Origin: Candidatus Leptovillus affinis
GTDB lineage: Bacteria > Chloroflexota > Anaerolineae > Promineifilales > Promineifilaceae
Direction: 5' to 3'
Assembly (NCBI GenBank): GCA_016705235.1
Contig: JADIYP010000005.1
Location: 190,067-254,066 of the forward strand
Length of the DNA: 64,000 bases
Part shown: in pieces, positions 1-64,000 of the stretch
Layout of the letters: every line of letters begins with the position of its first letter
How positions within the stretch are numbered: the stretch's first letter is position 1
Position numbers and translations under genes: made by a program
Notes under the pieces: generated by a model
What the model saw: the letters and a program-made list of their open reading frames with translations, nothing else
What the model was told of the DNA's origin: nothing
Database searches by the model: none

Positions 1-1683
1 AGCGCCGCCAGGCAGCAGGTCGAAGTTGATATGGGTAATGGTGCTGTTGGTAACTACTGGCACGCGGTCGGACAGATGATGGAAAGGTTGATGATCGTAA
101 TATTGGCGAGCATACCCTAAAGGCAGGTTGTTACTGTCGTCTACGGCCACGCGATAATCGGCGGCCGGCAAAGCGGTGATGGTATAGACGCCGCTGGCAT
201 CCGTCCAGCCGCTTGCGCCAATCCAGCCGGTGTCGTATTCGTTGGCGTTAACGTGCAAATCGGGGATCGGCAGGCCGGTTGCGTTGTCTAAAACCCGGCC
301 GGTGATGACCCCGCCTATGTCAAGGGTGAAGTTGACGTTGGCATAGTCGTCATTGCCGGCCTGGAGGACAAAGGGGGTGGCGGCATTGGTGTCGCTGGTT
401 TCGTTGTAGTATTCAACGGCATAGACAGATGGCTGGTTGAGGCACCAGTTCCAATCGCCGCTGGCGCGGATTTTGTAGCTGCCGTAGGGGAGGCCGTCGA
501 GGATGTAACGGCCGTTTGCATCTGTGCATGTACCCGCTCCGCCTTGCTCGATGTCGACGCCGATGTTGGGCAAAGGTGTCACGCCGTCGGCCGCGTACAC
601 CGTGCCGGTGATGCGCCCGCCGGGTTGAAGGATGACCGTGACGCTGACGGTTCCGGCGCCAACGATGGGCAAGCGTTGGGCATCGTTTTCATTGAATTGC
701 CCGTCGTACCATTGGTCGGCCCAGGGGTAGGGTGCGTTGACCGAAAGCGTGTAGTTGTCGTCGGGAAGGCCGCCCAGGTAGAAACGGCCGTCGCCGAGGA
801 CATAGGTGTCGCCATACTGCTGTTGGTGGGGATATGGCGTACGCGACCCAATGCCATAAACCCAGGCAGGCGTAACGCCATCATCTTCAAAGACGAAGCC
901 CTGAATAATGCCATAGGGCGGCGTGGTAATTTCTCCGGCAGCGGGTTGGTCGCCGATAATTTCCACATAACCCACGAAGGTGGTATCGCCAATGGCGGCG
1001 GAATCCATGTTATAGATCATGCTTTCGCCAGGGGCCAGCAAGAAAGGACCGTCAGAGCCATCATACTGGCCGTTCAGCCAGAAGAAATCGAGAAAATAAC
1101 TCATGGCGGCCGCGCCGGTATTGGTGAAGATGAACGTGGAGGAAAAAGCCTCGGGGTAGCCAGTGGCGCGATGCAGAGGCTGTAGGGTCAGTGTGTACAG
1201 GCCGGTGGTGGCCAGGGGGGCGTGGTTGGTGATTTGTGGTTCGTAACTTGTCGTCCGAACGTCGCGCTCCATCGTCGGCATTGGTTCGGGGTTCACTGTT
1301 GTCGGAGTCCGGTTTGTGGCATAGGGATTACGGTGTACGGTGTATACGTTACGGCCGTCGGTCAGGTCGCGCTGCCGCCACCAATCAATGGGCAGGTAAT
1401 CGGAGGGAGGACGGATAGGCATATTGCGCTCTGGCAAGGTAAACAAATCAGTGGCGTCCTGAGTTTCTGGAGTTATAGATTGTTCGACAGGGCTGGTGGT
1501 TCTATCGAGAGGGACAGGTAGAAAAGTAAGTTGAGAAGGGTTGTCGGGAACGGCCGTTCCTGGCGCCGATTCTCGCGCAGGCGAGACAATGACCAGTGTC
1601 TGACCATGAGCAAATGACAATAGCATCGATAAAGCCAACAAGGAAAAACCAAGGGAAAATAGAAGAATAGTAACACGGCGCAT
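1..1683 (-). CDS. Secreted protein with repeated carboxypeptidase-regulatory-like (Ig-like beta-sandwich) domains; 3' end runs off the window
   Basis: Absent from the ORF track because it has no stop in the window. My translation of the minus strand from ATG 1683..1681 stays open to base 1 (561 codons). It starts with a signal peptide, MRRVTILLFSLGFSLLALSMLLSFAHG. Repeats follow, such as GRITGTVYAADGVTPLPNIGVDIE..DANGRYILDGLPYGSYKIRAS and GVITGRVLDNATGLPIPDLHVNANE..DASGVYTITALPAADYRVAV. The plus-strand ORFs 544..1185 and 1222..1521 are shadows of this gene. Confidence 0.75.
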   Translation of the reverse strand, partial: MRRVTILLFSLGFSLLALSMLLSFAHGQTLVIVSPARESAPGTAVPDNPSQLTFLPVPLDRTTSPVEQSITPETQDATDLFTLPERNMPIRPPSDYLPIDWWRQRDLTDGRNVYTVHRNPYATNRTPTTVNPEPMPTMERDVRTTSYEPQITNHAPLATTGLYTLTLQPLHRATGYPEAFSSTFIFTNTGAAAMSYFLDFFWLNGQYDGSDGPFLLAPGESMIYNMDSAAIGDTTFVGYVEIIGDQPAAGEITTPPYGIIQGFVFEDDGVTPAWVYGIGSRTPYPHQQQYGDTYVLGDGRFYLGGLPDDNYTLSVNAPYPWADQWYDGQFNENDAQRLPIVGAGTVSVTVILQPGGRITGTVYAADGVTPLPNIGVDIEQGGAGTCTDANGRYILDGLPYGSYKIRASGDWNWCLNQPSVYAVEYYNETSDTNAATPFVLQAGNDDYANVNFTLDIGGVITGRVLDNATGLPIPDLHVNANEYDTGWIGASGWTDASGVYTITALPAADYRVAVDDSNNLPLGYARQYYDHQPFHHLSDRVPVVTNSTITHINFDLLPGGA

Positions 1684-2031
1684 GGATAATCCACCTTTAG
1701 GTAAAGAACCGATGTTGCTTTGCCAATATAAAATTTTTAAACACCAATTTTGGGGCTTTTTAGGGGGGGCAAGCAGCCACTCTCGTCTGTGTTAGAGAGG
1801 TCGGGCTCCCAGTGTTGTCACTATAGATCGCGGAAACAATTAACAGCCAGTGATGAATGTCATCTTAAGGCGATGACAAATGTAAGGAAAATGAGGATTT
1901 GGAAGTCAGGTTTCAGAGTCTCGAACGGTGGGGAACTGGAACATTAATCGCCTGAGGTTAGCTGGATGAGTTCCCAAAATCTTTTATTACGAGAGACGTT
2001 ATGATCGCGTTAAAGCAATTGTAAAAAAGCC

Positions 2032-2140
2032 CTAGCAGTCTGTCGGAGAACCTCTTTTTGTAGCCGGGGTATCCTTACCCCGCCTCTGGAAGACGCGGTA
2101 AGAAACCGCGGCTACGGGTACTTTTCCGACAAACTGCTAG
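2032..2140 (+). repeat. 109-bp foldback (MITE-like) element, copy A
   Basis: The termini CTAGCAGTCTGTCGGAGAA ... TTCCGACAAACTGCTAG are inverted repeats, and the two arms are near-complementary along their whole length. Near-identical copies lie at 7254..7362 (inverted) and 27021..27126 (direct). Confidence 0.85.
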
Positions 2141-2251
2141 TATCTCAACTTCTTCATAATACGGTCAGCCGCACTTATGCCGAATACTTCTATCAAAACC
2201 ACGGGTATTGTCAGGATACCACTCGCCGTAGGCGAGCGTCGATATGGCCTG

Positions 2252-5200
2252 TTAGCGCAAAATCATGGGCAAAAACTGTAGCGGTCCTGCTGCTTTGCAG
2301 CCGCCCACAGAGGTACTACCCAGCGTGCGCGGGGCGACATAGAGGAGGGCGCCATTGGAAAAAGTCACCCATCGCGGCGTGCCGGTGGCATTATACGCAG
2401 TGCATGTGCGATTCCCTGTCATAGGGTCAATGAAGACAGCATAGGTCGGAATGTTTGCCGTCACTGTTGTATCTACTTGGCCGACGGCATTCAAGGTGTG
2501 GAGCCAATGATAGGTATGCGCGGTTGTTTCGCCAGCTTCCTGAGCGCCGTCCGCCACGTAGTTTGGCGCATTGGCCCAACGAGCCAGTGCAGAAGCCGGG
2601 TCGGCGAACGATTCATATTGCCACAAAATATCATGCCAGTGCCCTTCAGCGCCCGGGGCGGCGTAAAGTGCGTTGAGATTGCGAATCACATAATCAGGCC
2701 GGTGTCCGAGATACAGCGAACTGCCCGTCAGAGGCAGAAAATTGATGCCGTGAATCTCTTCAGGGTTGGCCGTCCACCATGTGGCGTAGGCGTTGCCGTG
2801 TCCCCAAAGAATGCCGGTCGTCTCAAAGGGATAAGGTGTGGGGAAAACTTCTTCATCCACATCAAACCAATACTGCTCAATGGCTTGCTGTTCGGTGGTA
2901 TAGATAAATATGCCCGCATCGCGCATTGCCTCGTTGCCTATGGCCGATCCCCATTGAATCATGCCCGCGGCGAAATTCATCGCCTCTGAACTAGACTCTT
3001 GATTATTCCCCGCGCCAAATGCTTGATGCCCGGCCGCCCAACTATGCCCTGCATAAGCATCGAAGTGACGTAAATAGGGGAAGCGGGTATCTGTGCGCTC
3101 CCAATTGGCGGCATCCCGTACCAATAATTCGATACTGCCCTCATAGTTAGCCGCCCATGCCGGGTCATACTGCGCGATTGTCGCCGCCGTCATCACGTAG
3201 TAGCCCCAATGAAAATTGTGGTCGTTAATCTGGCTGTCGGCGCCAAAGCCACTGGGATACCCTTGCAGCACATTCCAGTTAGTATCCAAATAGAAGAGAT
3301 GGGGAATTTGTCCATCGAACCAATCTTCCATGGTTCGTTTGAGATAATTCAGGAAGCTGTCCCGTTCGGTTATCATCCCTTGTTGGTGCGCAAGATGAGC
3401 AAGTTGGGCAAGACGATTGAAATTTTTCCCTTCCCAATATGTTTCGCGTGTGTCGGTGGTGTAGTCATAGTTGCCGCTGGGGTCGTACATATCCTGAATA
3501 TATGCTCGTAGTTGGGCATCCGTGTACCCATCGCGGTTCTCAATTGCCAGATCGGGCAAGGCAGGTATTACCCCGCCAAACTGCATCTGCGTGGTAAACG
3601 CATCTGCCTCATAAAGTCGCATCTCTCCCCGCGAGGTGGTGTAACTTAGCCCCGTATTGGTGGGCGCGTTGGCCAGATTTAGCCATTGGTGCCGGTAGAG
3701 CGCGATGAGCGGTAGAGGCGAAAGCGTGCCGCCAGACTCTTTGGCCTCCGTGGTGAGTTGGAAATTAGTAGTGACTTGTTGGGTGGTCCCGTCCACGTTG
3801 TAATCAACGCGCGTGTGGGTGACAAAGTTGTAGGCATGTTGGCGAAACAACTCTAATGTGCTGGCGTTGTTATCTGGCAGAGCGGCTACCGCCAGGTAAT
3901 TGGCTCCGGTGGGCGCATTTAGCGTAATGTTCAGGCCATCTTGCGTCCATGTAGAGCCTGTGGGAGCAAAGAGGGCGTAGCGCGAGCCAAAATTGTTGCT
4001 GGCCGTAAAGGCGAAGACCTCTCCGTCGTTCACGATATCCAGAGGCGTAGCCACCAGCTTAATGACGTAAGCGCCGCCTGTCTTTGTAAAGAAGACATAG
4101 GGTAAGCCGTGGCCGAAAGTGGCGGAAAGGGAGTTGACGCCATCGTCCCAAAAAGCCGTTACGGTCCAATCGGAGTAGTCATCAACGCGGGTATTTGGGG
4201 CGTTCAGGCCGGCCACGGTTACCTTGAGATGCTCTGCCCCAGGGCCGGGCAGCAGATAGTTGGCGTAACCAGTTATCGCTCCGGTAGGCGCGGTGTTCGT
4301 GCCCGCCTGAAGCTCCCGTGTGTAGCTCATGCGTAAACCATCTGGTCGCGCTTGCATGGAGAAGGGGTGGGGGTGCATGATTTGGGAATAGGGTTCACGG
4401 GGCGGAGCCGATGCCGCGCCTTGGTTCCAATCCCAGATGAGCGAACTCCACCAATCGTTGGTTTGCAGGGGGCCGTTGTAGCTGCTTGTGATCTTGGGGG
4501 TTGCTGGACTATAGCCGGGGTTATCTACGGCCGGCCAGTAGGTGACTGAGGTTTCACCGGCGGGGAGGAGGGTTGTATAACAGCCGACACCGGGAAGGGC
4601 AACGGCCGTATCAGGCACACCGAGACAACTCACAGATGCCGGGGTGGGAATGGCTGTGGGAAGTGGCGTTGCCGAAGGAATGGGTGTAATCGTGGGTGTT
4701 TGGTAAACCGTTGGCGAGGGCGTGGGGGTGATTGTGGGGGAAGATGTCGGGGTTGGCGTGTCACAACTGCCGGTGCTTATATTGGTAAAGGGCAGGACTA
4801 ACCTTGATTGCTGCCCTTCGCTGCTCGTAGCTGAGGTGCGGACATCACTCGGCGCTCCGCCGATGGCATTCCAGAGATGAATTTGAATGATGCCATTGGT
4901 CAGGTTGCTGTAACTGCCTACGGCCGTTTGGATGCCCCCAGAGTTGGTATGAGTATAGGTTTCCCAATCCACAATGGGATTGGTGGCAAAGTAGTTATAC
5001 GTTTCAACGCGGTCAGCCGAGCCGTTGCCGTCGAAGTCATAGCGAATTTCGGCATGGATGCCATTGCCAACGGCCGTGCCGGCATCGACAAAGAGCGCAA
5101 ATTGCGTCGGCTGATTGGCGTAAGTACCGCTCACTCCTGTAATTTGATAGACAAGATGAGCGCCATTACTGGCTTGAGGCATTGTGTCTTTGTCGGCCAA

Positions 5201-5422
5201 AGTTCCCCCAACAAACGCCAAATCGGCGTTCACCCCAACAGACGCGCCATCTATCAGATAAAGTGTGTTGCCGGTTATGTCACACGCACCAGATGTGTGG
5301 AGGGGCGTAGATGTAAACGCGGATTGGGTGATAGATAGAATCAGGGGGAGGAGAAAGATAATTAGGGCGAGGGGAAACAGGAGGGATGAAGAATGCGCCG
5401 GCATTTTAAGAGACAATTTCAT
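2252..5422 (-). CDS. Glycoside hydrolase family 81 endo-beta-1,3-glucanase (secreted, with N-terminal accessory domain and Pro/Thr linker)
   Basis: 1056-aa ORF with an N-terminal signal/TM segment (LLFPLALIIFLLPLILS). GH81-type motifs are present: TNDWWSSL, SQINDHNFHWGYYVMTAATIAQYDPAW and RHFDAYAGHSWAAG...NNQESSSEAMNFAAG. Confidence 0.85.
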   Translation of the reverse strand: MKLSLKMPAHSSSLLFPLALIIFLLPLILSITQSAFTSTPLHTSGACDITGNTLYLIDGASVGVNADLAFVGGTLADKDTMPQASNGAHLVYQITGVSGTYANQPTQFALFVDAGTAVGNGIHAEIRYDFDGNGSADRVETYNYFATNPIVDWETYTHTNSGGIQTAVGSYSNLTNGIIQIHLWNAIGGAPSDVRTSATSSEGQQSRLVLPFTNISTGSCDTPTPTSSPTITPTPSPTVYQTPTITPIPSATPLPTAIPTPASVSCLGVPDTAVALPGVGCYTTLLPAGETSVTYWPAVDNPGYSPATPKITSSYNGPLQTNDWWSSLIWDWNQGAASAPPREPYSQIMHPHPFSMQARPDGLRMSYTRELQAGTNTAPTGAITGYANYLLPGPGAEHLKVTVAGLNAPNTRVDDYSDWTVTAFWDDGVNSLSATFGHGLPYVFFTKTGGAYVIKLVATPLDIVNDGEVFAFTASNNFGSRYALFAPTGSTWTQDGLNITLNAPTGANYLAVAALPDNNASTLELFRQHAYNFVTHTRVDYNVDGTTQQVTTNFQLTTEAKESGGTLSPLPLIALYRHQWLNLANAPTNTGLSYTTSRGEMRLYEADAFTTQMQFGGVIPALPDLAIENRDGYTDAQLRAYIQDMYDPSGNYDYTTDTRETYWEGKNFNRLAQLAHLAHQQGMITERDSFLNYLKRTMEDWFDGQIPHLFYLDTNWNVLQGYPSGFGADSQINDHNFHWGYYVMTAATIAQYDPAWAANYEGSIELLVRDAANWERTDTRFPYLRHFDAYAGHSWAAGHQAFGAGNNQESSSEAMNFAAGMIQWGSAIGNEAMRDAGIFIYTTEQQAIEQYWFDVDEEVFPTPYPFETTGILWGHGNAYATWWTANPEEIHGINFLPLTGSSLYLGHRPDYVIRNLNALYAAPGAEGHWHDILWQYESFADPASALARWANAPNYVADGAQEAGETTAHTYHWLHTLNAVGQVDTTVTANIPTYAVFIDPMTGNRTCTAYNATGTPRWVTFSNGALLYVAPRTLGSTSVGGCKAAGPLQFLPMILR

Positions 5423-5437
5423 GGGAATATCTCGCTT

Positions 5438-5453
5438 CTGAAAACGATTTCAG
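5438..5453. promoter_or_regulatory. LacI/CcpA-type operator-like palindrome CTGAAAACGATTTCAG, 16 nt upstream of the GH81 start
   Basis: Near-perfect TGAAA-N-CG-N-TTTCA palindrome read directly in the sequence. A second copy lies at 5589..5602. Confidence 0.45.
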
Positions 5454-5588
5454 AAAAATTGAAGAATAGTGGAGAAAATTTCAGTTAATGATACGGCAAT
5501 CAGGCATTCTGTCAACGAAATCGACAAAATGATACCGAAATGGCGATATTTGTTTCATTTTTTAGATTATTTTAGGGGTTTTTAGTGT

Positions 5589-5602
5589 TGAAATCGATTT
5601 CA
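5589..5602. promoter_or_regulatory. LacI/CcpA-type operator-like perfect palindrome TGAAATCGATTTCA
   Basis: Perfect 14-bp palindrome in the AT-rich GH32-GH81 intergenic region. Confidence 0.45.
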
Positions 5603-5717
5603 GAAGTGAATCAACAAAGTTATTGTTGGCCCATCTCCACTGGGGTAGAGCAGCCCTGACGATAAAAGTAGAGCTAAGACACGCTCGGCAAAATGAGGAG
5701 TCTATCGTTGCAGCAAA

Positions 5718-7232
5718 CTATGTGGGCGGAGTAATGGGGGGCGAATTGAAAACGGCCGTTTTCAATTCAAACACCTCTAACGAGTTCAAATGAACAGCGG
5801 CCCCTTCCGTGAAAATATCAAATTCTATGCGGCTTTCATGCGGAAACAGCCGTTCGCTAAAACAAATCAGCCCATCGCTGGCAAATACTTCAACCATGGA
5901 ACGATCGACAAAAATATGCAGGCGCAAACGGCCGTGATGCAAAGGAAGCTCAGTCTGGTGTACGCCGGGGAAATCCGCATGGAAATAAACCTGCCCCGCC
6001 TGGCGGCGGTCCGTATATAAGATTTGTTTTTGCGGGTCATAACCTATTGTCATGGCATTTTCGTGACCAGACAGTACCCGAACGCCAAAACAATCCGCCT
6101 TTACCACACCCTCAAATTCAGCCATGATCTCTAGCGTGGTTCCTTTGATAATAGGATGAAAAGGGGCATCCGGTTGAATAGTCGCGTTGGTCCAAATCCA
6201 GCGAGTATGACGCAGCCGCTTGAGTTCGGAAACAGGCTGTTGAATCAGGCGAATACCGGCATCCGTTTTCACCAGCTCCAGCTCTCGCGGAATACTCAAG
6301 TCTCCACGCCAGGCAGACGTGGGAATAGCAGCCGCATAACGCCAATTATTCATCCAGGCCAACCAGATACGACGGCCGTCCGGCGCATCATGCCATGATT
6401 GGGCCGCGTAAAAATCTGCGCCAAAATCGGCCCAAAACACACAATCGCCTGGCTGGTCGCAGGTGAATGTATGGCCATCAAACGTCCCGATAAAATATCT
6501 CGTGCCGCTTCTGCCCCCCGGCATTCTGTTGTCGAGGCCAATAGCTAACACCCAACGGCTTTCGGAACAACCCGCCACCGGCAGTTGAAACAAATCGGGC
6601 GTCTCCCACAAACCGGTTGCGGCGCTTTGTGGATGGCTGAAACGGCCGTTTTCCTGCCAATCAATCAGATTATCCGAGGTGTAAAACAATATCTGATCGT
6701 TAGCGGCCAGCGACATGACCCAATGGCCCGCACCCTCCTCCGCTTGATACCAGATCACTTTTGGGTCTCGGAAATCACGCAAATGCGCCGGCGTAGGAAT
6801 GATGGGATTGCCCGCGTACTTTGTCCAGGAACGGCCGTTGTCTGTACTATAAGCCAGACTCTGACTTTGATCCCTCGTGTCAGGGTGATGGTGGGTAAAA
6901 AACAAAATCATCGCCTCCTCACCAAAACCCGCGCGATTGTGCCAATCAATGACCCCACTGCCCGAAAAAATATACCCCAATTCATCAGGAAACAAGGCGA
7001 TGGGTAAATGCTGCCAATTCACCAAATCTCTACTGACCGCATGGCCCCAATGCATCGGCCCCCAGACCGTGTCATCCGGGTAAAACTGGTAAAACAGATG
7101 GTACTCCCCAGCATAAAACACCAGGCCATTCGGGTCATTCAGCCACCCCTTCCGCGGCGTGAAGTGAAATTGTGGGCGGAACGGCTCACTCAGCACAAGC
7201 GCCGGCGATGTAGATATGTCATCTCTGGCCAT
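5718..7232 (-). CDS. Glycoside hydrolase family 32 (beta-fructofuranosidase / sucrose-6-phosphate hydrolase / levanase type)
   Basis: FHFTPRKGWLNDPNGLVFYAGEYHLFYQFYP matches the WMNDPNG catalytic box. Also present are FRDPKV (the RDP motif) and WETPDLF (the EC-type acid/base context). Confidence 0.9.
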   Translation of the reverse strand: MARDDISTSPALVLSEPFRPQFHFTPRKGWLNDPNGLVFYAGEYHLFYQFYPDDTVWGPMHWGHAVSRDLVNWQHLPIALFPDELGYIFSGSGVIDWHNRAGFGEEAMILFFTHHHPDTRDQSQSLAYSTDNGRSWTKYAGNPIIPTPAHLRDFRDPKVIWYQAEEGAGHWVMSLAANDQILFYTSDNLIDWQENGRFSHPQSAATGLWETPDLFQLPVAGCSESRWVLAIGLDNRMPGGRSGTRYFIGTFDGHTFTCDQPGDCVFWADFGADFYAAQSWHDAPDGRRIWLAWMNNWRYAAAIPTSAWRGDLSIPRELELVKTDAGIRLIQQPVSELKRLRHTRWIWTNATIQPDAPFHPIIKGTTLEIMAEFEGVVKADCFGVRVLSGHENAMTIGYDPQKQILYTDRRQAGQVYFHADFPGVHQTELPLHHGRLRLHIFVDRSMVEVFASDGLICFSERLFPHESRIEFDIFTEGAAVHLNSLEVFELKTAVFNSPPITPPT

Positions 7233-7253
7233 GAATCTCCTTCATCGGTGTTT

Positions 7254-7362
7254 CTAGCAGTTTGTCGGAAAAGTACCCATAGCCGCGGTTTCTTACCGCG
7301 TCTTCCAGAGGCGGGGTAAGGATACCCCGGCTACAAAAAGAGGTTCTCCGACAGACTGCTAG
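7254..7362 (-). repeat. 109-bp foldback (MITE-like) element, copy B (inverted relative to copy A)
   Basis: Reverse complement of 2032..2140 with about one mismatch. It begins 22 nt upstream of the GH32 start codon. Confidence 0.85.
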
Positions 7363-7674
7363 GGTCTGTATAGTTCCTTCAATCCGGTTCTTTAGGATTT
7401 CGTGGGGTATCGCCCAATGTAGGGGCGGGTCTTGTACCCGCCCAGACGAGGGCGACCACAAGGATCACCCCTATATCGGGTGTCAACCCCCTGAATTCCC
7501 AAAGAACCGTCAATCCTTAATTTGCAATCCATCGGACAATTCGCTTACCCATAGTACTAATAGGCTATATTCTCCTTCTCGTTACGCCCTGACACAGGCC
7601 TCATTTCTACGTCTCCTTCACGAAGTCAATCTCCTAAGTGGATACAATGAACCTGTGAGTTGCCATAAACGTGG

Positions 7675-10600
7675 ATGCGCGAAATCTTACCCCACAAACC
7701 CGGCCATTCTATGCATTTTGGTGGCCCTGTTGTGAACGCGAGTGCTTTGCTCCTGTCGGCGCTTACAGGAATCATCATGACCCTATCTTCTCCCACCAAA
7801 GCAGTCACACGAATACGCATCTATGGGACGCTGTTTGTCTTGATGGCGGTGGCGCGCTACTTGCTGCCGCCCGATGCCTGGCAGGGCAACCTGACGCGCC
7901 ACATGGCGCTGGAATTTATGGCCGCCATGCTGGCCGGTTTTGTGGGGATGTTGGCGTTGGTGCGCTATTTCACGCGCCGCGACAACGTGTTTTTGTTCAT
8001 TGGCGTTGGCTTTGTAGGAGCTGGGCTGTTGGATGGCTTGCATGTGCTGGCCATCTATCCGCATCTGGCTGATATTTTGCCCTGGCTAGAGTTTGCGCCG
8101 CGCTGGATTTGGAACACGTCACCGACGTTTCTTTCGATTTTGATATTTGGCAGTTGGCTGACGTGGCGGCGGGAAGTGGAAACGGGGTGGTACGGCCGTA
8201 TGACCGGCCGCCGCCTATTTATCCTCATTTTCAGCCTCACGCTGGTCAACCTGCTGCTGTTTGTATTGGTAGCTCAAAGCGAAGCCGCGCCCACGCTGCC
8301 CCTGGCGCGCGTCGAACTGTTTATCTCCACCACGTTTTACCTCTGGGCGCTGGTTAATTATCTGGCCAAAGGCCATTGGCAGCACGACGCCTTTGAGCAT
8401 TGGCTGGTCGTGGCCTTGCTTCTCAGCTTCTCCGGCCAGATGTTTTTCATGTTTTCCTCCGTCGCATTGTTCGACGCCTTCTTCGAAGTCGCTCTGGCCT
8501 TGAAGCTGGTGGGTTATTTTTGCGTGCTGGTCGGGTTGATGGGCAGTATTGTCATTATCTTTCGACAGGCGGCCGGCAGCGCCGCCCAATTACAGCAGGC
8601 CAATGATTTATTGCAACAAGAGATAGCCGAACGTCAACGGGCGGAACGGGCCGAGTATGAGCAGCGCCGTCTGGCCGAAGCGCTGCGCGAAGTGGGCAAC
8701 GCCCTCAGCGCTACCCTGGATTTTGACCAATTGTTGGAGCGGCTGCTGGACCAGATTGCCCACGTCGTGCCCTATGACACGGCCAATGTGATGTTGCTGC
8801 GCGGCGCGGAAGTGGACATTGTGTGTACGCGGGGATACGGCCGTTCCCAAACCCCGCTCATCAACCACTTTGCCCTCGTCGAGATGCCCAGCTTGCAGCA
8901 AATGGCCCAATCCCGCCAACCCCTTGTCATTCCCGACATCTCCGCCGATCCCGACTGGGTGCGCGCCGACGCATCGCCCCACGTGCGCTCCTGGGCGGGC
9001 ATTCCCATCGCCGTGCAGCAAGAAGTGGTTGCCTTTCTGGCGCTAAATTACAGCCAGCCCAATTTTTACCAGCCGGCCCACGCCACGCGCCTGGCCGCGT
9101 TTGCCGGGCAGGCGGCCATCGCCATCCAAAACGCCCGCCTGTACAAAGCCCTCCAGCAGCGCGTCGCCGAATTAACCACCCTGAATCAGATCAGCCACGC
9201 CGTCACCTCATCGCTGGATTTGCAGACCACGCTGACCATTGTCACGGCGCAGGCTACGCGGCTGTTAGACGTGGATGCGACCTCGGTGGTGTTGTTGGAC
9301 CGGGAGCAGGGCGATTTGTGGTTTGCCGCCGCGTTTGGGCAGGCGGCCGAATTTGTGCGCGGCAAGCGGCTGGCGTTGGGCCAGGGTATTGTGGGCTGGG
9401 TAGTCGAGCATGGCCAACCGCTGCTGATCACCGACGCCAAGGCCGACCAGCGCCACTTTCCCAATTTTGACGAGGTGAGCAAATTTACAGCGCGCACACT
9501 TTTATGCGCGCCCCTGCAAGTAAAAGGGCAGACGATTGGCGCGATAGAATCCATCAACAAAGCCACCGGGCCATTTGACGAGGCCGACTTGCGCCTGCTG
9601 ACGCTGTTGGCCGGTCCGGCGGCGGCGGCCATTGAAAATGCGCGGTTGTACGAACAGGCGCGGCGCGAGATTGAGGAACGGCTGCGGGCGGAGGCGGCCT
9701 TGCAGGCAGAGCGCGCCCAACTGGCGCAGCATGTGGCGGAGCGCACCGCCGACCTGAGCGCGGCGAATGCCGAACTGGCGCGTGCCAACCGGTTGAAGGA
9801 TGAATTTTTGGCGTCGATGAGCCATGAACTGCGCACGCCGCTGAATGCGCTGTTGGGCATCGGCGAGGCGCTGCAAGAGGGCGTGTATGGCACGCTAAAC
9901 AACAACCAGAGCCGGTCGCTGCGCAGCATTGAAGAAAGCGGCCGTCATCTGCTGAATTTGATCAACGATATTTTGGACCTGTCCAAGATTGAGGCCGGCA
10001 AGCTGGCTTTAGAGCCGGGACCGGTGTCGGTGCGGGAGGTGTGCCAGGCGAGTTTGCGTTTTATCCGGCAAGAGGCGCACAAGAAGGCATTGCTGGTTGA
10101 TTTGTCTGTGGACCCGGTCGTAACCACGATTTGGGCCGATGAGCGGCGGTTGAAGCAGATTTTGGTGAATTTGTTGAGTAATGCGGTGAAGTTTACGGCC
10201 GTTGGCGGCCACATTGGTCTGGAGGTGCAGGGCGACGCGGCGCAGCGGGCAGTCTGTTTTGTGGTGTGGGACCAAGGCATTGGCATTGCCCCGGAAGACA
10301 TGCAAAAGTTGTTTCGGCCGTTTGTGCAGCTAGACAGCCGCCTGTCGCGGGAATACAACGGCACCGGTCTGGGACTCTCGCTGGTGTATCGCATGGCTGA
10401 ACTGCATGGCGGCAGCGTTGGCCTGACCAGCGAGGTGGGGCGCGGCAGCCGGTTTACGGTGAGGCTGCCGTGGGATCCGGCGGATAAGCTGGGCCGGCCG
10501 GTAAACAAAACGGCGCAGTCGCCGACGGCCGTCCAGGCCACGGAGGGTAAACTCATTTTGTTGGCGGAGGATAACGAGATTTTTATTGAGACGGTGGGCG

Positions 10601-10908
10601 ATTATTTACGTGAGAAGGGTTATCGGTTATTGGTGGCGCGGAACGGCCGTGAAGCCATCGAGCAGGCGGCTATGCTGCCGGATTTGGTTCTGATGGATAT
10701 TCAGATGCCGGAAATGGACGGGTTGCAGGCGATTAAACGGCTGCGAGCAGATGAGACAACGGCCGTTTTACCCATCATCGCCCTGACAGCCCTGGCAATG
10801 CCCGGCGACCGCGAACGCTGCCTGGCCGCCGGAGCCGACGCTTATTTGAGCAAGCCCCTCAGCCTGAAAGCTTTGCTGGCGGTGATTGAGATGTTTCCCA
10901 AAGCGTGA
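7675..10908 (+). CDS. Hybrid sensor histidine kinase (multi-TM N-terminus, two GAF-like regions, HisKA, HATPase_c, C-terminal receiver)
   Basis: H-box SHELRTPLNALLG. ATPase boxes LLSNAVKFT and GTGLGLS. C-terminal REC segment LILLAEDNEI...DLVLMDIQMPEMDG...SKPL. The exact start is uncertain because several in-frame Met codons are available. Confidence 0.9.
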   Translation: MREILPHKPGHSMHFGGPVVNASALLLSALTGIIMTLSSPTKAVTRIRIYGTLFVLMAVARYLLPPDAWQGNLTRHMALEFMAAMLAGFVGMLALVRYFTRRDNVFLFIGVGFVGAGLLDGLHVLAIYPHLADILPWLEFAPRWIWNTSPTFLSILIFGSWLTWRREVETGWYGRMTGRRLFILIFSLTLVNLLLFVLVAQSEAAPTLPLARVELFISTTFYLWALVNYLAKGHWQHDAFEHWLVVALLLSFSGQMFFMFSSVALFDAFFEVALALKLVGYFCVLVGLMGSIVIIFRQAAGSAAQLQQANDLLQQEIAERQRAERAEYEQRRLAEALREVGNALSATLDFDQLLERLLDQIAHVVPYDTANVMLLRGAEVDIVCTRGYGRSQTPLINHFALVEMPSLQQMAQSRQPLVIPDISADPDWVRADASPHVRSWAGIPIAVQQEVVAFLALNYSQPNFYQPAHATRLAAFAGQAAIAIQNARLYKALQQRVAELTTLNQISHAVTSSLDLQTTLTIVTAQATRLLDVDATSVVLLDREQGDLWFAAAFGQAAEFVRGKRLALGQGIVGWVVEHGQPLLITDAKADQRHFPNFDEVSKFTARTLLCAPLQVKGQTIGAIESINKATGPFDEADLRLLTLLAGPAAAAIENARLYEQARREIEERLRAEAALQAERAQLAQHVAERTADLSAANAELARANRLKDEFLASMSHELRTPLNALLGIGEALQEGVYGTLNNNQSRSLRSIEESGRHLLNLINDILDLSKIEAGKLALEPGPVSVREVCQASLRFIRQEAHKKALLVDLSVDPVVTTIWADERRLKQILVNLLSNAVKFTAVGGHIGLEVQGDAAQRAVCFVVWDQGIGIAPEDMQKLFRPFVQLDSRLSREYNGTGLGLSLVYRMAELHGGSVGLTSEVGRGSRFTVRLPWDPADKLGRPVNKTAQSPTAVQATEGKLILLAEDNEIFIETVGDYLREKGYRLLVARNGREAIEQAAMLPDLVLMDIQMPEMDGLQAIKRLRADETTAVLPIIALTALAMPGDRERCLAAGADAYLSKPLSLKALLAVIEMFPKA

Positions 10909-10956
10909 AGCGCATGGCGGACCACAATCGTCTTGCCGACTTTTGGGGTCTGTGTA

Positions 10957-12033
10957 ATGACAATGAACGAGCAACCGGTAATTTTGATTGTAGATGATGA
11001 TTTTACGGCGCGGCAGACGGCGGAAATGCTGCTGCTGCAAGAGGGGTATGCGCTGCATTTTGCGGCCAGCGGGCCAGAGGCGCTGCAACGCCTGCCGGAA
11101 ATAAACCCCGACGTGATTTTGTTGGATGTGATGATGCCAGGCATGGATGGGTTTGTGGTGTGCCGGGCATTGAAAACGGCCGTTGCCACCCAACACATTC
11201 CTGTTGTCCTGGTGACGGCGCTGGACAGCAAAGAAGATGTGGCGCGCGGCCTGGACGCCGGAGCCGACGACTTTATCCACAAGCCCGTGAACGGACTGGA
11301 ACTGCGTGCCCGCGTGCGGTCTATGCTGCGCATTAAGCAGCGCCACGATGAACTGCAAACGATGATGCGCCTGCGTCAGGATTTGTCGGACATGATCATC
11401 CACGATATTCGCAGCCCGCTGACGACCATTACGATGTACTGCGATTTATTGCAGCGTTATACGCCCCAACCCGAGGCGCAAGAGGCGCTGCACACCATCA
11501 CCGGCCAGGTGGTCCGGCTGAATGCGTACCTGACGGACATGCTGATGATGGCCAAGATGGAGCATGGCAAGCTGGTGCTGCTGCAAACGGCCGTTACCCT
11601 GAACGATCTGCTGCAAACGGCCTGCGACGCCTATCAGCCGCTGGCGGCGCAAAGGTCGGTGACGCTGGCTCTGGAAATGCCGTCGGAGCCACTGACCGCC
11701 AGCCTGGACGCAAATTTATGGCAGCGTGTGCTGGATAATTTGTTGTCTAATGCGCTGAAATTTTCGCCGGTAAACGGCCGTGTCACAGTGCAGTTACGGC
11801 CGTTACCCAACGCCCAATTTTGTGTGCAAGTCTGCGACGAAGGACCAGGCATTCTGCCGGAACACCGCGAGACAATTTTCGATAAATTCCAGATTGTGGC
11901 CGCCGGACAGCGCGAAGTGAAGCAGGTTGGGTTAGGGCTGGCTTTTTGTCGTCTGGTGGTAGAGGCGCATAACGGCCGTATCGCCGTCCACGCCAACGAC
12001 CCCCACGGCGCAATCTTCACAGTGGAAGCGTAG
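10957..12033 (+). CDS. Receiver-histidine kinase fusion (REC-HisKA-HATPase_c)
   Basis: REC segment ILIVDDD...DVILLDVMMPGMDG...HKPV, then H-box HDIRSPLTTI and ATPase boxes LLSNALKFSP and GLGLAF. I prefer the ATG at 10957 to the alternative start at 10933 used in the track. Confidence 0.85.
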   Translation: MTMNEQPVILIVDDDFTARQTAEMLLLQEGYALHFAASGPEALQRLPEINPDVILLDVMMPGMDGFVVCRALKTAVATQHIPVVLVTALDSKEDVARGLDAGADDFIHKPVNGLELRARVRSMLRIKQRHDELQTMMRLRQDLSDMIIHDIRSPLTTITMYCDLLQRYTPQPEAQEALHTITGQVVRLNAYLTDMLMMAKMEHGKLVLLQTAVTLNDLLQTACDAYQPLAAQRSVTLALEMPSEPLTASLDANLWQRVLDNLLSNALKFSPVNGRVTVQLRPLPNAQFCVQVCDEGPGILPEHRETIFDKFQIVAAGQREVKQVGLGLAFCRLVVEAHNGRIAVHANDPHGAIFTVEA

Positions 12034-12134
12034 AGCGAGAGGGTAGAGCGAGAGCGAGAGGAAAAAATAAGCATTCTTTTTCTACGCTCCGCACTCCCCA
12101 CTTCGCACTCCCCACTTTTTAGGAGGGCTTATAG

Positions 12135-12854
12135 ATGGCTCCAAACATATTATTGGTTGACGATGACACCGAATTGGTTCGCAGCTTGCGGTTGGTGCTG
12201 ACGCAAGATGGGTATGAAGTTCTGACGGCGCACAATGGGCTGGAAGGGCTGCAAACCGCCCACCAGATGCAGCCTGATCTGATTGTGCTGGATGTGAACA
12301 TGCCGTGGATGGACGGCCTGGAAGTTTGCCGCCGCCTGCGCCTGGACACCGACTCGGCGCTGCGCTTTGTACCCATCCTCTTTCTGACATCGCAAGACAG
12401 CGTGGATGACCATGTAACCGGCCTGGACGCCGGGGCCGATGATTATCTGGACAAGCCCTTTCAATCGAAAGAGTTAAAAGCGCGGGTGCGCGCGCTGCTG
12501 CGGCGGCGTGAAGCTGCCACAGCGCTGCCGGCTGCCGATACGCCAGAATTGACGGTGGGACCGTTGACGCTGCATTTGCAGGCGTGTTGGGTGCGCCGGG
12601 GCAGCGGCGAGGCGGTGCAGCTTACCCCGGCCGAGTTTGAGCTGTTGTACCACCTGATGACGCACCCGAAACGGCCGTTTTCCAGTGAGAACCTGTTGGA
12701 AGAAGTATGGGCCTACGCGCCTGGCACGGCCGATCCCAGTCTGGTGCGCTGGCACATCAAAAATCTACGCCTCAAGATAGAGCCAAACGCCAGCCAGCCG
12801 TCACTCATTCGCACGGTGTCTCGCCGGGGCTATATGTTGGTCCCGGAAGGATAA
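12135..12854 (+). CDS. OmpR/PhoB-family response regulator (REC + winged-helix DNA-binding domain)
   Basis: REC segment ILLVDDD...DLIVLDVNMPWMDG...DKPF. Winged-helix segment LTPAEFELLYHLM...VRWHIKNLRLKIE...IRTVSRRGY. Confidence 0.9.
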   Translation: MAPNILLVDDDTELVRSLRLVLTQDGYEVLTAHNGLEGLQTAHQMQPDLIVLDVNMPWMDGLEVCRRLRLDTDSALRFVPILFLTSQDSVDDHVTGLDAGADDYLDKPFQSKELKARVRALLRRREAATALPAADTPELTVGPLTLHLQACWVRRGSGEAVQLTPAEFELLYHLMTHPKRPFSSENLLEEVWAYAPGTADPSLVRWHIKNLRLKIEPNASQPSLIRTVSRRGYMLVPEG

Positions 12855-12880
12855 AGACCTATCAGATTTCGTAAGTCGGC

Positions 12881-12913
12881 CCTCACGCAAGCCTCACGCA
12901 AGCCTCGCGCCTG
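12881..12913 (+). promoter_or_regulatory. Three tandem 11-bp direct repeats (CCTCACGCAAG CCTCACGCAAG CCTCGCGCCTG) between the OmpR-type regulator and the archaellin gene; candidate response-regulator binding site
   Basis: Read directly in the sequence. The 11-bp period equals one helical turn, as is usual for OmpR/PhoB boxes. A second direct repeat, GCAGCGCA, occurs at 12970 and 12990. Confidence 0.3.
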
Positions 12914-13041
12914 GCCCACGCTCCGCAAGATAAGTCTGTTGTACAGTAAGTACATCGAACAAAAACGGTGCAGCGCAAAAATCGAATAAGCAGCGCACCG
13001 AGAAAAAAATCAACATTCATATCTTGCATAAGGAGCAAAAA

Positions 13042-13629
13042 ATGAACAGCAACAATTTTTGGAAGAAGTTGGGTCGGGATGAAAGCGGTATCACCGCTCT
13101 GGAAACAGCCATCATCTTGATCGCCTTTATCGTGGTAGCTTCGGTTTTTGCCTTTACCATCCTGTCAGCCGGTACATTCTCCACAGAACGTGGTAAAGAA
13201 GCCGTCTACTCCGGTTTAGGCGAGGTGCAGTCCTCAATGGAAGTCAAAGGCTCCCTCATCGCCACGGCCGCCGTTAGCGGCACCACCGCTGCAGAAATGG
13301 ACACGTTGGTCTTTACGGTCGGCAACGTTGTTGGCGGTGAACCGCTGGACCTGAATACAACGACTCCGGTGATGGTGGTCAATTACGTAGACTCGGCGCA
13401 GTTCGAGAATGACTTGCCCTGGAGCACGAACTGGATTGTGTCCCACGACGGTGACGAACTGTTGGATAAAGGCGAACTGGTAGAAATTACTCTGGACCTG
13501 AGCAGCCTGACCACTCCTCTGGGCATCAATACGCAGTTCTCGGTAGAAATGAAACCGCCCAAAGGCGCGGCGCTGAGCATCCAACGCACCACCCCGCCCT
13601 ACTTCGACCAGGTGATGGACCTGAAATAA
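13042..13629 (+). CDS. arlB: Archaellin (archaeal-type flagellin, class III signal peptide)
   Basis: N-terminus MNSNNFWKKLGRDESG/ITALETAIILIAFIVVASVFAFTILSAG. It closely resembles crenarchaeal archaellin N-termini of the form ...KGLAGLDTAIILIAFIITASVLAY. AAGGAG lies 6 nt before the ATG at 13042; the track begins at an upstream TTG at 13024. Confidence 0.8.
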   Translation: MNSNNFWKKLGRDESGITALETAIILIAFIVVASVFAFTILSAGTFSTERGKEAVYSGLGEVQSSMEVKGSLIATAAVSGTTAAEMDTLVFTVGNVVGGEPLDLNTTTPVMVVNYVDSAQFENDLPWSTNWIVSHDGDELLDKGELVEITLDLSSLTTPLGINTQFSVEMKPPKGAALSIQRTTPPYFDQVMDLK

Positions 13630-13713
13630 CAAATCACAAGTTGCCACATGAATGAACAGTTCAGCCGGGCTTATGAGTCCGGCTAAACTGTTGTCAGCAA
13701 TAGGAGCAGTCTG

Positions 13714-14268
13714 ATGGACATCGAACAAAGAGTGAAATCTCTGGAACAAGAAATGAAGATTTTGAAGAATCAGGTTCAAAAAACGTTATTGGACATTCAA
13801 GAACAAATTCTCGTTCATTACCATCCGGCGCTCCGTACAGAAGATGAATCGTACGACGAAATCAGTGCCCCGGCGCGGGGCGCGACCAGACCGGCGTACA
13901 GCAATGGGCAGCCGGCGGCGGATTTCGAGCCGAACCAGCCCACAGGGTTGAAGGTACGTCAGGTTTCTTTGGCCGATTTGCGCGAGACGACACGGCCGTT
14001 ACCCGAAAAACTCCCCGCCGCCGCCACGCCTCCCGCCGCCGCCGACCAGTCTTTTGCCGGTCTGGTAGATTGGGTTGGGGGCAGCGTAGCCAAGATTGGC
14101 GCCGAGCGAACCCGTAAGCTGCTGGACCTGCGCGCATCTTCCGGCGCGGTTCCCCCAGACGTATACGATACGTTGCAGCAGTTGATTGTGTTATGTGACG
14201 AGAATGAAGGGGCAGATGCGGCGGAAACGGCCGTTCTGCTGCAACAACTCGCCCAACTACTGAACTAA
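13714..14268 (+). CDS. Hypothetical coiled-coil protein in the archaellum cluster (possibly ArlC/D/E-like; speculative)
   Basis: N-terminal coiled coil MDIEQRVKSLEQEMKILKNQVQKTLLDIQEQIL, a Pro/Ala-rich linker and a C-terminal globular part. The functional suggestion rests on position only. Confidence 0.4.
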   Translation: MDIEQRVKSLEQEMKILKNQVQKTLLDIQEQILVHYHPALRTEDESYDEISAPARGATRPAYSNGQPAADFEPNQPTGLKVRQVSLADLRETTRPLPEKLPAAATPPAAADQSFAGLVDWVGGSVAKIGAERTRKLLDLRASSGAVPPDVYDTLQQLIVLCDENEGADAAETAVLLQQLAQLLN

Positions 14269-14331
14269 CCACCGACAGATTGGTCCCATTTATTCGCCGG
14301 GTCTAATCGCTACAAGTACCAGAGGCATCAC

Positions 14332-14841
14332 ATGGACAAAGCAATCATGACCACAATGCTCATCGTCATCAGTATGGTGATGGGAGTTCTCCTGTTTAAC
14401 GCCGCCTATCCGGCCATCATCGAAAGCAACGACGCCATGACCAGCATGACCAGCCGCGCCGACGAAAAGCTAAAAAGCCAGATCACCATCGTCCATTCCG
14501 TGGGCGAGCTAGACAGCAGCAGTTGGTGGCAAGACACCAACGGCGACGGCGATTTCGACGTATTTGCCTGGGTTAAGAATGTGGGCGAAACGCGCATTGT
14601 GGCTTTGGAACAAACCGATGTGTTTTTTGGTCCTGAAGGCGCATTTAACCGCATTCCGCATCAAAGCGTCGCCAGCGGTTACCCCTATTGGACCTGGCAG
14701 GTGGAAAACGGCGGCCAATGGACGCCAACGGCCACCTTAAAAATTACCATTCATTATGGCGTGCCTTTGGGAAGCGGCCGTTACTTCCTCAAGGTCATCA
14801 CTCCCAACGGCGTAGACGCCGAATACTTCTTCAGCATGTAA
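14332..14841 (+). CDS. ArlF/ArlG-like archaellum protein (single N-terminal TM helix plus beta-rich domain)
   Basis: N-terminus MDKAIMTTMLIVISMVMGVLLFNAAYP. Its size and its position right after the archaellin fit FlaF/FlaG-type proteins. Confidence 0.5.
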   Translation: MDKAIMTTMLIVISMVMGVLLFNAAYPAIIESNDAMTSMTSRADEKLKSQITIVHSVGELDSSSWWQDTNGDGDFDVFAWVKNVGETRIVALEQTDVFFGPEGAFNRIPHQSVASGYPYWTWQVENGGQWTPTATLKITIHYGVPLGSGRYFLKVITPNGVDAEYFFSM

Positions 14842-14868
14842 ATCTGTTGAAAAAGTGGGATAGCTTTT

Positions 14869-15396
14869 ATGGAAACCATACTGACTGCTTTTATTGTCCT
14901 GGCTCTCATCTTGTTTGCCAGCCTCACCATTTTCACCGGCTACCTGAACGCGCAAGACACGCTGCGCGCCTCCTGGCAAGAGATGCAGACCCGCCTGAGC
15001 GACCAGATGCACACCGACCTCACGCCCATCTTGGCGCAAACCAAAAGTTCTGGCGCGGTCATCGAGCTAACACTGCGCAACGACGGCGACACCCGCCTGG
15101 CCGATTTCGCCGATTGGGATGTCATCGTCGAATACTACACCCCGCCTGGCGACCTTGCGGTGGGCTGGTACAGCTACAACGTCGGCGAACCGGCCGCCGG
15201 TGAGTGGAGCGTGATTGGCATTTATATAGACGCGGCCACGGCCGAGGGCGAAGTGTTTGAACCCGGGATTCTGAATCCGGGCGAGGAAGTTTTGCTGCGT
15301 CTGCGCGCCTTGCCCCCGGTCGGACCAAGCACCACCAATATGTTGACCATTGCCGCCGAGAATGGCGTGAGCGCCAGTATGCAGTTTGTGCGTTGA
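14869..15396 (+). CDS. ArlF/ArlG-like archaellum protein (second paralogue)
   Basis: N-terminus METILTAFIVLALILFASLTIFTGYL, about 175 aa, with the same architecture as 14332..14841. Confidence 0.5.
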   Translation: METILTAFIVLALILFASLTIFTGYLNAQDTLRASWQEMQTRLSDQMHTDLTPILAQTKSSGAVIELTLRNDGDTRLADFADWDVIVEYYTPPGDLAVGWYSYNVGEPAAGEWSVIGIYIDAATAEGEVFEPGILNPGEEVLLRLRALPPVGPSTTNMLTIAAENGVSASMQFVR

Positions 15397-15495
15397 TTGC
15401 CAGGCGCCTGGTTCAGGCGCAAGGCAACCTTTTTTTAGACATCGTAACCGATGCCATTTATTAGCAGTTCTGGCAAGTTTAACCGAGGGAAAAGC

Positions 15496-15903
15496 ATGAT
15501 TCAATTATCACCACCAGCCCGCAAGTCGGACCCGATTGATCTGGCCTATGCCCGCGACATCGTAGATGGCGACCTGGAATTGTTGCAAGAGATCGTGACG
15601 CTCTTTTTGTTCGATTGTTCGTACCAGGTGGCGGCGCTGCAAGAAGCTGTAGCCTCAGGCAGTGGAAACGCTGTAACAGCCAAAGCCCACCGCCTGAAGT
15701 GCAGCCTGGGTAACATCGGCGGTTGGCAGGCGTATCAATTGGTCTGCGAGATGGAACTCATGGGCTTGAGGAATGATCTGAGCGGGGCAGATGAGTGTTT
15801 GTTCCACCTGACAGCCGCGATGGAAGACATTGTGGCTTTCTTTGCGCAGCCGAACTGGGCGGAACAGGCAGAAGATGGGGCGACGTTCGACGAGGCACAA
15901 TGA
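15496..15903 (+). CDS. HPt (histidine phosphotransfer) domain protein
   Basis: AKAHRLKCSLGNIG fits the HPt H-x-x-K-G/S motif within a four-helix-sized protein. The ATG at 15496 follows GAGGGA. The stop overlaps the next start (ATGA at 15900). Confidence 0.65.
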   Translation: MIQLSPPARKSDPIDLAYARDIVDGDLELLQEIVTLFLFDCSYQVAALQEAVASGSGNAVTAKAHRLKCSLGNIGGWQAYQLVCEMELMGLRNDLSGADECLFHLTAAMEDIVAFFAQPNWAEQAEDGATFDEAQ

Positions 15904-16325
15904 ACCATTCGCATCGCATCCTGGCAATAGATGATGATCCGCTGACGCTGCACATTGTAGAGCATGTGCTGCAAAAGCATGGGTATGAGGTATTTACGGC
16001 TGGTAACGGCCACGATGGCCTGGAATTGGCCCGTGTTCTAAAACCCGACCTGGTGATTTTGGACATTATGATGCCGGGGTTGGATGGCTTTCAGGTGTGC
16101 CGCAAGCTGCGCGAAAACCCGGAAACGGCCGTTATCACCGTCCTCATGCTCACAGCCCGTGGCGCCATAGACAAACCGGTCAGCGACCCGGTGGATTTTG
16201 CCCAGCGGGTGCGCGACCAGCTTAACGGCTACCACGTGGGCGCATCCGATTTTCTGACCAAGCCGGTTAAAGCGGCCGTTCTGGTGGAAAGAGTGCGCTC
16301 GTTAATCTGGAGCGGTAGGAATTAA
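15900..16325 (+). CDS. CheY-like single-domain response regulator
   Basis: RILAIDDDPLTL...DLVILDIMMPGLDG...TKPV. Confidence 0.85.
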   Translation: MNHSHRILAIDDDPLTLHIVEHVLQKHGYEVFTAGNGHDGLELARVLKPDLVILDIMMPGLDGFQVCRKLRENPETAVITVLMLTARGAIDKPVSDPVDFAQRVRDQLNGYHVGASDFLTKPVKAAVLVERVRSLIWSGRN

Positions 16326-16326
16326 A

Positions 16327-17385
16327 ATGGCACAGAAGATTTTGGTCATTGAAGATGATGTGCAGATGTTGGCATGGACCCAAGGCCTCCTGGAAGACGA
16401 AGGCTACGATGTGCTGGTGGCTATTGACGATGGGGCAGGATTAAAAACGGCCGTGTCCGAAAAACCCGATCTCATCCTGCTAGACATTTTTTTGCCCGGC
16501 ATGGACGGCGAAGAAGTCGCCCGCTATTTACGCGCCGACCCCGAAACGGCCGAAATCCCCCTCATCATGCTCGCCAACGACAGCCAGCTAGACAGCCTCA
16601 CCATCGGCCACGAATCTCCCGTAGACGATTACCTCATCAAGCCCTTCGATGCCGTTACACTGGTCACTAAAATCCTGCCCTACCTGGGTCGCAAAGGACC
16701 GCAAAAAAGCGTCATTTCCTCCGGCAACGGCGAATTAGACAGCAAAATGGGCGGCGGCATTCCCTTAGGCTCTCTCACCCTTGTCGAAGGCAGTTCTGGG
16801 GCCGGCAAATCCGTCCTTTCGCAGCAAATGATATTTGGCTCCCTAAACGACAGCTTCACCCTATCGCTGTTTACCAGCGAAAACAGCGTCAGAAGCCTGG
16901 TGAAACAAATGCGCAGCCTGGACCTGGATATTCTGGACTATTTGCTCCTGGGCAAAATCCGTGTTTACCCGATGGAACTATCCCGTTTAGGCAACACAGC
17001 CCCCCGACTGCTGCTTCAGGCCATGAGCCAGGAAACCAGCCGCGACATGATCATCGTCGATTCGTTGACGCTGGCTATTGGCCAATCCACCCTCGAAGAA
17101 GTATTGGGGTTTTTTGAGGAATGCAAGCGGCTTTGCGCGCGCGGCAGCAGCATCATCCTCATCTTACATTCCCACGCGCTCAACAGTGAATTGTTGGTGC
17201 GCATCCGCTCATTGTGCGACGCGCATTTGCAGCTTCGCACCGAAGAAGTAGGCAAAAAACTGGTTAAAACGTTGGAAGTAACCAAAGTTCGTGGCGCGGA
17301 CAAAACCACCGGCAATATCGTCAGCTTTGAAGTGGAACCCGGATGGGGTATGCGCGTCATCCCGGTAAGCAAAGTGAAGGGATAG
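16327..17385 (+). CDS. arlH: Receiver domain fused to ArlH/FlaH (KaiC/RecA-like archaellum ATPase)
   Basis: Residues 1 to about 125 form a REC domain: KILVIEDD...DLILLDIFLPGMDG...IKPF. The C-terminal part is ISSGNGELDSKMGGGIPLGSLTLVEGSSGAGKSVLSQQMIFGS...FTSENSVRSLVKQMRSLDLDI, matching the FlaH consensus and including a Walker A motif. Confidence 0.8.
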   Translation: MAQKILVIEDDVQMLAWTQGLLEDEGYDVLVAIDDGAGLKTAVSEKPDLILLDIFLPGMDGEEVARYLRADPETAEIPLIMLANDSQLDSLTIGHESPVDDYLIKPFDAVTLVTKILPYLGRKGPQKSVISSGNGELDSKMGGGIPLGSLTLVEGSSGAGKSVLSQQMIFGSLNDSFTLSLFTSENSVRSLVKQMRSLDLDILDYLLLGKIRVYPMELSRLGNTAPRLLLQAMSQETSRDMIIVDSLTLAIGQSTLEEVLGFFEECKRLCARGSSIILILHSHALNSELLVRIRSLCDAHLQLRTEEVGKKLVKTLEVTKVRGADKTTGNIVSFEVEPGWGMRVIPVSKVKG

Positions 17386-17481
17386 TCACGTAGTCTAGTA
17401 GTCAAGTAGTCTGGTAGCCATGACTACTCGACTAGACAACTACTCGACTAAACGACTACTCGGCTAAGCGGCTAAAAAATT

Positions 17482-19239
17482 ATGTCTCAATCAGTCCTTC
17501 CTTTCCCATTTCAAACAGGTGGCGCGCAGTGCAACCACGGTGTGGGATGCAGCCTGCAAATGGTGCTGCCGCCGCCGCTGCGCGACGCTTGCGAACGGGC
17601 AGATTTCCTGGCGGATTATTTGCACCAGGTTCCGTTGGGCGACATCGGGATTCCCGTGTATTACCCCACGCTTTCACGCAAGCTGCAACTGTTGGAACGA
17701 CGCAACCTCATTTATCCTATTGACGGCGGTTTGTTTGTCCACATTTACCCCGACGCTGTCGCGGCCCGCGACCATTATGTCTCCATAGAACCAACTGTAA
17801 TGGTGAATCTGGATGAGGTGATGCTGAAGATTGACGAGCGTCTGGTGGAATGGGCCGAAGACATTGGGGAGGTAGTAGACGAAGAAGAAAAGAAGCAGAT
17901 GCTGCTAAAGTTACTTGACCAAATTTGCACAACGGAACTGCCACAGGCTAATGGCAGTGGGAACGGGAACGGGAACGGCCGTACCCCATCCGCCAAAGCC
18001 GCCGCCAGAAAAAGCAAAACCGACCCCATTTACGTTACCGCGCAGCAACTGGAAGGCGTGCGTTACCGCGTCCTGCGCGACAAAGTTGGGCTTGGGCCAC
18101 TACAGCCGCTGCTGCTGGACCCCTACATAGAAGACATCAGTTGCAGCGGCGTCGGGGCCATCTTCGTTGAACACAAAATCTTCAAAAGCCTGCAAACCAC
18201 CATCAACTTCGAGACCCTGGACCAACTCGACGATTTCGCCGTCTGGCTGGGCGAATGGATCAAAAGCCCGGTGACTGTGCGCAACCCCATCGTGGATGCC
18301 GTGTTGCCGGATGGGTCACGTATTAACATTGTGTACGGCCGTGAGATCTCCAAACGCGGCAGCAACTTCACCATCCGCAAGTTCGGCGGTTCCACCACCA
18401 GCATCATGGAACTTATCGAATACGGCACGCTGGATTACACCATGGCCGCCTACCTTTCGCTCATCATGGAGGAGGGGATGAACGTCTTTGTTGTCGGGGC
18501 CACAGCCTCCGGCAAAACGACGACGTTGAACGCCATCAACACCTTCATTTTGCCGGAAGCCAAAATCATCACCATCGAAGACACCCCTGAAGTGATGGTT
18601 CCCCACAAAAACTGGATTCGGGAAGTCACCCGCGATATGGGGCGCGAGTCCGCAGGGGGCAGCGTGGGCATGTTCGATCTACTCAGAGCGGCGCTGCGGC
18701 AGCGGCCGGATCGCATCATCATCGGTGAAATTCGTGGCGAAGAAGGACGCATCGCCTTTCAGGCCATGCAAACCGGTCATGGCGTCATGTCTACCTTTCA
18801 CGCCGCCTCAGTGGAAAAACTGATCCAACGTCTCACCGGCGACCCCATCAACGTGCCCAAAACTTATATAGACAACCTCAACGTCGCCGTGGTGCAATCG
18901 GCCGTGCGCCTGGCCGACAAAAAAATGGCCCGCCGCATCCTTAGCATCAATGAAATCATCGGCTATGACCCTTATACAGAAAGTTTCTCCTTTCTGGAAA
19001 CTTTTCGCTGGAATCCGGCCAATGACACATTCGAGTTTCCCGGCTATATGAACAGCTTCTTGCTGGAAGAGCGCATTGCTATGCGGCGCGGCATTCCGCC
19101 CCAAAAGCGCAAAATGATTTATACCGAATTGAAACGCCGGGCAACCGTTTTTCAACGGCTGCATAAAGAAAAAGGAGTGCGTGGTTTTGATGACTTCTTC
19201 CAAATCCTTGCCGAAGCCCATCGCCAAAAGCTCTTATAA
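17482..19239 (+). CDS. arlI: ArlI/FlaI-type secretion-superfamily ATPase (archaellum motor/assembly ATPase)
   Basis: Walker A GATASGKTTTLNAI, Walker B DRIIIGEIRG, a His box TGHGVMSTFHA and an N-terminal FlaI-like region NLIYPIDGGLFVHIY...YVSIEP. Confidence 0.85.
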   Translation: MSQSVLPFPFQTGGAQCNHGVGCSLQMVLPPPLRDACERADFLADYLHQVPLGDIGIPVYYPTLSRKLQLLERRNLIYPIDGGLFVHIYPDAVAARDHYVSIEPTVMVNLDEVMLKIDERLVEWAEDIGEVVDEEEKKQMLLKLLDQICTTELPQANGSGNGNGNGRTPSAKAAARKSKTDPIYVTAQQLEGVRYRVLRDKVGLGPLQPLLLDPYIEDISCSGVGAIFVEHKIFKSLQTTINFETLDQLDDFAVWLGEWIKSPVTVRNPIVDAVLPDGSRINIVYGREISKRGSNFTIRKFGGSTTSIMELIEYGTLDYTMAAYLSLIMEEGMNVFVVGATASGKTTTLNAINTFILPEAKIITIEDTPEVMVPHKNWIREVTRDMGRESAGGSVGMFDLLRAALRQRPDRIIIGEIRGEEGRIAFQAMQTGHGVMSTFHAASVEKLIQRLTGDPINVPKTYIDNLNVAVVQSAVRLADKKMARRILSINEIIGYDPYTESFSFLETFRWNPANDTFEFPGYMNSFLLEERIAMRRGIPPQKRKMIYTELKRRATVFQRLHKEKGVRGFDDFFQILAEAHRQKLL

Positions 19240-20680
19240 ATTTAAGAACATCACGGCTTTTGACCAGTTTTACCAGTTGACCTACATGTCGGCTACGGCC
19301 GCTGCCGGCATCTCGCGCAGCAAAACGTTTGAAATGGCGGCGGAATCCGGTTCGCCGGCGGCCAATTATTTTATCGCCATCAATTTGCTGGTGAATGAAC
19401 TCCGTTTCGACTACCCGGAAGCGTGCCGCACGGTGGCCGATAAAGCGCCCTCGGACGAGATCAAAAGTTTCCTGCTGCGCCTGTCCGACGCGATGCGGTC
19501 TGGCGAGCCGTTGCCCGCTTTTCTGGCCCGCGAAGCGGCGGTGCAGGCGAATGTGTACGATAACGCCTACGAACGCGATCTGGAATCGCTGAAAAAATGG
19601 TCGGATGCGTTTTCTTCGATTGTGGTTTCGGTGGCCCTGATTGTGATCATTAATTTGGTATCGACGATGATTTATTCGATGGGCACGGGCATGATTACCG
19701 GGTTGGTGATAACGGCCGTGATCATGGGTTTCTTTGGCGCCTGGATTCTCTCCCGCGCTGCTCCACAAGAAGAGATGACCATTCCCTCGGCCATAGGGTC
19801 AGACGGCCAGCGGCGTACCCTGCAATTAAGCCGTATTATCATCCCCACGGCCGTTCTCCTCGGCGGTGTTTTGGCATTTCTCGGGTTTAGCCAGGTATGG
19901 GTACTGGTAGCCGTATCGGCCGTGCTGCTGCCTCTGGGCATCGTCAGCTCGCGGGCCGACGCGGAAATCACCAAAAAAGACGCCGAAATCAGTTCGTTTT
20001 TACGCTCGGTAGGCGGCATGGCTACTTCCACCGGCACCACCCTCAAAGAAGCCATCACCAAAATAGACATCAGCTCCTTTCCCCGGCTTCAACCCGATGT
20101 AAAGCGGTTGGATACGCGCCTGCGTGCCCTGGTCAGCCCAACGGTTTGCTGGCAGCGCTTTGGCAACGAGACCGGCAGCCGCCTGATTCGGCAGGCTGTC
20201 GGCATTTTTTACGAAGCGGTACGCCTGGGCGGCGATCCGGAACAAGTGGGATTTCTTTGCTCAATGTTTGCGTCGCGCACCGCGATGCTGCGCGCAAAAA
20301 GGCGCACGGTAGTCAGCACGTTTACCTGGCTAACGCTGGTTATGCATATCGTCGTCGCCGCGCTGATGGTATTTGTACTGCACATCATTCACAACTTCTT
20401 GCTCCTGATGCAATCGGCCATGACGGCGGATCAGGCGGCGTTGGCCTCGGAAAATCTGGCGATGCCGCTGGCTAATTTTAGCCCGCAGCAGATGCAGTTT
20501 CTGGACGCCATTACCATCATGATGGTGGTCTTGCTGGCGGTTATCAGCGCGATGGCCATCGTCGCCAGTGATGGCGGGTATAAATTTAAGCTCACGCTTT
20601 ACCTGGCGGTGCTGCTTTTTATGTCGGGCATTAGCTTCTGGATTGTGCCGCCTATGGTAGCGCAGTTGTTGACAATTTGA
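19181..20680 (+). CDS. arlJ: ArlJ/FlaJ-type polytopic membrane platform protein (T2SSF/TadC-like)
   Basis: About 500 aa with two T2SSF-like repeats and multiple TM helices, immediately after arlI. The start is ambiguous (GTG 19181 or ATG 19190). Confidence 0.75.
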   Translation: MVLMTSSKSLPKPIAKSSYKFKNITAFDQFYQLTYMSATAAAGISRSKTFEMAAESGSPAANYFIAINLLVNELRFDYPEACRTVADKAPSDEIKSFLLRLSDAMRSGEPLPAFLAREAAVQANVYDNAYERDLESLKKWSDAFSSIVVSVALIVIINLVSTMIYSMGTGMITGLVITAVIMGFFGAWILSRAAPQEEMTIPSAIGSDGQRRTLQLSRIIIPTAVLLGGVLAFLGFSQVWVLVAVSAVLLPLGIVSSRADAEITKKDAEISSFLRSVGGMATSTGTTLKEAITKIDISSFPRLQPDVKRLDTRLRALVSPTVCWQRFGNETGSRLIRQAVGIFYEAVRLGGDPEQVGFLCSMFASRTAMLRAKRRTVVSTFTWLTLVMHIVVAALMVFVLHIIHNFLLLMQSAMTADQAALASENLAMPLANFSPQQMQFLDAITIMMVVLLAVISAMAIVASDGGYKFKLTLYLAVLLFMSGISFWIVPPMVAQLLTI

Positions 20681-20760
20681 TCCTATTTAACAGATTTACA
20701 CCGATTTTCTGATGATTGAGGGTAACGATAAAGACCCCAAGGGTTTGCTTCCTTGAAAAT

Positions 20761-20793
20761 AGATTTGTCAAATCTTTAAGATTTGACAAATCT
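20761..20793. repeat. Double palindrome AGATTTGTCAAATCT-TTA-AGATTTGACAAATCT
   Basis: Read directly in the sequence. It belongs to a family with members at 26200, 37734 and 56461. Confidence 0.7.
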
Positions 20794-20836
20794 CAACCTT
20801 TTCATTCGTGGTGGTGGGTTAGACCACTCATGATGT

Positions 20837-21040
20837 CTCCTGGGAATATAAACCCTTGGGGTTTTGCCGGAGAAACCTGAACAGACCCCAAGGGTTTGCT
20901 CCTGGGAATTTGGAATATTTGGACACCAAACCCCTGGGGTTTTGCCGGAGAAACCTGAACAGACCCCAAGGGTTTGCTCCTGGGAATTTGGAATATTTGG
21001 ACACCAAACCCTTGGGGTCTTGCCGGAGAAACCTGAACAG
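20837..21040 (+). repeat. About 2.5 copies of a 78-bp tandem repeat, each unit carrying the inverted pair AAACCCTTGGGGT / ACCCCAAGGGTTT
   Basis: Units start at 20850, 20928 and 21006. A further ACCCCAAGGGTTTGCT lies at about 20736. The ORFs predicted here (20802..21176, 20856..21050, 20864..21223) are repeat artefacts. Confidence 0.85.
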
Positions 21041-21063
21041 TTACGATTAAGGAATGACGTATT

Positions 21064-22098
21064 ATGTCTAAATCCACACGGCCGTTTCGCCTTCTTCTTC
21101 CCCTGGTTTTTATCGGTGGGCTGCTGTTCGGCTGGCTGGTCATCGGCTGGTGGTTGTGGCCTATCCAGTGGGCCAACGTGGCCCCGGCGCAGCTATCGTC
21201 AGACCATCAGCGGATTTACGTAGCCATGGCCGCCGAAGCCTATGCCCTGACGGGTGACGTAGCCCAGGCGCAGTCGCGGTTGGCAACCTGGGACAACGCG
21301 ACACTGGCTGCCACCCTGACTTTGCTGATTCAGGAAACGACCGATCCTGTGGTCCGTGAGCGTTACATTGCATTGGGAGAAGCGCTGGCCATGCCGCAGG
21401 TAGACTTGAGTCTGATGGACGTGATTTTAGGGCAGAAAGCGATTCTGGTAACGGCCGTCGCCGCCGTTGGCCTCTTCTTGGCCGCTTTGGGGATGGCCTT
21501 GTTTCCTGTTTTGCAGCAGACCAGAGCGCGCCAACAGGAAGAGCTGCTTCTGTTGAACGGCGCCGAAGCGGGAACAGACATGGATGGAGATGAGCAAACG
21601 GCCGTTTCTTCCAGCAGCGCTGCCCGGCAAAACAACGGCGGAACCGAGACGGCCGCAAACGCTGGCCAGGGCAGCGCCCCTGACTCGGCGGCCAACACTA
21701 CCTCGCAAACAAACGCTGGCGACCAGGCAACCGCCGGTGGCGGCGGGACCGGACAGCCCGGCGCGGCCCAGGCCGCAGGCGGGAAACAGGCGCAGCAAAA
21801 CCCGGCCAACGCCGCCGCGCAGCCACCCGAACAGCAGGCAACGGCCGTGCAGAATCCGGCCAACGCCCCCGCGCCAGCCGCCAATCAGCCGCCGCCCGAA
21901 GAAACGGCCGAAAAACTACTCGCCGAAGCAACCGGCGATATTCAAGCCCTGCTCAACAGCATCTTCGACGAAGACGACAAGCTTGCCCATTACGATACAC
22001 TGCTGCACAACATGGGCGACGTTGATATGGTTCGATTGGCAGACCGCAGCGCCCAAATGCTGCGTCAACTGCGGCAAAAGAACCGGGAGACAGCCTGA
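21064..22098 (+). CDS. Hypothetical membrane protein with a long Ala/Gln/Pro/Asn-rich disordered region
   Basis: Two predicted TM helices (LLLPLVFIGGLLFGWLVIGWWLW and ILVTAVAAVGLFLAALGMALF), a low-complexity middle and a short conserved-looking C-terminus. No family recognised. Confidence 0.5.
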   Translation: MSKSTRPFRLLLPLVFIGGLLFGWLVIGWWLWPIQWANVAPAQLSSDHQRIYVAMAAEAYALTGDVAQAQSRLATWDNATLAATLTLLIQETTDPVVRERYIALGEALAMPQVDLSLMDVILGQKAILVTAVAAVGLFLAALGMALFPVLQQTRARQQEELLLLNGAEAGTDMDGDEQTAVSSSSAARQNNGGTETAANAGQGSAPDSAANTTSQTNAGDQATAGGGGTGQPGAAQAAGGKQAQQNPANAAAQPPEQQATAVQNPANAPAPAANQPPPEETAEKLLAEATGDIQALLNSIFDEDDKLAHYDTLLHNMGDVDMVRLADRSAQMLRQLRQKNRETA

Positions 22099-22099
22099 C

Positions 22100-22711
22100 A
22101 TGGACCTGCTATGGTTGATTTTGGGGTTTTTGTTGGGCTGGTTGTTGAACTGGCTGAGCGACTTTTTACCGTGCCGCCTGGCTAAAACGCCGCGCCCGGC
22201 CAATCTACGGGGACGCGCTGCTGGCTTGCCCTGGATGATAGGGGCGATGACGGCCGTGGCCTGTTATTACTTTGGCTTGCGCGGGCAATGGGTCTCTCTA
22301 GTCTTGTACGCATTTTTCTTGTTGATTGCCCTGATCGACGGCAAACACAGGTTGGTCCTGAACGTGCTGGTGTACCCGGCTATCGCCCTGACGCTGGTTT
22401 ATCATCTGGTCGCCGGGGGGCAGTCCTGGACGGCCGTATGGTTGGGCGGAGGCTTGGCCCTGGCTGCTTTTGTCCTGGCTGCCTGGCTGCGCCCCGGCGA
22501 TTTGGGCGGCGGCGACGTGAAACTGGCGGCGCTGATTGGCCTGATCTTCGGTTTCCCTGGTGTGTTGTGGCCGCTGCTGCTGGGTGTAGGGCTGGGTGGA
22601 TTGGCCGCCGCCTATTTGCTGCTGCGTGGATACGGCCGTCGCTATCACATCCCCTATGCTCCCTTTTTGTCCCTTGGCGTCTTTATCGCTCTTCTTTACA
22701 CCCCTCTCTAA
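22100..22711 (+). CDS. Peptidase A24 family prepilin/preflagellin peptidase
   Basis: MDLLWLILGFLLGWLLNWLSD..., a first Asp box LIALIDGKHRLV and a second Asp box GGGDVKLAALIGLIFG. The ATG at 22100 follows the upstream stop directly. The 5' part of track ORF 21584..22711 is an out-of-frame overlap with the upstream gene. Confidence 0.85.
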   Translation: MDLLWLILGFLLGWLLNWLSDFLPCRLAKTPRPANLRGRAAGLPWMIGAMTAVACYYFGLRGQWVSLVLYAFFLLIALIDGKHRLVLNVLVYPAIALTLVYHLVAGGQSWTAVWLGGGLALAAFVLAAWLRPGDLGGGDVKLAALIGLIFGFPGVLWPLLLGVGLGGLAAAYLLLRGYGRRYHIPYAPFLSLGVFIALLYTPL

Positions 22712-22816
22712 CGTGCAACAAACTCGCGTATCTTATCGCTTCCTACCCATAATATTCACGTTTATTTTCCGCTTTACGCGCTGATCTATTCATATAATGG
22801 TTAAACTTCCGCTAAT

Positions 22817-23021
22817 GAAGACAAACGTCTGGTTAGTCTTTAAGAAAACAATCAGGTAATGAACAGGTCATTCTGAGCGCAGTCTTCGGAGCAAAGAATC
22901 TCACTAACTCGGTCATTCCAAACAAATGGGATGCTTCGGCAGCCTCAGCACAGGCTCTCAGCATGACATATCTCTCGATTACCAGATTGATTTTTTAATC
23001 CACAAGCAGACGTTTGTCTTC
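22817..23021. repeat. About 205-bp foldback element bounded by a perfect 15-bp inverted repeat (GAAGACAAACGTCTG ... CAGACGTTTGTCTTC)
   Basis: Read directly in the sequence. The interior carries inverted GTCATTCTGAG / CTCAGCATGAC motifs. It lies in a noncoding gap of about 450 bp. Confidence 0.6.
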
Positions 23022-23160
23022 CGGGTCATTATGATTTGCGGTTGAATCCCTGGGAGCAGTAGGTGTTGCCAATCGTTGCAAAACGGCCTCCAGGCGAGCG
23101 TAGTTTGTGCGTGTTGTTTGCCAAAAGGCAAGACATAACAACTCAAGTGAAGTAACCATT

Positions 23161-23979
23161 ATGCGCGAATCTTCTTATGATTTAGACACCGTTCTGAGGG
23201 AACAAACGGCCACAAATTCCCGGCGTCCCATCATTTTGTGGTTAGTCGCCTTGGGATTACTGCTGCTGTTTGTGCCCTTGTACCTGGTAGCCACGGCCGT
23301 GCGCGCCGACACCCAACGTCTGGAGAGCGAATTAAGCCAGTTGCAAATGGCGGAGATGGGCGATCCGGGGGGCGATCCTACGATAAACGCCTTGCAAACC
23401 AGAGTAGCCGAAGCACAAACTGAGGCGGATAGTCTGGCCGCCATCCAGTCGAGCACAGGCGCGCAGCATGTGAATTGGCCGGCCGTAGTGGATGCCATCA
23501 AGACCGACGCCAATCAGATCACGTTGTTGGGCGTAGAACAGGCGGATAATCGCCTGACTATTTCAGGTGAAGCGGCTGATGATACGGCCGTTATCGCCTA
23601 TGCCCAGGAACTGGAAGCGTCCGGGCAGTTTGCGCGGATTGTGGTGCAGTCAATTACGCTGCTGCCTACACCGCAACCGGTCATTACGCCGACGTTGTCG
23701 CCCTCGCCTATTGCAACAACTGCGCCCTCACCAACCACGGTCGCAGCCACAGCAACAAGCGCCGGCCCGGTGACAAACCCAACGGCCGTGCCCACCATCA
23801 CCCCCACGCCCAATTTGCGCGACGCTTACGAGGTTGACGACAGCCAGGCTAAACCCATATTTGTCGGCGAAGTGCAGACCCGCAACTTCTACCCCCAGGG
23901 CGATGTGGACAACGCCTGGTTTTTGGCTAAGAACGGCCGTTTCTACACCATTGCCACCACCAACCTTTCCCCGGCGTAG
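23161..23979 (+). CDS. PilN-like membrane protein, 5' portion of a gene apparently interrupted by a -1 frameshift
   Basis: TM helix ILWLVALGLLLLFVPLYLVA, a coiled coil, and a PilN-like core ITLLGVEQADNRLTISGEAADDTAVIAYAQELEASGQFARIVVQSI. A Pro/Thr linker follows, then the start of a beta-domain whose paralogue (24240..24420) continues in the frame of the next ORF. Confidence 0.6.
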   Translation: MRESSYDLDTVLREQTATNSRRPIILWLVALGLLLLFVPLYLVATAVRADTQRLESELSQLQMAEMGDPGGDPTINALQTRVAEAQTEADSLAAIQSSTGAQHVNWPAVVDAIKTDANQITLLGVEQADNRLTISGEAADDTAVIAYAQELEASGQFARIVVQSITLLPTPQPVITPTLSPSPIATTAPSPTTVAATATSAGPVTNPTAVPTITPTPNLRDAYEVDDSQAKPIFVGEVQTRNFYPQGDVDNAWFLAKNGRFYTIATTNLSPA

Positions 23980-23984
23980 ACACC

Positions 23985-25073
23985 GTGCTCACTGTTATCA
24001 TCAATGGCCAGGAATACGTCAACGATGACCGGCAAGATGGAACCCTGGCCTCAGAAATTGGCGTCCAAAGCCTTGCCGGAGACGTGCAAGTCTTTATCCA
24101 GGTGACCAATCGCGGGCAGTTTGGGCCACAGATGGGCTATCAGCTTTTTGTGCAGGAAATGGTTCCTACGCCTGGTCCTACAGCTACCCAAACGCTGCCG
24201 CCGCCCACCGCCCAGCCAGACCCCACCAGCACCCCAGACTTGCGCGATGCGTTTGAACCCGATGAAACCACTCCGACCGTTATCCTGGTAGGCGAGACGC
24301 AAACGCGCAATTTCTTCCCTCAGGGAGACCAGGACAACGCCAGTTTTATCACCAAGGGCGGGCGTTTTTACCAGGTTGCCACGTCGAACCTGGCGCTGGG
24401 CGTAGATACGTTTCTACGCGTGACGCTAGATGGCGCTCAATGGGAAAACGACGATTATGCCCCGGCGGGCACAGGCAACTTTGCCTCGTCGGTTTGTTTT
24501 CCGGCGGCGTCGGTAGACGGCACGGCCGTTGCCAACATCACCAACAAAATGCAGCAGTTCAGCCCCAGCGCTGCCTACAACATCGCCGTTTTGGAAGTGC
24601 CGGCCCTAAGCCTGAATCTGGACCAACTGGCTTTTGGTCCGGCCGCCGCCGGCGGGGCCAACCCGCCCAACCAATCTGTGCAAATCTTTGGCGACAGTAC
24701 GTTGAGCTGGTCGGCCGTTACCAGCGCGCCCTGGCTGCAAATCAGCCCCAATCAGGGCGGCGCGCCCAGCCTGATGGATGTAACGGCGAACATTACCGGG
24801 CTACCGCAAGGCACATATGAAGGAACCATCACCTTTTCCTGGGCTTCCTTATGCCGCCGCGAAGTGAAAGTGACGTTGCAGGTTGATCCTCCGGCGGTTA
24901 GTAACAATCAGACCGGACAGGAAAATGGGCTGGTTTTGGCGATGGGGCGAGTGGGAGAAACGGCCGTTTCCCGTCGCCTCATCCTGGCGAAGCAAATCGC
25001 CCAACCCCTAACCAGCGCTGTCCCGCTGAACACCGTCGCTTTTGTCATCATTGTCGAATTGCAGGGGCAGTAA
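23985..25073 (+). CDS. 3' portion of the same PilN-like gene: two pre-peptidase-C-terminal-like domains and a BACON-like domain
   Basis: Frame B reads ...PGVDTVLTVIINGQEYVNDD directly across the frame-A stop, paralleling ALGVDTFLRVTLDGAQWENDD further on. The C-terminal LSWSAVTSAPWLQISPNQGGAPSLMDVTANITGLPQGTYEGTITF is BACON-like. Confidence 0.55.
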   Translation: MLTVIINGQEYVNDDRQDGTLASEIGVQSLAGDVQVFIQVTNRGQFGPQMGYQLFVQEMVPTPGPTATQTLPPPTAQPDPTSTPDLRDAFEPDETTPTVILVGETQTRNFFPQGDQDNASFITKGGRFYQVATSNLALGVDTFLRVTLDGAQWENDDYAPAGTGNFASSVCFPAASVDGTAVANITNKMQQFSPSAAYNIAVLEVPALSLNLDQLAFGPAAAGGANPPNQSVQIFGDSTLSWSAVTSAPWLQISPNQGGAPSLMDVTANITGLPQGTYEGTITFSWASLCRREVKVTLQVDPPAVSNNQTGQENGLVLAMGRVGETAVSRRLILAKQIAQPLTSAVPLNTVAFVIIVELQGQ

Positions 25074-25095
25074 CCAGGCAGCGAGTACAAAACCT

Positions 25096-26103
25096 ATGGA
25101 CGTTTTATACGATATACGCGACACGATCCGCCGCAACATGTTATCTGTTTTGGCAATTGCTTTTATCGCCATTACCGTGGTGTGGTTTGGCTATTTCCTC
25201 TCCACCAATGTCTTGCCCCGTTGGGCGGCCCGGCAGGAATTGGCCGCGCAAGTATTAGCCATGCAGCAAACCACCCACCAGGGCGAACAGGCGCAACAAG
25301 ATTCGACCGCCGCGCTGCAAGCACAACTGGCCGATTCCCAGACAAAACTCAACGCAACAACCGGCGCCTTCCTTAGCGAAGCTCAGGCGGCTGCCATTTT
25401 GGACAGCCTTTACCGTTACGCGGCCAGCAGCAGCGTCACCATTACCGGTTTGCAGGCCCAATCTGCGGCCGAGCCGGTTGCCCCCGATGCTTTGTACAGC
25501 GTTCAGTCGTTCGCTGTGCAAATGACCGGGCCTGTGCTGCAATTGTTGGATTTTCTCGGCCGTTTTCAGGAGACCACCTGGCCTGGCGTATCCTTGAAAG
25601 ATGTTAAGCTTGCTCAGGGGGAAGGACAATCCACGCTGGACATGAGTCTGGCTCTTTATACGTCGCCTCTTGCCACCGGCGCAGCCCTTGAAGCAGCGCC
25701 GTTTATGGAAATATCACCCAGCGGCGCAAATGCAACGGCCGTTACTGGCGCATCGGCGGCCATCAGTACCGTGCCAGCCGCTGACCTGACAGCGCTGGTT
25801 AACAGCCTCTACGAACCCTGGATGGCTGAAAACTGGCCTGAAGCGATCCGCATTTTAGAGCAGATTTTGCTCCAAACGCCTGACGATTTTGATATGCAAA
25901 CACGGCTGTATGCGGCTTATCTTTACCAGGCTTACCAGCTTTACGCCGCCCAGCAGCCAGAAGAAGCCATAGCCGCCCTCAAGCGCGCCCTTGAGCTTCG
26001 CCCGGACGGCCAGGAAGCCATCACCGCTTTGCAACGGTTGAATAATGGGCTGCCACTAGACGAATCTGGTTCTTTAGGAACTCAGGGGGTTGACAGCCCC
26101 TGA
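25096..26103 (+). CDS. PilO-like membrane protein with C-terminal TPR repeats
   Basis: TM helix LSVLAIAFIAITVVWFGYFL, a coiled coil, a PilO-like core FAVQMTGPVLQLLDFLGRFQETTWPGVSLKDVKL and a TPR-like tail WPEAIRILEQIL...EEAIAALKRALELRPD. Confidence 0.5.
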   Translation: MDVLYDIRDTIRRNMLSVLAIAFIAITVVWFGYFLSTNVLPRWAARQELAAQVLAMQQTTHQGEQAQQDSTAALQAQLADSQTKLNATTGAFLSEAQAAAILDSLYRYAASSSVTITGLQAQSAAEPVAPDALYSVQSFAVQMTGPVLQLLDFLGRFQETTWPGVSLKDVKLAQGEGQSTLDMSLALYTSPLATGAALEAAPFMEISPSGANATAVTGASAAISTVPAADLTALVNSLYEPWMAENWPEAIRILEQILLQTPDDFDMQTRLYAAYLYQAYQLYAAQQPEEAIAALKRALELRPDGQEAITALQRLNNGLPLDESGSLGTQGVDSP

Positions 26104-26159
26104 TGCGTGATACGTGATGCGTGACCAGAGAGGTTTCACGCATCACGTATCACGCATCA
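26101..26159 (+). terminator. Perfect 24-bp-stem hairpin overlapping the stop codon (TGATGCGTGATACGTGATGCGTGA / TCACGCATCACGTATCACGCATCA)
   Basis: Read directly in the sequence. The loop is CCAGAGAGGTT and there is no U-tract. Confidence 0.55.
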
Positions 26160-26405
26160 GACCAAACCCCATGAAATCCCAAAGACCCACGAATCTTAAA
26201 GATTGGACCAATCTGCGCCACGTCATTTTTATTTTTAGGTGGTAAGGGAGCATCTTCTCACTATTTCAGGGTGTCGTAGTCTGGGAAGCGGGCCGCCTCC
26301 ATGGCCGCCGCCCAACTATCAATTGTTCATGCGGGCGCAGATTGGCGGCAAATGGGCGTTACGGCCGTTTGATTAAAGCCTGTCGTCGGGTTAGCCAGCC
26401 AGAAT

Positions 26406-26993
26406 TCAAAGCACATCGTTACAAAAGCGGTGAAACTCGCAATCCACGCAGCGAGCGGGTGTGTCGGGCGGGGCGGGTAGCTGCTGCGCCTGGGCGATGG
26501 CGGCCATTTGTGTCAACGCTTTGTCTAGTTGGCGCTGGAGATGGGCGGTGAACGGAACCGGCACAGCTTCGCGGTTGGGGATGAGGTAGAGGAAGCCGCG
26601 TTGGACGGGTTTGTCGGGGTGGAGTGTTTGCAAGAGACGGCCGTAAGCCAGCACCTGCATCTTAAAATGCGCCCCCACCTTCTTGGAATCCTTGTAATCT
26701 ACGGGGATTCGCTCCGCCTCCGTCTCGATGAGCATATCCAGCACCCCCGACAACTTCAGATCTGCCGACAGCAGCGGCACGTTAAACGAGCGTTCGCCAC
26801 TTGCCAGCCCATAAGTCCGCAACTGCCGCCGCTTCTCCCGCTCCTCCGCCTGGATGTGGGATTGGATGCCCGCCTCCATTTTATAGGTGATGGGGCGCAC
26901 ATCCGGCAGCACTGTCTGGTAATACAAAATGCGCGGGCAGTACACGTATTGCTTCAGGTCAATCACGCGGAAGGTGAAGGGGTCTTGGTCCAT
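26406..26993 (-). CDS. cas4: CRISPR-associated exonuclease Cas4
   Basis: N-terminal Cys (YVYCPRILYY), RecB-type motifs (DML...VDYKDSKK) and a C-terminal Cys cluster CVDCEFHRFC. Confidence 0.9.
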   Translation of the reverse strand: MDQDPFTFRVIDLKQYVYCPRILYYQTVLPDVRPITYKMEAGIQSHIQAEEREKRRQLRTYGLASGERSFNVPLLSADLKLSGVLDMLIETEAERIPVDYKDSKKVGAHFKMQVLAYGRLLQTLHPDKPVQRGFLYLIPNREAVPVPFTAHLQRQLDKALTQMAAIAQAQQLPAPPDTPARCVDCEFHRFCNDVL

Positions 26994-27020
26994 AGTTTGG
27001 TAGTCCTGTAGTTTGATGGT

Positions 27021-27126
27021 CTAGCAGTCTGTCGGAGAACCTCTTTTTGTAGCCGGGGTATCCTTACCCCGCCTCTGGAAGACGGTAAGAAACCGCGGCT
27101 ACGGGTACTTTCCGACAAACTGCTAG
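27021..27126 (+). repeat. Foldback (MITE-like) element, copy C (106 bp), inserted between cas2 and cas4
   Basis: Same sequence as 2032..2140 with 3 nt deleted. It is flanked on both sides by GTAGTC-word low-complexity sequence. Confidence 0.85.
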
Positions 27127-27215
27127 TAGTCTTGTAGTCTTGTAGTCGGGTAGTCGAATTGTCTGGTCGTGTGGCAAAAGCTATCCACCTCTTCCTATCA
27201 ACTCCCAACTCCCTA

Positions 27216-27458
27216 CTACCCACTATTCTCCATCCGATTCGCCCAATCCTTGCCGCAAATAGGGATGAGTTGGATGTTGCCTTCCTGCTTGCCCAGCAGG
27301 TCGGTGACTTTGCGGAAGAGTTCTTCCTGATAGTTGCGCGAGATGTCGCCACAAAAGGCGCTGTACTGGATGCGATCCAAACCGTAATCCAGGCAAGCAT
27401 CGGCGATTTTGGCGCGGATACGGTCGTCCACAATGTCGTAGATGAGCAGGCAGCGCAT
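27216..27458 (-). CDS. cas2: CRISPR-associated endoribonuclease Cas2
   Basis: MRCLLIYDIVDDRIRAKIADACLDYGLDRIQYSAFCGDIS... is a classic Cas2 N-terminus. The start is placed at the internal ATG at 27458; the track ORF extends into a repeat hairpin. Confidence 0.85.
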   Translation of the reverse strand: MRCLLIYDIVDDRIRAKIADACLDYGLDRIQYSAFCGDISRNYQEELFRKVTDLLGKQEGNIQLIPICGKDWANRMENSG

Positions 27459-27542
27459 GGGAATTTCGGATTTTTGATTTCGGATTTCGGATGGGGGGAT
27501 ATGCCGAAATCCCAAATCCCAAATCCGAAATCCTGAATCGTT

Positions 27543-28586
27543 TCACCAACTGGCGAGAAAGGGCGTGTAGGCGTCACGCTCGTTGCGGACGTAGGTGGCG
27601 ATGGTGCGGGCCTGCATCTGGATAATTGTGCGCAAGGGATAGCGCTTGTCGGCATATTTTTCCGGCGTTTCGAGCCGCGTCAGGATTTTTTCGGCCAGAA
27701 AGCGGCGAGTTTTCTCGGTGAGAAAGCCCTGTTCGTCCTGCTCGATTTTGACGCCTTTGTTGACCAGTCCCAGCACGGTGCGATCTACGGCCGGAGCGCG
27801 AAACTCCTCGATGAAATCCAGCGCCAGGCTGGGCTTGCCGGGCCGGTCGGTGTGGACGTAGCCGCCGTAGGGGTCCAATCCGGCCAGAACAACAGCGCGT
27901 TCGATCTGGCTGTAGAGGATGCCATAGCCGTAGTTGAGGGCGCTGTTAAAGGGGTCGCGGGCGCCGCGTCCTTCACGGCCGTTCCATTCCCATCCTTCCG
28001 GCAGCAGCAGCTTGATACCCCGCCAATACTTCTGCGCGGCGCGTCCTTCGATGGAGAGCAGCGGGCCGCGCACGTCGTCTATGTGGTAATGCTCGCGGGG
28101 GGCCAGAAAGTCCAGGGCGCAGAGTTCTTCCATGTGGTCGAGGATTTCCCCGGCCAGCCAGTGAAGGTCGCGGTGCAGGTCGGGATCGGTCTCCTTGCGA
28201 TATTTGGCGGCGTATTTGAGCAGGGTGGCCTGGTTCTGGATTTTGCCACCGGCGAAGGCGAGGGCCAGGTGGATGGCGCGCAGGTCGTTGTAGGCCGTTA
28301 GTTGGGCGCGGCGGGTGAGGACGGTGCCGGTGAGACCGGCGCTGTAGAGGCTGGCATAGGGGTTGCCGGTGCCACTGAGGAAGTGGATGGGGATGCCCTG
28401 GTCGGTGCAGGCGCGGATGGCGTCGGCGGAGATGGAGACGCCGTTGTTGGCAATGGTGACGGTTTCGAGGTGGAGCAGAGGGGCCTGGGCCAGGGTTTCT
28501 TTACCCTGGGTGATTTTGAGGCGGCCCTGGTATTTACCGACGTGGCTGCCGAACTGGTCGGCGATGAGGTGTTGGATAATGGGCAT
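27543..28586 (-). CDS. cas1: CRISPR-associated endonuclease Cas1
   Basis: DPFNSALNYGYGILYSQIERAVVLAGLDPYGGYVHTDRPGKPSLALDFIEEFR is the Cas1 catalytic core. Confidence 0.95.
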   Translation of the reverse strand: MPIIQHLIADQFGSHVGKYQGRLKITQGKETLAQAPLLHLETVTIANNGVSISADAIRACTDQGIPIHFLSGTGNPYASLYSAGLTGTVLTRRAQLTAYNDLRAIHLALAFAGGKIQNQATLLKYAAKYRKETDPDLHRDLHWLAGEILDHMEELCALDFLAPREHYHIDDVRGPLLSIEGRAAQKYWRGIKLLLPEGWEWNGREGRGARDPFNSALNYGYGILYSQIERAVVLAGLDPYGGYVHTDRPGKPSLALDFIEEFRAPAVDRTVLGLVNKGVKIEQDEQGFLTEKTRRFLAEKILTRLETPEKYADKRYPLRTIIQMQARTIATYVRNERDAYTPFLASW

Positions 28587-28610
28587 AGGGAACTCCGAAT
28601 GGTGAATTAC

Positions 28611-28650
28611 TAATCGTCAATCGTTAATTGTCAATCGTCAATTGCTAATG
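28611..28650. promoter_or_regulatory. Tandem TCAATCGT / TCAATTG words in the divergent cas1 / HTH-gene promoter region; candidate operator
   Basis: TAATCGTCAATCGTTAATTGTCAATCGTCAATTGCTAATG, read directly in the sequence. No binding protein has been demonstrated. Confidence 0.25.
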
Positions 28651-28677
28651 GGGGTAGGGTAGCAGACGGCCGTTTGA

Positions 28678-28989
<312 letters not shown>

Positions 28990-28997
28990 TGGTGAAC

Positions 28998-29300
28998 ATG
29001 AACGTGCAAACGATACAAATCTCACCCCACGCTCGTCTACGGATGGCACAACGGAATGTGTCGGACGCCCAGATTTTGTTTATACTTACACATGGTCACG
29101 CGGTACACTGTGCCGGAGCCATTCTCGTCACCTTACGTCAAAAAGACATTCCTAAATCAGAGCGGGCAAAGGATACTTTTGCCCGTTTAGAAGGGGTAAC
29201 GGTTGTGATGAATCGATCAGCGCCAGTTGTGCAAACGGTATGGCGGAATCGCCGTCATGGGCTGCGCCACATTCGCCAGAAACCCCGTTATTCCTGTTAA
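28998..29300 (+). CDS. DUF4258-like protein (putative toxin)
   Basis: ISPHARLRMAQRNVSDAQILFILTHG resembles the DUF4258 H-x-x-x-R-M-x-x-R-x-I motif. The ATG at 28998 overlaps the upstream gene end. Confidence 0.5.
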   Translation: MNVQTIQISPHARLRMAQRNVSDAQILFILTHGHAVHCAGAILVTLRQKDIPKSERAKDTFARLEGVTVVMNRSAPVVQTVWRNRRHGLRHIRQKPRYSC

Positions 29301-29404
29301 CCATTTGGGCATTTTGGGAGAAGCAACAAACTTTCTCCGAAAATGCCCTTTTGTGTTTCCATTTCTGACAATCTGGTCAGGTACACTGTTGTTGGAGGTT
29401 TGCT

Positions 29405-29638
29405 ATGAGTAAAGGTTTAGCCAGAGCCGAACGATTGCGCCAATTAGAGAAGAAGTATTTGTATGGTGCGTTCAACGACGAAGAAATGGCAGCGGCGATG
29501 GGCGTCGAAAGCCGAATTACCATCTACAAAGACCGTCAGTTGTTGCTGAAGAACGGTGTGCCTTTTGTGGAGACAGAACGAGGCCGCTGGAAGATTGATC
29601 GCCAAAAATACGTCTCGGAACTGCGGGTGAATGCATGA
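29405..29638 (+). CDS. HTH N-terminal fragment of a WYL-type regulator (split or frameshifted)
   Basis: EEMAAAMGVESRITIYKDRQLLLKNGVPF is HTH-like. The ORF ends at 29638 and overlaps the WYL ORF by 8 nt in another frame. Confidence 0.55.
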   Translation: MSKGLARAERLRQLEKKYLYGAFNDEEMAAAMGVESRITIYKDRQLLLKNGVPFVETERGRWKIDRQKYVSELRVNA

Positions 29639-30428
29639 AGCGGCGATGTTGTATCTGATGGCGCGTAAAGCGGCCCGGCAGACGCATGCACCCAATCCTC
29701 ATCTAGTCAATGTCTTGCGGACAATTGCCTTGAAGTTGCACCAACCCTTGATGGATCGGCTGATTACGGCGACAGATTTTATTCCCCAGGCAGAGGGGGC
29801 ATTGGAAGAAACGGCCGTTCTGGAAAAAATCGTCACCTGTTGGGTAGAGCAGCGCAAAGTCAGCATTCGTTACCGGGGGCTACAGTCGCAAAAGTCAACG
29901 GTTCACCTGGTCAGCCCTTATTTGCTGGAACCGTCGTTGTGGGGCGAAGGGATTTACCTGGTGGGCTATAGTGAAAAGCTGAACCGGATTGTGCCTTTCA
30001 AGTTAAATCGTATCGAAAAAGCGGCCGACACCACACAACCCATCATTGCATCGGACTCATTCAACGAACAGGAGTTTGTGCGCAACGTGTGGAGCATTTG
30101 GGATGGCGACGGAGAGTTGGTGACGGTGAAGCTGCGATTTCGGGGGGAAACGGCCGTGCGTCGGGTGCTAGAGAGTGTGTGGCATCCGAACCAGGCGGAA
30201 CCGGAGCGGCTGCCGAACGGGGATTTGATCTGGTCTACGCAGGTGGCGGAGTGGCGGGAGATGCTGCCGTGGATATGCGGGTGGGGGGCGGATTGCGAGG
30301 TGTTGGAACCGGTGACTTTGCGTGAAACGCTCATGGGGGAGGCAAAGGCTATGGCTGAACAATACGGCTGGTTTGTCAACAAGCAAGCCAATTCATCCAT
30401 AAGCGCGGCGTCTGATTTTTTTGGATGA
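29631..30428 (+). CDS. WYL-domain protein (C-terminal part of a CRISPR-associated HTH-WYL regulator)
   Basis: VSIRYRGLQSQKSTVHLVSPYLLEPSLWGEGIYLVGYSEKLNRIVPFKLNRIEKA is a WYL domain. It is followed by a WCX-like C-terminal region. Confidence 0.75.
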   Translation: MHEAAMLYLMARKAARQTHAPNPHLVNVLRTIALKLHQPLMDRLITATDFIPQAEGALEETAVLEKIVTCWVEQRKVSIRYRGLQSQKSTVHLVSPYLLEPSLWGEGIYLVGYSEKLNRIVPFKLNRIEKAADTTQPIIASDSFNEQEFVRNVWSIWDGDGELVTVKLRFRGETAVRRVLESVWHPNQAEPERLPNGDLIWSTQVAEWREMLPWICGWGADCEVLEPVTLRETLMGEAKAMAEQYGWFVNKQANSSISAASDFFG

Positions 30429-30434
30429 TGGCGA

Positions 30435-30794
30435 TCATTTTGCCGATTTCACGCGAATTTTGCGATCTGTGACCACGACAAGACAACCAGACCACTGCGC
30501 TACCGCTTCGCTGGTGAAGATCACTTCAACTTTCTGGATCAACTGTCGGCGAGTGGGGTTGTTGAGACGGAGCAACAAAACACCATGATGTGTACCGGGC
30601 TTGAAGTGCTGAACATTCGAGAAATCAAGGTCTTGGGTGATCAAAAAGCGATTCTCTGCTTGAGCCGCCTGCCAAACCTGATCATCATCCGCCCCGTCAA
30701 GATTTTCTTCCGGGACCGTTTCGGCATCATGCCCAAGCTGGCGCAGCATAACCGCCAATTCAACCGGCAGATTTTCATCCAGCTTGATCTGCAT
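30435..30794 (-). CDS. DUF5615 / Mut7-C-like PIN-fold putative toxin
   Basis: MQIKLDENLPVELAVMLRQLGHDAETV...DDDQVWQAAQAENRFLITQDLDF. Confidence 0.7.
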   Translation of the reverse strand: MQIKLDENLPVELAVMLRQLGHDAETVPEENLDGADDDQVWQAAQAENRFLITQDLDFSNVQHFKPGTHHGVLLLRLNNPTRRQLIQKVEVIFTSEAVAQWSGCLVVVTDRKIRVKSAK

Positions 30795-30796
30795 GG

Positions 30797-31030
30797 TTAT
30801 ACCGCCAGAACCATCGCTGGTATATCTTCGGCCGCAGAGTCAGCCGCAAAGGCAATCAAGGCCCAGATCGCTTCTTCAGTCAGTGTGGGAAAGCTGTGCA
30901 GAATGTCTTCCACACGGTCGCCTTCGGCCAGACTGCCTAAGATGGTGCGGATGGGGATACGGGTGCCTTTGACAACGGCCGTTCCGCCACAGATTTTAGG
31001 GTCGCGCACAATATAGTTTGTATAGTCCAT
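30797..31030 (-). CDS. DUF433 putative antitoxin
   Basis: IVRDPKICGGTAVVKGTRIPIRTILGSLAEGDRVEDILHSFPTLTEEAIWALIAFA. It lies 2 nt upstream of the DUF5615 gene. Confidence 0.75.
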   Translation of the reverse strand: MDYTNYIVRDPKICGGTAVVKGTRIPIRTILGSLAEGDRVEDILHSFPTLTEEAIWALIAFAADSAAEDIPAMVLAV

Positions 31031-31066
31031 ACGCTTAGTATAGCGGAAACAGGATACAGGTGGAAG

Positions 31067-33544
31067 ATGTCAAAACCGTATGTCTATCAACAGCAAGTTC
31101 AAGAAGCTCTGTTGCAAGGTCAAAATATCATCCTGCAAGCACCCACCGGGGCCGGCAAAACCCGCGCCGCGCTAACCCCATTTCTGGATACATTTTGGGA
31201 TGCGTCAGCCAGTGTCTTTCCTAAAAAGTGCGTTTACATTGTGCCCATGCGTGTCCTGGCAAATCAATTCACCGAAGAGGTACGCAAAAAAGCAGCGCGA
31301 TACGAACGTATCTATAAACGCCAACTTAACGTGGGACGACAAACTGGCGAATATAGGGAAGACCCCGAATTTCGCGCCGCCATTACCTTTGCCACCATTG
31401 ATCAGGTGTTGAGCAGTTGGCTGATGCACCCGTACAGCCTGTCGGCGCGGAAGGGAAACCTGAATACTGGCGCGTTTGTCGGTAGTTACCTAATTTTTGA
31501 TGAGTTCCACCTTTTCGATCCCGATTCTATGCTGCCAACAACGCTACATATGCTGAAAACCCTAAAAGGCGTAAGCCCTTTTGTGTTGATGACGGCGACC
31601 TTTTCTCAGGAAATGTTGCAAGAACTGGCGCAGGAATTGGGGGCAACGGCCGTTCTCCTTTCGCCCGACGATCTACAAAAGATCCCTTCGCAGCACAAAA
31701 CGCGCACCTTCCATACGGTAGACCGGCCTTTGGTAGGTGACGATGACGTATTCATTGACCAGATTGTGGCTGCGCACCTGGCACAAGAATCAGATGACCA
31801 GCGGTCTCTGGTGGTGTGTAACCAGGTAGAACGAGCGCAACGTGTGTATCAGGCATTGACGCGACATCCTGACCTGACCGATGTTACCGTGCGCCTGCTG
31901 CACAGCCGCTTTTTGCGTGCAGACCGGCAAAAGATTGAGGCAGAAATCCGGCGCGAGTTCAATAAAGAGCGGGCACAGCATACGCAGCGCAGCATGATTT
32001 TGGTAGGTACACAGGTAGTGGAAGTAGGATTGGATATGAGCAGCCGCGCTTTACATACGGAACTGGCTCCGGCAGCGGCCGTTTTGCAGCGGGCGGGGCG
32101 ATGTGCGCGGTATGAAGGGGAAGAAGGCCATGTGTATGTCTACCGCCTAGAACCGGAAAGTTATGCGCCGTACCACAACCGTTATGCCGCTGAACAATGC
32201 GACCTGACCTGGGAATGGCTGCAAACCCATCAAGACCACCACCTTTCTTTCCAGGATGAACAAGCCCTCATCAACCATGCCCACACGCCATCAGACCGTA
32301 ATATCCTCAAAGGACTAAAAGCAGGTGAACTGGACCATGAACGTGAAATCTACGTAATCTGGCGCGGTGATGGCAATCGTGGCGAGGCGCAAAAGCTGAT
32401 ACGCAACATTCAGGCAGTGTCCATTGTTGTTCACCCTGAACCAGACAAACTGGTTTCTGCGCCTTTCAAAGTTGAGAGCTTCTCCCTTTTTCCCGGCACG
32501 TTACATGGCAAATTCAAGGAGTGGCAAAAACACAATAATGCTACCGATGAATTTTTCGATGAAGGCCATTTAGAATGGTTGATCCGAAGGCTTGAGGAGC
32601 TGCCGGACAGTGAAGAAGACGCGCAAGGAAATCAGGTGGTGCGTTATGGTTTCAAAGATGTAACATCGTCGGCTGCTTTGCATGGGCCGCTGTTTGCTGT
32701 TAATCCAGCGTTGGTCGGTTATACGCCGGAGATGGGATTAACTTTATATCCGGGAGCGCCGTATACATGTTCAACGCCAGAGCAAGACAAAGGCGCAGCA
32801 GCGCAAAGTCCGGCACATAGTTCCAGGTTAGAAAGCTACTGTCGGCATATCGAACTGGTACATGAAGCCTTTCGGGATGATTTTTTACGGCCGTTAGCCC
32901 AAAGCGCCGTTCGCCTGGAAAAGGCATTTAGCTGGTCGCCAGGCATTATCGCCGAAACAGCCCATCTGGTTATTTGCCTGCATGACGTGGGCAAACTCAA
33001 CAACCAGTGGCAGCAGTGGGTGCGGAACTGGCAAAAACAAACGGGGCAGGTATATGAAAAAGATGGCGTTTACGCCCATTGGGACGGAGATGGTTCGGAA
33101 ACCCACCGGACGCTGGAACGAAAGCTAAAAAGGCAGCGCCCCCACCACGCGATTGAAGGGGCCATCGCCAGTATTCCTTTGCTGGAGGCTGTTATTCCCG
33201 AAAGCTGCGAACCACTTCTTCGAGCGGCGTTCACGGCCGTTGCCCGCCATCATACCACCTTTGCCAGCGAGGCAAGCAATTATCGCTTGATCCCTACGTA
33301 TCGGGCAGAGATAGACAAGACGCTGCAATTGCCACAAGTGCCGGTTACTTTATTCACAAAATGCCAGGGCGTGCCAATTGAAGATCGCATTGAGGCGAAT
33401 TTGCCTTTACAAAGAGAATTACAGGAGAACTATTTTATTCGTGAGACGAATCAGGAAGATATGTGCAGCTATATGCTTTTGGTGCGGGCTTTGCGTCTGG
33501 CCGACCAAAAAGGGACGGAACGCGGTTCACGGGACGCGAGTTAA
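31067..33544 (+). CDS. cas3: Cas3 helicase with a C-terminal HD nuclease domain
   Basis: Motif I ILQAPTGAGKTRAAL and motif II LIFDEFHLFD, with helicase C motifs. The HD-type residues lie only near the C-terminus (LVICLHDVGKLNNQW, ...RHHTTF). Confidence 0.85.
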   Translation: MSKPYVYQQQVQEALLQGQNIILQAPTGAGKTRAALTPFLDTFWDASASVFPKKCVYIVPMRVLANQFTEEVRKKAARYERIYKRQLNVGRQTGEYREDPEFRAAITFATIDQVLSSWLMHPYSLSARKGNLNTGAFVGSYLIFDEFHLFDPDSMLPTTLHMLKTLKGVSPFVLMTATFSQEMLQELAQELGATAVLLSPDDLQKIPSQHKTRTFHTVDRPLVGDDDVFIDQIVAAHLAQESDDQRSLVVCNQVERAQRVYQALTRHPDLTDVTVRLLHSRFLRADRQKIEAEIRREFNKERAQHTQRSMILVGTQVVEVGLDMSSRALHTELAPAAAVLQRAGRCARYEGEEGHVYVYRLEPESYAPYHNRYAAEQCDLTWEWLQTHQDHHLSFQDEQALINHAHTPSDRNILKGLKAGELDHEREIYVIWRGDGNRGEAQKLIRNIQAVSIVVHPEPDKLVSAPFKVESFSLFPGTLHGKFKEWQKHNNATDEFFDEGHLEWLIRRLEELPDSEEDAQGNQVVRYGFKDVTSSAALHGPLFAVNPALVGYTPEMGLTLYPGAPYTCSTPEQDKGAAAQSPAHSSRLESYCRHIELVHEAFRDDFLRPLAQSAVRLEKAFSWSPGIIAETAHLVICLHDVGKLNNQWQQWVRNWQKQTGQVYEKDGVYAHWDGDGSETHRTLERKLKRQRPHHAIEGAIASIPLLEAVIPESCEPLLRAAFTAVARHHTTFASEASNYRLIPTYRAEIDKTLQLPQVPVTLFTKCQGVPIEDRIEANLPLQRELQENYFIRETNQEDMCSYMLLVRALRLADQKGTERGSRDAS

Positions 33545-33931
33545 GCCAGCCATTTGCTCAATATGATGATCGAAAGAGAAAACGGCCGTTACCCCCATTT
33601 GCTGCGCCAGCGCCAACAAAGAGCAATCGGGGTAGCTCCAATCCTTATCGGCGTAACGGCTAAAAAGCGACCAGATGACTTGACGCATGTCATCGGTCAA
33701 AGGAACAAGCTGAAATTGGGCGCTTGCCTGAATGCTTTCACCCAATTGAATCGCTTGCCTGCTGCCCAAACGCGCCTTAATCAGCGTCATAGTTTCGGCA
33801 AAGATGAATTCTGGGATGAAGAAAACAGCCTCTCTGTTAGCCAGGGCAAACTGTTTGGCGACCGGATGAAACCTATCTTTGGCGTTCAACAGCGCCAGAA
33901 ACGCGCCAGAATCAATAATGAATTGGGGCAT
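33527..33931 (-). CDS. vapC: PIN-domain toxin VapC
   Basis: MPQFIIDSGAFLALLNAKDRFH...FSFDHHIEQM is PIN-type. It overlaps the cas3 3' end by 18 nt on the opposite strand. Confidence 0.8.
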   Translation of the reverse strand: MPQFIIDSGAFLALLNAKDRFHPVAKQFALANREAVFFIPEFIFAETMTLIKARLGSRQAIQLGESIQASAQFQLVPLTDDMRQVIWSLFSRYADKDWSYPDCSLLALAQQMGVTAVFSFDHHIEQMAGLTRVP

Positions 33932-33933
33932 AA

Positions 33934-34260
33934 TTATGACGACTTGTTGTTGATCCGCACGGCCTGCCCGTCACTACCCCGACGATACCTTTGGGGCGCA
34001 ATTTCCCAGGCGTGCAACTCCTGCGCTTCCGCGCTCATCATGTCCGCCAACAAATATAAATCTGGGTCCTGGCTGACAGGAATGCCATCAATCAACGGTT
34101 TTTCGCTGCTGAATGCACCAATGAGATCAAAAACGGGATCGGTTATCTCTACCTCACTGCGCTCAATGTGCAGCCGAACCCGCGTCCGGTTGGGCAGTTT
34201 AAGCGGGGTTAACGGCCGTAATACCCCATTTTCATATACGGCCGTAATTATTTCGCTCAT
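33934..34260 (-). CDS. Antitoxin (AF2212/DUF104-like N-terminus) paired with VapC
   Basis: MSEIITAVYENGVLRPLTPLKLPNRTRVRLHIE. It lies 2 nt upstream of vapC. I prefer the ATG at 34260 to the one at 34284. Confidence 0.7.
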   Translation of the reverse strand: MSEIITAVYENGVLRPLTPLKLPNRTRVRLHIERSEVEITDPVFDLIGAFSSEKPLIDGIPVSQDPDLYLLADMMSAEAQELHAWEIAPQRYRRGSDGQAVRINNKSS

Positions 34261-34344
34261 GATCTGTCTCCCGTTCCATAACATCCAGTACTCTCTAATG
34301 AGTCTGATTCCATATTCTGGAATTAACGTTATGAAAACAATAAT

Positions 34345-34368
34345 GTTTCAGTAATCTCTGGCGATTCT
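34345..34368 (-). repeat. Orphan CRISPR half-repeat (24 nt identical to the 3' two-thirds of the repeat, minus-strand orientation)
   Basis: The plus strand reads GTTTCAGTAATCTCTGGCGATTCT, the reverse complement of AGAATCGCCAGAGATTACTGAAAC. It lies 5' of the vapB-like gene on the minus strand and about 45 nt upstream of the putative Cascade promoter on the plus strand. Confidence 0.9.
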
Positions 34369-34410
34369 GCTTCTACAACACAGACTTAACGTACAAGAGC
34401 ATTGTATCGC

Positions 34411-34439
34411 TTGACAGGAAAAAGGCAATCGTTTATTCT
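34411..34439 (+). promoter_or_regulatory. Sigma70-like promoter candidate for the cas8-cas7-cas5 operon (TTGACA - 17 nt - TATTCT)
   Basis: Read directly in the AT-rich gap upstream of cas8. Not validated. Confidence 0.3.
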
Positions 34440-34468
34440 TTCATCATCACTTTAATATAAAAACTATA

Positions 34469-34711
34469 ATGGGAAAAAAATTAAACGATATGAGCGAAAT
34501 TTTACAAGAACACGATGTCTGTCAATCATATGAAACGCTTGTTGAATCCATTTATCAATCACGAATAACGCTTAACGAATTGGTGAGCGCCGATTTAACA
34601 TTGCACCCACCGATTATTATATACATTATGCGGGATGTTCGTGGCTGTGTAAAGTCGCTTATGCCTTATCTGGAGCAACTTTCAGCGCACATGGAGGATG
34701 CGTATGAGTAA
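34469..34711 (+). CDS. Hypothetical small protein upstream of and overlapping the cas8-like gene
   Basis: 80-aa ORF that looks more AT-rich by eye than its neighbours, has no clear Shine-Dalgarno and matches no family I recognise. It may not be expressed. Confidence 0.25.
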   Translation: MGKKLNDMSEILQEHDVCQSYETLVESIYQSRITLNELVSADLTLHPPIIIYIMRDVRGCVKSLMPYLEQLSAHMEDAYE

Positions 34712-36530
34712 CAACCATTTTATCATAGACAAAATCACGGGTACGTTCGCAGATGATTTGCTCGCTGCCGGTTTCATGGCTGTGTTAGATAACCTGTATC
34801 GTCGGCAGGTCGGCATAGCCAATATGACACAAGTGGATTGTGGTCATTATTATCAGATAATGGCCGATGCGCCGTTAGACTTGGAAAAGGTGCAGCGCGA
34901 GGCTGAATTTTTTATCGGCGCAAGATTCCTGCGTACCGAGGGCAATAAAGACAAATTGCCAACCGGCTTACCCGAAGCATACTTTGTGGATTACAAAGAA
35001 AAACGGGATGAGCGCAACGCTTTTTTCGATGCCCTGAACACTTTAGAAAAAACGGTGAGTAAGGCGTATTGGCGCGGCGACGAAGAGGTGCTGGCTTATT
35101 TGCCCACACCCCCTGATCGCCACTACGACATTTACCGGATGATGAACAGCCCAACAACGCTCATTGGCTACACGCGGCTGGTGAATCAGTGGGTGCAGGT
35201 GGGGGAAAGCGGCCGTACCGGTGACGTGTGTTACCTGTTGTGCCAGATGTTCAGCAGCGATGCAGACGGCCGTTATCAGCCCAACGATGTGGCAGCGGCC
35301 GTCGCCGCCTGGAAAGACATTGCCAAAACCGAGCAATGGCCGCTAAATGACACAATCACAACCGCCAGCCAGGTTCTCAATCCGGCGCAAGGCAAAGGCG
35401 TCAACCGTCCTAAGCCGGATGGGGTATCTCCCACAAATCTATCTGGCTTTTGGTTGTTAGAGTGGCTTAAACTGGTCGGCTTTTACCAGATCGGGTTAAC
35501 GGCCGTGCTGCGCGACAGTAGCGACCGCAAAACCTATGTCCCCGCCGCCGGACGCATGACCATCCGCACCCGCGAGCAGATCGACATCCGCTTTCGTAAC
35601 CTTACCCGCGCCAACGAAAGCGCCACCCGCGCCGACATCCTCACCGTGCTGCAATACCTTAGAGCATTCATCCGCGTTACCAGGGAAGCCCAAGAGCAGC
35701 CCGACATGCCCCAACTGCGCTTTAGCCGCCACCGTTCGGTCCGCCCCGCCGACTTCATTCATGGCTTCCACGTCGCCTTTTATAAGAATTTGGGTAACGC
35801 GGCGGCCGTCATGAACATGGCCTTTCTTAATTTGCCCGGTTGGGTACAAATCCATAATGCGGACGAAGCCCAACAATTTCTGGACATTTTGGACGAACAC
35901 GCCGGCATCGTCCGGCAGTTTGCCGAAAACAAAGGCGACGAACTTGATCTCCTCGGCCAATACCGTGACTTCGTTGTCGCCGACAATCTGGACCCATTTT
36001 TTGAATTCAATACTGCCTACAGCAGTTGGCTAATCAGCGCCGGGGAGAAGCCAGGCTTCCCACCGCGTAAATTTTCCACCCACAATTTAAGGAGGTTACT
36101 TGTGAGCGTACAACATGATTTAAGTGACATTGTAGAATCGCCCGGTTTCATTAATATTGCTCGCGCTATTCGTGAAAGCACAGTTCGGGCACAGTACCGT
36201 AAGAACCAAAAGAATGATAAACGGTACACCGTTCGCTACGGTTTGGGGCGTGATTTGGTGCGCAAAGCGTATCACCGCGAAGAATTTGTCGCCGCTCTTA
36301 GCGAATTCTTGCTGACTTATAACGCTGAAAATGCTCAGGTTTTAGAGCGTTATCCAAAAGACAAATACCCCCAATATAAATATCGGTGGGATGTTCAGAC
36401 GGGCGACATTAAAGATATTTTGTCTCTAATAGACAAGTATTCCAATCCCCCCGATCTTATCGCCAAACTACTGGTGGCTTATGGGTATGCAAGTGATTAT
36501 CAAGCCAAAAGCGAGGAGGAAGCCGAATGA
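34704..36530 (+). CDS. Cas8-like large Cascade subunit (positional call; possibly Cmx8/DevT/Cst1-like)
   Basis: About 608 aa, the first gene of the effector operon, immediately before the cas7 and cas5 genes. GGAGG lies 6 nt before the ATG at 34704. I can name no diagnostic motif. Confidence 0.55.
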   Translation: MSNNHFIIDKITGTFADDLLAAGFMAVLDNLYRRQVGIANMTQVDCGHYYQIMADAPLDLEKVQREAEFFIGARFLRTEGNKDKLPTGLPEAYFVDYKEKRDERNAFFDALNTLEKTVSKAYWRGDEEVLAYLPTPPDRHYDIYRMMNSPTTLIGYTRLVNQWVQVGESGRTGDVCYLLCQMFSSDADGRYQPNDVAAAVAAWKDIAKTEQWPLNDTITTASQVLNPAQGKGVNRPKPDGVSPTNLSGFWLLEWLKLVGFYQIGLTAVLRDSSDRKTYVPAAGRMTIRTREQIDIRFRNLTRANESATRADILTVLQYLRAFIRVTREAQEQPDMPQLRFSRHRSVRPADFIHGFHVAFYKNLGNAAAVMNMAFLNLPGWVQIHNADEAQQFLDILDEHAGIVRQFAENKGDELDLLGQYRDFVVADNLDPFFEFNTAYSSWLISAGEKPGFPPRKFSTHNLRRLLVSVQHDLSDIVESPGFINIARAIRESTVRAQYRKNQKNDKRYTVRYGLGRDLVRKAYHREEFVAALSEFLLTYNAENAQVLERYPKDKYPQYKYRWDVQTGDIKDILSLIDKYSNPPDLIAKLLVAYGYASDYQAKSEEEAE

Positions 36531-36739
36531 AACGCACGGCCGTTTCCTCCAGCAATCTCGCTTCAGTTGGTTACGATCCCGCCAGCCAATCTCTGGAAAT
36601 CGAGTTTACAACGGGTCGGGTTTATGAATACTTTGATGTTCCCCAACAAACCTATGACAAGTTGATGGCGGCTGAGTCACACGGCCGTTACTTCAATGCC
36701 TATATTCGTGACAATTACCATTACACAAGAATTCGATAA
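36527..36739 (+). CDS. KTSC-domain protein embedded in the Cascade operon
   Basis: SSNLASVGYDPASQSLEIEFTTGRVYEYFDVPQQTYDKLMAAESHGRYFNAYIRDNYHYTRI matches the KTSC (lysyl-tRNA synthetase C-terminal-like) domain pattern. Its start overlaps the cas8 stop (ATGA). Confidence 0.75.
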   Translation: MKRTAVSSSNLASVGYDPASQSLEIEFTTGRVYEYFDVPQQTYDKLMAAESHGRYFNAYIRDNYHYTRIR

Positions 36740-36751
36740 GGAGAACTAACC

Positions 36752-37729
36752 GTGTCCATTTATTCCATTTCCCTCTCTGCCCAACTCACCCTGGATATGC
36801 ACAGCCTCAACAACGAAGGCGGCGAAGGCAACCAGATTCAAACCCGCATGGTCAACATCGTGGATGGCAACGGCCGTTTGCAAAACGTCAATGCCATCTC
36901 CGGCGACATGATTAAGCACATCCTGGCCGAGCATCTGCACCGCATTGCTACCGCCAACGGCCTGCCCCTATGCGCCGGTTGTAAAACCTTTAATGCCAAC
37001 CGCATCAGCGCCGATGAAAGCTACATGGCCGCCATCGCCAACATGAACGACGCCGACTCGTTAACATTGATGCTGGAAACATGCGCTATGGATGATATGC
37101 TGGGCAACCTGATCACGGCCGGTTCCAAATCTTTGCCGCGCAAATCGGTGGTTGAGTTTGGATGGGTGGTCGGTTTGCCCGAACTGACCCGTTCCGATAG
37201 CTATTTTCACGTCAAGTATTCCAACGAACGGGGAAAAGCTGAACGAGATGCCCAAAAAGGCGAAGAATCACGCGGGGCAAATTTGGGGCAAGCCATCTTC
37301 CATCGGCCGGCCAACAGCGGCGTGTACGCCCTGGTTGCTACCATCGAAGCGGCGCGTATTGGCTTCAACGACATTACGCAGAAATATGTGTTAGATGAAG
37401 CCCAACGACAGGCGCGATTGAAAGCCTTGCTCGAAGCCCTTCTCTACACCCTCATGGAACCGGCCGGAGCCATGCGCGGCACTCAAGCCCCCCACATCGT
37501 AGACGTGGCCGGGGTGATCACCGTCAGCCAAAACGTCATTCCCGCGCCCACCCTCAGCCCGCTCAAAGGAGGGTACGATCAGGAATTAACCGACCTGTGC
37601 GCGACGCTGAACAGCATTCGGCCCAACGCTCTGGCAGCCCACTCCTTCAGTTCAATGAACGGCTACGCCCAAACCGTGCGCGACCTCATCCAAAGTGCCA
37701 CGCCGTACACGTTGCAATATGCAGGTTGA
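36752..37729 (+). CDS. cas7: Cas7 backbone subunit, DevR/Cst2/Csa2 type
   Basis: SISLSAQLTLDMHSLNNEGGEGNQIQTRMVNIVDGNGRLQNVNAISGDMIKHILAEHL is the DevR-family signature. A GTG start follows AAGGAG. Confidence 0.85.
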   Translation: MSIYSISLSAQLTLDMHSLNNEGGEGNQIQTRMVNIVDGNGRLQNVNAISGDMIKHILAEHLHRIATANGLPLCAGCKTFNANRISADESYMAAIANMNDADSLTLMLETCAMDDMLGNLITAGSKSLPRKSVVEFGWVVGLPELTRSDSYFHVKYSNERGKAERDAQKGEESRGANLGQAIFHRPANSGVYALVATIEAARIGFNDITQKYVLDEAQRQARLKALLEALLYTLMEPAGAMRGTQAPHIVDVAGVITVSQNVIPAPTLSPLKGGYDQELTDLCATLNSIRPNALAAHSFSSMNGYAQTVRDLIQSATPYTLQYAG

Positions 37730-37733
37730 AGCA

Positions 37734-37766
37734 AGATTGGTTCAATCTTTAAGATTGAACCAATCT
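37734..37766. repeat. Double palindrome AGATTGGTTCAATCT-TTA-AGATTGAACCAATCT between cas7 and cas5
   Basis: Read directly in the sequence. Same family as 20761, 26200 and 56461. Confidence 0.7.
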
Positions 37767-37794
37767 CCCGACCTGCCCATGCGAGTGAATAACC

Positions 37795-38484
37795 ATGATA
37801 TGGATACAAGCAATTTACCAGCCGACCACCCTGTTTAGCTTACGGCCGTCCTGGACAACCTCATCCGGGGGTAAAAGTCTGCTGCTGCCGTCGCCTTACG
37901 CGCTGAAAACGGCCGTTCTCGACGCCGCCATTCGCACCAGTGGTTTGGGGCAAGCCGAGCAAGCCTGGCCCTGGATACGCGACATGGGCATCGGCGTGCA
38001 ACTACCGCCACAAATCGTCGTCACCAACCTGTTCGCCAAAATTCTGCGCCTGCGCCGCAATCCGGCTACACCCGGTTCTGCTGATGTTGGCCCTTTCCAG
38101 AAAACCATCGCCTATCGCGAATATGTCTACCATCCACAACCGATCACCCTGGCTTTTGCTGTCCCCGATGGTCAGGCGGCGCAGCTTGGCGATTGGCTGG
38201 CGCAAATTAGCTATCTGGGCAAGCGCGGCGGCTTTGTGCAACTGTTGGCCCCTCCTATACCCCTGGCCGATAGCGCTGGCTTTGTGTTATTGACAGCCGA
38301 CGTTACCAGCTTCCCCCTCAATGGCCTGGTACAACAGCTAGACGATTGTGATCCGAAGATGAAATTTGTGGAGGCGAACATTTACGACAGCAAAAAGCCA
38401 AAGCGGGTGGTGCGGCATGTGGTCTTACCCTACCGGCTGGCAAAATCCAGCCGCGCCTATTCCCTCTACCAACACACCGGCTAA
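37795..38484 (+). CDS. cas5: Cas5-like Cascade subunit
   Basis: 229 aa, directly after cas7. The N-terminus FSLRPSWTTSSGGKSLLLPSPYALKTAVLDAAIR fits the Cas5 RAMP N-terminal pattern. The call is mainly positional. Confidence 0.55.
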   Translation: MIWIQAIYQPTTLFSLRPSWTTSSGGKSLLLPSPYALKTAVLDAAIRTSGLGQAEQAWPWIRDMGIGVQLPPQIVVTNLFAKILRLRRNPATPGSADVGPFQKTIAYREYVYHPQPITLAFAVPDGQAAQLGDWLAQISYLGKRGGFVQLLAPPIPLADSAGFVLLTADVTSFPLNGLVQQLDDCDPKMKFVEANIYDSKKPKRVVRHVVLPYRLAKSSRAYSLYQHTG

Positions 38485-38544
38485 ACAAAACGGCCGTTGG
38501 TTGCCCTCACCAACGGCCGTTACCATACAACCTGCCAATGAAAA

Positions 38545-38847
38545 CTAAACCGTCTCATGCACAAGCACATCCCGCTCAATTTGCGCGCCCACCTCATCTT
38601 GCGCCACGTCCAGATCGTAGTCAAGTTGCAGGCCAAGCCAGAATTGCGCCGATGTGCCAAAAAATCGCGCTAAACGCAAAGCCGTATCGGCCGTAATCCG
38701 TCGCCGACCATGAATGATCTCATTAATCCGTCGCGTCGGCACACGCATCGCCAGAGCGAGTTTGTTCTGGCTAATATCCATTGGCAGCAAAAATTCTTCC
38801 AACAAGACTTCACCCGGATGTAATGGAGGTATTTTATTATTCGCCAT
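38545..38847 (-). CDS. higA: HigA antitoxin (XRE-family HTH)
   Basis: HPGEVLLEEFLLPMDISQNKLALAMRVPTRRINEIIHGRRRITADTALRLARFFGTSAQFWLGLQLDYDL. Confidence 0.85.
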   Translation of the reverse strand: MANNKIPPLHPGEVLLEEFLLPMDISQNKLALAMRVPTRRINEIIHGRRRITADTALRLARFFGTSAQFWLGLQLDYDLDVAQDEVGAQIERDVLVHETV

Positions 38848-38899
38848 TTCAGCACCTTCTTAAGCTAATTGTGCTGAAACACAGGTTAATACTATCAGT

Positions 38900-38922
38900 G
38901 TTTCAGTAATCTCTGGCGATTC
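38900..38922 (-). repeat. Orphan CRISPR half-repeat (23 nt identical to the 3' part of the repeat, minus-strand orientation) between higB and higA
   Basis: The plus strand reads GTTTCAGTAATCTCTGGCGATTC. Adjacent CTGAAACAC (38873..38881) can pair with GTGTTTCAG (38898..38906). Confidence 0.9.
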
Positions 38923-38956
38923 AAGCTGACTCGAAATGAATCAACTAGACACTGAT

Positions 38957-39238
38957 TTAATGATAATCAACAATTTCTACAGCATGGGCATCACCATCGC
39001 GCCATTCAAAACAGATTCGCCATTGTTGATTGACCCGAATGCTATATTGGCCCGCTCGATCACCATGCAATTGCTCCAATCGGTTACTCGGCGGTATGCG
39101 CAAATCGTCCAAAGAGACCGCCCGATTGAGCATACGAAGTTTCCGAAATGCGCGTTGTTGAATATCTTGAGGCAGCTTACGAGAAAATTCTCGATGAAAA
39201 ATCCTTTCTGCTTCCCGATCCCGAAAGTTGCGAATCAT
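38957..39238 (-). CDS. higB: HigB toxin (RelE/ParE superfamily, plasmid maintenance killer type)
   Basis: MIRNFRDREAERIF...LDDLRIPPSNRLEQLHGDRAGQYSIRVNQQWRICFEWRDGDAHAVEIVDYH. Confidence 0.85.
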   Translation of the reverse strand: MIRNFRDREAERIFHREFSRKLPQDIQQRAFRKLRMLNRAVSLDDLRIPPSNRLEQLHGDRAGQYSIRVNQQWRICFEWRDGDAHAVEIVDYH

Positions 39239-39330
39239 GATTGTACCTCATTCACCCAATTGTATAACCTTGCGCGTTAAACGCAAAGTGTTATATTAGG
39301 GACGAGATTATTTCCAGCAAATCAACCAAC

Positions 39331-40359
39331 ATGACCAACCTACAACTCACCCACCTTCGCTTCGACTGCACCGCCACCACACCCATCAAAATGGGCAGCC
39401 ATTACGCCGGTAACAACCTGCGCAACGCCCTCGCCAACGTCATGCGCCGCGCCACCTGCCCCGAATACCGCACCAATCGCCCGCCCGAACCCGCCCACGC
39501 AGCCACCTGCCCCGCCTGCTGGCTGCTCTCGGCCAACCTCGACCCTGGCACCGTCATCCGCGCCTACGCCGTCGCGCCACCCCTCCCGCCCCGCAGCTAC
39601 CTCCAAGCCGGTGAGCGCTTCAGCTTCGCCCTCACCCTCTTCGGCGACGGCTTCCACTACCTGCCCTACGTCGTCCTGGCCGCCAACGAGGCCGGACAAA
39701 GCGAAGGCATTGGCCCAGGCCGGCGCGAAGGGCTGGGCCGATTTGCCGTGGACAGGATAACGGCCGTAGACCCCCTGCGCGGCGACATGCAATCTTGCCT
39801 GGCCCCCGGCGACGCCTTCGTGACTGTACCCAATCTGTTTGTAGACGAAACGGCCGTGCGCCACATCAGCCAGATGCACCACCAAGCCCTCAACGGCCGT
39901 CATCTCACCCTTCACTTCCTCACCCCCACGCGGCTGGAAGAGAAAGGGCAGCTCTACAAACTGCCTGATTTCTCCGTCCTCTTCCGGCGCTTGCTCTACC
40001 GCATAGACGAATTGGGCCGCCAGTTTGCCGGGCAAGAGCGGCGCGATCCAGCCGAGGTGGCCCATCTTCACGCCCTGGCCGACAGCGTGCGCCTGGTAGA
40101 TGCGCAAACCGACTGGCAAGAAATGTGGGTCTACTCCGGGCGCAAGGGCGAGAAAACGCCCTTGAGCGGCTTTACCGGCACGGCCGTCTACCGCAGCGAC
40201 GATTGGACCGAGCTGCTGCCCTGGCTGGTATGGGGTCAGGCGACCCACGTCGGAAAATCAGTTGTCAAGGGCAACGGCGTCTACGAATTAGGGGGTGGAA
40301 ACTGGCCTCCCTACTGGGATTGGCTGCGCGCCGACCACCTGTGGGAAGCTGCGACCTGA
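39331..40359 (+). CDS. cas6: Cas6-like crRNA endoribonuclease (large, MYXAN/Cmx6-like)
   Basis: It lies immediately upstream of the array leader. The C-terminal glycine-rich loop HVGKSVVKGNGVY fits the Cas6 G-h-G-x5-G-h-G pattern. It has a Cys-rich insert, CPEY...CPACW. Confidence 0.6.
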   Translation: MTNLQLTHLRFDCTATTPIKMGSHYAGNNLRNALANVMRRATCPEYRTNRPPEPAHAATCPACWLLSANLDPGTVIRAYAVAPPLPPRSYLQAGERFSFALTLFGDGFHYLPYVVLAANEAGQSEGIGPGRREGLGRFAVDRITAVDPLRGDMQSCLAPGDAFVTVPNLFVDETAVRHISQMHHQALNGRHLTLHFLTPTRLEEKGQLYKLPDFSVLFRRLLYRIDELGRQFAGQERRDPAEVAHLHALADSVRLVDAQTDWQEMWVYSGRKGEKTPLSGFTGTAVYRSDDWTELLPWLVWGQATHVGKSVVKGNGVYELGGGNWPPYWDWLRADHLWEAAT

Positions 40360-40531
40360 CCGTCGCAAATCCCCCCTGTTTTGGCGCAAAAACCGATTTG
40401 CGAAAAACGCTCGTTAACAACCACATATTCGGCGAAATTAAGATAAAATAGACCTGCTATAATGGCCTGTAACGGTTAAAACGGCCGTTACAGGCCAAAT
40501 ATGAACCATTAACAATAAAAAACGCGGGCGG
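40360..40531 (+). promoter_or_regulatory. CRISPR leader
   Basis: A 172-nt AT-rich segment between cas6 and the first repeat. TATAAT lies at 40458..40463, followed by the 12-bp inverted repeat GGCCTGTAACGG / CCGTTACAGGCC. Confidence 0.55.
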
Positions 40532-42947
40532 GTCGCCCCACCAGAGAATCGCCAGAGATTACTGAAACACTCGGCCCCAGAGATGCCAGAGATGCACGGT
40601 CGCCCCACCAGAGAATCGCCAGAGATTACTGAAACACTTCTGCCCGGCAGCCATTGCCATGTGCTGTAGCGGACGGTCGCCCCACCAGAGAATCGCCAGA
40701 GATTACTGAAACACAACATGAGGCTTACGGCCGTCAGCTTTCGCTGACATTGGTCGCCCCACCAGAGAATCGCCAGAGATTACTGAAACGCCGTCCGGGT
40801 GGCCCCCCAGAGAATCGCCAGAGATTACTGGAATTGCGGACTCCTGTGAGTTCCCTGCGGTCGCCCCACCAGAGAATCGCCAGAGATTACTGAAACATCT
40901 CCCCAGACGCTCGAATAGTTTCCCTGACCAGGGTCGCCCCACCAGAGAATCGCCAGAGATTACTGAAAACCCCGGGGGGTGAGCGGGGGGAGGGCGCGGG
41001 GGGTCGCCCCACCAGAGAATCGCCAGAGATTACTGAAACACGCGAATCGGCGACCAGCCGCCGACCATCGGGTCGCCCCACCAGAGAATCGCCAGAGATT
41101 ACTCACACGCGCGGGGCGAGGGTCGCCCCACCAGAGAATCGCCAGAGATTACTGAAACTACTTTGGTTTTTCTTCTTGCTTTGGTTGCAGGTCGCCCCAC
41201 CAGAGAATCGCCAGAGATTACTGAAGGGGACCAGAGAATCGCCAGAGATTACTGAAACTGGTGGGTGATGATTGTTGTGTTCATCTCCATGGGCTGGTCG
41301 CCCCACCAGAGAATCGCCAGAGATTACTGAAACACCTGGCAGCCATCGCTTATCGTGTCTGGTTTGGGTCGCCCCACCAGAGAATCGCCAGAGATTACTG
41401 AAACAGACAAAACCCAGGGCCTGTCGCCCCACCAGAGAATGCCAGAGATACGAAAACAAGGTCGCCGCCCCACCAGAGAATCGCCAGAGATTACTGAAAC
41501 ACCGCCTGGCAGCCATCGTGCGCGGCGGGTCGCCCCACCAGAGAATCGCCAGAGATTACTGAAACGACGTCATACGCTGGAACGACAAAGGCAAATTGTA
41601 GGTCGCCCCACCAGAGAATCGCCAGAGATTACTGAAACAGTGTAGTCTAGTGTCGGCCAGCTTTTGCGCGTCGGTCGCCCCACCAGAGAATCGCCAGAGA
41701 TTACTGAAAACGGATTGCAGCATGCGGCACGCACCGTTCCCGCTGGGTCGCCCCACCAGAGAATCGCCAGAGATTACTGAAACGCTGACCACGCACTTTG
41801 CGCCGATATCGTCGAGGTCGCCCCACCAGAGAATCGCCAGAGATTACTGAAACGCCGGCGGGGTGGGTTGGCTGGGCTGCGCTTAGAAGGTCGCCCCACC
41901 AGAGAATCGCCAGAGATTACTGAAACTGGAGCTTAATTTTATATCGGCCGGCCAGCCGTTGGGTCGCCCCACCAGAGAATCGCCAGAGATTACTGAAACT
42001 CTGGAGGTCGCCTCCCGGCCACAGAGCAAAGGAGGAGGTCGCCCCACCAGAGAATCGCCAGAGATTACTGAAACACAATAAGAGGGGCGACTGGCAATTT
42101 TACGTGCCGCGTCGCCCCACCAGAGAATCGCCAGAGATTACTGAAACCGACTTTGACGGCATCCATTTTGACGGCTCGCCAAGGTCGCCCCACCAGAGAA
42201 TCGCCAGAGATTACTGAAACGTAACCGAAGCCATAGAAACCAACACACCCAGAAGTCGCCCCACCAGAGAATCGCCAGAGATTACTGAAACAGATAACGT
42301 CAGGCATGTGGCAGGCCGGGCACCAGGTCGCCCCACCAGAGAATCGCCAGAGATTACTGAAACAGAATCATAGCGCCGCAGCCGCCCAGCAGCATGGCCG
42401 TCGCCCCACCAGAGAATCGCCAGAGATTACTGAAACATTTGGTCTTAATCGTTTTGGCGAACTGGCCAAAGTCGCCCCACCAGAGAATCGCCAGAGATTA
42501 CTGAAACACCAGTGGCAAGGGTACGATCTTTGGCTGGTCGATACGTCGCCCCACCAGAGAATCGCCAGAGATTACTGAAACGGCACGCCCGGCCCCATTG
42601 GTGGAGCTGGTAGCACAGTCGCCCCACCAGAGAATCGCCAGAGATTACTGAAACACGAAAATCTACTGCTCTAAATCGTGCCGAGTTGCTATAGTCGCCC
42701 CACCAGAGAATCGCCAGAGATTACTGAAACATGTGTGGCTTAAATACAGCCTAGGGTCTGTCCATTGTCGCCCCACCAGAGAATCGCCAGAGATTACTGA
42801 AACGTTACACTCCCCATCGCCCACCATCGTTAACGAAAGTCGCCCCACCAGAGAATCGCCAGAGATTACTGAAACCGCAGCTTGCAACCGACCTTGACGA
42901 ACTGGCAACAGTCGCCCCACCAGAGAATCGCCAGAGATTACAGTGTT
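40532..42947 (+). CRISPR. CRISPR array with about 36 repeat units of 37 nt (GTCGCCCCACCAGAGAATCGCCAGAGATTACTGAAAC); spacers mostly 32-40 nt
   Basis: I delimited every unit by hand. 27 units are canonical and about 9 are variant, partial or degenerate. Most variants fall between 40801 and 41500; the terminal unit at 42911 has a degenerate 3' end. Orientation is inferred from the 3' ...GAAAC and from the leader position. All track ORFs within 40438..43124 are artefacts. Confidence 0.95.
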
Positions 42948-43378
42948 TGATATCGAACGAAACAGTTTGCCCAAATTCTTCTGGCAACCATGCCCGCAGG
43001 CGCTGCACTTGACCATCGAGAAGATTCTGCAACGCTTCATTCGGCAAATCGGCCAGAACACGGCTGAAATGTCGGGAAGTCGGCAAGCTGGATTGGACGT
43101 CAGAGCCAAAGGGATGGCGCCCATCCGGGATGAGCGGAAAGCCAGCCGCCCAAACCAGGGTTGGATAGGCAGCCAGGAAGCGGCGTAACTGCGTCTTGGC
43201 GTTAATTATTGCTCTTTATCAGTCCAACCTGCTACAATGATCCCTGTCCTGGGGGGTCAACGGTGGCAGATATTCGGTATCCCCAGACACAAATTTCAAA
43301 CGGAACCGCTCCATAAATTCTTACTTCGTCAGGTTTTGCCACTTTTTTAATTCTGGAAATGTGTTGTTTACTTGACCT

Positions 43379-46117
43379 ATGCCCACTCCAATTTTAGCCA
43401 CCAAACTCTATATCCCCCCACCTCGTCCCAGCATTGTCCCGCGCCCCCGCCTGATCAATCGGCTGAACACCGGGCTGGCAATGGGTGGCAAACTGACGCT
43501 CATCTCCGCTTCTGCCGGCTTTGGCAAGACCACCCTGGTCGGCGAATGGATTGCCCATTGTGATAAGAAAGTGGCCTGGCTGTCGCTAGATGAAGGGGAC
43601 AGCGATCCGATGCGCTTCATCACTTACCTGGTAACAGCCTTACAGACTGTCAAGGCGGGATTTGGCGAAGGGCTGTTGACGGTACTCCAATCCCCTCAGC
43701 CGCCGCAAGCCGAAACCATTTTGACCACCTTGCTCAACGAAATTTCCGTCATCCCCGATCATTTTCTCCTCATCCTCGATGATTACCACGAGATCGATTC
43801 TCAACCAGTAAACCAATCCCTGACCTTCCTCGTCGAACACCAGCCGCCACAGATGCACCTGGTCATCCTCACCCGTGAAGATCCACCGCTACACCTATCC
43901 CGGTTACGCGCTCGTGGCCAACTGACTGAGTTACGCGCCGCCGATTTGCGTTTCACCCCCGCCGAGGCCGCTGAATTTCTCAACCTGATGATGGGACTAA
44001 ATCTCTCCGTAGAAGACATCGCTGCATTGGAAACTCGTACCGAAGGTTGGATCGCCGGCCTACAATTGGCTGCGCTTTCCATGCAGGGTAACAAGGATGT
44101 CTCCGGGTTCATTCGAGAATTCGCCGGAAACCACCGGTACATTGTGGACTATCTGGTCGAAGAGGTTTTGCAAAATCAGCCCGAACCTATCCGCAGATTC
44201 CTACTCCAAACTGCCATTCTCGACCGGTTGAATGGGTCGCTGTGTGATGCCGTCACCGGCAAAGAGGAAGGTGGCGCACGCTTGGAAGCCTTGCAACGAG
44301 GCAACTTCTTTATCATTCCGCTGGATGACAAGCGCAACTGGTATCGCTATCACCATTTTTTTGCCGATGTTCTTCGGATGCACTTAATGGTGGAGCAACC
44401 GGCTGAGGTCGCTGCCCTACACCAACGAGCGAGCGAGTGGTACGAGCACAATGGTTCACCGGACAATGCGATCCGCCATGCGCTGGCCGCCGAGGATTTC
44501 GTGCGATCTGCGAACCTGATCGAGTTGACCATACCCGCCATGAACATTAGCCGGCAGTTTGCCACGATGCTAGGCTGGCTAAAGGCACTACCCGACGAAC
44601 TTGTCCACGTCAGTCCTGTACTCAGTACTGAGTATGCCTTGGCGGCAATGTCTTGTGGCGAGAACGAGGACGTAGAATCCCGACTGCGGGATGCAGAACG
44701 GTGGTTACATAAGACAGCCGACACACGCGAACAACTGGAATCTCAGGGTGCGGGGATGGTCGTGGTGAACAAAGAGGAATTTCGCCGCGTGCCGGGATTG
44801 ATCGCCCTTATCCGTGCCGGCCAAGCCCTGGCTCGGGGTGATATGCCTGAGACCGTAAAAAACGCTCGGCGGGTACTCGATCTCGCGCCTGAGAATGACT
44901 ATTTGATGCTGGGTGGGGCAGCCTCGCAATTGGGACTCGCCGCGTGGACGAGCGGGGATCTCGACGACGCCCGCCGGATGAGTGCCGATGGCATGGCGAA
45001 TATTCGGCTAGCCGGGTACATCTCTCCCGCCATCGGCGGCGCCATTGTCCTGGCGGATATACAGATTGCGCAAGGCTGTCTTCAGGAGGCAATGACCACC
45101 TATGAGCGGGGATTGCAGTGGGCGACGAAGCCGGGTGCGCCAGTGCTGCAAGGCGCGGCGGATATGCACGTGGGCATGAGTACCCTTCACCGTGAGTTTA
45201 ACGATCTGAAAACTGCCACGCAGCACCTGCATACAAGCCAGACTTTGGGAGAGCTTGCCGGTTTACCGCAAAACCCATATCGTTGGTGTGCGGCGATGGC
45301 CCGCATATGGGAGGCTCAAGGCGATCTGGATGGCGCGCTCGACCTGCTCGACCAGGCCGAGCGTTTATACAATAGTAACTTTTCCCCGAATGTGCGTCCG
45401 ATCGCGACACGGAAGACACGGGTGTGGACAGCCCAGGGCCGGTTGGGCGAAGCTCTGGGTTGGGCACGGCAGCAAGGACTGTCTGTTGAAAACGAACTTC
45501 ACTACCTGCGCGAGTTCGATCACATCACCCTGGTCAGGGTACTGCTGGCCTGTTATCAGCAAGACATCGAAGATATTTCCATTGTTGAAGTAGTGGGCCT
45601 ATTGGAGCGTCTGCTAAAACATGCGGAAGAGGGCAGGAGGAAGGGCAGTGCGATTGAAATTCTGACATTGCAAGCACTTGCTTATCATGCTCAAGGCGAT
45701 CTCGCTGCTGCTCTCTTCTCATTACAGCGTGCGCTTATGCTGGCCGAGCCAGAAGGCTACGTCCGCATGTTCCTTGACGAAGGCTCAAGCATGAGGCAAC
45801 TGCTTCACGAAGCTTCCGTGCGTGAAATCATGCCAGATTACACGGACAAGCTATTGGCAGCATTTGAAGCTGAGAAACAGAAAGGCGGCGACAAACCTTC
45901 TCTACCCCATGCCCAGCCCCTTATTGACCCATTGAGCCAACGCGAGTTAGAAATCCTGAAGTTGATTGCCCAGGGACTCTCCAATCGTGCGATTGGCAAG
46001 CGGCTGTTCCTCGCTCTGGACACAATCAAAGGGCATAACCGCAAAATTTTTGACAAACTGCAAGTCCAAAGCCGTACCGAAGCCATCGCCCGTGCCCGCG
46101 AGCTTGGTTTGTTGTAA
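43379..46117 (+). CDS. MalT/LuxR-family large ATP-dependent transcriptional regulator (copy 1)
   Basis: N-terminal P-loop ISASAGFGKTTLV, a long TPR-like middle, and a C-terminal LuxR HTH LSQRELEILKLIAQGLSNRAIGKRLFLALDTIKGHNRKIFDKLQV. Confidence 0.9.
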   Translation: MPTPILATKLYIPPPRPSIVPRPRLINRLNTGLAMGGKLTLISASAGFGKTTLVGEWIAHCDKKVAWLSLDEGDSDPMRFITYLVTALQTVKAGFGEGLLTVLQSPQPPQAETILTTLLNEISVIPDHFLLILDDYHEIDSQPVNQSLTFLVEHQPPQMHLVILTREDPPLHLSRLRARGQLTELRAADLRFTPAEAAEFLNLMMGLNLSVEDIAALETRTEGWIAGLQLAALSMQGNKDVSGFIREFAGNHRYIVDYLVEEVLQNQPEPIRRFLLQTAILDRLNGSLCDAVTGKEEGGARLEALQRGNFFIIPLDDKRNWYRYHHFFADVLRMHLMVEQPAEVAALHQRASEWYEHNGSPDNAIRHALAAEDFVRSANLIELTIPAMNISRQFATMLGWLKALPDELVHVSPVLSTEYALAAMSCGENEDVESRLRDAERWLHKTADTREQLESQGAGMVVVNKEEFRRVPGLIALIRAGQALARGDMPETVKNARRVLDLAPENDYLMLGGAASQLGLAAWTSGDLDDARRMSADGMANIRLAGYISPAIGGAIVLADIQIAQGCLQEAMTTYERGLQWATKPGAPVLQGAADMHVGMSTLHREFNDLKTATQHLHTSQTLGELAGLPQNPYRWCAAMARIWEAQGDLDGALDLLDQAERLYNSNFSPNVRPIATRKTRVWTAQGRLGEALGWARQQGLSVENELHYLREFDHITLVRVLLACYQQDIEDISIVEVVGLLERLLKHAEEGRRKGSAIEILTLQALAYHAQGDLAAALFSLQRALMLAEPEGYVRMFLDEGSSMRQLLHEASVREIMPDYTDKLLAAFEAEKQKGGDKPSLPHAQPLIDPLSQRELEILKLIAQGLSNRAIGKRLFLALDTIKGHNRKIFDKLQVQSRTEAIARARELGLL

Positions 46118-46294
46118 GACTCAATTTTCCCCAATACTTTCCCTCAATAACCAAAAACAACACCTCTAACCAACACTAAAGTGTCTGTTCGTTAACACTA
46201 TGTGGGGGCTATTATCTTTGTACATTCCCGTACAAAGATCGGGACCATGAGCAAGTGGCATGTGGTGTAACGGCCGTTCCAATACAGGTACAAG

Positions 46295-46558
46295 GTGATG
46301 TCAAACGAACTCAAACCCAAACCAACTCCCAATCAAACCATGATCTATCAGATCAAGATTAAGGGCCATCTAGCTCGTGAATGGACAGACTGGTTTGAGG
46401 GCCTGACCATCACGCTGGAAGAGGACGGCAATACGCTTTTAACCGGTCCTGTACTTGACCAGGCCGCGTTGCATGGTTTGCTCAAAAAAGTACGTGATTT
46501 GGGAATGCCATTGGTCTCTGTCAGCCCAGTCCAATTCGATGAAACTCATCCATATTAA
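46295..46558 (+). CDS. Small conserved hypothetical protein (paralogue of 51563..51802)
   Basis: YQIKIKGHLAREWTDWFEGLTITLEEDGNTLLTGPVLDQAALHGLLKKVRDLGMPLVSV compares with YQIRVEGHLLPQWMDWFDGLTITLEENGDTILTGLVVDQANLHGLLKKVRDLGMPLVSV in the paralogue. Confidence 0.7.
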   Translation: MMSNELKPKPTPNQTMIYQIKIKGHLAREWTDWFEGLTITLEEDGNTLLTGPVLDQAALHGLLKKVRDLGMPLVSVSPVQFDETHPY

Positions 46559-46572
46559 ACGAGGAGATAAAA

Positions 46573-47289
46573 ATGAATTCAATCAATAAGACCGCAAGGA
46601 GAGCAGGGTTTCTATATTTCATTTACATGCTAACTCATATCATAAGTGATGTGTGGCGCGATAGCTTTATTGTGCCTGGGGATACTGCTGCAACAGCCAA
46701 TAACATCATGGCTCATGAAGGGTTGTTCACTATCACTGCTGTAGGTGATCCACTCTCTGCTGCACTTTTCTTTTTAGCCGCCTGGGCTCTCTTTGTTTTA
46801 CTCAAACCGGTTAATAAAAACCTTGCCCTCCTATTTTTGTTATTAAACCTGGCTGGCGCCGTAATCCAGTGTGTGAGTGCAATTAATCTATTTGCTGCTC
46901 TGTTGCTTATGAATGGTCCTGATTACTTGAACGTGTTCCAGGTGGCTCAATTGCAATCTCTGGCAATGTTCTTCCTTGATTTACGCGAAAAAGGGTTTAT
47001 GGTTGCCCAACTATTTTATGGCGCCTGGCTCTTTCCGCTGGGCTACTTAATCTTCAAGTCGGGCTTCCTTCCCAAAATTTTGGGTATCATACTGATGGTT
47101 CATTGTTTTACCTGGTTGTTGACCTTCTTTCAGTCTTTCCTCTTCCCAGGCTTCATGGCCATCACCTATGTAAGCTATCCACTTGGCTTCATTGCGGAAT
47201 TTGGGCTTACTTTGTGGCTCTTGGTCATGGGTGCAAAAGAGCAGAAAACAGCATCAGTTGAATTTAACCACCCATCACAAGGAGAATAA
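46573..47289 (+). CDS. Polytopic membrane protein, DUF4386-like
   Basis: ARRAGFLYFIYMLTHIISD...GDTAATANNIMAHEGLF plus about 6 TM helices. Confidence 0.55.
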   Translation: MNSINKTARRAGFLYFIYMLTHIISDVWRDSFIVPGDTAATANNIMAHEGLFTITAVGDPLSAALFFLAAWALFVLLKPVNKNLALLFLLLNLAGAVIQCVSAINLFAALLLMNGPDYLNVFQVAQLQSLAMFFLDLREKGFMVAQLFYGAWLFPLGYLIFKSGFLPKILGIILMVHCFTWLLTFFQSFLFPGFMAITYVSYPLGFIAEFGLTLWLLVMGAKEQKTASVEFNHPSQGE

Positions 47290-47748
47290 ATGTTAAAAAA
47301 AGGTTCAACACTCCTTTCAATATGGTGCGGCATCAACTTTATCCTTGCCTTTATCATATTATGCTACGTAATCGTTCTCAAACAGAACTCCCCGATTCTG
47401 CAAGTAGCGTCATTTTCAGAGGCTGAAATTGCGGGGCTTAGCGCCAAAGTCATCGCCGCGCTCAATTGTTTTACGATCCTGTACAATTCCTGCGCGCTGA
47501 TGGTTTCCGTGCTAACGTGGCCGCTCATCCGCAAAAACCTGGTCGCCGGCGAAAGATCGGCTTTCTGGATGCTGGCTTTCGTGATTGGTTTTATCGAAGT
47601 GATGGCATTTCTCGCTTCTTCCTACATCGGGCATGGACGCTGGCAGGTGAACGTCCTTCAGAGCATCCTTTACATTGTAGGTATTGGCTTGTGTGCATAT
47701 CCCATGCTCAAGATAAACCACAGACTGCAAGGTCAAACAATAAGATAG
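47290..47748 (+). CDS. Hypothetical membrane protein
   Basis: 152 aa with about 4 TM helices. Its start abuts the upstream stop. Confidence 0.55.
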   Translation: MLKKGSTLLSIWCGINFILAFIILCYVIVLKQNSPILQVASFSEAEIAGLSAKVIAALNCFTILYNSCALMVSVLTWPLIRKNLVAGERSAFWMLAFVIGFIEVMAFLASSYIGHGRWQVNVLQSILYIVGIGLCAYPMLKINHRLQGQTIR

Positions 47749-47763
47749 GAAAAGAGTACAAAC

Positions 47764-48738
47764 ATGAAAGCGATTGTCTGCACGAAATATGGTTCGCCAG
47801 ATGTTCTTCAACTCCAGGAGGTGGAAAACCCTTCTCCGAAAGATGATGAAGTGTTGATCAAAATTCATGCGGCATCCATCAATTCGCGTGACTGGCGCAT
47901 GATGCGAGCAAATCCGTTTTTTATCCGCCTGATGCCGGGAGGCTTTCTTCAACCCAAAAACAAGATACTCGGTGGCGATGTTGCCGGGCGGATCGAGGCG
48001 GTTGGCAGGTACGTCAAGCAATTCAAGCCAGGCGATGAGGTTTTTGGGTACCTGCCCAGTGCAACCGGCCGTGGCACTTTTGCCGAATATGTCTGCGCCA
48101 ATGAAAATGCAATCACACTGAAGCCCGCCAACCTGACATTTGAGCAGGCTGCGGCTGTACCACTAGCGGCGCTGACTGCCTTACAGGGATTACGCGACAA
48201 TGGGCACATCCAATCAGGGCAAAAAGTTTTGATCAATGGCGCCTCTGGTGGTGTGGGAACGTTTGCCGTGCAGATTGCCAAAGCGTTCGGGGCGGAAGTC
48301 ACAGCGGTATGCAGCACAAGGAATCTGGACATGGCGCACTCGATTGGGGCAGACCATACCATCGACTACACCAAAGAAGATTTTACCCGAAATGGTCAAC
48401 AGTATGATCTGATTCTAGCTGTGAATGGGTATCATCCGATTTCAGAGTATCTGCATGCATTAAGCCCTGAGGGAATCTATGTCGTCGCTGGCGGTTCCAT
48501 GTTCCAACTCTTCCAGGCTGCGCTTCAAGGACGGAAAACTTCAAAGACAACCAGGCAGAAAACGTATGTCGTGTCGCTGGTACAAAATCAAAAAGATCTG
48601 GTCTTTATGCAAAACTTACTTGAATCCGGCAAGGTCGTGCCAGTGATCGATGGCTGTTATCCGTTGAGCAAGGCGGCTGAAGCTCTCTGGTATTTTGAGA
48701 AAGAACATGCCCAAGGGAAAGTGATCATCACGGTATGA
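47764..48738 (+). CDS. NAD(P)H-dependent quinone oxidoreductase / zinc-type alcohol dehydrogenase-like (MDR superfamily), copy 1
   Basis: MKAIVCTKYGSPDVLQL...GDEVFGY...VLINGASGGVGTFAVQIAKAFGAEVTAVCS. Confidence 0.85.
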   Translation: MKAIVCTKYGSPDVLQLQEVENPSPKDDEVLIKIHAASINSRDWRMMRANPFFIRLMPGGFLQPKNKILGGDVAGRIEAVGRYVKQFKPGDEVFGYLPSATGRGTFAEYVCANENAITLKPANLTFEQAAAVPLAALTALQGLRDNGHIQSGQKVLINGASGGVGTFAVQIAKAFGAEVTAVCSTRNLDMAHSIGADHTIDYTKEDFTRNGQQYDLILAVNGYHPISEYLHALSPEGIYVVAGGSMFQLFQAALQGRKTSKTTRQKTYVVSLVQNQKDLVFMQNLLESGKVVPVIDGCYPLSKAAEALWYFEKEHAQGKVIITV

Positions 48739-48803
48739 TGCGAAGGGTTTCGATCTTCGTTGGGAGGCTTTTTGAATCGTGAGGCGTGTTTTATAATGGT
48801 CCT

Positions 48804-51488
48804 ATGTCCACTCCGATTTTAGCCACCAAACTGTATATTCCCCCACCCCGTCCCAGCATTGTCCCGCGCCCCCGCCTGATCAATCGGCTGAACACCGGGC
48901 TGGCAATGGGTGGCAAACTGACGCTCATCTCCGCTTCGGCCGGCTTTGGCAAGACCACAATGGTTAGCGAATGGCTTGCCCATTGTGGGAGACCGGTTGC
49001 CTGGCTGTCGCTGGATGAAGGGGACAGCGATCCCACGCGCTTTCTGGTTTACCTCGTTGCAGCATTGCAGACAATTGCGCCAAAGATTGGCGTCAGCGTG
49101 TTGGCGGCACTCCAATCGCCGCAACCACCGCCAACCGAAACGATTCTGATAACCTTGCTCAATGAAATTACCACCATCTCGGACAATTTCATCCTCGTTC
49201 TTGACGACTACCACGTCATTGATTCTAAACCGGTTGACAACGCCCTGACCTTTCTCATTGACCACCAGCCGCAGCAGATGCACCTGGTTATCGCCACCCG
49301 CGAAGACCCATCTCTGTCCCTGCCCCGGTTACGCGCCCGCGGCCAACTGACCGAGATGCGCGCTGCCGACTTACGTTTCACCCCTGCCGAGGCCGCTGAA
49401 TTTCTCAACCAGATGATGGGCCTGAACCTTTCAACGGAAGACATCACCGCACTGGCAACCCGTACCGAAGGTTGGATCGCTGGCCTGCAATTAGCCGCCC
49501 TCTCCATGCAGGGGCGCTCAGATACCGCCAGGTTCATCAAATCTTTCACTGGCAGCCACCATTTCGTACTCGACTATCTGGTCGAAGAAGTTTTGCAACA
49601 GCAGTCCGACCGAATTCAGAATTTTTTGTTGCGCACCTCCATCCTCGACCGCATGTGCGGTCTCCTTTGTGATGCTGTTCTGCTCGACTCTCCTGCAGCC
49701 GGACAAGAGACCCTGGAATATCTCGAACGTGCGAACCTGTTCATTGTCCCTTTGGATAACGAACGGCGTTGGTATCGTTATCACCACTTATTCGGCGATT
49801 TATTGCGCCAGCGTCTCGGCGCTCCCCCGGCGCTCGCCGAGTATCACTGCCGCGCCAGTCAATGGCACGAAGCCAACGGTGACCTATCCGAAGCATTTCA
49901 TCACGCCTTGTCCGCCGCAGATTTCGAGCGGGCAGCACGCCTGGCCGAAGCCGCCTGGCCGGTCGCGGAAGAGTCTTTCCAATCTGCTGCCTGGCTTGTC
50001 TGGGTGAACCAATTGCCCGAAGGAGTCGTCCGCTCGAGGCCAGAGTTGTGTTTCCAGGCCGGCCGGGCGTATTCAGACACCGGGGATCCCAAAACGAGCG
50101 AGATTCACCTGCAAAATGCCGAGCGCGCTCTGGCCGTAGCGCCCGACCAGTCCAGGTTTGCTATCCTGCCGGGTAACATTGCCTTGACCCGCGCTTATAA
50201 CGCCCAGGTACAGGGAAATTTGATGGACGCCGTCAAATTCGCTGAACTGGCACTGCAACTTATTCCCGAGGACGACATCTATCACCGCGCCCAAGCCGTG
50301 ATCACATTGGAATTCACCCACTGGGCAAGCGGCGACTTGGATTCTTCCCTCCATGCCATCCGCGCCTGGATGGCGGATATGCACAAAGTGGGCAACCCGA
50401 TCTTTGTGATTGCCAGCGCCTTTGCCGAAGCTGACTTGCTGGTTGCGTTGGGACGTCTGCACGAAGCCATTCGCGCCTACCAGCAGGCTTTACAGCTTGC
50501 CGCCGAACATGGCGCGGAAGCGCAGCAGATTACCGCTCATCATCACCTGGGACTGGCGCTGATTTATCACGAGTTGGGCGACTCTGAGTCCACGGCCGTG
50601 CATTTGCAAACCGCTGCCGACCTCGGCAAGCACACCACCCTGGTGGACTGGCTCCATCGCTGGAAACTGGCCCAGGCCCGGTTCAAAGAATCGGCCGGGG
50701 AATGGGACGCCGCGCTTGAACTGCTCGACGAAGCCAAACGGAACCACGTCAAAAACCCGGTTCCCATCACCCGCCCGGTCGAAGCGCTCAAAACGCGAAT
50801 CTATCTCAAACAGGAGCGGCTGGACAAAGCGCAAGAGTGGGCACAGGAGTGGGCCCAAGAGTGGGGGAATTCGACCACCAACGAGGTCAGTTACCTCACA
50901 GAGTTTGACCTGCTAACCCTGGCGCGGGTGCGACTGGCGGAGGGTTCTTTTGCCGGGGTGGACGAGTTGCTGGAACGCCTGCGAATCCTGGCGGAAGCGC
51001 AAAAGCGGCAGGGCAGTGTGTTAGAAATCCTGCTCACCGAGGTACTTGCCCATCAGGCGCAAGGTCACGCCCCACAGGCTCTCGCGGCGCTGGAACGCGC
51101 CTTGACCCTGGCGAAACCAGAAGGCTATCGGCGAACGTTTGTGGATGAAGGCGAAGCAATGCGGCTGCTGATTGCAGATTTTCGCTTGACGATTAGCCGA
51201 CAGCCCCATCCACTGCTCACCTACGCCGACAAACTCCTGGCCGCATTTGGCTCGCCGGCCGATTCCTCCACCGCCACTCCCCCATCTCCGCTGCTTGATG
51301 CCCTGACCCCCCGTGAACTCGAAATCTTACGCCTCGTCGCCCAGGGACTTTCCAATACCGAAATCAGCCAGCGGTTATACCTGGCGCTCAGCACGGTCAA
51401 GGGACACAACCTGCGGATTTTTAACAAATTCCAGGCACAGAACCGCACCGAGGCCGTTGCTCGCGCCCGTGAGTTAGGTCTGCTGTAA
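48804..51488 (+). CDS. MalT/LuxR-family large ATP-dependent transcriptional regulator (copy 2)
   Basis: Same architecture as copy 1. The first 50 or so residues are almost identical to copy 1 (MSTPILATKLYIPPPRPSIVPRPRLINRLNTGLAMGGKLTLISASAGFGKTT). The C-terminal LuxR HTH is LTPRELEILRLVAQGLSNTEISQRLYLALSTVKGHNLRIFNKF. Confidence 0.9.
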   Translation: MSTPILATKLYIPPPRPSIVPRPRLINRLNTGLAMGGKLTLISASAGFGKTTMVSEWLAHCGRPVAWLSLDEGDSDPTRFLVYLVAALQTIAPKIGVSVLAALQSPQPPPTETILITLLNEITTISDNFILVLDDYHVIDSKPVDNALTFLIDHQPQQMHLVIATREDPSLSLPRLRARGQLTEMRAADLRFTPAEAAEFLNQMMGLNLSTEDITALATRTEGWIAGLQLAALSMQGRSDTARFIKSFTGSHHFVLDYLVEEVLQQQSDRIQNFLLRTSILDRMCGLLCDAVLLDSPAAGQETLEYLERANLFIVPLDNERRWYRYHHLFGDLLRQRLGAPPALAEYHCRASQWHEANGDLSEAFHHALSAADFERAARLAEAAWPVAEESFQSAAWLVWVNQLPEGVVRSRPELCFQAGRAYSDTGDPKTSEIHLQNAERALAVAPDQSRFAILPGNIALTRAYNAQVQGNLMDAVKFAELALQLIPEDDIYHRAQAVITLEFTHWASGDLDSSLHAIRAWMADMHKVGNPIFVIASAFAEADLLVALGRLHEAIRAYQQALQLAAEHGAEAQQITAHHHLGLALIYHELGDSESTAVHLQTAADLGKHTTLVDWLHRWKLAQARFKESAGEWDAALELLDEAKRNHVKNPVPITRPVEALKTRIYLKQERLDKAQEWAQEWAQEWGNSTTNEVSYLTEFDLLTLARVRLAEGSFAGVDELLERLRILAEAQKRQGSVLEILLTEVLAHQAQGHAPQALAALERALTLAKPEGYRRTFVDEGEAMRLLIADFRLTISRQPHPLLTYADKLLAAFGSPADSSTATPPSPLLDALTPRELEILRLVAQGLSNTEISQRLYLALSTVKGHNLRIFNKFQAQNRTEAVARARELGLL

Positions 51489-51562
51489 TTTTCCAAACAA
51501 TACTGCAAAACAATACTTTAGTTGCTACCGGGCAATACCATCCTGCCGGTATATTTGCGTTC

Positions 51563-51802
51563 ATGAAACCAACGGAAACACATCCCACTGGCTACCAAAT
51601 CCGGGTCGAAGGCCACCTTCTCCCGCAATGGATGGACTGGTTCGACGGCCTGACCATCACGCTAGAAGAGAATGGCGACACGATTCTAACCGGTCTGGTG
51701 GTTGATCAGGCGAATTTGCATGGTTTGCTAAAAAAGGTGCGTGATCTGGGTATGCCTTTGGTTTCGGTTGTTCAAGTCAAATACGCTGAAACGCATCACT
51801 AA
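51563..51802 (+). CDS. Small conserved hypothetical protein (paralogue of 46295..46558)
   Basis: See 46295..46558. Confidence 0.7.
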   Translation: MKPTETHPTGYQIRVEGHLLPQWMDWFDGLTITLEENGDTILTGLVVDQANLHGLLKKVRDLGMPLVSVVQVKYAETHH

Positions 51803-51821
51803 CATTCAAAAATGGAGAAAA

Positions 51822-52232
51822 ATGAATACAAACGTAAATCCTACTAAAAAGATCGACACGAAAGTTCTGCTCTCGACTCTGTGGATCGTTATCATGATCA
51901 ACATGTTGAAAGCGGACATCCTTTCACTGAACATTCCCGGCGCAGCGGAAGAAGTGGCGAAAACCTCAGTTAGCTCAGGCGCATCCATTCCCCAATTGAT
52001 GTTGATCGGCGCGATCATGGGGCAACTCGGTATTGCTATGATCATCCTATCCCGCGTGTTGAAGTACGGAATCAATCGTTGGGCCAATATCGTTGTGAGC
52101 CTCGTCACCATTGCCTATATTTGGGGCGGCGCAGCGTCATATCCCCACTACATTTTCATTGCCACGGTCGAGACCTTTTGCCTGCTGCTCATTATTTGGA
52201 TTGCCTGGAAATGGCGCACTCTCGAAGCCTGA
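51822..52232 (+). CDS. Hypothetical membrane protein
   Basis: MNTNVNPTKKIDTKVLLSTLWIVIMINMLKADIL... with about 4 TM helices. I prefer the ATG at 51822 to the overlapping upstream start in the track. Confidence 0.55.
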   Translation: MNTNVNPTKKIDTKVLLSTLWIVIMINMLKADILSLNIPGAAEEVAKTSVSSGASIPQLMLIGAIMGQLGIAMIILSRVLKYGINRWANIVVSLVTIAYIWGGAASYPHYIFIATVETFCLLLIIWIAWKWRTLEA

Positions 52233-52261
52233 AAAAAACGAATACGAATAGGAGAAAACTC

Positions 52262-53221
52262 ATGAAAGCGATTGTTCAAAACGACTACGGTTCATCCGAT
52301 GTTCTCAAACTGGCTGAGGTTGCCCGGCCGGCGATGAAAGATAACCAGGTATTGGTTCGCGTCAGGGCTGTTTCCATCAATGCCGGAGATGTGTTCGCTG
52401 TGCGGGGCGAGCCTTGGCCGATCCGCTTGGCAGCCGGGTTTCCCAAACCGAAAAATTATGTCCCGGGCCAGGATGTGGCCGGGGTGGTGGAGGCGGTTGG
52501 TTCCAATGTGACGGAGTTCCACCCTGGCGACGAGGTGTATGCCGCTTGCAGTGGCGCGCTTGCCGAATATGCGAGCGTGGCTGAAGATAAATTGGCGCTC
52601 AAACCCGCCAACCTCACGTTCGAGCAAGCCGCAGCCATCCCGACCGGTGCGATTACCGCCCTGAAAGGCTTGCGTGATGTCGGGAAGTTACAACCGGGGC
52701 AGAAGGTGTTGATCAATGGGGCGTCGGGAGGGGTGGGCACGTTTGCCGTGCAAATTGCCAAAGCGCTCGGCGCCGAAGTGACCGGCGTATGCAGCACACG
52801 AAATGTGGACATGGTGCGCTCCCTCGGCGCGGACGACGTTGTGGATTACACCCAGAAGGACTTCACGCAAAACGGCCGTCGCTACGACCTGATCCTGGAC
52901 AATGTCGCCAGCCATTCGTTTTCAGATATGATGCGCGTCCTCACCCCACAGGGCTTGCTCGTTCCCAACAGCGGTCACGGCGGCATGGGCTACGTGTTCA
53001 AGGCGTTTGTGCTCTCGCCATTCCGGCGTCAATTGGGGAGCATGTACCTGGCTGTGCCGAAAGGCGACGACCTGACACAGTTAAAGGAATGGATCGAAAC
53101 CGGGCAGGTCAAGCCGGTCATTGAACGAACCTACCCGCTGTCTGAAGCGCCTGAGGCATTCCGCTATCTGGAAAAAGAACACGCCCGGAGCAAAGTGGTC
53201 ATCACGGTGACAGAATTTTGA
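52262..53221 (+). CDS. NAD(P)H-dependent quinone oxidoreductase-like (MDR superfamily), copy 2
   Basis: MKAIVQNDYGSSDVLKL...GDEVYAA...VLINGASGGVGTFAVQIAKALGAEVTGVCS. The ATG lies at 52262. Confidence 0.85.
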   Translation: MKAIVQNDYGSSDVLKLAEVARPAMKDNQVLVRVRAVSINAGDVFAVRGEPWPIRLAAGFPKPKNYVPGQDVAGVVEAVGSNVTEFHPGDEVYAACSGALAEYASVAEDKLALKPANLTFEQAAAIPTGAITALKGLRDVGKLQPGQKVLINGASGGVGTFAVQIAKALGAEVTGVCSTRNVDMVRSLGADDVVDYTQKDFTQNGRRYDLILDNVASHSFSDMMRVLTPQGLLVPNSGHGGMGYVFKAFVLSPFRRQLGSMYLAVPKGDDLTQLKEWIETGQVKPVIERTYPLSEAPEAFRYLEKEHARSKVVITVTEF

Positions 53222-53680
53222 TGTTGACGCCGATTTTCTGCAGAAATACAGACCGCCCGCCAATTAGCACAATCTTTTTGCGAACTTGTGCGCGAGCGAG
53301 CAGCGGATAAGTTGGATCACTGGTTTGTCCCCAAATAAGTTATATAGGAAATCCATACGCCGCTTCCAGCAGATATTCCAGAGTTAGGATTTGCGAATGA
53401 CGATTACCGATCACCGGCATGAAGCGGTTGGTTGACCGGGATTTTAGCGCTGTGACTGTGGTTCCTTTGATAACAAACACCCTATCGGCTTTTCTATGCC
53501 GTGATAAATATTCCGCGCCTTTCACAGGCTGGTCATGCCAGGCCCATGACCCCCGAATATGACTTTCGGCACATCCAATCGGGCGATTTCCCAGCTATCC
53601 TTCAAGCATATTGATAGCTCTTGCACAGCGGCAAACAATCACTTCGTTGTGCAATATTTAAAGGTTTGGAGGGTTATAAC

Positions 53681-54199
53681 ATGAACGAAAAGAAAACGAA
53701 TGGCGTGATCGGCGGCATCATCCTGATTGGGATCGGGCTGGTGGCTTTGTTAGGGCAATTTGTGGATATTCAGGTAGGCGAAATGATCGGCCTCTTGATT
53801 TTGCCGGTTTTGGGTTTGATTTTTCTGGTGTGGGGAATCGCGGCGCGTAATGCCGGCCCCATGATTCCCGGCGGTATCCTGAGCGGTTTGGGACTGGGCA
53901 TCATTTTGGTGGAAAAGATTTCCTGGCCGAAGGGCATGGATGAGGGCGGCGCGTTTATGCTGGCTTTTGCGTTGGGGTGGGCGTTGATTACGGTGTTAAC
54001 GGCCGTTTTCACCCCCAAAGTTCACTGGTGGCCACTCATCCCCGGCGGCATCATCGCCTTTATTGGTTTGGCGGTACTCTTTGGCGGCGTCTTCTTAAAG
54101 ACATTGAGCCTGATGAACCTGGTCTGGCCGGTGCTGCTCATCATCTTGGGTTTGTCCGTTATTTACAATGCCCGCAAGGCAAAAGAAAAATCTGCCTGA
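53681..54199 (+). CDS. Hypothetical membrane protein (about 5 TM helices)
   Basis: MNEKKTNGVIGGIILIGIGLVALLGQ.... The ATG at 53681 follows GGAGGG. Confidence 0.55.
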   Translation: MNEKKTNGVIGGIILIGIGLVALLGQFVDIQVGEMIGLLILPVLGLIFLVWGIAARNAGPMIPGGILSGLGLGIILVEKISWPKGMDEGGAFMLAFALGWALITVLTAVFTPKVHWWPLIPGGIIAFIGLAVLFGGVFLKTLSLMNLVWPVLLIILGLSVIYNARKAKEKSA

Positions 54200-54560
54200 T
54201 AACCTTGCCCGCCATTTCTCAATAGCGAGACTTTTTGCACGGCCTCTTGTACCCCAACAAGAGGCCGTTTTTTTTGTCCCGAAATACATTAACAAAATAT
54301 AAGCAATGTGTTGACAAAACATAGACAAGCCGTTACTATGTGTTCATGTACGCACAAAACGCACAGGAAAAATCCAGATAAAGGAGAGAATTAGTTTACT
54401 TCAGACAACTAAACCTGTAAAAAACCTTTGCGCTTTTCATCGCTCTACCTACCATCACCTTGTTAATCGTTTTTACGGTCACTAACTCTAAAATATCCCA
54501 ACGACCCGGCCGTACTTTGTCCATATCATGTTTTTAATAAAAATTAGGAGATACAAAAAA

Positions 54561-55517
54561 ATGAGTCGTTTCGCAAAAAGTTTACTGTTGGTGTTGTTAG
54601 CCGTTTTTGTGGCCTTGCCCGTGGTAAAGGCTGAAGAACAAAAAACCATTGTCGAGATTGCCGTTGGGGACGGCCGTTTCGATACCCTCGTCGCTGCTGT
54701 GGTGGCCGCTGATCTGGCCGACGCGCTTTCCGCTGGCGAATGGACTGTTTTTGCCCCAACCGACGCCGCTTTCGCCAAATTAGGTCTGGACGCTGACAAT
54801 ATCGCCGACGCTTTCTCTAAATCTGAATTGACCGACATTTTGCTTTACCATGTTCTGACCAGCGAAGTAACCTCCGCCAAAGCCAAGACCATGCTGGGCG
54901 ACATCACCATGGCCAATGGTCAGCTTGCCGGCCTGAAGTACTTTGATGGTTCCCTGTGGGTTAATGACGATTCCAAAGTAATCATTGCCGATGTCGATGC
55001 CTCGAATGGTGTTATCCATGCCGTCGACACCGTGATTTTGCCCCCCTGGCCGCGCTCGGCCGATGGTTCTGGCGACGCCGCTCCGGCCGCGCCTGCCGGT
55101 GGCAGCATTGTCGACATCGCTGTGAATGACGGCCGTTTCACCACATTGGTTGCCGCTGTCGTGGCCGCCGACCTGGGTGATGCACTCTCTGGTGGGGAAT
55201 GGACGGTCTTCGCTCCGACCGATGCCGCTTTCGCCAAACTCGGCCTGAACGCCGACAATATCGCCGACGCCTTCACCAAGGCCGAACTGACCGACATCCT
55301 GCTTTACCACGCTCTGGGCAGTGAAGTGACCTCCGCTAAAGCCAAAACTTTGCTCGGCGATGTCACCATGGCCAACGGCCAAAAAGCTGGCCTGAAATAC
55401 TTCGACGGCTCTCTGTGGGTCAACGATGATTCCCGCGTCATCATCCCCGACATCATCGCCAGCAACGGCGTTGTCCATGTCGTCGACACCGTCATCCTCG
55501 GCCCCTGGCCGCGCTAG
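54561..55517 (+). CDS. Secreted protein with two fasciclin (FAS1) domains
   Basis: Signal peptide MSRFAKSLLLVLLAVFVALPVVKA. Two repeats have the form IV(E/D)IAV(G/N)DGRF(D/T)TLVAAVVAADL...WTVFAPTDAAFAKLG...ILLYH...VHAVDTVILPPWPR. Confidence 0.9.
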   Translation: MSRFAKSLLLVLLAVFVALPVVKAEEQKTIVEIAVGDGRFDTLVAAVVAADLADALSAGEWTVFAPTDAAFAKLGLDADNIADAFSKSELTDILLYHVLTSEVTSAKAKTMLGDITMANGQLAGLKYFDGSLWVNDDSKVIIADVDASNGVIHAVDTVILPPWPRSADGSGDAAPAAPAGGSIVDIAVNDGRFTTLVAAVVAADLGDALSGGEWTVFAPTDAAFAKLGLNADNIADAFTKAELTDILLYHALGSEVTSAKAKTLLGDVTMANGQKAGLKYFDGSLWVNDDSRVIIPDIIASNGVVHVVDTVILGPWPR

Positions 55518-55639
55518 TTCAGACGAATTTAGCAACAAATTAAGCTTCTCTCCTTTTGACAAAGGCCCGGCTCAACAGAGCCGGGCCTTTTTTCATGTAT
55601 ACTTGCCCCGAATCTTTTTGTCACAGAGGAAATTGCAAT

Positions 55640-56443
55640 ATGCCACCACGCATTCAATTGATTGCGCTAGATTTGGACGGGACTTTGCTCTGCGAGGATG
55701 GTTCCGTTTCGGCGCGTAATGTACAGGCCATCCAAACGGCCGTCGCCCAAAACATCCAGGTCATCCTGGCCACCGGCAAAACCCGCGCATCGGCCATCGC
55801 CGTGCTGGGCCAATTGGGCCTGCAAACGCCCGGCGTGTTTACCCAGGGATTGGTCATCCACAATGCCGATGGCTCTGTGCGCCACGAAACGGTTCTGGAC
55901 CGGGAAACGGCCGTGCGCGCCATCACCTTCGCCCTCCAACACCAACTGCCGCACCTCGCCTACTGCACAGCCCGCATTGTCGCTCCCTACGACCATGCCT
56001 ACGGCCGTTTGCTGCAAAAAAAATACCACGAGCCGCTGCCCGAAGTCATCGGCCCCTTTCTGGACCAGATCGACGATCTGCACATCAACAAGTTCCTGAT
56101 CAGCGACGAAGCCCACAACGACGCCACCCGCGCCCGCCTGACCGACTTGATGGGCGATAGGGCGACTGTCACCCAGGCCGTGCCGGGTTACATCGAGATT
56201 CTGCCGCCCGGCGCATCCAAAGGGCGCGGCGTGCGGCGGCTTTTGGCCGACATGGGCGTTTCCCCGGCGGCCATGCTGGCCATTGGCGACGGCGAAAACG
56301 ACCTGGAGATGCTGCAAATGGCCGGCGTTGGCGTGGCGATGGGCAATGCGAGAACGGCCGTTAAAGCCATCGCCGATTATGTGACCGCCGACAACAACCA
56401 CAGCGGCGTGGCTGAAGCTATCGAGCGTTTTGCCCTGTCATGA
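55640..56443 (+). CDS. Cof-type HAD-IIB family hydrolase
   Basis: IALDLDGTLL (motif I), ATGK, ASKG and IGDGENDLEML (motif IV). The ATG at 55640 follows AGAGGA. Confidence 0.85.
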   Translation: MPPRIQLIALDLDGTLLCEDGSVSARNVQAIQTAVAQNIQVILATGKTRASAIAVLGQLGLQTPGVFTQGLVIHNADGSVRHETVLDRETAVRAITFALQHQLPHLAYCTARIVAPYDHAYGRLLQKKYHEPLPEVIGPFLDQIDDLHINKFLISDEAHNDATRARLTDLMGDRATVTQAVPGYIEILPPGASKGRGVRRLLADMGVSPAAMLAIGDGENDLEMLQMAGVGVAMGNARTAVKAIADYVTADNNHSGVAEAIERFALS

Positions 56444-56460
56444 CAAAGCATAGTCCAGCC

Positions 56461-56493
56461 AGATTGGACCAATCTCCCAGACTGGTCCAATCT
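56461..56493. repeat. Double palindrome AGATTGGACCAATCT-CCC-AGACTGGTCCAATCT between convergent genes
   Basis: Read directly in the sequence. Same family as 20761, 26200 and 37734. Confidence 0.7.
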
Positions 56494-56505
56494 AAAAGAG
56501 AAACT

Positions 56506-57501
56506 TTAGGCCCGACCCAAAACGGCCGCCAGTAAAGCCATGCGAATATACATGCCGTTCTGCACCTGACGGAAGTAAGCGGCGCGGGGGTCTTTATCCA
56601 CGTTGTAGTGGATTTCGCCCACACGCGGCAGGGGATGCATGACCACCATTTTGTCTTTGGCTTTTTCCAGCAGTTCGGTGGTAATTTCGTAGTAGTTTTT
56701 CACCTCTTCATACTGCGCCAGATCGGAGAAGCGTTCTTTTTGCACGCGGGTCACATACAGGACATCGGCGTTTTTAATGACGTCGGCAACGTCGTGGGTT
56801 TCGCGCACATCGACGCCCGCGTCGATGACATGGTTCATGGTGTTCAGCGGCAGGCGCAAAATCTCCGGCGAGACAAAACGCAGGCTGACATCGAAGTGCA
56901 GCAGCAGTTTGGTGAGAGATTGAACGGTACGGCCGTAGCGCAAATCGCCCACCATGGCCACCTTCAACCCATCTACCCGCCCCAATTCTTCGCGGATGGT
57001 GAACAGGTCGAGCAGCGCCTGGGTGGGATGTTCGCCGGGACCGTCGCCGGCGTTCAGCACGGGGACGCTGGCATAATCGGCGGCCAATTTGGCCGAACCG
57101 ATTTCCGGGTGGCGCAAGACGATGGCGTCGGCGTACTGTTCCAGCGTGCGCACGGTGTCGGCCAGGGTTTCGCCTTTGCTGACAGAGCTAAACTGCACGC
57201 CCTGGGTAATCGGGATTACGCTGCCGCCCAGCCGTTCCATGGCGGCGATGAAGGAGGAGCTGGTGCGGGTAGACGGTTCGTAGAACAGACAGGCCAGGAC
57301 GTAGCCTTTCAGCAAGTCTGCGCTGCCGACGCGCTGCACCATCTCGCGCATTTCGCGGGCGCGGCTGAAAATAAAGGACAATGTATCGCGGTCGAATTGA
57401 TCGACGGATAAGATGTCCTGGCCGGTCAGGCCGTTGCTGTTGGCCACTTTTTGGGTCATCGCGTCCAGGTTGAATAGGGGGGTTAATTCTTGATCTGACA
57501 T
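56506..57501 (-). CDS. pyrB: Aspartate carbamoyltransferase catalytic subunit
   Basis: [12 protein letters not shown] (carbamoyl-phosphate binding STRTR-type motif), HPTQALLD-like [10 protein letters not shown], and HPLPRVGEI. Confidence 0.9.
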
Positions 57502-57561
57502 GTTTTTCTCCTAAAAATGTTGTGAAAAGTAATTTTAACTGTTTGATTTGTGTGCCAGGGT

Positions 57562-58623
<1,062 letters not shown>

Positions 58624-59133
58624 AAAATATGTCCTGCCGATGATGATGGTCTGTTGCACACTGAGGCTGCCTTTTTGGGGTTGGGCGATGGCTGAGTTGC
58701 CAGTCTCAGGCAAAAAAAAGCCCGACCCCTAAAAGGATCAGGCTATTTATCGTTTGCGTTTGGCAATGGCAAAATAAAAATTTTATCTTGGTAGTTCCAG
58801 GTGAATTCGAGCATCTGATTGAGTCTCCTACTGCTTAGATTACACACCGGGAAGTTATCCTAACATAGTTGCCAGAAATTGCAAAATGGGAACCATGGGG
58901 GATTGAGGTTCAGATAGGTCGCTTGCCGGTCGAACAGCCAAAGTGACAATTGAATGAAGCTCCATAGTTGTGAGGGCGTTACCTGGTGGACCTTGTAGAC
59001 CGCCGACTTCCCCAAAAATTGTCAAGATGAAATGTGTCATATAATATATGTAACAAATGTCACTAATATACTGCATCGCTTGCCAGATGTTCTAATGTAA
59101 CTATAATTTGGACTAATTAGGTCCACAATAATT

Positions 59134-59637
59134 ATGTTTCAAATTAGTCGACGTGTAGATTATGCCATGCGAGTCATGGTTGAATTGGGACAACGGGAAG
59201 CGGGGGCTATCGTGTCGACGCGAGAGATTTCCCGGCGTACGGCCGTTCCCAAAGCCTTCTTGCACAAAATAACAACCGATCTGGTAAAATCTTCACTGGT
59301 AAGCACTTCTTCTGGTCCAATGGGTGGGTTAGCCCTGGCCCAGCCCTCATCTGAGATAACCGTTTTACAGATAATAGAAGCCATTGAAGGCCCAATCTGC
59401 ATCAACGTCTGCCTGGTTCGCCCACACGAATGTCCTCGAGACATGGTCTGCCCGGTGCATGGCTTGTGGGGGCGTTTGCAAACCGCTCTAGTGGCAGAAT
59501 TACAAAGCGTGACGCTAGAACATTTGGCTGCGGAAGCAAAAAATCTCAAACAGCATCCGCAGCGCCCAAGTTATGTTTCCTATCTTTTCGCGGAAACAAA
59601 TGAGCAAGCAGTAACCATGGGTGGAATTCGTCAATGA
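59134..59637 (+). CDS. Rrf2-family transcriptional regulator (Cys-containing, probably Fe-S or redox sensing)
   Basis: MFQISRRVDYAMRVMVELG...EISRRTAVPKAFLHKITTDLVKSSLV, with a Cys cluster CINVC...C...C. Confidence 0.85.
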   Translation: MFQISRRVDYAMRVMVELGQREAGAIVSTREISRRTAVPKAFLHKITTDLVKSSLVSTSSGPMGGLALAQPSSEITVLQIIEAIEGPICINVCLVRPHECPRDMVCPVHGLWGRLQTALVAELQSVTLEHLAAEAKNLKQHPQRPSYVSYLFAETNEQAVTMGGIRQ

Positions 59638-60356
59638 GCGCCTCAGGCGATTTAATCATAAAACCGCAACAGCCCGGCAAAAAGAAGGGCATTGGTCTAA
59701 ATTTCCCGACCATCATGTTCTCTGTGTTGGGGTTGTTGACGTTGGGTCTCTTTGCTTTTGTCACCATCCGGCCCATTCAGGTGCTGCCACGAATCACATT
59801 GGCTCCAGGCTATTCCCTCATCGACGCCAATGGCGATGCAGTCACGAATGAAGATTTCCGTGGCAGTTTAGTTCTTTATAATTTTACCTATCTGAATTGT
59901 GAAACCCCCTGCCTGGAAACAACCGGGGTTATGCAAGAACTACAGGCGCGCCTCGACGAGATAGATACCGGTGGGATTCCAGTTCAATTGGTCACCATAT
60001 CCTTTGACCCGGAACGTGACACGCCATCGGCAATGAAAGCCGCGGCAACCCAATTGGGCGTCGATTCGGAAGCCTGGACATTTATGACGGGAACGCCAGA
60101 ACGGTTGAAATGGGTCATTGGCGGTGGGTTTGGCGTCTATTATGAGGAACGAAATCCCGGTGAATTTGTTTTTAGTCCGGCGTTTATGCTTGTTGATGGC
60201 GCTGGCGTGCTACGAGGGGAATACTGGACAGAAGCCCCGGAGACAGACCGCATTTTAAGAGATTTTCGCCTGGTGGCCGAGGAAGTAAAAAATCGTCAGG
60301 GCGTGGCAAATTACGCCTATGACGCAGCCCATTTATTTTTGTGTTATCCTCGTTAG
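59634..60356 (+). CDS. SCO1/SenC-family thioredoxin-fold copper chaperone (variant CxxxC = CETPC)
   Basis: FRGSLVLYNFTYLNCETPC...LVTISFDPERDTP, with an N-terminal TM helix. Confidence 0.75.
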   Translation: MSASGDLIIKPQQPGKKKGIGLNFPTIMFSVLGLLTLGLFAFVTIRPIQVLPRITLAPGYSLIDANGDAVTNEDFRGSLVLYNFTYLNCETPCLETTGVMQELQARLDEIDTGGIPVQLVTISFDPERDTPSAMKAAATQLGVDSEAWTFMTGTPERLKWVIGGGFGVYYEERNPGEFVFSPAFMLVDGAGVLRGEYWTEAPETDRILRDFRLVAEEVKNRQGVANYAYDAAHLFLCYPR

Positions 60357-60372
60357 CCATCAAGACTCGCAC

Positions 60373-61128
60373 ATGATGGCAAGGAAGACCGCATGGGTGG
60401 TTTTTCTGGCCTCATTAGTTTGCAGGAATGGAATAAACATGTCAGCAACAACTGATACACCAGAATCGGAAAATGGAACACTTTCCATCCCGACCAGCGC
60501 CAAGAAATTAACGTCCGGCAAATTGACCTTGCTGGCTGTTGTGGGTTTGTTGTTCGGGCTGACGGCCGGTTGGATTTTGATTCGCCTTAATCAGGGACTT
60601 CCTATCATTGGGCCGCGGCAATTTCATGGACTGCTCATAGAGTCGCCGCCGCCTTTGTCGGATTTTACGTTGGGAGCAACAACCGGCGAGTCAATGAGTT
60701 TGCGTGATTTTCGGGGGAAAGTGGTTTTGCTCTATTTCGGCTACACATTTTGTCCTGATGTTTGCCCGGCGACGATGGTCGAAATGAAGCGGATGATGAG
60801 TGAATTAGGGCGTGACGCAGAAGACGTGCAGGTAATTATGATTTCTGTCGATCCACAGCGCGACACGTTGGATAAGTTGGGGGAGTATGTCACACGGTTC
60901 CATCCGTCGTTTATTGGGATGACTGGTGATGAGAGTGAATTATTGGGTATCACGACGCAGTTAGGGATCTATTATGCTAAGCACGAAGGTACGCCGGCGA
61001 CTGGCTACCTGATGGATCATACAGCGAGTGTGAGTGTGATGGATCAAGACGGCCGTTTACGCCTCGTATTTCCCTTTGGTACAACCGGAGAAGATATGGC
61101 CACCGACGTGCGATATCTGCTCCATTAA
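60373..61128 (+). CDS. SCO1/SenC-family copper chaperone (canonical CPDVCP)
   Basis: FRGKVVLLYFGYTFCPDVCPATM...ISVDPQRDT...HTASVSVMD. The start may instead be the ATG at 60439. Confidence 0.85.
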   Translation: MMARKTAWVVFLASLVCRNGINMSATTDTPESENGTLSIPTSAKKLTSGKLTLLAVVGLLFGLTAGWILIRLNQGLPIIGPRQFHGLLIESPPPLSDFTLGATTGESMSLRDFRGKVVLLYFGYTFCPDVCPATMVEMKRMMSELGRDAEDVQVIMISVDPQRDTLDKLGEYVTRFHPSFIGMTGDESELLGITTQLGIYYAKHEGTPATGYLMDHTASVSVMDQDGRLRLVFPFGTTGEDMATDVRYLLH

Positions 61129-61166
61129 TCAATTTTGCAGCATAGTAAAATTTAAGGAGGTTTTGG

Positions 61167-61298
61167 ATGGAAAAGAAGAAGTACAAAGTCCCCCAGGGCA
61201 CCGTAGCGATCATGATCATCTTTATTTTGCTCATCATCGCGTTGTGGGGTAGCGCGTATCTCACGATGCTCTCTCGAGGAGTGACCATTACGCCATGA
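61167..61298 (+). CDS. cbaD: ba3-type cytochrome c oxidase subunit IIa (43 aa; absent from the ORF track)
   Basis: MEKKKYKVPQGTVAIMIIFILLIIALWGSAYLTMLSRGVTITP. It has a single TM helix and resembles the Thermus subunit IIa (MEEKPKGALAVILVLTLTILVFWLGVYAVFFARG). AAGGAGG lies upstream, and the stop overlaps the next start (ATGA). Confidence 0.7.
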   Translation: MEKKKYKVPQGTVAIMIIFILLIIALWGSAYLTMLSRGVTITP

Positions 61299-61780
61299 TC
61301 CACGTAGACCGCAGCGAGAAAATTTACATCATCATCAGTGTGGCTTTGATTGCCGTGTTCTTTGTTGCCGTTGCCGTCAGCAGCTTTGTTTATGGCATCC
61401 AAGTGCCGCTCCCCGAAAGCAGAGTTGATCCACGCACCATTGCCACTCCTGCACCGGGCAACTTCTTTGGTGAACCAGGCCTCTATGAAGTCGGCCCAGG
61501 CAAGTACAATGCCTACATCATGTCCCAGATCTGGTCTTTTACTCCGCGTGAAATAACAGTTCCGGTTGGCTCTACTGTCACCTTCTATGTCACCAGCAAG
61601 GATGTGCAGCACGGTTTTCGCATCAACGAGACCAATGTTAACATGCAAATTGTTCCGGGTGAAGTTTCCAAACTGACTGTCACTTTCGACGAAGCAAGAG
61701 AATATGATTATATCTGCCATGAGTATTGTGGCGTCGGACACCAAACAATGGCCGGTAAAATCATTGTAACCGAGCAATAA
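61295..61780 (+). CDS. cbaB: ba3-type cytochrome c oxidase subunit II (CuA)
   Basis: One TM helix, a cupredoxin domain and the CuA motif CHEYCGVGHQTM. Confidence 0.9.
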   Translation: MIHVDRSEKIYIIISVALIAVFFVAVAVSSFVYGIQVPLPESRVDPRTIATPAPGNFFGEPGLYEVGPGKYNAYIMSQIWSFTPREITVPVGSTVTFYVTSKDVQHGFRINETNVNMQIVPGEVSKLTVTFDEAREYDYICHEYCGVGHQTMAGKIIVTEQ

Positions 61781-61805
61781 CGCAGGAGAGGAGAAAAAGA
61801 CAGAC

Positions 61806-63440
61806 ATGTTTGCACGAGAAAATAAATTAACCGCCTGGCACCTGGGTGTGGCCATGATTGCCCTTTTTATCGGCGGCTTTTTTGGCCCGCTGCAAAAGTT
61901 GGAATATGTTGGCGTCAACCTCTATTCCACTTTAAATAAAATCGGCATCGCTAGCTATTATCAGGGTCTTACCCTCCATGCCGTCCTCAACGCGTTGGTG
62001 TGGACAACCTTTTTTATTGTCGGCTTCTTCACTTTTACCATCACCCGAAGCCTGAATAAAGAACTAACCATGCCCAAACTGAATGCGGTCGGGTTGATCA
62101 CCATGATTATCGGGTTAATCATGGCGGCCATTCCGATTCTCATGAATTTGGCCACGGTTTTGTTCACTTTCTACCCACCCATGAAGGCCAACCCGTTCTT
62201 TTACATCGGCCTGGTTTTAGTAGTTGTAGGCTCGTGGATTTGTGGTTGGGGATTTTATCTTACTTACTTTGCCTGGCGGAAAGAAAACCCCGGTGTGCAA
62301 ACCCCTATTATTGCCCTGGGTTCGCTTATTACCATGGTACTTTGGCAGATCGCTACATTGGGCGTGGCGACTGAACTCCTCGTCATGGTTATTCCCTGGT
62401 CTTTTGGCCTGGTAGAAGGTATCGATCCCCAATTGGCCCGCACATTCTTCTGGTTCACTGGTCACCCGCTGGTCTACTTTTGGCTGCTGCCGGCTTACGT
62501 TTCCTGGTACGGCATGATGCCCAAACAAGCGGGCGGGAAGTTGTTTAGCGAACCGTTGGCTCGTTTGGTTTTCTGGCTGTTCCTGGCGCTGTCGGTTCCG
62601 GTTGGTTTGCATCATCAATACCTTGACCCTGGCGTGCCCGCAGGTTGGAAATTCCTGCACGGATTACTCACCTATTCCCTGTTCCTTCCCAGCATGTTGA
62701 CGGCCTTTAACGTAGTTGCCTCGCTGGAAATTGGGGGACGGAACAATGGTGGTACCGGATTGTTGGGTTGGGTGCGCGCGCTGCCCTGGGGCGACCCTTC
62801 ATACGCAGCGCAAAATTTGGCCATGATTTTGTTTGTGTTTGGTGGCATTGGCGGCCTGACAAATTCCTCTTACAACCTGAATCTGGTTATTCACAACACC
62901 AGTTGGGTACCTGGCCATTTCCATCTGACGGTTGGTTCGGCCGTGACCCTGACATTCTTTGGTATTTTGTACTGGCTCGTGCCCAAATTGAGCGGAAAAC
63001 CTTTGTGGAACCGTAAAGTCGCTTTGGTTCAGGCCTGGACATGGTTTGCCGGCATGTTGTTGATGGGTAATGGCTTGCACATTTTGGGTCTTAATTTTGG
63101 CGTGCCTCGCCGTACAATGGTTGGTGTAGCGGCCTATGCATCTGATGCCTGGAACCCAATGCTTATTGAAGCGGCGATTGGCGGTATTATCTTGGGCATT
63201 AGCGGTTTGCTGTTTTATTCGAATATGATTGGTACTGTTTTATCGAAGAAACGGCTAGAAGCGCCAATTGAAATGCCAGTGGCAGAAGCGTATGATGAGC
63301 ACCCGGCTCCAGCCTGGCTGGACAATTGGAAGCCCTGGCTGGCCATCACCGTGGTCTTGATCGTCGTAGCTTACGGCCCGATTTTGTTTGATATGATTGC
63401 CAACGCCAACATGACCTCGCCTGGTTTTAAGGTGTGGTAG
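61806..63440 (+). CDS. cbaA: ba3-type (B-family) cytochrome c oxidase subunit I
   Basis: Long collinear similarity to Thermus CbaA: YYQGLTLHAVLNA, TVLFTFYPP, IPWSFGLVEGIDPQLARTFFWFTGHPLVYFWLLPAY, MPKQAGGKLFSEP, VGLHHQ and HNTSWVPGHFHLTVGS. Confidence 0.95.
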   Translation: MFARENKLTAWHLGVAMIALFIGGFFGPLQKLEYVGVNLYSTLNKIGIASYYQGLTLHAVLNALVWTTFFIVGFFTFTITRSLNKELTMPKLNAVGLITMIIGLIMAAIPILMNLATVLFTFYPPMKANPFFYIGLVLVVVGSWICGWGFYLTYFAWRKENPGVQTPIIALGSLITMVLWQIATLGVATELLVMVIPWSFGLVEGIDPQLARTFFWFTGHPLVYFWLLPAYVSWYGMMPKQAGGKLFSEPLARLVFWLFLALSVPVGLHHQYLDPGVPAGWKFLHGLLTYSLFLPSMLTAFNVVASLEIGGRNNGGTGLLGWVRALPWGDPSYAAQNLAMILFVFGGIGGLTNSSYNLNLVIHNTSWVPGHFHLTVGSAVTLTFFGILYWLVPKLSGKPLWNRKVALVQAWTWFAGMLLMGNGLHILGLNFGVPRRTMVGVAAYASDAWNPMLIEAAIGGIILGISGLLFYSNMIGTVLSKKRLEAPIEMPVAEAYDEHPAPAWLDNWKPWLAITVVLIVVAYGPILFDMIANANMTSPGFKVW

Positions 63441-63719
63441 GGTTAGATTTATAAGTTAGAGACAGAGGTTTTCGCCTGGTAAGCAAGGTGCAGACCCGCG
63501 AGGGGATGGCTACCACCGACCTTTGTGTTGCGGTATAATCTCTGTCTTCTTAATAATTCGAATAGGCATCGAACAAATTAATCAGCCATGGGTGTCATGG
63601 ACTGGAGGGGGGAAGCCTGTTTAACAAGCCTCTTCTCCTGGCTAAGCCTTGGTTGGCGTTAAGCAATTTGGTTTGTTTGTATTGCCATTCAAAGTTTATG
63701 TTAAATGGAGGTAGAATCA

Positions 63720-64000
63720 ATGCGTAAGTTTTTGATGATTTTGGTTTTGGTTTTGGCTTTGTCACTGGTATTGGCTGCTTGTGGCGGCGGTGGTGAAGCG
63801 AGTAGTGAAACAGCTTCGGTTGGCGTTGTTGGCAATCCGGCCCGTGGACAAAAACTGTATGAGCAAACCACGATTGGTACGGCGAGTGCGCCAGGTTGTG
63901 TGACCTGCCATTCTATGGAACCAGATGTTGTGTTGGTTGGCCCATCACATGCGGGTGTTGGCACCCGCGCTGCGACGTATGTTGCAGGCATGTCGGCCGA
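63720..64000 (+). CDS. Lipoprotein cytochrome c (partial, runs off the window)
   Basis: Absent from the track because it has no stop. GGAGG lies 8 nt before the ATG at 63720. MRKFLMILVLVLALSLVLAAC is a lipobox, and the haem motif CVTCH is present. Confidence 0.75.
   Translation, partial: MRKFLMILVLVLALSLVLAACGGGGEASSETASVGVVGNPARGQKLYEQTTIGTASAPGCVTCHSMEPDVVLVGPSHAGVGTRAATYVAGMSA

What the first reader, a model, noticed from the sequence alone, without database searches (positions are those of the whole stretch)
16327..17385. Receiver domain fused directly to the archaellum ATPase-regulator ArlH
**Seen in the sequence.** The first 125 or so residues are a canonical CheY-like REC domain (DD...D...T/S...K pattern: VIEDD, LLDIFLPGMDG, IKPF). 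The rest is FlaH/ArlH, with GGGIPLGSLTLVEGSSGAGKSVLSQQM.

**Established knowledge.** ArlH is a KaiC-like protein that binds ArlI and modulates the motor. In archaea, chemotactic input reaches the motor through CheY-CheF-ArlC/D/E, none of which I find here.

**Inference.** Phosphorylation of the fused receiver could gate assembly or rotation directly at ArlH. That would be a shortcut replacing the archaeal CheF adaptor route.
Basis: partly seen in the sequence, partly recalled or inferred. Interest (0 to 1): 0.8.

Follow-up and report, generated by a model that had tools for sequence, protein, structure and literature searches.

The report
Receiver-type domain fused to bacterial ArlH
A Chloroflexota bacterium that carries an archaeal-type swimming motor has a two-component receiver-like domain fused to the motor regulator ArlH, next to a phosphorelay, which suggests how signals reach this motor without the archaeal adaptor CheF.

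Summary
ORF 16327-17385 (+, 352 aa) is one uninterrupted protein: a receiver (REC) domain (res 1-117), a short linker, and a complete ArlH/FlaH domain (res 129-352). It sits between arlF and arlI in a full archaellum operon of a Chloroflexota MAG.

The fusion is not an artefact. It is present in 42 of 80 species-level Chloroflexota archaellum loci. In an ArlH-domain tree these form one clade.

In that clade a phosphorelay module sits in front of arlH. It consists of an HPt protein or a hybrid kinase with an HPt domain, plus a single-domain receiver (REC1). No unfused locus has it.

- The window protein keeps the acidic pair, Asp53 and Lys105, but has Ala83 where Thr/Ser should be.
- None of the 43 fused receivers has all five catalytic residues, and 10 have lost the phospho-acceptor Asp.
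- The upstream REC1 is canonical in 29 of 31.

No chemotaxis genes are in the window, so the input is a sensor-kinase phosphorelay rather than chemotaxis. A weak ArlD/E-like gene is present.

Best reading: a phosphorelay input module built into ArlH, either phosphorylated itself or serving as a dock for phospho-REC1. I found no paper describing it. It is a new variant of a known kind, of moderate to high interest.

The parts
7675..10908 (+). Hybrid sensor histidine kinase (MASE3, 2x GAF, HisKA, HATPase_c, C-terminal REC)
   Evidence: Pfam. Conserved at the 5' end of the closest fused loci L001, L003 and L004.
10933..12033 (+). REC-HisKA-HATPase_c kinase
   Evidence: Pfam.
12135..12854 (+). OmpR-type response regulator (REC + Trans_reg_C)
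   Evidence: Pfam; NCBIfam.
13024..13629 (+). Archaellin ArlB
   Evidence: Pfam Arch_flagellin, E 4.3e-27.
13714..14268 (+). Divergent ArlD/E-like protein with an N-terminal coiled-coil-like sequence (assignment weak)
   Evidence: The window protein itself has no Pfam hit. Five of 22 orthologues weakly hit PF04659 Arch_fla_DE, best E 0.0023. Its position matches the gene labelled ArlDE in L. aerophila.
14332..14841 (+). ArlG-like protein, assigned by position only
   Evidence: No family hit. Conserved between the ArlDE-like gene and ArlF in fused and unfused loci. The arlG-arlF order in Chloroflexota is described in PMC12488501.
14869..15396 (+). ArlF-like stator protein
   Evidence: Pfam Arch_flagellin 8.5e-07 and FlaF_Ig-like 5e-05. 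NCBIfam ArlF 2.6e-4, below its cut-off.
15451..15903 (+). Stand-alone HPt phosphotransfer protein (motif HRLKCSLGNIG)
   Evidence: Pfam Hpt, 26.9 bits against a cut-off of 24.6. Its stop codon overlaps the next gene's start as ATGA.
15900..16325 (+). REC1: single-domain receiver with a complete DD-D-T-K active site
   Evidence: Pfam Response_reg, E 9e-26. Of the 31 aligned upstream sequences, 29 show DD-D-T/S-K; the other two are a 663-aa kinase ORF (L019) and a 92-aa fragment (L028). The complete sites include loci where the fused REC lost its Asp.
16327..16677 (+). REC domain of REC-ArlH (res 1-117): E9, D10, D11, D53 (nt 16483-16485), Ala83 at the Thr/Ser position (nt 16573-16575), Y102, K105 (nt 16639-16641)
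   Evidence: Pfam. Residue mapping against PhoB and CheY. AlphaFold pLDDT about 90-96 with a (beta-alpha)5 pattern.
16678..16710 (+). Short interdomain linker (res 118-128)
   Evidence: Residues 122-126 have pLDDT below 50. The distance from KPF to the ArlH start is fixed at 21-24 residues in 42 of the 43 fused sequences; the exception, L037, contains masked residues.
16711..17385 (+). ArlH/FlaH domain (res 129-352) plus stop codon: Walker A K161/S162, T183/S184/E185 (equivalent to SaArlH T55/T56/E57), Walker B D245/S246
   Evidence: phmmer against PDB 4YDS, E 8e-31, residues 129-349. Foldseek best hit 4YDS, TM 0.87, rmsd 2.2. Functional residues invariant or near-invariant.
17482..19239 (+). 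ArlI motor ATPase
   Evidence: NCBIfam archaellum FlaI equivalog, 646.9 bits against a cut-off of 550.
19181..20680 (+). ArlJ platform protein (the true start may lie downstream of 19181)
   Evidence: NCBIfam ArlJ/FlaJ, E 2.9e-106 but below its cut-off. Pfam T2SSF.
21064..22098 (+). Conserved protein of unknown function after arlJ
   Evidence: No Pfam hit. Orthologues found in most fused and some unfused loci.
21584..22711 (+). PilD-type prepilin peptidase (Peptidase_A24 domain at res 239-340; the real start is probably further downstream)
   Evidence: Pfam.
23107..26103 (+). PilN-like, BACON-like and PilO/TPR-like genes that follow the archaellum genes
   Evidence: Pfam. Conserved order in related loci. 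PilN and PilO are reported next to the L. aerophila locus.

Best explanation
The ORF encodes the ArlH subunit of a bacterial archaellum. The host is a Chloroflexota MAG whose nearest named relatives are Ardenticatenaceae and Promineifilaceae.

A receiver-type domain was fused to ArlH once, in the ancestor of a large clade. All loci in which an HPt-containing protein and a single-domain receiver (REC1) lie in front of arlH belong to this clade.

The ArlH half keeps every residue known to matter for ATP binding and autophosphorylation.

The receiver half of this particular protein keeps the acidic pocket, the phospho-acceptor Asp53 and Lys105, but has Ala in place of the Thr/Ser. By the current definition it is a pseudo-receiver that retains its Asp. 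It may still be phosphorylatable, probably less efficiently and without the usual Thr-Tyr switch.

Proposed mechanism:
1. The MASE3/GAF hybrid kinases pass phosphate through HPt to REC1 and possibly to Asp53 of REC-ArlH.
2. The fused receiver, held on a short linker of fixed length, is the motor-side input module.
3. It changes ArlH oligomerisation or ArlI binding. These are the properties that ArlH autophosphorylation controls in archaea.
4. The result is that archaellum assembly or rotation is turned on or off in response to a sensed signal.

Shown here: domain anatomy, conservation, single origin, and co-occurrence with HPt and REC1. Inferred: phosphotransfer, the partner surfaces, and the effect on ArlI.
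For: - Domain calls and thresholds are given.
- The ArlH fold matches S. acidocaldarius FlaH (4YDS): E 8e-31 by sequence and TM 0.87 by structure.
- Walker A Lys, the T/S-S/T-E triad and Walker B Asp are invariant in all 43 fused proteins; the residue after the Walker B Asp is Ser in 42 of 43. These map to SaArlH K33, T55/T56/E57 and D122. In that protein K33, E57 and D122 are required for autophosphorylation, and Walker-motif and E57 mutants are not archaellated (bioRxiv 10.1101/2021.03.19.436134).
- The gene is the only ArlH homologue between arlF and arlI.
- 42 of 80 species-level loci are fused, and all fused ArlH domains form one clade.
- A stand-alone REC lies directly upstream in 31 of 40 fused loci and 0 of 35 unfused loci (Fisher p 2.5e-13).
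- HPt lies within 5 kb upstream in 18 of 30 fused and 0 of 27 unfused loci (p 3e-7).
- In relatives the kinase in front of REC1 is REC-HisKA-HATPase-REC-HPt, a classical phosphorelay layout.
- HPt/REC1 overlap as ATGA. REC1/REC-ArlH are 1 nt apart, with AGGA upstream of the start.
- Linker length is fixed at 21-24 residues in 42 of the 43 fused sequences.
- The most conserved receiver stretch is DD[FY]LIKPF in beta-5, together with the alpha-4 and alpha-5 positions. This is the usual output face.
- CheF is reported absent in Chloroflexota, and the missing link to the motor is stated as an open question (PMC12488501).
Against: - The Thr/Ser that binds the phosphoryl group and drives the conformational switch is Ala here, and Ala in 31 of 43 fused relatives.
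- 10 of 43 relatives lack the phospho-acceptor Asp, including loci that have a kinase-HPt and REC1. Phosphorylation of the fused receiver therefore cannot be the universal mechanism in the clade.
- The receiver half evolves faster than the ArlH half (pairwise identity 0.50 against 0.73).
- The co-occurrence statistics are not corrected for shared ancestry. Because the fused clade has a single origin, they amount to roughly one evolutionary event.
- The interdomain arrangement is not resolved by the model (pTM 0.60).
- No biochemical data exist for any bacterial ArlH.
Confidence: 0.5

Rival explanations
1. The fused receiver is a phosphorylation-independent pseudo-receiver that acts as a docking adaptor. 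The canonical REC1 is the real phospho-acceptor. REC1~P binds the ArlH-borne receiver, for example as a REC-REC heterodimer through alpha4-beta5-alpha5. In this way it does the job that CheF and ArlCDE do in archaea.
For: - REC1 has the full DD-D-T/S-K site in 29 of the 31 aligned upstream sequences, including all checked loci where the fused receiver lost its Asp.
- 0 of 43 fused receivers are canonical, and the T position is Ala in 31 of 43.
- The best-conserved part of the fused receiver is the beta5/alpha5 face rather than the active site.
- REC1 and REC-ArlH are adjacent in 31 of 40 fused loci.
- Pseudo-receivers working through protein-protein contacts are documented, for example FrzS in type IV pilus control (bioRxiv 10.1101/2025.06.23.661182).
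Against: - Asp53 is still kept in 33 of 43 fused receivers and Lys105 in 33 of 43. The window protein has four of the five catalytic residues, which is more than expected for a purely structural domain.
- 9 of 40 fused loci with enough upstream sequence lack an adjacent REC1.
- No interaction has been tested.
Confidence: 0.3
2. A canonical CheY-like receiver on ArlH is phosphorylated by a chemotaxis-type pathway and directly gates or switches rotation, as a shortcut that replaces CheY-CheF-ArlCDE.
For: The fusion, the neighbouring kinases and the HPt are real. No CheF was found among the window's large ORFs, and it is reported absent from the phylum.
Against: - The receiver is not canonical: Ala83 replaces Thr/Ser.
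- No CheA, CheW, MCP, CheB or CheR was found among the window's large ORFs.
- The kinases are MASE3/GAF hybrid kinases.
- A separate CheY-like REC1 and an ArlD/E-like gene are present.
- The phospho-acceptor is dispensable in a quarter of the clade.
Confidence: 0.1
3. The protein is a signalling KaiC-like response regulator that merely lies in the operon and is not the motor's ArlH. This would resemble the REC-ArlH-like paralogues found elsewhere in Chloroflexota.
For: A large set of REC-ArlH-like proteins with canonical receivers exists. In 6 of 6 contexts checked they lie outside archaellum loci, next to kinases, receivers or HPt genes.
Against: - The window protein is the only ArlH homologue between arlF and arlI.
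- Its ArlH domain is 57-66% identical to the unfused ArlH of sister archaellum loci and groups with them rather than with the paralogues.
- It passes the FlaH subfamily cut-off.
Confidence: 0.05
4. The fusion is a sequencing or assembly frameshift that joins two genes.
For: None found.
Against: The same fused ORF occurs in 42 independent species-level genomes and more than 100 protein clusters from different sources, with a linker of fixed length.
Confidence: 0.01

Closest known systems
Archaeal ArlH/FlaH (S. acidocaldarius Saci FlaH, PDB 4YDS; M. jannaschii FlaH, PDB 4WIA; P. furiosus ArlH)
   Same: Single RecA/KaiC-like domain. Walker A Lys, Walker B Asp-Ser, and the Thr/Ser pair with catalytic Glu are all conserved. 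The gene sits directly before arlI-arlJ. The structural match is TM 0.87.
   Different: Archaeal ArlH proteins are about 230-245 aa with no N-terminal domain. The unfused representatives nearest 4YDS in the tree include named archaeal proteins. Here a 117-residue receiver is fused in front, and the host is a bacterium.
Chloroflexota archaellum locus of Litorilinea aerophila (Nat Microbiol 2025, PMC12488501)
   Same: Same gene set in the published locus: arlB, ArlDE, ArlG, ArlF, a single-domain 'CheY', ArlH, ArlI, ArlJ, and PilN/PilO-like genes nearby. CheF is absent.
   Different: The paper and its supplement do not mention a receiver on ArlH or an HPt gene. The words receiver, fused and response regulator do not occur in the main text, and receiver and response regulator do not occur in the supplements. 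I could not retrieve the L. aerophila ArlH sequence to see whether it is fused.
KaiC-REC fusions of Methanosarcinaceae, and KaiC-like ATPases as archaeal signalling hubs (Galperin et al. 2018, PMC5847659, citing Makarova et al. 2017)
   Same: A receiver domain covalently linked to a KaiC-family ATPase, placing the ATPase under two-component control.
   Different: The fusion there is written KaiC-REC, whereas here the REC is N-terminal. It is restricted to six archaeal genera and is not described as ArlH or as part of an archaellum locus.
Archaeal CheY-CheF-ArlCDE route
   Same: A receiver-domain protein delivers a phosphorylation signal to the cytoplasmic part of the archaellum motor. An ArlD/E-like gene and a CheY-like REC1 are present here.
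   Different: No CheF, and no CheA, CheW or MCP among the window's large ORFs. The receiver is part of ArlH itself. The kinases are sensor hybrid kinases with an HPt relay.
TadZ/CpaE of Tad pili and KaiA of the cyanobacterial clock (recalled from memory, not tested here)
   Same: An atypical or pseudo-receiver domain attached to, or acting on, a P-loop ATPase of a type IV filament machine (TadZ) or on KaiC (KaiA).
   Different: The ATPase family differs (MinD/ParA in TadZ). KaiA acts in trans. Neither involves ArlH.
REC-ArlH-like paralogues of Chloroflexota, Dehalococcoidia and SAR202 (for example P0244, P0301, P0132)
   Same: Same REC-then-ArlH-like order. The best family match is FlaH. Database names include 'response regulator' and 'archaellum biogenesis ATPase FlaH/CheY-like chemotaxis protein'.
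   Different: Mostly canonical DD-D-T-K receivers, longer linkers, and not in archaellum loci in 6 of 6 contexts. They form a separate part of the ArlH tree.

Membership tests
ArlH/FlaH (archaellum KaiC-like protein) | Single RecA/KaiC-like ATPase fold | tested here: met
   Pfam KaiC ATPase at residues 133-346. Foldseek best hit 4YDS, TM 0.87, rmsd 2.2 A.
ArlH/FlaH (archaellum KaiC-like protein) | Curated family score thresholds | tested here: inconclusive
   Passes the FlaH subfamily model PRK06067 (262 against 194 bits). Falls just below the ArlH equivalog model NF052589 (201.5 against 215).
ArlH/FlaH (archaellum KaiC-like protein) | Walker A Lys, RecA-type Walker B (Asp followed by Ser/Thr), conserved Thr/Ser pair and catalytic Glu | tested here: met
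   K161/S162, D245/S246 and T183/S184/E185 align with SaArlH K33, D122 and T55/T56/E57. The Lys, the triad and the Asp are invariant in 43 fused proteins.
ArlH/FlaH (archaellum KaiC-like protein) | Encoded in an archaellum locus directly upstream of arlI-arlJ | tested here: met
   The order is arlB ... arlF, HPt, REC1, REC-ArlH, ArlI, ArlJ.
ArlH/FlaH (archaellum KaiC-like protein) | Binds ATP, autophosphorylates, and binds ArlI in a nucleotide-dependent way | not testable with these tools
   Requires biochemistry.
Two-component receiver (REC, PF00072), true receiver | (beta-alpha)5 fold and family score | tested here: met
   68.5 bits against a cut-off of 30.2. The model shows five strands alternating with helices at pLDDT above 90.
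Two-component receiver (REC, PF00072), true receiver | Phospho-acceptor Asp at the end of beta-3 | tested here: met
   D53 aligns with PhoB D53 and CheY D57. In the fused clade it is Asp in 33 of 43.
Two-component receiver (REC, PF00072), true receiver | Acidic pair after beta-1 (metal binding) | tested here: met
   The window has E9 and D10, plus D11. In relatives position 10 is acidic in only 2 of 43, although Asp11 is kept in 103 of 115, so a shifted register is possible.
Two-component receiver (REC, PF00072), true receiver | Thr/Ser at the end of beta-4 | tested here: not met
   Ala83 here. In the clade: Ala 31, Val 3, Thr 3, Met 2, Ile 2, Leu 1, Ser 1 of 43. By the definition in bioRxiv 10.1101/2025.06.23.661182 this makes it a pseudo-receiver that retains its Asp.
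Two-component receiver (REC, PF00072), true receiver | Lys at the end of beta-5 | tested here: met
   K105 in the KPF motif. Lys in 33 of 43.
Two-component receiver (REC, PF00072), true receiver | Is phosphorylated on the Asp by a cognate kinase or HPt | not testable with these tools
   Requires phosphotransfer assays.
CheY (chemotaxis response regulator) | Embedded in, or served by, a chemosensory cluster (CheA, CheW, MCP) | tested here: not met
   No che genes among the large ORFs of the 64-kb window. The rest of the genome was not seen.
Archaeal CheF/ArlCDE switch route | Presence of CheF and ArlC/D/E | tested here: inconclusive
   No CheF-like hit among the scanned ORFs, and CheF is reported absent in the phylum. 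A weak ArlD/E-like gene lies at 13714-14268.

The most novel reading that the evidence does not exclude
The receiver-type domain on ArlH is the bacterial archaellum's own signal socket. It would be a pseudo-receiver built into the motor's KaiC-like regulator that takes phosphate from HPt or captures the phosphorylated single-domain receiver encoded just upstream. This would couple a His-Asp phosphorelay directly to ArlH-ArlI engagement. It would also be the missing link that Chloroflexota evolved in place of the archaeal CheF adaptor after acquiring the archaellum by horizontal transfer.
Probability: 0.35. Interest if true: 0.8.

Novelty: new variant of a known kind. Interest (0 to 1): 0.62.

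Why it matters
The archaellum was shown only in 2025 to work in bacteria. The authors stated that CheF is missing in Chloroflexota and that another component must carry signals to the motor.

The fusion described here, together with its obligatory neighbours HPt and REC1, offers a concrete candidate for that component. The hypothesis can be tested with a few purified proteins.

The finding also bears on ArlH itself, whose role is the least understood among the archaellum motor proteins. It shows ArlH being used as a regulatory entry point.

Finally, the clade provides a natural series running from Asp-retaining to Asp-less pseudo-receivers, all attached to the same output domain.

Tried and rejected
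- **tblastn against plasmids.** It returned only generic receiver hits and was uninformative.
- **Promoter and terminator scan of 12-23.5 kb.** Promoter-like sites were at the level of the shuffles (7 against 6.8). Terminator-like sites were only about two standard deviations above (21 against 13.8, sd 3.3) and were scattered on both strands. No transcript boundaries were drawn from this.
- **Common origin of the two fused receiver groups.** I compared the archaellum-locus fused receivers with the canonical receivers of the out-of-locus paralogues. Mean distances (0.79) were no smaller than to unrelated receivers (0.73-0.76), so the result is inconclusive. The two fusions may be independent.
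- **Asp53 loss and absence of HPt or REC1.** There is no such correlation. Asp-less members often have both.
- **Mol Microbiol ArlH paper.** It could not be fetched by PubMed id, so the bioRxiv version was used.
- **L. aerophila ArlH.** I could not obtain the sequence.
- **Interdomain geometry.** The structure tool returns no coordinates or PAE, so I could not examine whether the receiver covers the hexamer or ArlI interface.
- **Frameshift and non-motor paralogue readings.** Both were considered and rejected, as described under the rival explanations.
Full report
**1. What is at the coordinates**

ORF 16327..17385 (+) starts with ATG and encodes 352 residues without interruption.
- Pfam places a Response_reg domain at residues 5-116 (E 7e-19) and a KaiC-type ATPase at 133-346 (E 3.4e-16).
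- NCBIfam's best match is the FlaH subfamily model PRK06067, at 262 bits against a cut-off of 194. The stricter ArlH equivalog model scores 201.5 against 215, just below threshold.
- The best solved-structure relative by sequence is S. acidocaldarius FlaH (4YDS), E 8e-31. Its residues 2-225 align to residues 129-349 here.
- An AlphaFold2 model built on 35 relatives has mean pLDDT 81.5. The receiver scores 90-96, and only residues 122-126 between the domains fall below 50.
- Foldseek's best PDB hit is again 4YDS (TM 0.87, rmsd 2.2 A), followed by KaiC and by M. jannaschii FlaH.

**2. The surroundings**

The gene lies in a complete archaellum operon on the + strand, in this order:

| Coordinates | Gene |
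|---|---|
| 7675-10908 | hybrid kinase (MASE3-GAF-HisKA-HATPase-REC) |
| 10933-12033 | REC-kinase |
| 12135-12854 | OmpR-type regulator |
| 13024-13629 | archaellin |
| 13714-14268, 14332-14841 | two small genes without family hits |
| 14869-15396 | ArlF-like |
| 15451-15903 | HPt |
| 15900-16325 | single-domain receiver, REC1 |
| 16327-17385 | REC-ArlH |
| 17482-19239 | ArlI (647 bits against a cut-off of 550) |
| 19181-20680 | ArlJ |
| 21064-22098 | conserved unknown |
| 21584-22711 | PilD-type peptidase |
| 23107-26103 | PilN-like and PilO/TPR-like genes |

HPt and REC1 overlap as ATGA. The REC1 stop codon is followed after one base by the REC-ArlH ATG, with AGGA about 8 nt upstream. These three genes therefore appear to be translationally coupled.

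No CheA, CheW, MCP or CheF-like gene appears among the window's large ORFs. The rest of the window holds glycoside hydrolases, a type I CRISPR-Cas system, MalT-like regulators and metabolic genes.

**3. Whose genome**

Identical proteins are named 'response regulator [Chloroflexota bacterium]'. The nearest named relatives are Ardenticatenaceae (88%), Candidatus Trichofilum aggregatum (78%) and Promineifilaceae (70%). This is a bacterial archaellum of the kind described in SAR202 and in Litorilinea aerophila (PMC12488501).

That paper's L. aerophila locus contains ArlDE, ArlG, ArlF, a 'CheY', ArlH, ArlI, ArlJ, PilN and a PilO-like gene. This is the same set as in the window.

The two unassigned small genes are therefore probably ArlD/E-like and ArlG-like. 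For the first, 5 of 22 orthologues weakly hit Pfam Arch_fla_DE (best E 0.0023).

**4. How common the fusion is, and whether it is one event**

Searching with the ArlH domain alone gave 2513 hits at E <= 1e-10. Of the best 120, 107 are 350-359 aa long, and all but a few shorter entries carry PF00072.

A scan of one genome per species returned 80 Chloroflexota loci. In 42 the ArlH in the archaellum locus is fused to a receiver, and in 38 it is not.

In a neighbour-joining tree of the ArlH domain, all 43 fused sequences (window included) form one clade. The only unfused members of that clade are second ArlH copies that lie directly after the fused gene in L022 and L024. The fusion in archaellum loci thus arose once and has been kept down to about 54% identity.

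The linker from KPF to the ArlH start is 21-24 residues in 42 of the 43 fused sequences. The one exception, L037, contains masked residues.

**5. What came with it**

Fused loci differ from unfused ones in a second respect:

| Feature | Fused loci | Unfused loci | Fisher p |
|---|---|---|---|
| Single-domain receiver directly upstream of arlH | 31 of 40 | 0 of 35 | 2.5e-13 |
| HPt domain within 5 kb upstream | 18 of 30 | 0 of 27 | 3e-7 |

These tests are not corrected for shared ancestry. Because the fused clade has a single origin, they describe essentially one acquisition that was then retained.

In many relatives the HPt is the C-terminal domain of a REC-HisKA-HATPase-REC-HPt kinase placed just before REC1. 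This is a classical His-Asp-His-Asp relay layout.

Unfused loci instead often carry an FHA-GAF-kinase between arlJ and pilD.

**6. Is the receiver canonical?**

It is not fully canonical. Aligned with PhoB and CheY, the window protein has E9/D10 (plus D11), D53, Y102 and K105. It has Ala83 at the Thr/Ser position, at the end of strand beta-4.

Across the 43 fused receivers of archaellum loci:
- The T position is Ala 31, Val 3, Thr 3, Met 2, Ile 2, Leu 1, Ser 1.
- The phospho-acceptor is Asp in 33, Gly 6, Ala 2, Glu 1, Asn 1.
- The second acidic position is acidic in only 2, although the next residue is Asp in most.
- Lys is kept in 33.
- None has all five residues.

The definition used by Bourret and colleagues calls any receiver lacking one of the five residues a pseudo-receiver. 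They note that pseudo-receivers retaining the Asp may work as less efficient receivers (bioRxiv 10.1101/2025.06.23.661182). By that definition this is an Asp-retaining pseudo-receiver.

The upstream REC1 is different. It shows DD-D-T/S-K in 29 of the 31 aligned upstream sequences, including every checked locus where the fused receiver lost its Asp. The two others are a kinase ORF and a short fragment.

The receiver half also evolves faster than the ArlH half (mean pairwise identity 0.50 against 0.73). Its best-conserved stretch is DD[FY]LIKPF in beta-5, together with alpha-4 and alpha-5 positions. This is the usual output or dimerisation face.

**7. Is the ArlH half functional?**

All residues tied to function in archaeal ArlH are present:
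- Walker A K161/S162.
- T183/S184/E185, which align with SaArlH T55/T56/E57.
- Walker B D245/S246.

The Lys, the triad and the Walker B Asp are invariant in all 43 fused proteins.

In archaea, Walker-motif mutations and mutation of E57 abolish or reduce autophosphorylation and archaellation. ArlH phosphorylation also lowers hexamer formation and ArlI affinity (bioRxiv 10.1101/2021.03.19.436134).

**8. A second family with the same architecture**

A search of 1.84 billion cluster representatives found 51 ArlH-like representatives with N-terminal extensions of 90 residues or more. Fifty of them contain a receiver.

Most of the more distant ones have fully canonical DD-D-T-K receivers. Their best family match is still FlaH. 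Where named, they come from Chloroflexota, Dehalococcoidia or SAR202. JGI names some of them 'archaellum biogenesis ATPase FlaH/CheY-like chemotaxis protein'.

All six genomic contexts I fetched lack arlI, arlJ and archaellin genes. They show kinases, receivers or an HPt next to the gene instead. These are paralogous response regulators with an ArlH-like output. They are not evidence about the motor gene.

Whether their fusion shares an origin with the one studied here could not be decided.

Among unfused representatives near the archaeal 4YDS sequence, the named ones include Pyrodictiaceae and Thermoprotei archaea. None of that group carries a receiver. I saw no archaeal REC-ArlH.

**9. Mechanism**

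The best-supported reading is that the fused receiver-type domain is the motor-side input of a phosphorelay: sensor hybrid kinases, then HPt, then REC1 and/or Asp53 of REC-ArlH. The output would be a change in ArlH oligomerisation or ArlI engagement, and hence control of assembly or rotation.

Two versions compete.
- In the window protein, direct phosphorylation of Asp53 remains plausible, because four of the five residues are kept.
- Across the clade, the erosion of the active site next to an always-intact REC1 argues that the fused domain can work as a dock for REC1~P or for HPt.

I give the general model 0.5 and the pure docking version 0.3.

The evidence against it is the absence of che genes, the Ala at the Thr/Ser position, and the presence of REC1 and an ArlD/E-like gene.

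**10. Known or new**

The components are known:
- The bacterial archaellum (PMC12488501).
- ArlH as a KaiC-like regulator of ArlI.
- Receiver-KaiC fusions in six Methanosarcinaceae genera, written there as KaiC-REC and not described as ArlH (PMC5847659).

Public annotation pipelines already label these proteins with both domains. I found no paper that describes a receiver on ArlH. The 2025 paper and its supplement do not mention one. A 2026 preprint on chemosensory systems and archaella discusses only the stand-alone regulator. Searches for ArlH or FlaH with 'receiver domain' found nothing relevant.

I rate the finding as a new variant of a known kind. It speaks directly to the open question of how signals reach the bacterial archaellum without CheF.

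Noticed in passing
window 27543-42900: A type I CRISPR-Cas locus: cas1 (27543-28586, minus strand), a WYL regulator (29631-30428), cas3 (31067-33544), cas7/DevR (36752-37729) and cas6 (39331-40359). It is followed by an array of at least 35 copies of a 37-nt repeat, GTCGCCCCACCAGAGAATCGCCAGAGATTACTGAAAC, from about 40520.
   Followed up: partly
L022:9974-11794 and the equivalent in L024: In two genomes the REC-ArlH gene (Asp53 replaced by Gly) is followed directly by a second, unfused ArlH gene. Both copies sit inside the fused clade of the tree. This looks like a local duplication in which one copy lost the receiver.
   Followed up: partly
L044:14405-16099 and many other unfused loci (L043-L080): Archaellum loci with unfused ArlH often carry an FHA-GAF-HisKA-HATPase kinase between arlJ and pilD. 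This may be a different regulatory solution. From memory, FHA proteins regulate the archaellum in Sulfolobus.
   Followed up: no
L081-L086 (contexts of P0301, P0132, P0324, P0316, P0334, P0352): A large family of REC-ArlH-like proteins with canonical receivers lies outside archaellum loci, next to kinases, receivers and HPt genes. In L086 it is 5 kb from a kaiB-kaiC pair. Their function is unknown.
   Followed up: partly
window 15900-16325: The stand-alone receiver REC1 has an insertion of about 25 residues between the Thr of beta-4 and the Lys of beta-5 (AIDKPVSDPVDFAQRVRDQLNGYHVG). Pfam matches it in two stretches.
   Followed up: no
window 21064-22098: A 344-aa protein with no family hit follows arlJ. 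It has orthologues in most fused and some unfused Chloroflexota archaellum loci, so it is a candidate lineage-specific archaellum component.
   Followed up: no
protein P0204: An unfused ArlH-like protein is labelled 'Candidatus Acidoferrales bacterium'. This hints at ArlH homologues in a bacterial group other than Chloroflexota. Its context was not examined.
   Followed up: no
window 43379-46117 and 48786-51488: Two paralogous MalT-like STAND regulators (AAA_16, MalT TPR region, LuxR-type HTH). Each is followed about 1.6 kb or 0.6 kb downstream by a zinc-type alcohol dehydrogenase gene.
   Followed up: no

Follow-up and report, generated by a model that had tools for sequence, protein, structure and literature searches.

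A PilN-like and a PilO-like gene at the 3' end of the archaellum operon of a Chloroflexota bacterium

The archaellum operon of a wastewater Chloroflexota bacterium, Candidatus Leptovillus affinis, carries at its 3' end the genes of two membrane proteins of the bacterial pilus-scaffold type, one PilN-like and the other PilO-like. The operon lies in a window of 64,000 nucleotides, the whole stretch of DNA that was analysed. Taken jointly, the data are explained best, and we think with good likelihood, by a single pilN gene with a PilO-like partner at the operon end, whose products would act as a wall scaffold, and by a frame break in pilN that is a private loss of one C, most likely an assembly error.

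The features of the locus are collected in Table 1. The gene order of the archaellum block between 13024 and 20680 is repeated in seven other genomes, and the conserved order of the Chloroflexota archaellum operon is arlB ... arlH-arlI-arlJ-(pilD)-pilN-pilO, with the pilN/pilO pair as its 3' end. The perfect inverted repeat located directly 3' of the PilO-like stop codon is likely the end of the operon. A 375-aa peptidase ORF from position 21584 was discarded as an over-extension, as conspecific contigs call the A24 peptidase as 203 aa.

Table 1. Archaellum operon genes and domains of the PilN-like and PilO-like products (window positions)
Feature	Position	Strand	Basis
arlB	13024-13629	+	Pfam (Arch_flagellin / FlaF_Ig-like / KaiC-type ATPase / T2SSE / T2SSF set for arl genes)
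Two conserved unnamed genes, between arlB and arlF/G-like	13714-14268, 14332-14841	+	
arlF/G-like	14869-15396	+	Pfam (arl set incl. FlaF_Ig-like)
Hpt/CheY	15451-16325	+	
REC-ArlH	16327-17385	+	Pfam (arl set incl. KaiC-type ATPase)
arlI	17482-19239	+	Pfam (arl set incl. T2SSE)
arlJ	19181-20680	+	Pfam (arl set incl. T2SSF)
Short prepilin/preflagellin peptidase (A24), 203 aa	22100-22711	+	Pfam Peptidase_A24, 43 bits
PilN-like gene, 5' part, frame A: 272 codons and premature TAG	23161-23979	+	Translation, Pfam PilN
Frameshift site, C4 run	23969-23972	+	Alignments with 4 congeners and 6 conspecific contigs
PilN-like gene, 3' part, frame B: 366 codons and stop	23973-25073	+	Translation
PilN-like: TM helix, after a cytoplasmic N-terminus	23230-23301	+	Hydrophobic residues 24-47
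PilN-like: coiled coil	to about 23457	+	Model of intact P0003
PilN-like: PilN core	about 23476-23664	+	Pfam and model of intact P0003
PilN-like: Pro/Thr linker	23668-23799	+	
PilN-like: beta-sandwich 1, split by the frame break	about 23809 to about 24161	+	Model
PilN-like: beta-sandwich 2	about 24231-24599	+	Model, fold match 5iku (pair of sandwiches 1 and 2)
PilN-like: BACON-like Ig domain	about 24606-24887	+	Model, fold match 3zmr
PilN-like: disordered stretch, then conserved C-terminal strand	about 25035-25061 (strand)	+	
PilO-like gene, 335 aa	25096-26103	+	Pfam, structure model, fold search
PilO-like: TM helix (a coiled coil follows)	25138-25200	+	
PilO-like: PilO-type core (a linker follows)	about 25378-25662	+	Model
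PilO-like: TPR repeats	about 25786-26040	+	TPR_14, 30 bits
Perfect inverted repeat directly 3' of the PilO-like stop codon	26101-26159	.	Sequence

The stretch from 23161 to 25073 is one gene, whose product, a bitopic membrane protein of 637 aa, belongs to the PilN family. Translation of both frames confirmed the reading of an earlier note on this DNA: frame A terminates with ...TTNLSPA* and frame B reads on past that stop as ...GVDTVLTVIINGQEYVNDD, the two together giving a product of 637 aa. That note had proposed one gene of about 640 codons, and the comparison with relatives agrees, since each PilN-like orthologue is one single ORF of 636-641 aa; two genes with a common stop were not found. 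The ORF is uninterrupted in 4/4 congeners (87-95% identity), the conspecific copies that share its 90% cluster run unbroken over 637 aa, and all of the more than 160 PilN family clusters hold a single long protein. The beta-sandwich domain split by the break and the repeat after it (...SNLALGVDTFLRVTLDGAQWENDD) are paralogous; the paralogy had been recognized correctly, but not the distance, as the GVDT motif recurs about 417 nt further on (24390) and not about 270 nt. As a separate observation, one sequence of the cluster is severely frameshifted; its record bears the name Candidatus Amarobacter glycogenicus (placed by NCBI in Tepidiformia).

The frame switch had been placed in a C-run, and the run could be located at 23969-23972, inside TTTCCCCGG (23966-23974). 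Four C are found here at the place where all 4 congeners and 6 conspecific contigs have five pyrimidines (C5; TCCCC in one congener), hence one base has been lost. Three origins had been offered for the break, a programmed shift, a homopolymer error and a pseudogene; the first was rejected and the other two remain, with error favoured. Programmed -1 ribosomal frameshifting, or transcriptional slippage at the C-run, would give the full-length protein and, besides, a short form with a function of its own. The shift lies indeed in a short homopolymer two codons ahead of a stop, and the frame downstream is fully open and conserved, but the protein is encoded in one frame in all 10 compared copies, 6 from conspecific contigs and 4 from congeners. 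No X XXY YYZ heptamer occurs in the zero-frame codons AAC CTT TCC CCG GCG TAG, and no stimulatory RNA structure was apparent in the 90 nt downstream (-22 kcal/mol, z = -0.19 versus shuffles). Transcriptional slippage and phase variation need a longer run than C4. With neither heptamer nor downstream structure, and with a shift that relatives do not have in common, recoding has a negligible probability.

The loss of one C from the C5 run, private to this assembly, is probably a homopolymer error of a long-read-type assembly (contiguity and accession series served to deduce which platform had been used for it and for the JADJ MAGs). Three or more conspecific contigs overlie 36.6 kb of the window, and in that part the pilN site is the sole clean window-private indel. 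The other private one-base frameshifts are all located in highly contiguous JADJ-series MAGs of this species, where the genes affected are cas4, a malT-like gene and, at a T4 run, pilN again; about 190 kb of other conspecific contigs, mostly MEGAHIT or SPAdes assemblies, contained 0 of that kind once sites near alignment ends or at an extreme gene terminus had been set aside. Were the loss real, the pilN-like gene would have been recently inactivated in this strain or population, its products would be a 272-aa membrane stub and, at best, an unexported C-terminal fragment, and this lineage would either anchor its archaellum poorly or do without the anchoring. Such a lesion would fit an assembly that is generally clean: over 5.2 kb the alignment with the conspecific short-read contig L062 has no gap other than the pilN site, which is also the only private indel mentioned above, and genome-wide, versus congener G001, frame splits and homopolymer indels are symmetric between both genomes, with no excess here, although at 91% identity this comparison tells little. 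Private indels occur moreover at a similar overall rate in short-read conspecific contigs, and other lineages lose or keep the pilN/pilO module independently of the archaellum. However, the remainder of the pilN gene is undamaged and about 99% identical to intact conspecific copies, every other arl gene is intact, like private frameshifts in conserved genes were otherwise seen just in the highly contiguous JADJ MAGs of this species, and the indel polymorphisms shared among conspecific contigs, which are real, avoid coding frames, being all intergenic or in-frame. A genuine lesion is the less likely reading. If the C4 allele were real, the strain would be a natural knock-out. In general, where a long-read MAG of this species shows a frame broken by a single base, neither a pseudogene nor recoding should be concluded without the reads.

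The first part of the PilN-like protein had been described as a TM helix, a coiled coil and a PilN-like core, and this description holds. The PilN Pfam family PF05137 matched at 26-28.7 bits versus a cut-off of 22.8 (residues 119-168, covering profile positions 13-62 of 78 only) and was found in 43/43 family members, with a best E of 1.2e-10. The structure model, made on the near-identical intact copy P0003, contains a continuous helix at residues 22-65 and a further helix at residues 73-99. Three beta domains follow, modelled with pLDDT >90. Acidic NDD and D-x-D motifs are conserved in these extracytoplasmic domains, and we take them to be reminiscent of Ca-binding sites. The proposed PPC domains were not recovered as sequence matches (PF04151, none at E <= 1 in the intact orthologue, and 1/43 family members at E 0.0095), but the domain pair, searched as one, may resemble in fold the tandem collagen-binding domains of collagenase ColG (5iku; Foldseek E 1.4e-8, TMt 0.37, rmsd 14.7). 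The BACON-type assignment (PF13004/PF19190) is tentative: BACON_2 scores 20-21 bits here, below the cut-off of 25, while 25/43 family members match at E <= 0.01 (best 1.2e-7) and the Ig domain fits the BACON-bearing 3zmr with an rmsd of 2.4 over 97 columns. The PilM-binding motif was not recognizable, as the N-terminus MRESSYDLDTVL is not conserved across orthologues. No pilM gene is adjacent, and the whole genome has just two partial PilM_2 matches, both elsewhere, one of them probably FtsA-like.

In the C-terminal strand, which follows a disordered stretch, F628 is invariant among 43 sequences, and V626, V629, I630 and L634 are at least 90% conserved. As judged from predicted secondary structure, the beta-sandwich array appears to interrupt the PilN core ahead of its last strand, in which case both gene halves are needed. 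Pfam scoring of a chimera of core and C-terminus gained about 1 bit, as did a scrambled control, and hhalign of the PilN core versus the PilO core, whether the C-terminal strand was included or left off, gave a probability of 1-2%. Tentatively, such a 'split-core' PilN, in which the C-terminal strand would complete the core, together with PilO-TPR(-LysM) might constitute a near-obligatory archaellum wall adaptor of the class. It would then represent a bacterial invention that enabled the cross-domain transfer of the archaellum.

The product of 25096-26103 is the PilO-like partner of the 23161-25073 product. The core, TM helix, coiled coil and TPR repeats that had been noticed in it were borne out by TPR_14 and by fold matches, although PilO PF04350 remained below cut-off in this protein (15.9 bits versus 22); the 44%-identical homologue P0147 passes it with 31.6 bits. 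Two alpha-beta-beta motifs are present in the model (H95-111, E115-122, E135-145 and H147-159, E165-174, E179-189), and the top Foldseek matches in the PDB are all PilO, namely 3jc8_O, 2rjz and 5uvr (TMt 0.65, rmsd 3.3). The fold search was needed for the PilO likeness, since a profile search of the PilO family versus PDB sequences matched TPR proteins only. LysM is absent from this protein and from its four congeners and is present in the homologues G030, G010, L058 and P0147; homologues carry TPR + LysM. The ArlX Pfam family matched the TM/coiled-coil part below threshold (E 0.016-0.036). Altogether, the HMM searches that the earlier note had suggested supported PilN above cut-off, left PilO and BACON sub-threshold and gave no PPC match in this protein.

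The linkage of the pair to the archaellum was followed in a sample of 301 genomes of the class, in which the PilN family occurs in 14/16 archaellin-encoding genomes versus 11/285 others. In G097, G109, G212, G174, G314 and G107, arlJ is followed at a distance of 1-3.4 kb by a PilN-like gene, and at least 6 families share this position even though protein identity is only 33-42%. Here the PilO-like gene starts within 23 nt of the PilN-like gene, and a PilO-like gene likewise follows the PilN-like one in every other sufficiently long locus in which tblastn detected it; with the window protein as query none was detected in G097 and G314. In G107 a prepilin peptidase gene (pilD) is placed between pilN and pilO. 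The pair comprises the sole PilN and PilO matches of this genome, which has no PilB/PilT-type ATPase, its three T2SSE ATPases being ArlI and two Tad-like ones.

The same pair exists in 16 genomes without an archaellin or ArlI orthologue (11 from the class sample and 5 from the related-locus survey). These have Tad-type ATPases only, except that G044 has in addition two weaker matches in longer ORFs; the pair lies there amid unrelated genes, and in the tree the archaellum-less PilN copies interleave with archaellum-linked ones. Hence, the module is not strictly archaellum-dependent. The pair could then be a general envelope or Tad-pilus-associated scaffold of the class that came to lie behind arlJ by operon hitch-hiking, an origin consistent with the genomes that keep it amid unrelated genes and with the nesting of their copies in the tree. 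Against this stand the enrichment in archaellated genomes, the arlJ-proximal position preserved at so low an identity, the pilD gene between pilN and pilO in G107, and the synteny unit of the genus, which is the whole block 7517-26054 with flanks that differ genome by genome; hitch-hiking is accordingly improbable. The complete lack of an archaellum link, suggested by the five archaellum-less genomes of the first survey, was overturned by the class-level sample and the synteny. An envelope adaptor for an archaeal motor, as had been proposed, is backed by operon position and co-occurrence and qualified by the genomes that keep the pair without an archaellum.

Since archaella were discovered in bacteria in 2025, it has been asked how an archaeal rotary motor came to be fitted into a peptidoglycan-bearing bacterial envelope. 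As their counterparts in type IVa pili do, the PilN-like and PilO-like proteins may pair via the ferredoxin-like cores and the coiled coils, and would form a membrane-anchored cage round the ArlJ/ArlI platform. Their extracytoplasmic modules would reach the wall layers, on the PilN side with two collagen-binding/PPC-like sandwiches and the BACON-like Ig domain, and on the PilO side with TPR repeats, plus LysM in other lineages. Such a scaffold could fix the motor in the bacterial envelope, or guide the filament through it. The conserved operon position and the co-occurrence suggest this role here, in agreement with the hypothesis published for Litorilinea aerophila, where pilN and pilO-LysM lie beside the archaellum locus and their products were proposed as an alignment/anchoring scaffold through the wall (Sivabalasarma et al., Nat Microbiol 2025, PMC12488501; Front Microbiol 2026, PMC13319060). 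The statement that PilN and PilO are not known as archaellum parts is thus out of date; the idea of the wall scaffold is already published (2025-2026) and the locus described here is a further member.

Both systems have bitopic PilN-like and PilO-like proteins encoded beside an archaellum cluster that was gained horizontally, the Chloroflexota host lacking a type IVa pilus, and in both the scaffold role is a proposal. Unlike in L. aerophila, LysM is missing from the PilO-like protein, which carries TPR repeats (both occur together in more distant relatives), the PilN-like protein bears a pair of PPC/collagen-binding-like sandwiches followed by a BACON-like domain and, at its C-terminus, a conserved strand, and its gene is interrupted in this assembly. 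Those PilN accessory domains are absent from the main text of PMC12488501 and PMC13319060. With type IVa PilN/PilO (P. aeruginosa PilO 2rjz/5uvr; M. xanthus 3jc8) the proteins share a single TM helix, a coiled coil and a ferredoxin-like periplasmic core, and with the type IVa alignment subcomplex the adjoining pilN-pilO genes, PF05137 above cut-off and PilO as best PDB fold. They differ in that there is no adjacent pilM, no conserved PilM-binding N-terminus and no PilB/PilT in the genome, in their large extracytoplasmic domain arrays, and in having the archaellum, not a pilus, as genomic partner. The likeness to the archaeal ArlF/ArlG stator and ArlX scaffold concerns proposed function only, the tying of a rotary motor to an outer wall layer; there is no homology save the sub-threshold ArlX Pfam matches, and ArlF/G-like genes are also present in this operon. 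The three beta domains may resemble in fold the collagen-binding/PPC domains of ColG and the BACON domain of a Bacteroides glycoside hydrolase, but they are barely detected by sequence HMMs and are joined to a PilN core and not to an enzyme. Comparison of this locus with others supports the view that archaellum operons of one Chloroflexota class regularly include a PilN/PilO-type pair, with wall-facing modules, PPC-like, BACON-like, TPR and LysM, that differ among lineages.

The two open reading frames described in the earlier note are present in the window, and the break between them interrupts the earlier of two copies of a domain; the later copy (...FYQVATSNLALGVDTFLRVTLDGAQWENDD) follows after about 417 nt, not after about 270 nt as had been estimated. 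Fusion of both frames at the switch yields a 637-aa protein. The four congeners carry an uninterrupted orthologue covering residues 1-637 with 87-95% identity, which at the site reads AAC CTT TC(C/T) CCC GGC GTA GAC (N L S P G V D), where the window has one pyrimidine fewer. All six conspecific contigs spanning the site have a C5 run, and the corresponding 90%-identity protein cluster contains many intact conspecific members of 637 aa, together with the two halves from the window, entered as separate proteins. In the wider family each of more than 160 clusters is a single protein of about 500-1100 aa. A search for two genes with the same stop among orthologues came up empty, and hence the proposal of a single gene stands; judged by these alignments, it would be broken only in the assembly of the window. 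One cluster member, P0129, is a multiply frameshifted fragment recorded at NCBI as Candidatus Amarobacter glycogenicus (Tepidiformia); this label is at odds with the named relatives of the window, and mis-binning is possible.

Features of the locus (window coordinates) and of the modelled PilN-like protein P0003 (residues)
Feature	Position	Description
Syntenic block	7517-26054	Hybrid sensor kinase to end of PilO-like gene
344-aa conserved ORF	21064-22098	Between arlJ and peptidase gene
A24 peptidase	start 22100	203 aa; so called in all conspecific contigs
PilN-like gene, frame A	23161-23979 (+)	272 residues, C-terminus ...FYTIATTNLSPA*
PilN-like gene, frame B	23973-25073 (+)	...PGVDTVLTVIINGQEYVNDD crosses frame A stop
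Frame switch	23969-23972	C-run inside TTTCCCCGG
PilO-like gene	25096-26103 (+)	
Inverted repeat	26101-26159	Perfect, 24 bp, word GCGTGAT; directly after PilO-like stop codon
TM helix into coiled coil	residues 22-99	
Alpha-beta-beta-alpha-beta core	residues 106-167	
Pro/Thr linker		Between core and beta-sandwiches
Beta-sandwich 1	residues about 217-334	pLDDT above 90
Beta-sandwich 2	residues about 358-480	pLDDT above 90
Ig-like domain	residues 483-576	pLDDT above 90
Final strand	residues 626-634	After a disordered stretch

The break had been ascribed to a pseudogene, a homopolymer error or a programmed shift, and assembly comparisons were the basis for judging it. Programmed recoding is highly improbable and, for practical purposes, excluded, since the relatives are read in one frame and need none, no X XXY YYZ heptamer occurs in the zero frame and the predicted fold of the 90 nt downstream is no more stable than that of shuffled controls (z = -0.19). 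The assembly (G000) comprises 5.7 Mb in 7 contigs, the window lying on C5, and a metagenome genome of such contiguity is almost certainly long-read-based. Against the congener G001, with about 300 kb aligned at 91% identity, frame splits and homopolymer indels were spread evenly over the two genomes; the comparison was too noisy to decide. When 26 conspecific contigs were aligned to the window, the PilN site was the sole clean window-private indel in the 36.6 kb under at least three of them, and every indel common to several assemblies was intergenic or in-frame. The other private one-base frameshifts, excluding alignment ends and an extreme gene terminus, are in the JADJ-series, highly contiguous MAGs of the species: in cas4 (C5 to C4), in a malT-like gene and, in GCA_016703445.1, in the pilN-like gene again, there at a T4 run and giving a 568-aa product (P0131). 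About 190 kb of other conspecific contigs, mostly MEGAHIT/SPAdes, showed zero such frameshifts once alignment ends were set aside. Thus compared, the break appears most likely to be an assembly artefact and not programmed, probably a residual homopolymer error. That the local assembly is otherwise clean, the PilN site being the sole gap in 5.2 kb against the conspecific contig L062, counts against an error and favours a real lesion private to the strain, which we regard as rather unlikely. The JADJ-series contigs of GCA_016707865.1 (L061, L076 and L085), in which arlH, cas4 and cas3 are also broken up, as well as L077 and L078, contain many one-base deletions splitting these three genes, the malT-like gene and, in GCA_016703445.1, the pilN-like gene; in these assemblies a pseudogene call is not to be trusted.

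The PilN similarity was borne out by Pfam PilN, which scored 26 bits in the window protein (cut-off 22.8) and matched 43 of the 43 aligned family members. An intact, near-identical copy, P0003, was modelled with AlphaFold2 via ColabFold from a 43-sequence alignment (mean pLDDT 76). In its final strand V626, F628, V629, I630 and L634 are invariant or nearly invariant. Foldseek matched the sandwiches to ColG (5iku), in which collagen-binding domains of PPC fold stand in tandem, and the Ig-like domain to the BACON-bearing 3zmr. Both domain types of the earlier note are suggested at the level of fold; by sequence, PPC is hardly detectable (1/43 members), and BACON_2 matches 25/43 members but is sub-threshold in the window protein. 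Compared with its PilO paralogue the PilN core lacks one strand, and a conserved strand at the C-terminus comes after the beta array, which, to judge by the model, may be inserted within the last hairpin of the core. Joining this strand to the core raised the Pfam score by about 1 bit, as a scrambled control did, and hhalign against the PilO core gave a probability of 1-2% with the strand or without it. In the PilO-like model (mean pLDDT 71) a TM helix and a coiled coil precede two alpha-beta-beta motifs, which are followed by a TPR domain; the best PDB fold matches are the PilO proteins of M. xanthus and P. aeruginosa. The fold and a 44%-identical homologue, named PilO by NCBI and scoring 31.6 bits with Pfam PilO, sustain the proposed PilO similarity, but the window protein itself scored 15.9, below the cut-off of 22. 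In homologues outside the genus a LysM is added, in some together with a second TPR block; PilO-like proteins of the window's genus carry neither. The TM/coiled-coil part (25096-25380) and that of the homologous protein P0147 gave sub-threshold Pfam matches (E 0.036 and 0.016) to ArlX, a crenarchaeal archaellum scaffold, probably reflecting coiled-coil composition.

Upstream of the PilN-like gene lie arlB, two conserved unnamed genes, arlF/G-like, Hpt/CheY, REC-ArlH, ArlI, ArlJ, a 344-aa membrane protein and the A24 peptidase. The 344-aa ORF, with zero Pfam matches, encodes two hydrophobic helices and a charged C-terminus, its long middle part being of low complexity and rich in Q, A, N and P; repeats in the surrounding 20.7-21.9 kb vary in copy number among conspecific contigs. 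The peptidase is a short form without the N-terminal methyltransferase-type domain, and a 375-aa 'PilD' ORF (21584-22711) was rejected as an over-extension, given the conspecific calls. The syntenic block is an exact unit against three congeners (G001, G004, G005), while its flanks differ genome by genome, with CRISPR-Cas in the window and, in other genomes, two-component or other genes. Synteny ends at 26054, so that the PilO-like protein departs from its congeneric counterparts over the final ~16 residues. The inverted repeat is likely a terminator, placed where both the operon and the island end.

The pair provides the sole PilN and PilO matches of the window genome, which has just three T2SSE ATPases, ArlI and two Tad-like enzymes. 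Co-occurrence with arl clusters, to which the earlier note had pointed as a check, was found in a class sample of 301 genomes: a PilN-family match including the N-terminal PilN part occurs in 14 of the 16 genomes with archaellin (8 families) against 11 of the 285 others, a count and not a test, as kin are not independent. In G097, G109, G212, G174, G314 and G107, arlJ is followed at a distance of 1-3.4 kb by the PilN-like gene, whose product is only 33-42% identical to that of the window. In G107 (C45, L071, about 2100-5600) a prepilin peptidase gene separates the PilN-like gene from the PilO-like one, an order that ties the three into one unit. The pair also occurs without archaellin or an ArlI orthologue, in five genomes from the related-locus search and eleven of the class sample; in archaellin-less genomes the neighbour genes are unrelated, and in a tree built from the first 420 residues archaellum-less copies interleave with archaellum-linked ones. 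Taken together, the counts, the arlJ-proximal position and the archaellum-less copies suggest that the pair is tied strongly, yet non-exclusively, to the archaellum.

The view that PilN and PilO are not known as archaellum parts is contradicted by the 2025 description of pilN and pilO-LysM adjoining the Litorilinea aerophila archaellum (PMC12488501) and by the 2026 proposal of the same group that PilN/PilO serve as an alternative scaffold for alignment across the wall, with pilO and pilN in 34/235 peptidoglycan-encoding archaellated Chloroflexota (PMC13319060). The window locus is therefore already of a published type, a further case of the L. aerophila arrangement, to which it adds higher co-occurrence within the class and a fuller domain description, PPC, BACON and TPR modules being unmentioned in the main text of either paper. 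It is plausible that the pair would act as a wall adaptor for the bacterial archaellum; the arrangement is conserved and the proposal already published. The original observation thus survives with small corrections and its interpretation in part. Family f45 of the class sample (G079, G122, G161, G222, G272, G295, G317) represents an expansion of the PilN/beta-sandwich family, with 3-6 matches per genome in ORFs reaching about 2200 aa, most of these genomes lacking archaellin.

Follow-up and report, generated by a model that had tools for sequence, protein, structure and literature searches.

A complete type I CRISPR-Cas locus with three toxin-antitoxin (TA) pairs lodged between its genes raises the question of whether it is a patchwork of several subtypes or one system that has acquired cargo, and of how that cargo relates to the Cas machinery. 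The locus occupies positions 26406-42947 of a 64,000-nt stretch (the window) of contig JADIYP010000005.1, which belongs to the genome of Candidatus Leptovillus affinis, Chloroflexota (assembly GCA_016705235.1). All genes listed in an initial annotation were recovered at or near the positions assigned to them (Table 1), and none of the nine cas ORFs is truncated, their lengths being typical of the respective families and their motifs conserved.

Table 1. Features of the CRISPR-Cas locus, in window coordinates
Feature	Position	Strand	Evidence or context
cas4	26406-26993	minus	TIGR00372, 101.6 bits (cut-off 65)
MITE-like palindromic element, 110 nt	27021-27130	none	16-nt terminal inverted repeats; between cas4 and cas2
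cas2	27216-27458	minus	PF09827, 63.5 bits
Palindrome with 28-nt arms	27463-27539	none	arms 89% complementary; between cas1 and cas2
cas1	27543-28586	minus	TIGR00287, 243.6 bits; best PADLOC model Cas1b, 300 bits
HTH_11 gene	28681-28989	plus	Pfam match; overlaps DUF4258-like gene
DUF4258-like gene	28977-29300	plus	borderline Pfam score, 24.9 bits (cut-off 25)
HTH-WYL-WCX regulator	29405-30428	plus	PF13280 and PF25583 matches
DUF5615 (PIN-like toxin)	30435-30794	minus	PF18480, 92 bits; between WYL and cas3
DUF433 (antitoxin)	30797-31030	minus	PF04255, 75 bits; between WYL and cas3
cas3	31067-33544	plus	cas3_core, 178 bits; helicase N-terminal, HD nuclease C-terminal
vapC (PIN)	33527-33931	minus	Pfam match; cas3/cas8 junction
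vapB (AF2212-like)	33934-34260	minus	Pfam match; cas3/cas8 junction
Mini-array	34282-34368	minus	two repeat copies around a 39-nt spacer; between vapB and cas8
Predicted spacer target	34470-34451 (CCC motif 34473-34471)	minus	overlaps orf80 start codon, 5' end of cas8 operon
orf80	34469-34711	plus	small orphan ORF; overlaps cas8 start
cas8 (large subunit, 610 aa)	34698-36530	plus	PADLOC Cas8a (I-A) model, 172 bits
KTSC-domain gene	36527-36739	plus	PF13619, 95 bits; between cas8 and cas7
cas7 (DevR/Csa2 type)	36752-37729	plus	PF01905, 237 bits; TIGR01875, 101 bits (cut-off 67)
cas5	37795-38484	plus	PADLOC Cas5a (I-A) model, 195 bits over full model length
13-bp GC-rich hairpin, terminator-like	38489-38521	none	consensus scan; between cas5 and higA ends
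higA (antitoxin)	38545-38847	minus	HTH_3, 37.7 bits; cas5/cas6 junction
Conserved segment GCTGAAATG	38853-38845	minus	holds higA start codon
Conserved segment GTGTTTCAG	38882-38874	minus	complementary to handle
Repeat fragment (hairpin and 8-nt ACTGAAAC handle)	38900-38923	minus	inside 109-nt higB-higA spacer
higB (toxin)	38957-39238	minus	PF05015, 76.5 bits; cas5/cas6 junction
cas6	39331-40359	plus	PF10040, 59 bits; PADLOC Cas6 model, 203 bits
AT-rich leader	40360-40531	plus	between cas6 and array
CRISPR array	40532-42947	plus	about 35 copies of the 37-nt repeat GTCGCCCCACCAGAGAATCGCCAGAGATTACTGAAAC

Several entries were refined. The cas2 ORF spans 27216-27515, and its Cas2 domain begins at residue 20. 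The genes first described as a DUF4258 pair do form a two-gene pair, but only one of them is of the DUF4258 type, the other being an HTH_11 gene; the pair is kept in four related loci (L001, L003, L005 and L010) and is possibly a fourth TA-like pair. The regulator reported as split is a single HTH-WYL-WCX gene, broken near 29636, where the DNA alignment shows that 2 nt present in L003 and L005 have been deleted, which leaves ORFs 29405-29638 and 29631-30428; in L003 the gene is one intact ORF of 342 aa.

The array repeat carries a 4-bp hairpin, covarying between genomes, followed by the 8-nt handle. The leader-proximal part of the array, about 1 kb (40532-41528), is scrambled and contains truncated repeats and spacers, and is followed by a regular part (41529-42947) with 20 repeat-spacer units, spacers of 33-39 nt and mostly identical repeats. 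The last repeat (42911-42947), at the far end from the leader, is degenerate at its 3' end. Comparison of three spacers with IMG/VR gave no exact match. With its frameshifted WYL gene and scrambled leader-proximal array, the locus is perhaps partly decayed or mis-assembled.

Curated libraries give no type for the locus, in agreement with its first description as unclassified, and the conflicting subtype signals reported earlier are real: Cas3 scores best against I-G models, the large subunit, Cas5 and Cas7 against I-A, and Cas1 and Cas2 against I-B. Neither NCBIfam nor Pfam holds a model matching the large subunit or Cas5, and PDB sequence searches gave no match to Cas5. The suggested affiliation with subtype I-B (MYXAN/TNEAP) did not hold, since the I-B Cas7 model scored 17 bits (cut-off 72.75) and cas1_MYXAN 104 (cut-off 358). 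The C-terminal HD domain of Cas3 (residues 615-738, PF18019), from which a relation to I-G had been proposed, is the only I-G character found; the I-G Cas3 model reached 225 bits (cut-off 400) and covered residues 3-401 only.

Other comparisons point to I-A. The PADLOC Cas8a model is the sole profile matching the large subunit, and a Foldseek search of the PDB with its AlphaFold2 model (mean pLDDT 91) returned as the only significant matches the large subunits of I-B (Cas8b) and I-A (Cas8a) Cascades. The best subtype-specific model for Cas7 is I-A Csa2, the solved structures nearest to it are Cas7 proteins of the P. furiosus I-A complex, and the closest solved helicase to Cas3 is the P. furiosus I-A Cas3'. 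For the gene set as a whole, I-A-like variant of bacteria is the most fitting description, as distinct from canonical I-A, I-B and I-G, whose defining tests it fails; its Cas3 is a single helicase-HD fusion, and no separate Cas11 was identified in the locus.

The large-subunit family is encoded in 299 species genomes of Chloroflexota, and the order WYL-cas3-cas8-cas7-cas5-cas6-cas1-cas2-cas4 is conserved across the 80 related loci fetched. That gene content and gene order are shared by the genomes of about 300 species within a single phylum indicates one coherent, old variant and not a recent patchwork, against the mosaic reading of the initial annotation. Taking together the reading of the system, its cargo and the two mechanisms discussed below, the locus is likely to represent one coherent, old Chloroflexota variant of I-A-like bacterial type I, with lineage-specific cargo and putative regulatory links. 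Profiles, fold and synteny show a WYL regulator upstream of the helicase-HD Cas3, cas8, cas7 and cas5 as the Cascade genes, closest to the I-A families Cas8a, Csa2 and Cas5a, a Cas6 that is separate from them, and Cas1, Cas2 and Cas4 for adaptation.

The TA pairs are concentrated in the CRISPR locus, as ten small ORFs from the remaining 47 kb of the window were run against Pfam and had no match at all. Comparison with relatives shows that DUF433/DUF5615, VapBC and HigBA were inserted antisense at the WYL/cas3, cas3/cas8 and cas5/cas6 junctions, respectively, and that the MITE and the KTSC gene are further additions. The assignment of the former as a MITE is confirmed by its length, its terminal inverted repeats and a second, near-identical copy at 2032-2144, and the KTSC gene has the same position in L005, L006, L009 and L010. 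Among the 80 fetched loci, gaps of >250 bp were found at cas3/cas8 in 21 of 66, at cas5/cas6 in 14 of 52, at cas6/cas1 in 8 of 36 and at WYL/cas3 in 2 of 54, while junctions inside the Cascade block were not interrupted to this extent in any relative (cas8/cas7, 0/74; cas7/cas5, 0/64). The cargo insertions of the relatives are thus confined to junctions between modules. ORFs in these gaps encode PIN, BrnT, CopG, TumE, MazE and HepT/MNT domains as well as IS200 transposases, and 11 of the 13 with TA domains are antisense to the cas genes. HigBA is present at the same cas5/cas6 junction in L001 and L009 (82-89% protein identity), L002 and L010 have VapBC homologues elsewhere in the locus, at another junction, and none of the 80 related loci has the DUF5615/DUF433 pair, WYL and cas3 being about 14 nt apart in them.

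These data support the proposal that the operon has been repeatedly entered by TA modules. Variability of the TA genes in close relatives had been chosen beforehand as the test of this proposal, with random insertion as the meaning of a variable outcome. The content does vary, L003 and L005 being without any TA pair and the VapBC homologue of L002 lying at another junction. Insertion is nevertheless not random, as it is confined to module junctions and almost always antisense to the cas genes, and in the window repeat-derived elements, which the initial annotation had missed, accompany two of the pairs. Copies of the CRISPR repeat, beside one TA pair and inside another, suggest a wiring to the Cas machinery; mini-arrays with a regulatory role and TA genes carried by cas loci have already been described (PMC10120712).

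The first of these elements is the antisense mini-array upstream of cas8. Its first repeat copy (34368-34345) is identical to the array repeat over the 24 nt at the 3' end of the latter (24/24 positions), and the second (34305-34282) is degenerate (16/24), with its hairpin kept by changes on both arms (ACTC/GAGT). The spacer matches its predicted target at positions 1-15 except 6 and 12; the runner-up within the 64-kb window scores 9, and of 400 shuffled spacers not one scored as high as 15, the same null being obtained in L048 and L053. A promoter-like site lies near the target (34411-34439, plus strand), although such predictions are consensus matches and no more numerous than in shuffled sequence. 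This arrangement recurs, with a repeat and a spacer particular to each genome, in seven relatives, five with a CCC motif (L048, L053, L005, L008 and L049) and two with TCC (L027 and L069); in the five the target is just upstream of a small ORF preceding cas8. The hairpin-plus-handle motif is present in 10 of 38 cas3/cas8 gaps, antisense every time, and in none of 60 cas8/cas7 gaps. In five loci (L057, L059, L070, L023 and L066) the cas3/cas8 gap contains repeat-like copies with no detectable target. Since the VapBC homologues of L002 and L010 lack a mini-array, it is a property of the cas3/cas8 junction and not of VapBC.

The mini-array looks, from its sequence, like a CreR-like autoregulatory guide. 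Transcribed antisense upstream of vapB, it would yield a crRNA-like guide through Cas6 processing, and Cascade loaded with this guide would bind the partly matching, CCC-adjacent site where the orf80-cas8 operon begins. As with CreR guides, which repress by binding without cleavage, such binding would repress the Cascade genes. A CreTA-like addiction pair is the alternative, in which guided Cascade represses a small gene with a toxic product (in the window orf80, in other genomes a second family of small ORFs) and loss of Cascade kills the cell. It is suggested by the layout, parallel to that of CreTA, which sits between cas genes (PMC10120712), by the co-occurrence of a mini-array and a plus-strand small ORF in the window and in L005, L008, L048, L049, L053, L057, L059 and L070, by the lack of both in loci without a cas3/cas8 gap, and by the location of the target at the small-ORF start in the six of these loci where one is detectable (the window, L005, L008, L048, L049 and L053). 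Because the small ORF lies directly against cas8 or overlaps it, however, its repression should also repress the Cascade genes, which amounts to autoregulation. Profile searches revealed no toxin-like domain in the small ORFs, and orf80, a putative coding gene, is an orphan with no family match, a single relative in the protein collection (92% identical) and a weak homologue in L004. An addiction pair is therefore considered unlikely.

The second element is the repeat fragment inside higBA, which has 23 of its 24 nt in common with the array repeat. It is found in all four cas-linked HigBA copies (window, L001, L009 and L081), that of L009 with a compensatory stem change (ATTC/GAAT), and is limited to the cas6-linked HigBA lineage; in 74 of 77 other HigBA homologues the higB-higA spacer is just 3-28 nt. 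Segments GTGTTTCAG and GCTGAAATG are invariant in the four genomes, and the remaining spacer varies. Alternative RNA pairings are predicted around the fragment (folding z-score -3.7), based on four closely related sequences with one covarying pair, and 118 of 500 shuffles were as good.

The TA pairs could instead be selfish or neutral passengers at sites that spare the cas genes, with the repeat fragments as non-functional scars of array recombination. The differing TA content of the closest relatives would fit this explanation, as would the use of the same junctions by IS200 transposases and a MITE, the ready gain and loss of stand-alone repeats (PMC10120712), the VapBC homologues elsewhere that have no repeat copy, and the HigBA fragment, for which searches found no DNA target. 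Scars, however, would lose the hairpin, yet compensatory changes have kept it in the second vapB-side repeat and in the L009 HigBA copy; nor would they be expected to have every mismatch of the spacer fall precisely on position 6, 12 or 18 beside a CC motif in independent genomes. The fragment also persists in the higB-higA spacer of four genomes while the flanking spacer diverges, and the strong antisense bias of the TA cargo is unexpected under neutral insertion, which makes this explanation improbable. Less probable still is a decaying remnant no longer giving immunity, its cas3 severed from the WYL regulator by TA insertion: the broken WYL gene, three antisense insertions into what is a single operon in most relatives, the truncated repeats and spacers near the leader and the three unmatched spacers are set against nine full-length cas ORFs, 20 regular units past the scrambled part, a type of frameshift and scrambling typical of metagenome assembly errors in a heterogeneous population, and the same layout kept in HigBA-bearing relatives.

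In the preferred reading, an old Chloroflexota variant whose cargo would be linked to its Cas machinery, the fragment within higBA may couple the supply of antitoxin to Cas6 or Cascade, although addiction by this route is more speculative than autoregulation by the mini-array. The fragment would turn the higBA mRNA into a substrate of Cas6 or Cascade, and the supply of HigA would then hang on the Cas machinery. If this is true, the HigB toxin would be released once cas6 or Cascade is lost.

ORF listing and profile searches reproduced the gene map of the initial annotation (Table). Genes of the plus strand follow the order HTH_11, a borderline DUF4258, a two-piece WYL-WCX regulator, cas3, an 80-aa ORF (orf80), the gene of the 610-aa large subunit (cas8), KTSC, cas7, cas5, cas6 and the array. 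On the minus strand, toxin-antitoxin (TA) domains scoring above the Pfam cut-offs were found in three gene pairs, namely DUF5615/DUF433 (PF18480 and PF04255), PIN/AF2212-like (VapBC) and HigB/HTH_3 (PF05015 and HTH_3; HigBA); they are predicted to be TA pairs. None of ten small ORFs from the rest of the window matched a Pfam family, and the three pairs are therefore concentrated in the 16.5-kb locus. The element described as a MITE is real, being 110 nt long with 16-nt terminal inverted repeats, and its second copy, 25 kb away, differs from it only by three inserted or deleted bases. The reported split of the WYL gene is due to a 2-nt deletion relative to the intact 342-aa genes of relatives. 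The interval from the cas1 stop codon to the likely cas2 start is filled by a palindrome. Outside the locus, the window contains a diverged 5.4-kb tandem duplication (DNA identity 72-85%), whose units comprise genes for large LuxR/MalT-like regulators plus downstream genes, and a short tandem repeat.

Coordinates of features in the window, with small ORFs and mini-array targets of related loci (L numbers)
Feature	Position	Strand	Basis or description
cas4	26406-26993	-	ORF listing and profile searches
MITE-like element, two copies	27021-27130 and 2032-2144		terminal inverted repeats CTAGCAGTCTGTCGGA
cas2	27216-27458	-	ORF listing and profile searches
Palindrome between cas1 and cas2	27463-27539		28-nt arms of ATTTCGG-like units
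cas1	27543-28586	-	ORF listing and profile searches
cas3	31067-33544	+	ORF listing and profile searches
Mini-array copy 1	34368-34345	-	24/24 positions identical to the 3' 24 nt of the array repeat
Mini-array copy 2	34305-34282	-	degenerate
Promoter-like site	34411-34439		precedes orf80-cas8-KTSC-cas7-cas5
Mini-array target	34470-34451		CCC followed by ATTATAGTTTTTATA; mismatches only at positions 6 and 12
orf80	34469-34711	+	80-aa ORF overlapping the cas8 start
cas8	34698-36530	+	large subunit
KTSC gene	36527-36739	+	between cas8 and cas7
Hairpin	38489-38521		13 bp, GC-rich
HigBA repeat fragment	38923-38900	-	23/24 positions identical to the array repeat
Array, leader-proximal third	40532-41528		scrambled
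Array, distal part	41529-42947		regular
Segments within the 5.4-kb duplication	43344-43961 and 48769-49386
LuxR/MalT-like regulator genes	43379-46117 and 48786-51488
Short tandem repeat	20850-21040		78-nt unit x 2.4, 97% identity, internal palindrome AAACCCTTGGGGTTT
Small pre-cas8 ORF, L048	4930-5217	+
Small pre-cas8 ORF, L053	9271-9546	+
Target, L048			CCC followed by ATTCACATTTTAAGTC; mismatches at positions 6, 12
Target, L053			CCC followed by ACTAATGCCGTCCTACTA; mismatches at positions 6, 12, 18
Target, L005			CCC; 18/24 match
Target, L008			CCC; 16/24 match
Target, L049			CCC; 19/24 match
Target, L027			TCC; 15 of first 18 match
Target, L069			TCC; seed of 12

The large subunit shares 100% identity with a 'hypothetical protein' encoded in a Chloroflexi metagenome-assembled genome, and every named member of its family is labelled hypothetical. 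Scanning GTDB at one genome per species revealed 299 relatives, from which 80 loci were fetched (L numbers below). Nearly all of them belong to Chloroflexota (Anaerolineae, Ardenticatenales, Caldilineales and Thermoflexus), the carriers including Caldilinea aerophila and Thermoflexus hugenholtzii. Comparison of the window proteins with the 80 loci by tblastn showed a common architecture, WYL-cas3-cas8-cas7-cas5-cas6-cas1-cas2-cas4 on a single strand, and in most relatives these genes form a single operon headed by the WYL regulator. The closest clade of the window has the adaptation genes inverted and placed upstream, with HTH_11 and DUF4258 added. The locus had been regarded as a mosaic, a view contradicted by the presence of one architecture throughout the compared loci; in particular, a recent combination of an I-B effector with an I-G Cas3 is ruled out by the phylum-wide synteny of the whole gene set. 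The locus is a single conserved system, a coherent and under-described I-A-like variant.

Subtype definitions were taken from general knowledge plus PMC3150331 and PMC9638904. The components of a type I system are present, including a Cas3 helicase-nuclease (cas3_core, 178 bits, plus an HD domain), Cas5, Cas7 (237 bits against PF01905), a large subunit and an adjoining array of about 35 repeats. Curated libraries leave the locus untyped, as had been supposed, the large subunit and Cas5 having no model in Pfam or NCBIfam. Cas7 passes the cut-off of the generic DevR family, and its best subtype-specific model is that of I-A Csa2 (TIGR02583; 114 bits, cut-off 212.6). Only I-A-labelled PADLOC profiles match the large subunit (Cas8a, 172 bits over residues 223-603) and Cas5 (Cas5a, 195 bits, full length), while Cas1 and Cas2 have Cas1b and Cas2b as their best PADLOC profiles. 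A profile search of PDB sequences with the large subunit found no Cas8; its AlphaFold2 model (pLDDT 91) has significant PDB matches only to I-B Cas8b (E = 5e-5) and I-A Cas8a (E = 8.5e-5, target TM-score 0.55), fitting both about equally. By sequence, the closest solved structures for Cas7 and the Cas3 helicase come from the P. furiosus I-A complex; nothing relevant turned up in PDB sequence searches with Cas6, the HD half of Cas3 or a profile of Cas5.

An affinity to I-B (MYXAN/TNEAP-like) systems, suggested in the initial annotation, did not hold: Cas7 scored 17 bits against the I-B model TIGR02585 (cut-off 72.75), Cas1 scored 104 against cas1_MYXAN (cut-off 358) and 93 against cas1_HMARI (cut-off 304), and the HD domain of Cas3 is C-terminal. 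The latter position, also put forward as a hallmark of I-G (formerly I-U), is real, since Cas3 is one 825-aa ORF with helicase motifs at residues 3-400 and HD at residues 615-738, and the match spans approximately the same length across the 80 related loci. The I-G model is also the best in NCBIfam for the helicase, but with 225 bits it is far under the cut-off of 400 and covers only the N-terminal half (residues 3-401); the PADLOC scores are 214 bits for Cas3g, 195 for Cas3a and 194 for Cas3b. The other marks of I-G are missing. No match to Csx17 (Cas8g) was found in the locus, cas5 and cas6 are separate with HigBA in between instead of a Csb2 fusion, and cas4 and cas1 are likewise separate, the Cas4-Cas1 fusion model NF049935 (cut-off 560) yielding 79 and 171 bits. 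In the fusion, helicase and HD follow each other as the genes cas3' and cas3'' do in I-A, and therefore a C-terminal HD needs no I-G origin.

Models of Csa5/Cas11 matched none of the ORFs of the locus. The long, predicted helical C-terminal half of the large subunit may stand in for the missing small subunit. KTSC is an unlikely candidate for this role, being found in only 5 loci, and the Cas11 fold being helical; its gene, seen only in the clade of the window (also L005, L006, L009 and L010), is the sole addition tolerated within the Cascade block. The orf80 product has a single close relative among 5.8 billion proteins. Its resemblance to archaeal I-A systems (P. furiosus, Sulfolobales Cascade) lies in a putative Csa2/DevR-type Cas7, a large subunit and Cas5 recognised by I-A-labelled profiles only, and I-A proteins as the closest solved relatives of Cas7 and the Cas3 helicase. 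Unlike those systems, it resides in a bacterial host (Chloroflexota), has Cas3 as one fused protein and no Csa5/Cas11 gene, forms a single WYL-led operon in most relatives, and has a Csa2 score below the NCBIfam subtype cut-off. The locus lacks defining features of I-A (split Cas3, Csa5), I-B (N-terminal HD, Cas7b) and I-G (Csx17, Csb2, Cas4-Cas1), and we propose for it the name I-A-like bacterial variant with fused helicase-HD Cas3.

Repeated invasion of the operon by TA modules, proposed at the outset, was borne out. In close relatives the pairs are absent or occupy other junctions: L003 and L005 have no TA at the junctions in question; L002, which ranks closest by Cas7 (90%), carries a VapBC homologue upstream of cas3 and nothing between cas3 and cas8 or cas5 and cas6; and in L010 a VapBC homologue separates cas5 from cas6. 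No other fetched locus contains DUF433/DUF5615, and HigBA follows cas5 in L001 and L009 with 82-89% protein identity, above that of the neighbouring Cas5 (72-73%). Gaps of more than 250 bp were found between cas3 and cas8 in 21 of 66 loci, between cas5 and cas6 in 14 of 52, between cas6 and cas1 in 8 of 36, and between WYL and cas3 in 2 of 54; inside the Cascade block there were none (cas8-cas7, 0/74; cas7-cas5, 0/64). The ORFs in junction gaps contain PIN, BrnT, CopG, TumE, MazE, HepT/MNT and IS200 domains. Of 13 ORFs with TA domains in the gaps of the 80 loci, 11 run antisense to the cas genes, as do all six TA genes of the window. The TA pairs constitute a variable cargo, carried at junctions that are permissive. 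Published work already describes TA and IS elements within and near cas cassettes, as well as hotspots for cargo between cas3 and the gene of the large subunit (PMC3973734, PMC9638904, PMC10120712), and TA pairs also lie within the I-G locus of T. sulfidiphilus (PMC9638904).

Each TA pair of the window diverges from the next cas transcription unit, the starts of DUF433 and cas3 being 36 nt apart. The convergent ends of cas5 and higA are separated by a hairpin that could serve as a transcription terminator for both directions. A family of plus-strand ORFs of 100-170 aa between cas6 and cas1 in L018, L022, L024, L040 and L068 probably accounts for five matches to PF05635 (23S rRNA intervening-sequence protein, a four-helix bundle).

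A 37-nt repeat ending in TACTGAAA(C/G) is common to the arrays of 29 loci. Its TAC is preceded by four bases that pair with four others 5-7 nt upstream, in five stem types (ACCC/GGGT, ATCC/GGAT, AATC/GATT, ATTC/GAAT and ACTC/GAGT), and the stem is perfect in 25 of the 29 repeats. Such covariation points to a genuine small hairpin with an 8-nt handle after it, as is usual for a Cas6 substrate. Rfam families, including those of CRISPR direct repeats, gave no match, and three spacers had no exact match in IMG/VR. In the window, the leader flanks the array towards cas6, and the last repeat is degenerate. The leader-proximal third has repeats that are truncated, spacers ranging from 7 to 40 nt and nearly duplicated spacer fragments that have CTGGCAGCCATCG in common, and is likely an assembler artefact in which strain heterogeneity has been collapsed. 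Together with the WYL frameshift, this makes at least two suspicious spots in the metagenome-assembled sequence.

A repeat search found two copies outside the array, each on the same strand as the TA genes. One begins an antisense mini-array between vapB and orf80, in which this intact copy is followed by a 39-nt spacer and a degenerate repeat with both stem arms altered yet paired (ACTC/GAGT). The spacer (ATTATTGTTTTCATA...) matches a site preceded by CCC, with mismatches at positions that are unpaired in type I Cascade. This predicted target overlaps the start codon of orf80, just downstream of the promoter-like site. The CC-containing motif is similar to the CCN motif of I-A.

The arrangement recurs in relatives with different sequences. 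Copies of each genome's own repeat occur in the cas3-cas8 gap of L048, L053, L057, L059 and L070, and upstream of cas3 in L027. A hairpin-plus-handle motif was found in 10 of 38 cas3-cas8 gaps, always antisense, and in none of 60 cas8-cas7 gaps. Matches in L005, L008 and L049 (CCC) and in L027 and L069 (TCC) are weaker than those in the window, L048 and L053, where none of 400 shuffled spacers equalled the observed seed; in L048, L053, L005, L008 and L049 the target is just upstream of a small pre-cas8 ORF. Comparative evidence strongly supports the mini-array as a predicted CreR-like control element, which would repress the Cascade operon. VapBC lies downstream of it and may be co-transcribed with it. 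In L002 and L010, the stretch upstream of VapBC contained no repeat copies, which rules out the mini-array as a feature of VapBC and assigns it to the junction rather than to the TA pair.

Small plus-strand ORFs before cas8 co-occur with the antisense mini-array in the window, L048, L053 and other loci. They fall into two unrelated families, neither with Pfam matches, one found in the window, L004, L005 and L008, and the other in L030, L048, L049, L053, L057, L059, L070 and L077. The small ORF could be part of the mini-array circuit.

Mini-arrays of this kind were surveyed by Shmakov et al. 2023 (PMC10120712), and CreR-type autoregulation of cas genes is reviewed in PMC12737573. As in that survey, a stand-alone antisense repeat pair with a degenerate second copy is located in a long gap between cas3 and the large-subunit gene, its spacer has a partial match, next to a PAM-like motif, in the putative promoter region of the large-subunit operon, and TA and other cargo adjoin it in a gene-shuffling hotspot. 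The window element differs in that it may share a transcript with VapBC and has a small ORF as a regular companion. Since the survey reported no mini-arrays in bacterial I-A loci (PMC10120712), the variant is a new host system for them.

The other copy is a repeat fragment inside HigBA, within the 109-nt higB-higA spacer, 53 nt ahead of the higA start codon. The same insert was found in L001, L009 and the metagenomic locus L081, the latter copy also adjoining cas6, and the L009 fragment has the stem type ATTC/GAAT instead of AATC/GATT. Among 77 metagenomic HigBA homologues (HigB identity 60-75%), 74 have a spacer of 3-28 nt and none of these is next to a cas gene, which indicates that the insert is derived and specific to the CRISPR-linked lineage. 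The handle CTGAAACAC is followed by two invariant segments, GTGTTTCAG, complementary to the handle, and GCTGAAATG, which holds the higA start codon and can pair with GTGTTTCAG. The spacer region folds more stably than shuffles (z = -3.7), and alternative pairings are predicted; in a covariation test of these folds, with four too similar sequences, 118 of 500 shuffles were as good, so that no single fold is favoured statistically. In L104, a metagenomic locus with no detectable cas neighbours, a HigBA homologue has a 145-nt higB-higA spacer; it contains GAGAGTACTTAAC, a sequence similar to the 3' portion of the L004-type repeat.

These features are suggestive of a repeat-derived control element. 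Cleavage by Cas6 or binding of Cascade at the fragment would control how stable the antitoxin message is or how it is translated; loss of the adjacent cas genes would then free HigB, and the host would be addicted to its CRISPR-Cas genes. The model for such a reading is CreTA, an RNA toxin-antitoxin repressed by Cascade, through which cells come to depend on CRISPR-Cas. The cas6-adjacent HigBA would be its protein-based counterpart, with antitoxin output requiring the higBA mRNA to be cleaved by Cas6 or bound by Cascade, a proposal we make tentatively and judge less likely than not. Both systems have repeat-derived RNA elements between cas genes and are proposed to tie survival to the Cas effector. 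In contrast to CreTA, HigBA belongs to a standard type II family, with proteins as both toxin and antitoxin, one repeat fragment is located between the two genes, no promoter target was found, and the proposed coupling is RNA processing or binding rather than transcriptional repression. Alternatively, the fragment is possibly a persistent scar. It is also possible that it acts as a guide with a distant target; a search of the higB/cas6 promoter region found nothing convincing, and a role as transcriptional guide was rejected, as seed matches did not exceed 8 nt in the window, L001 and L009.

The variant represents an annotation blind spot, with approximately 300 relatives among species genomes whose signature large subunit NCBI names 'hypothetical protein', and its description and profiles would improve CRISPR typing in Chloroflexota, bacteria that dominate activated sludge and sediments. 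The eight genomes with their own spacer-target pairs, bearing mismatches at every sixth base and including some weaker matches, are natural replicates for autoregulation and provide a predicted CC-containing PAM for this system. To our knowledge, stabilisation of CRISPR-Cas loci by TA has so far received an experimental answer for CreTA, an RNA pair, and for no other; the presence of a repeat fragment in a classical protein TA operon beside cas6 makes the link between TA and CRISPR directly testable. The predicted repeat-derived control elements are the most interesting content of the locus. If the proposed addiction through HigBA is true, then, together with the mini-array, this variant would have repeatedly turned its own repeats into controls of both cargo and cas genes.
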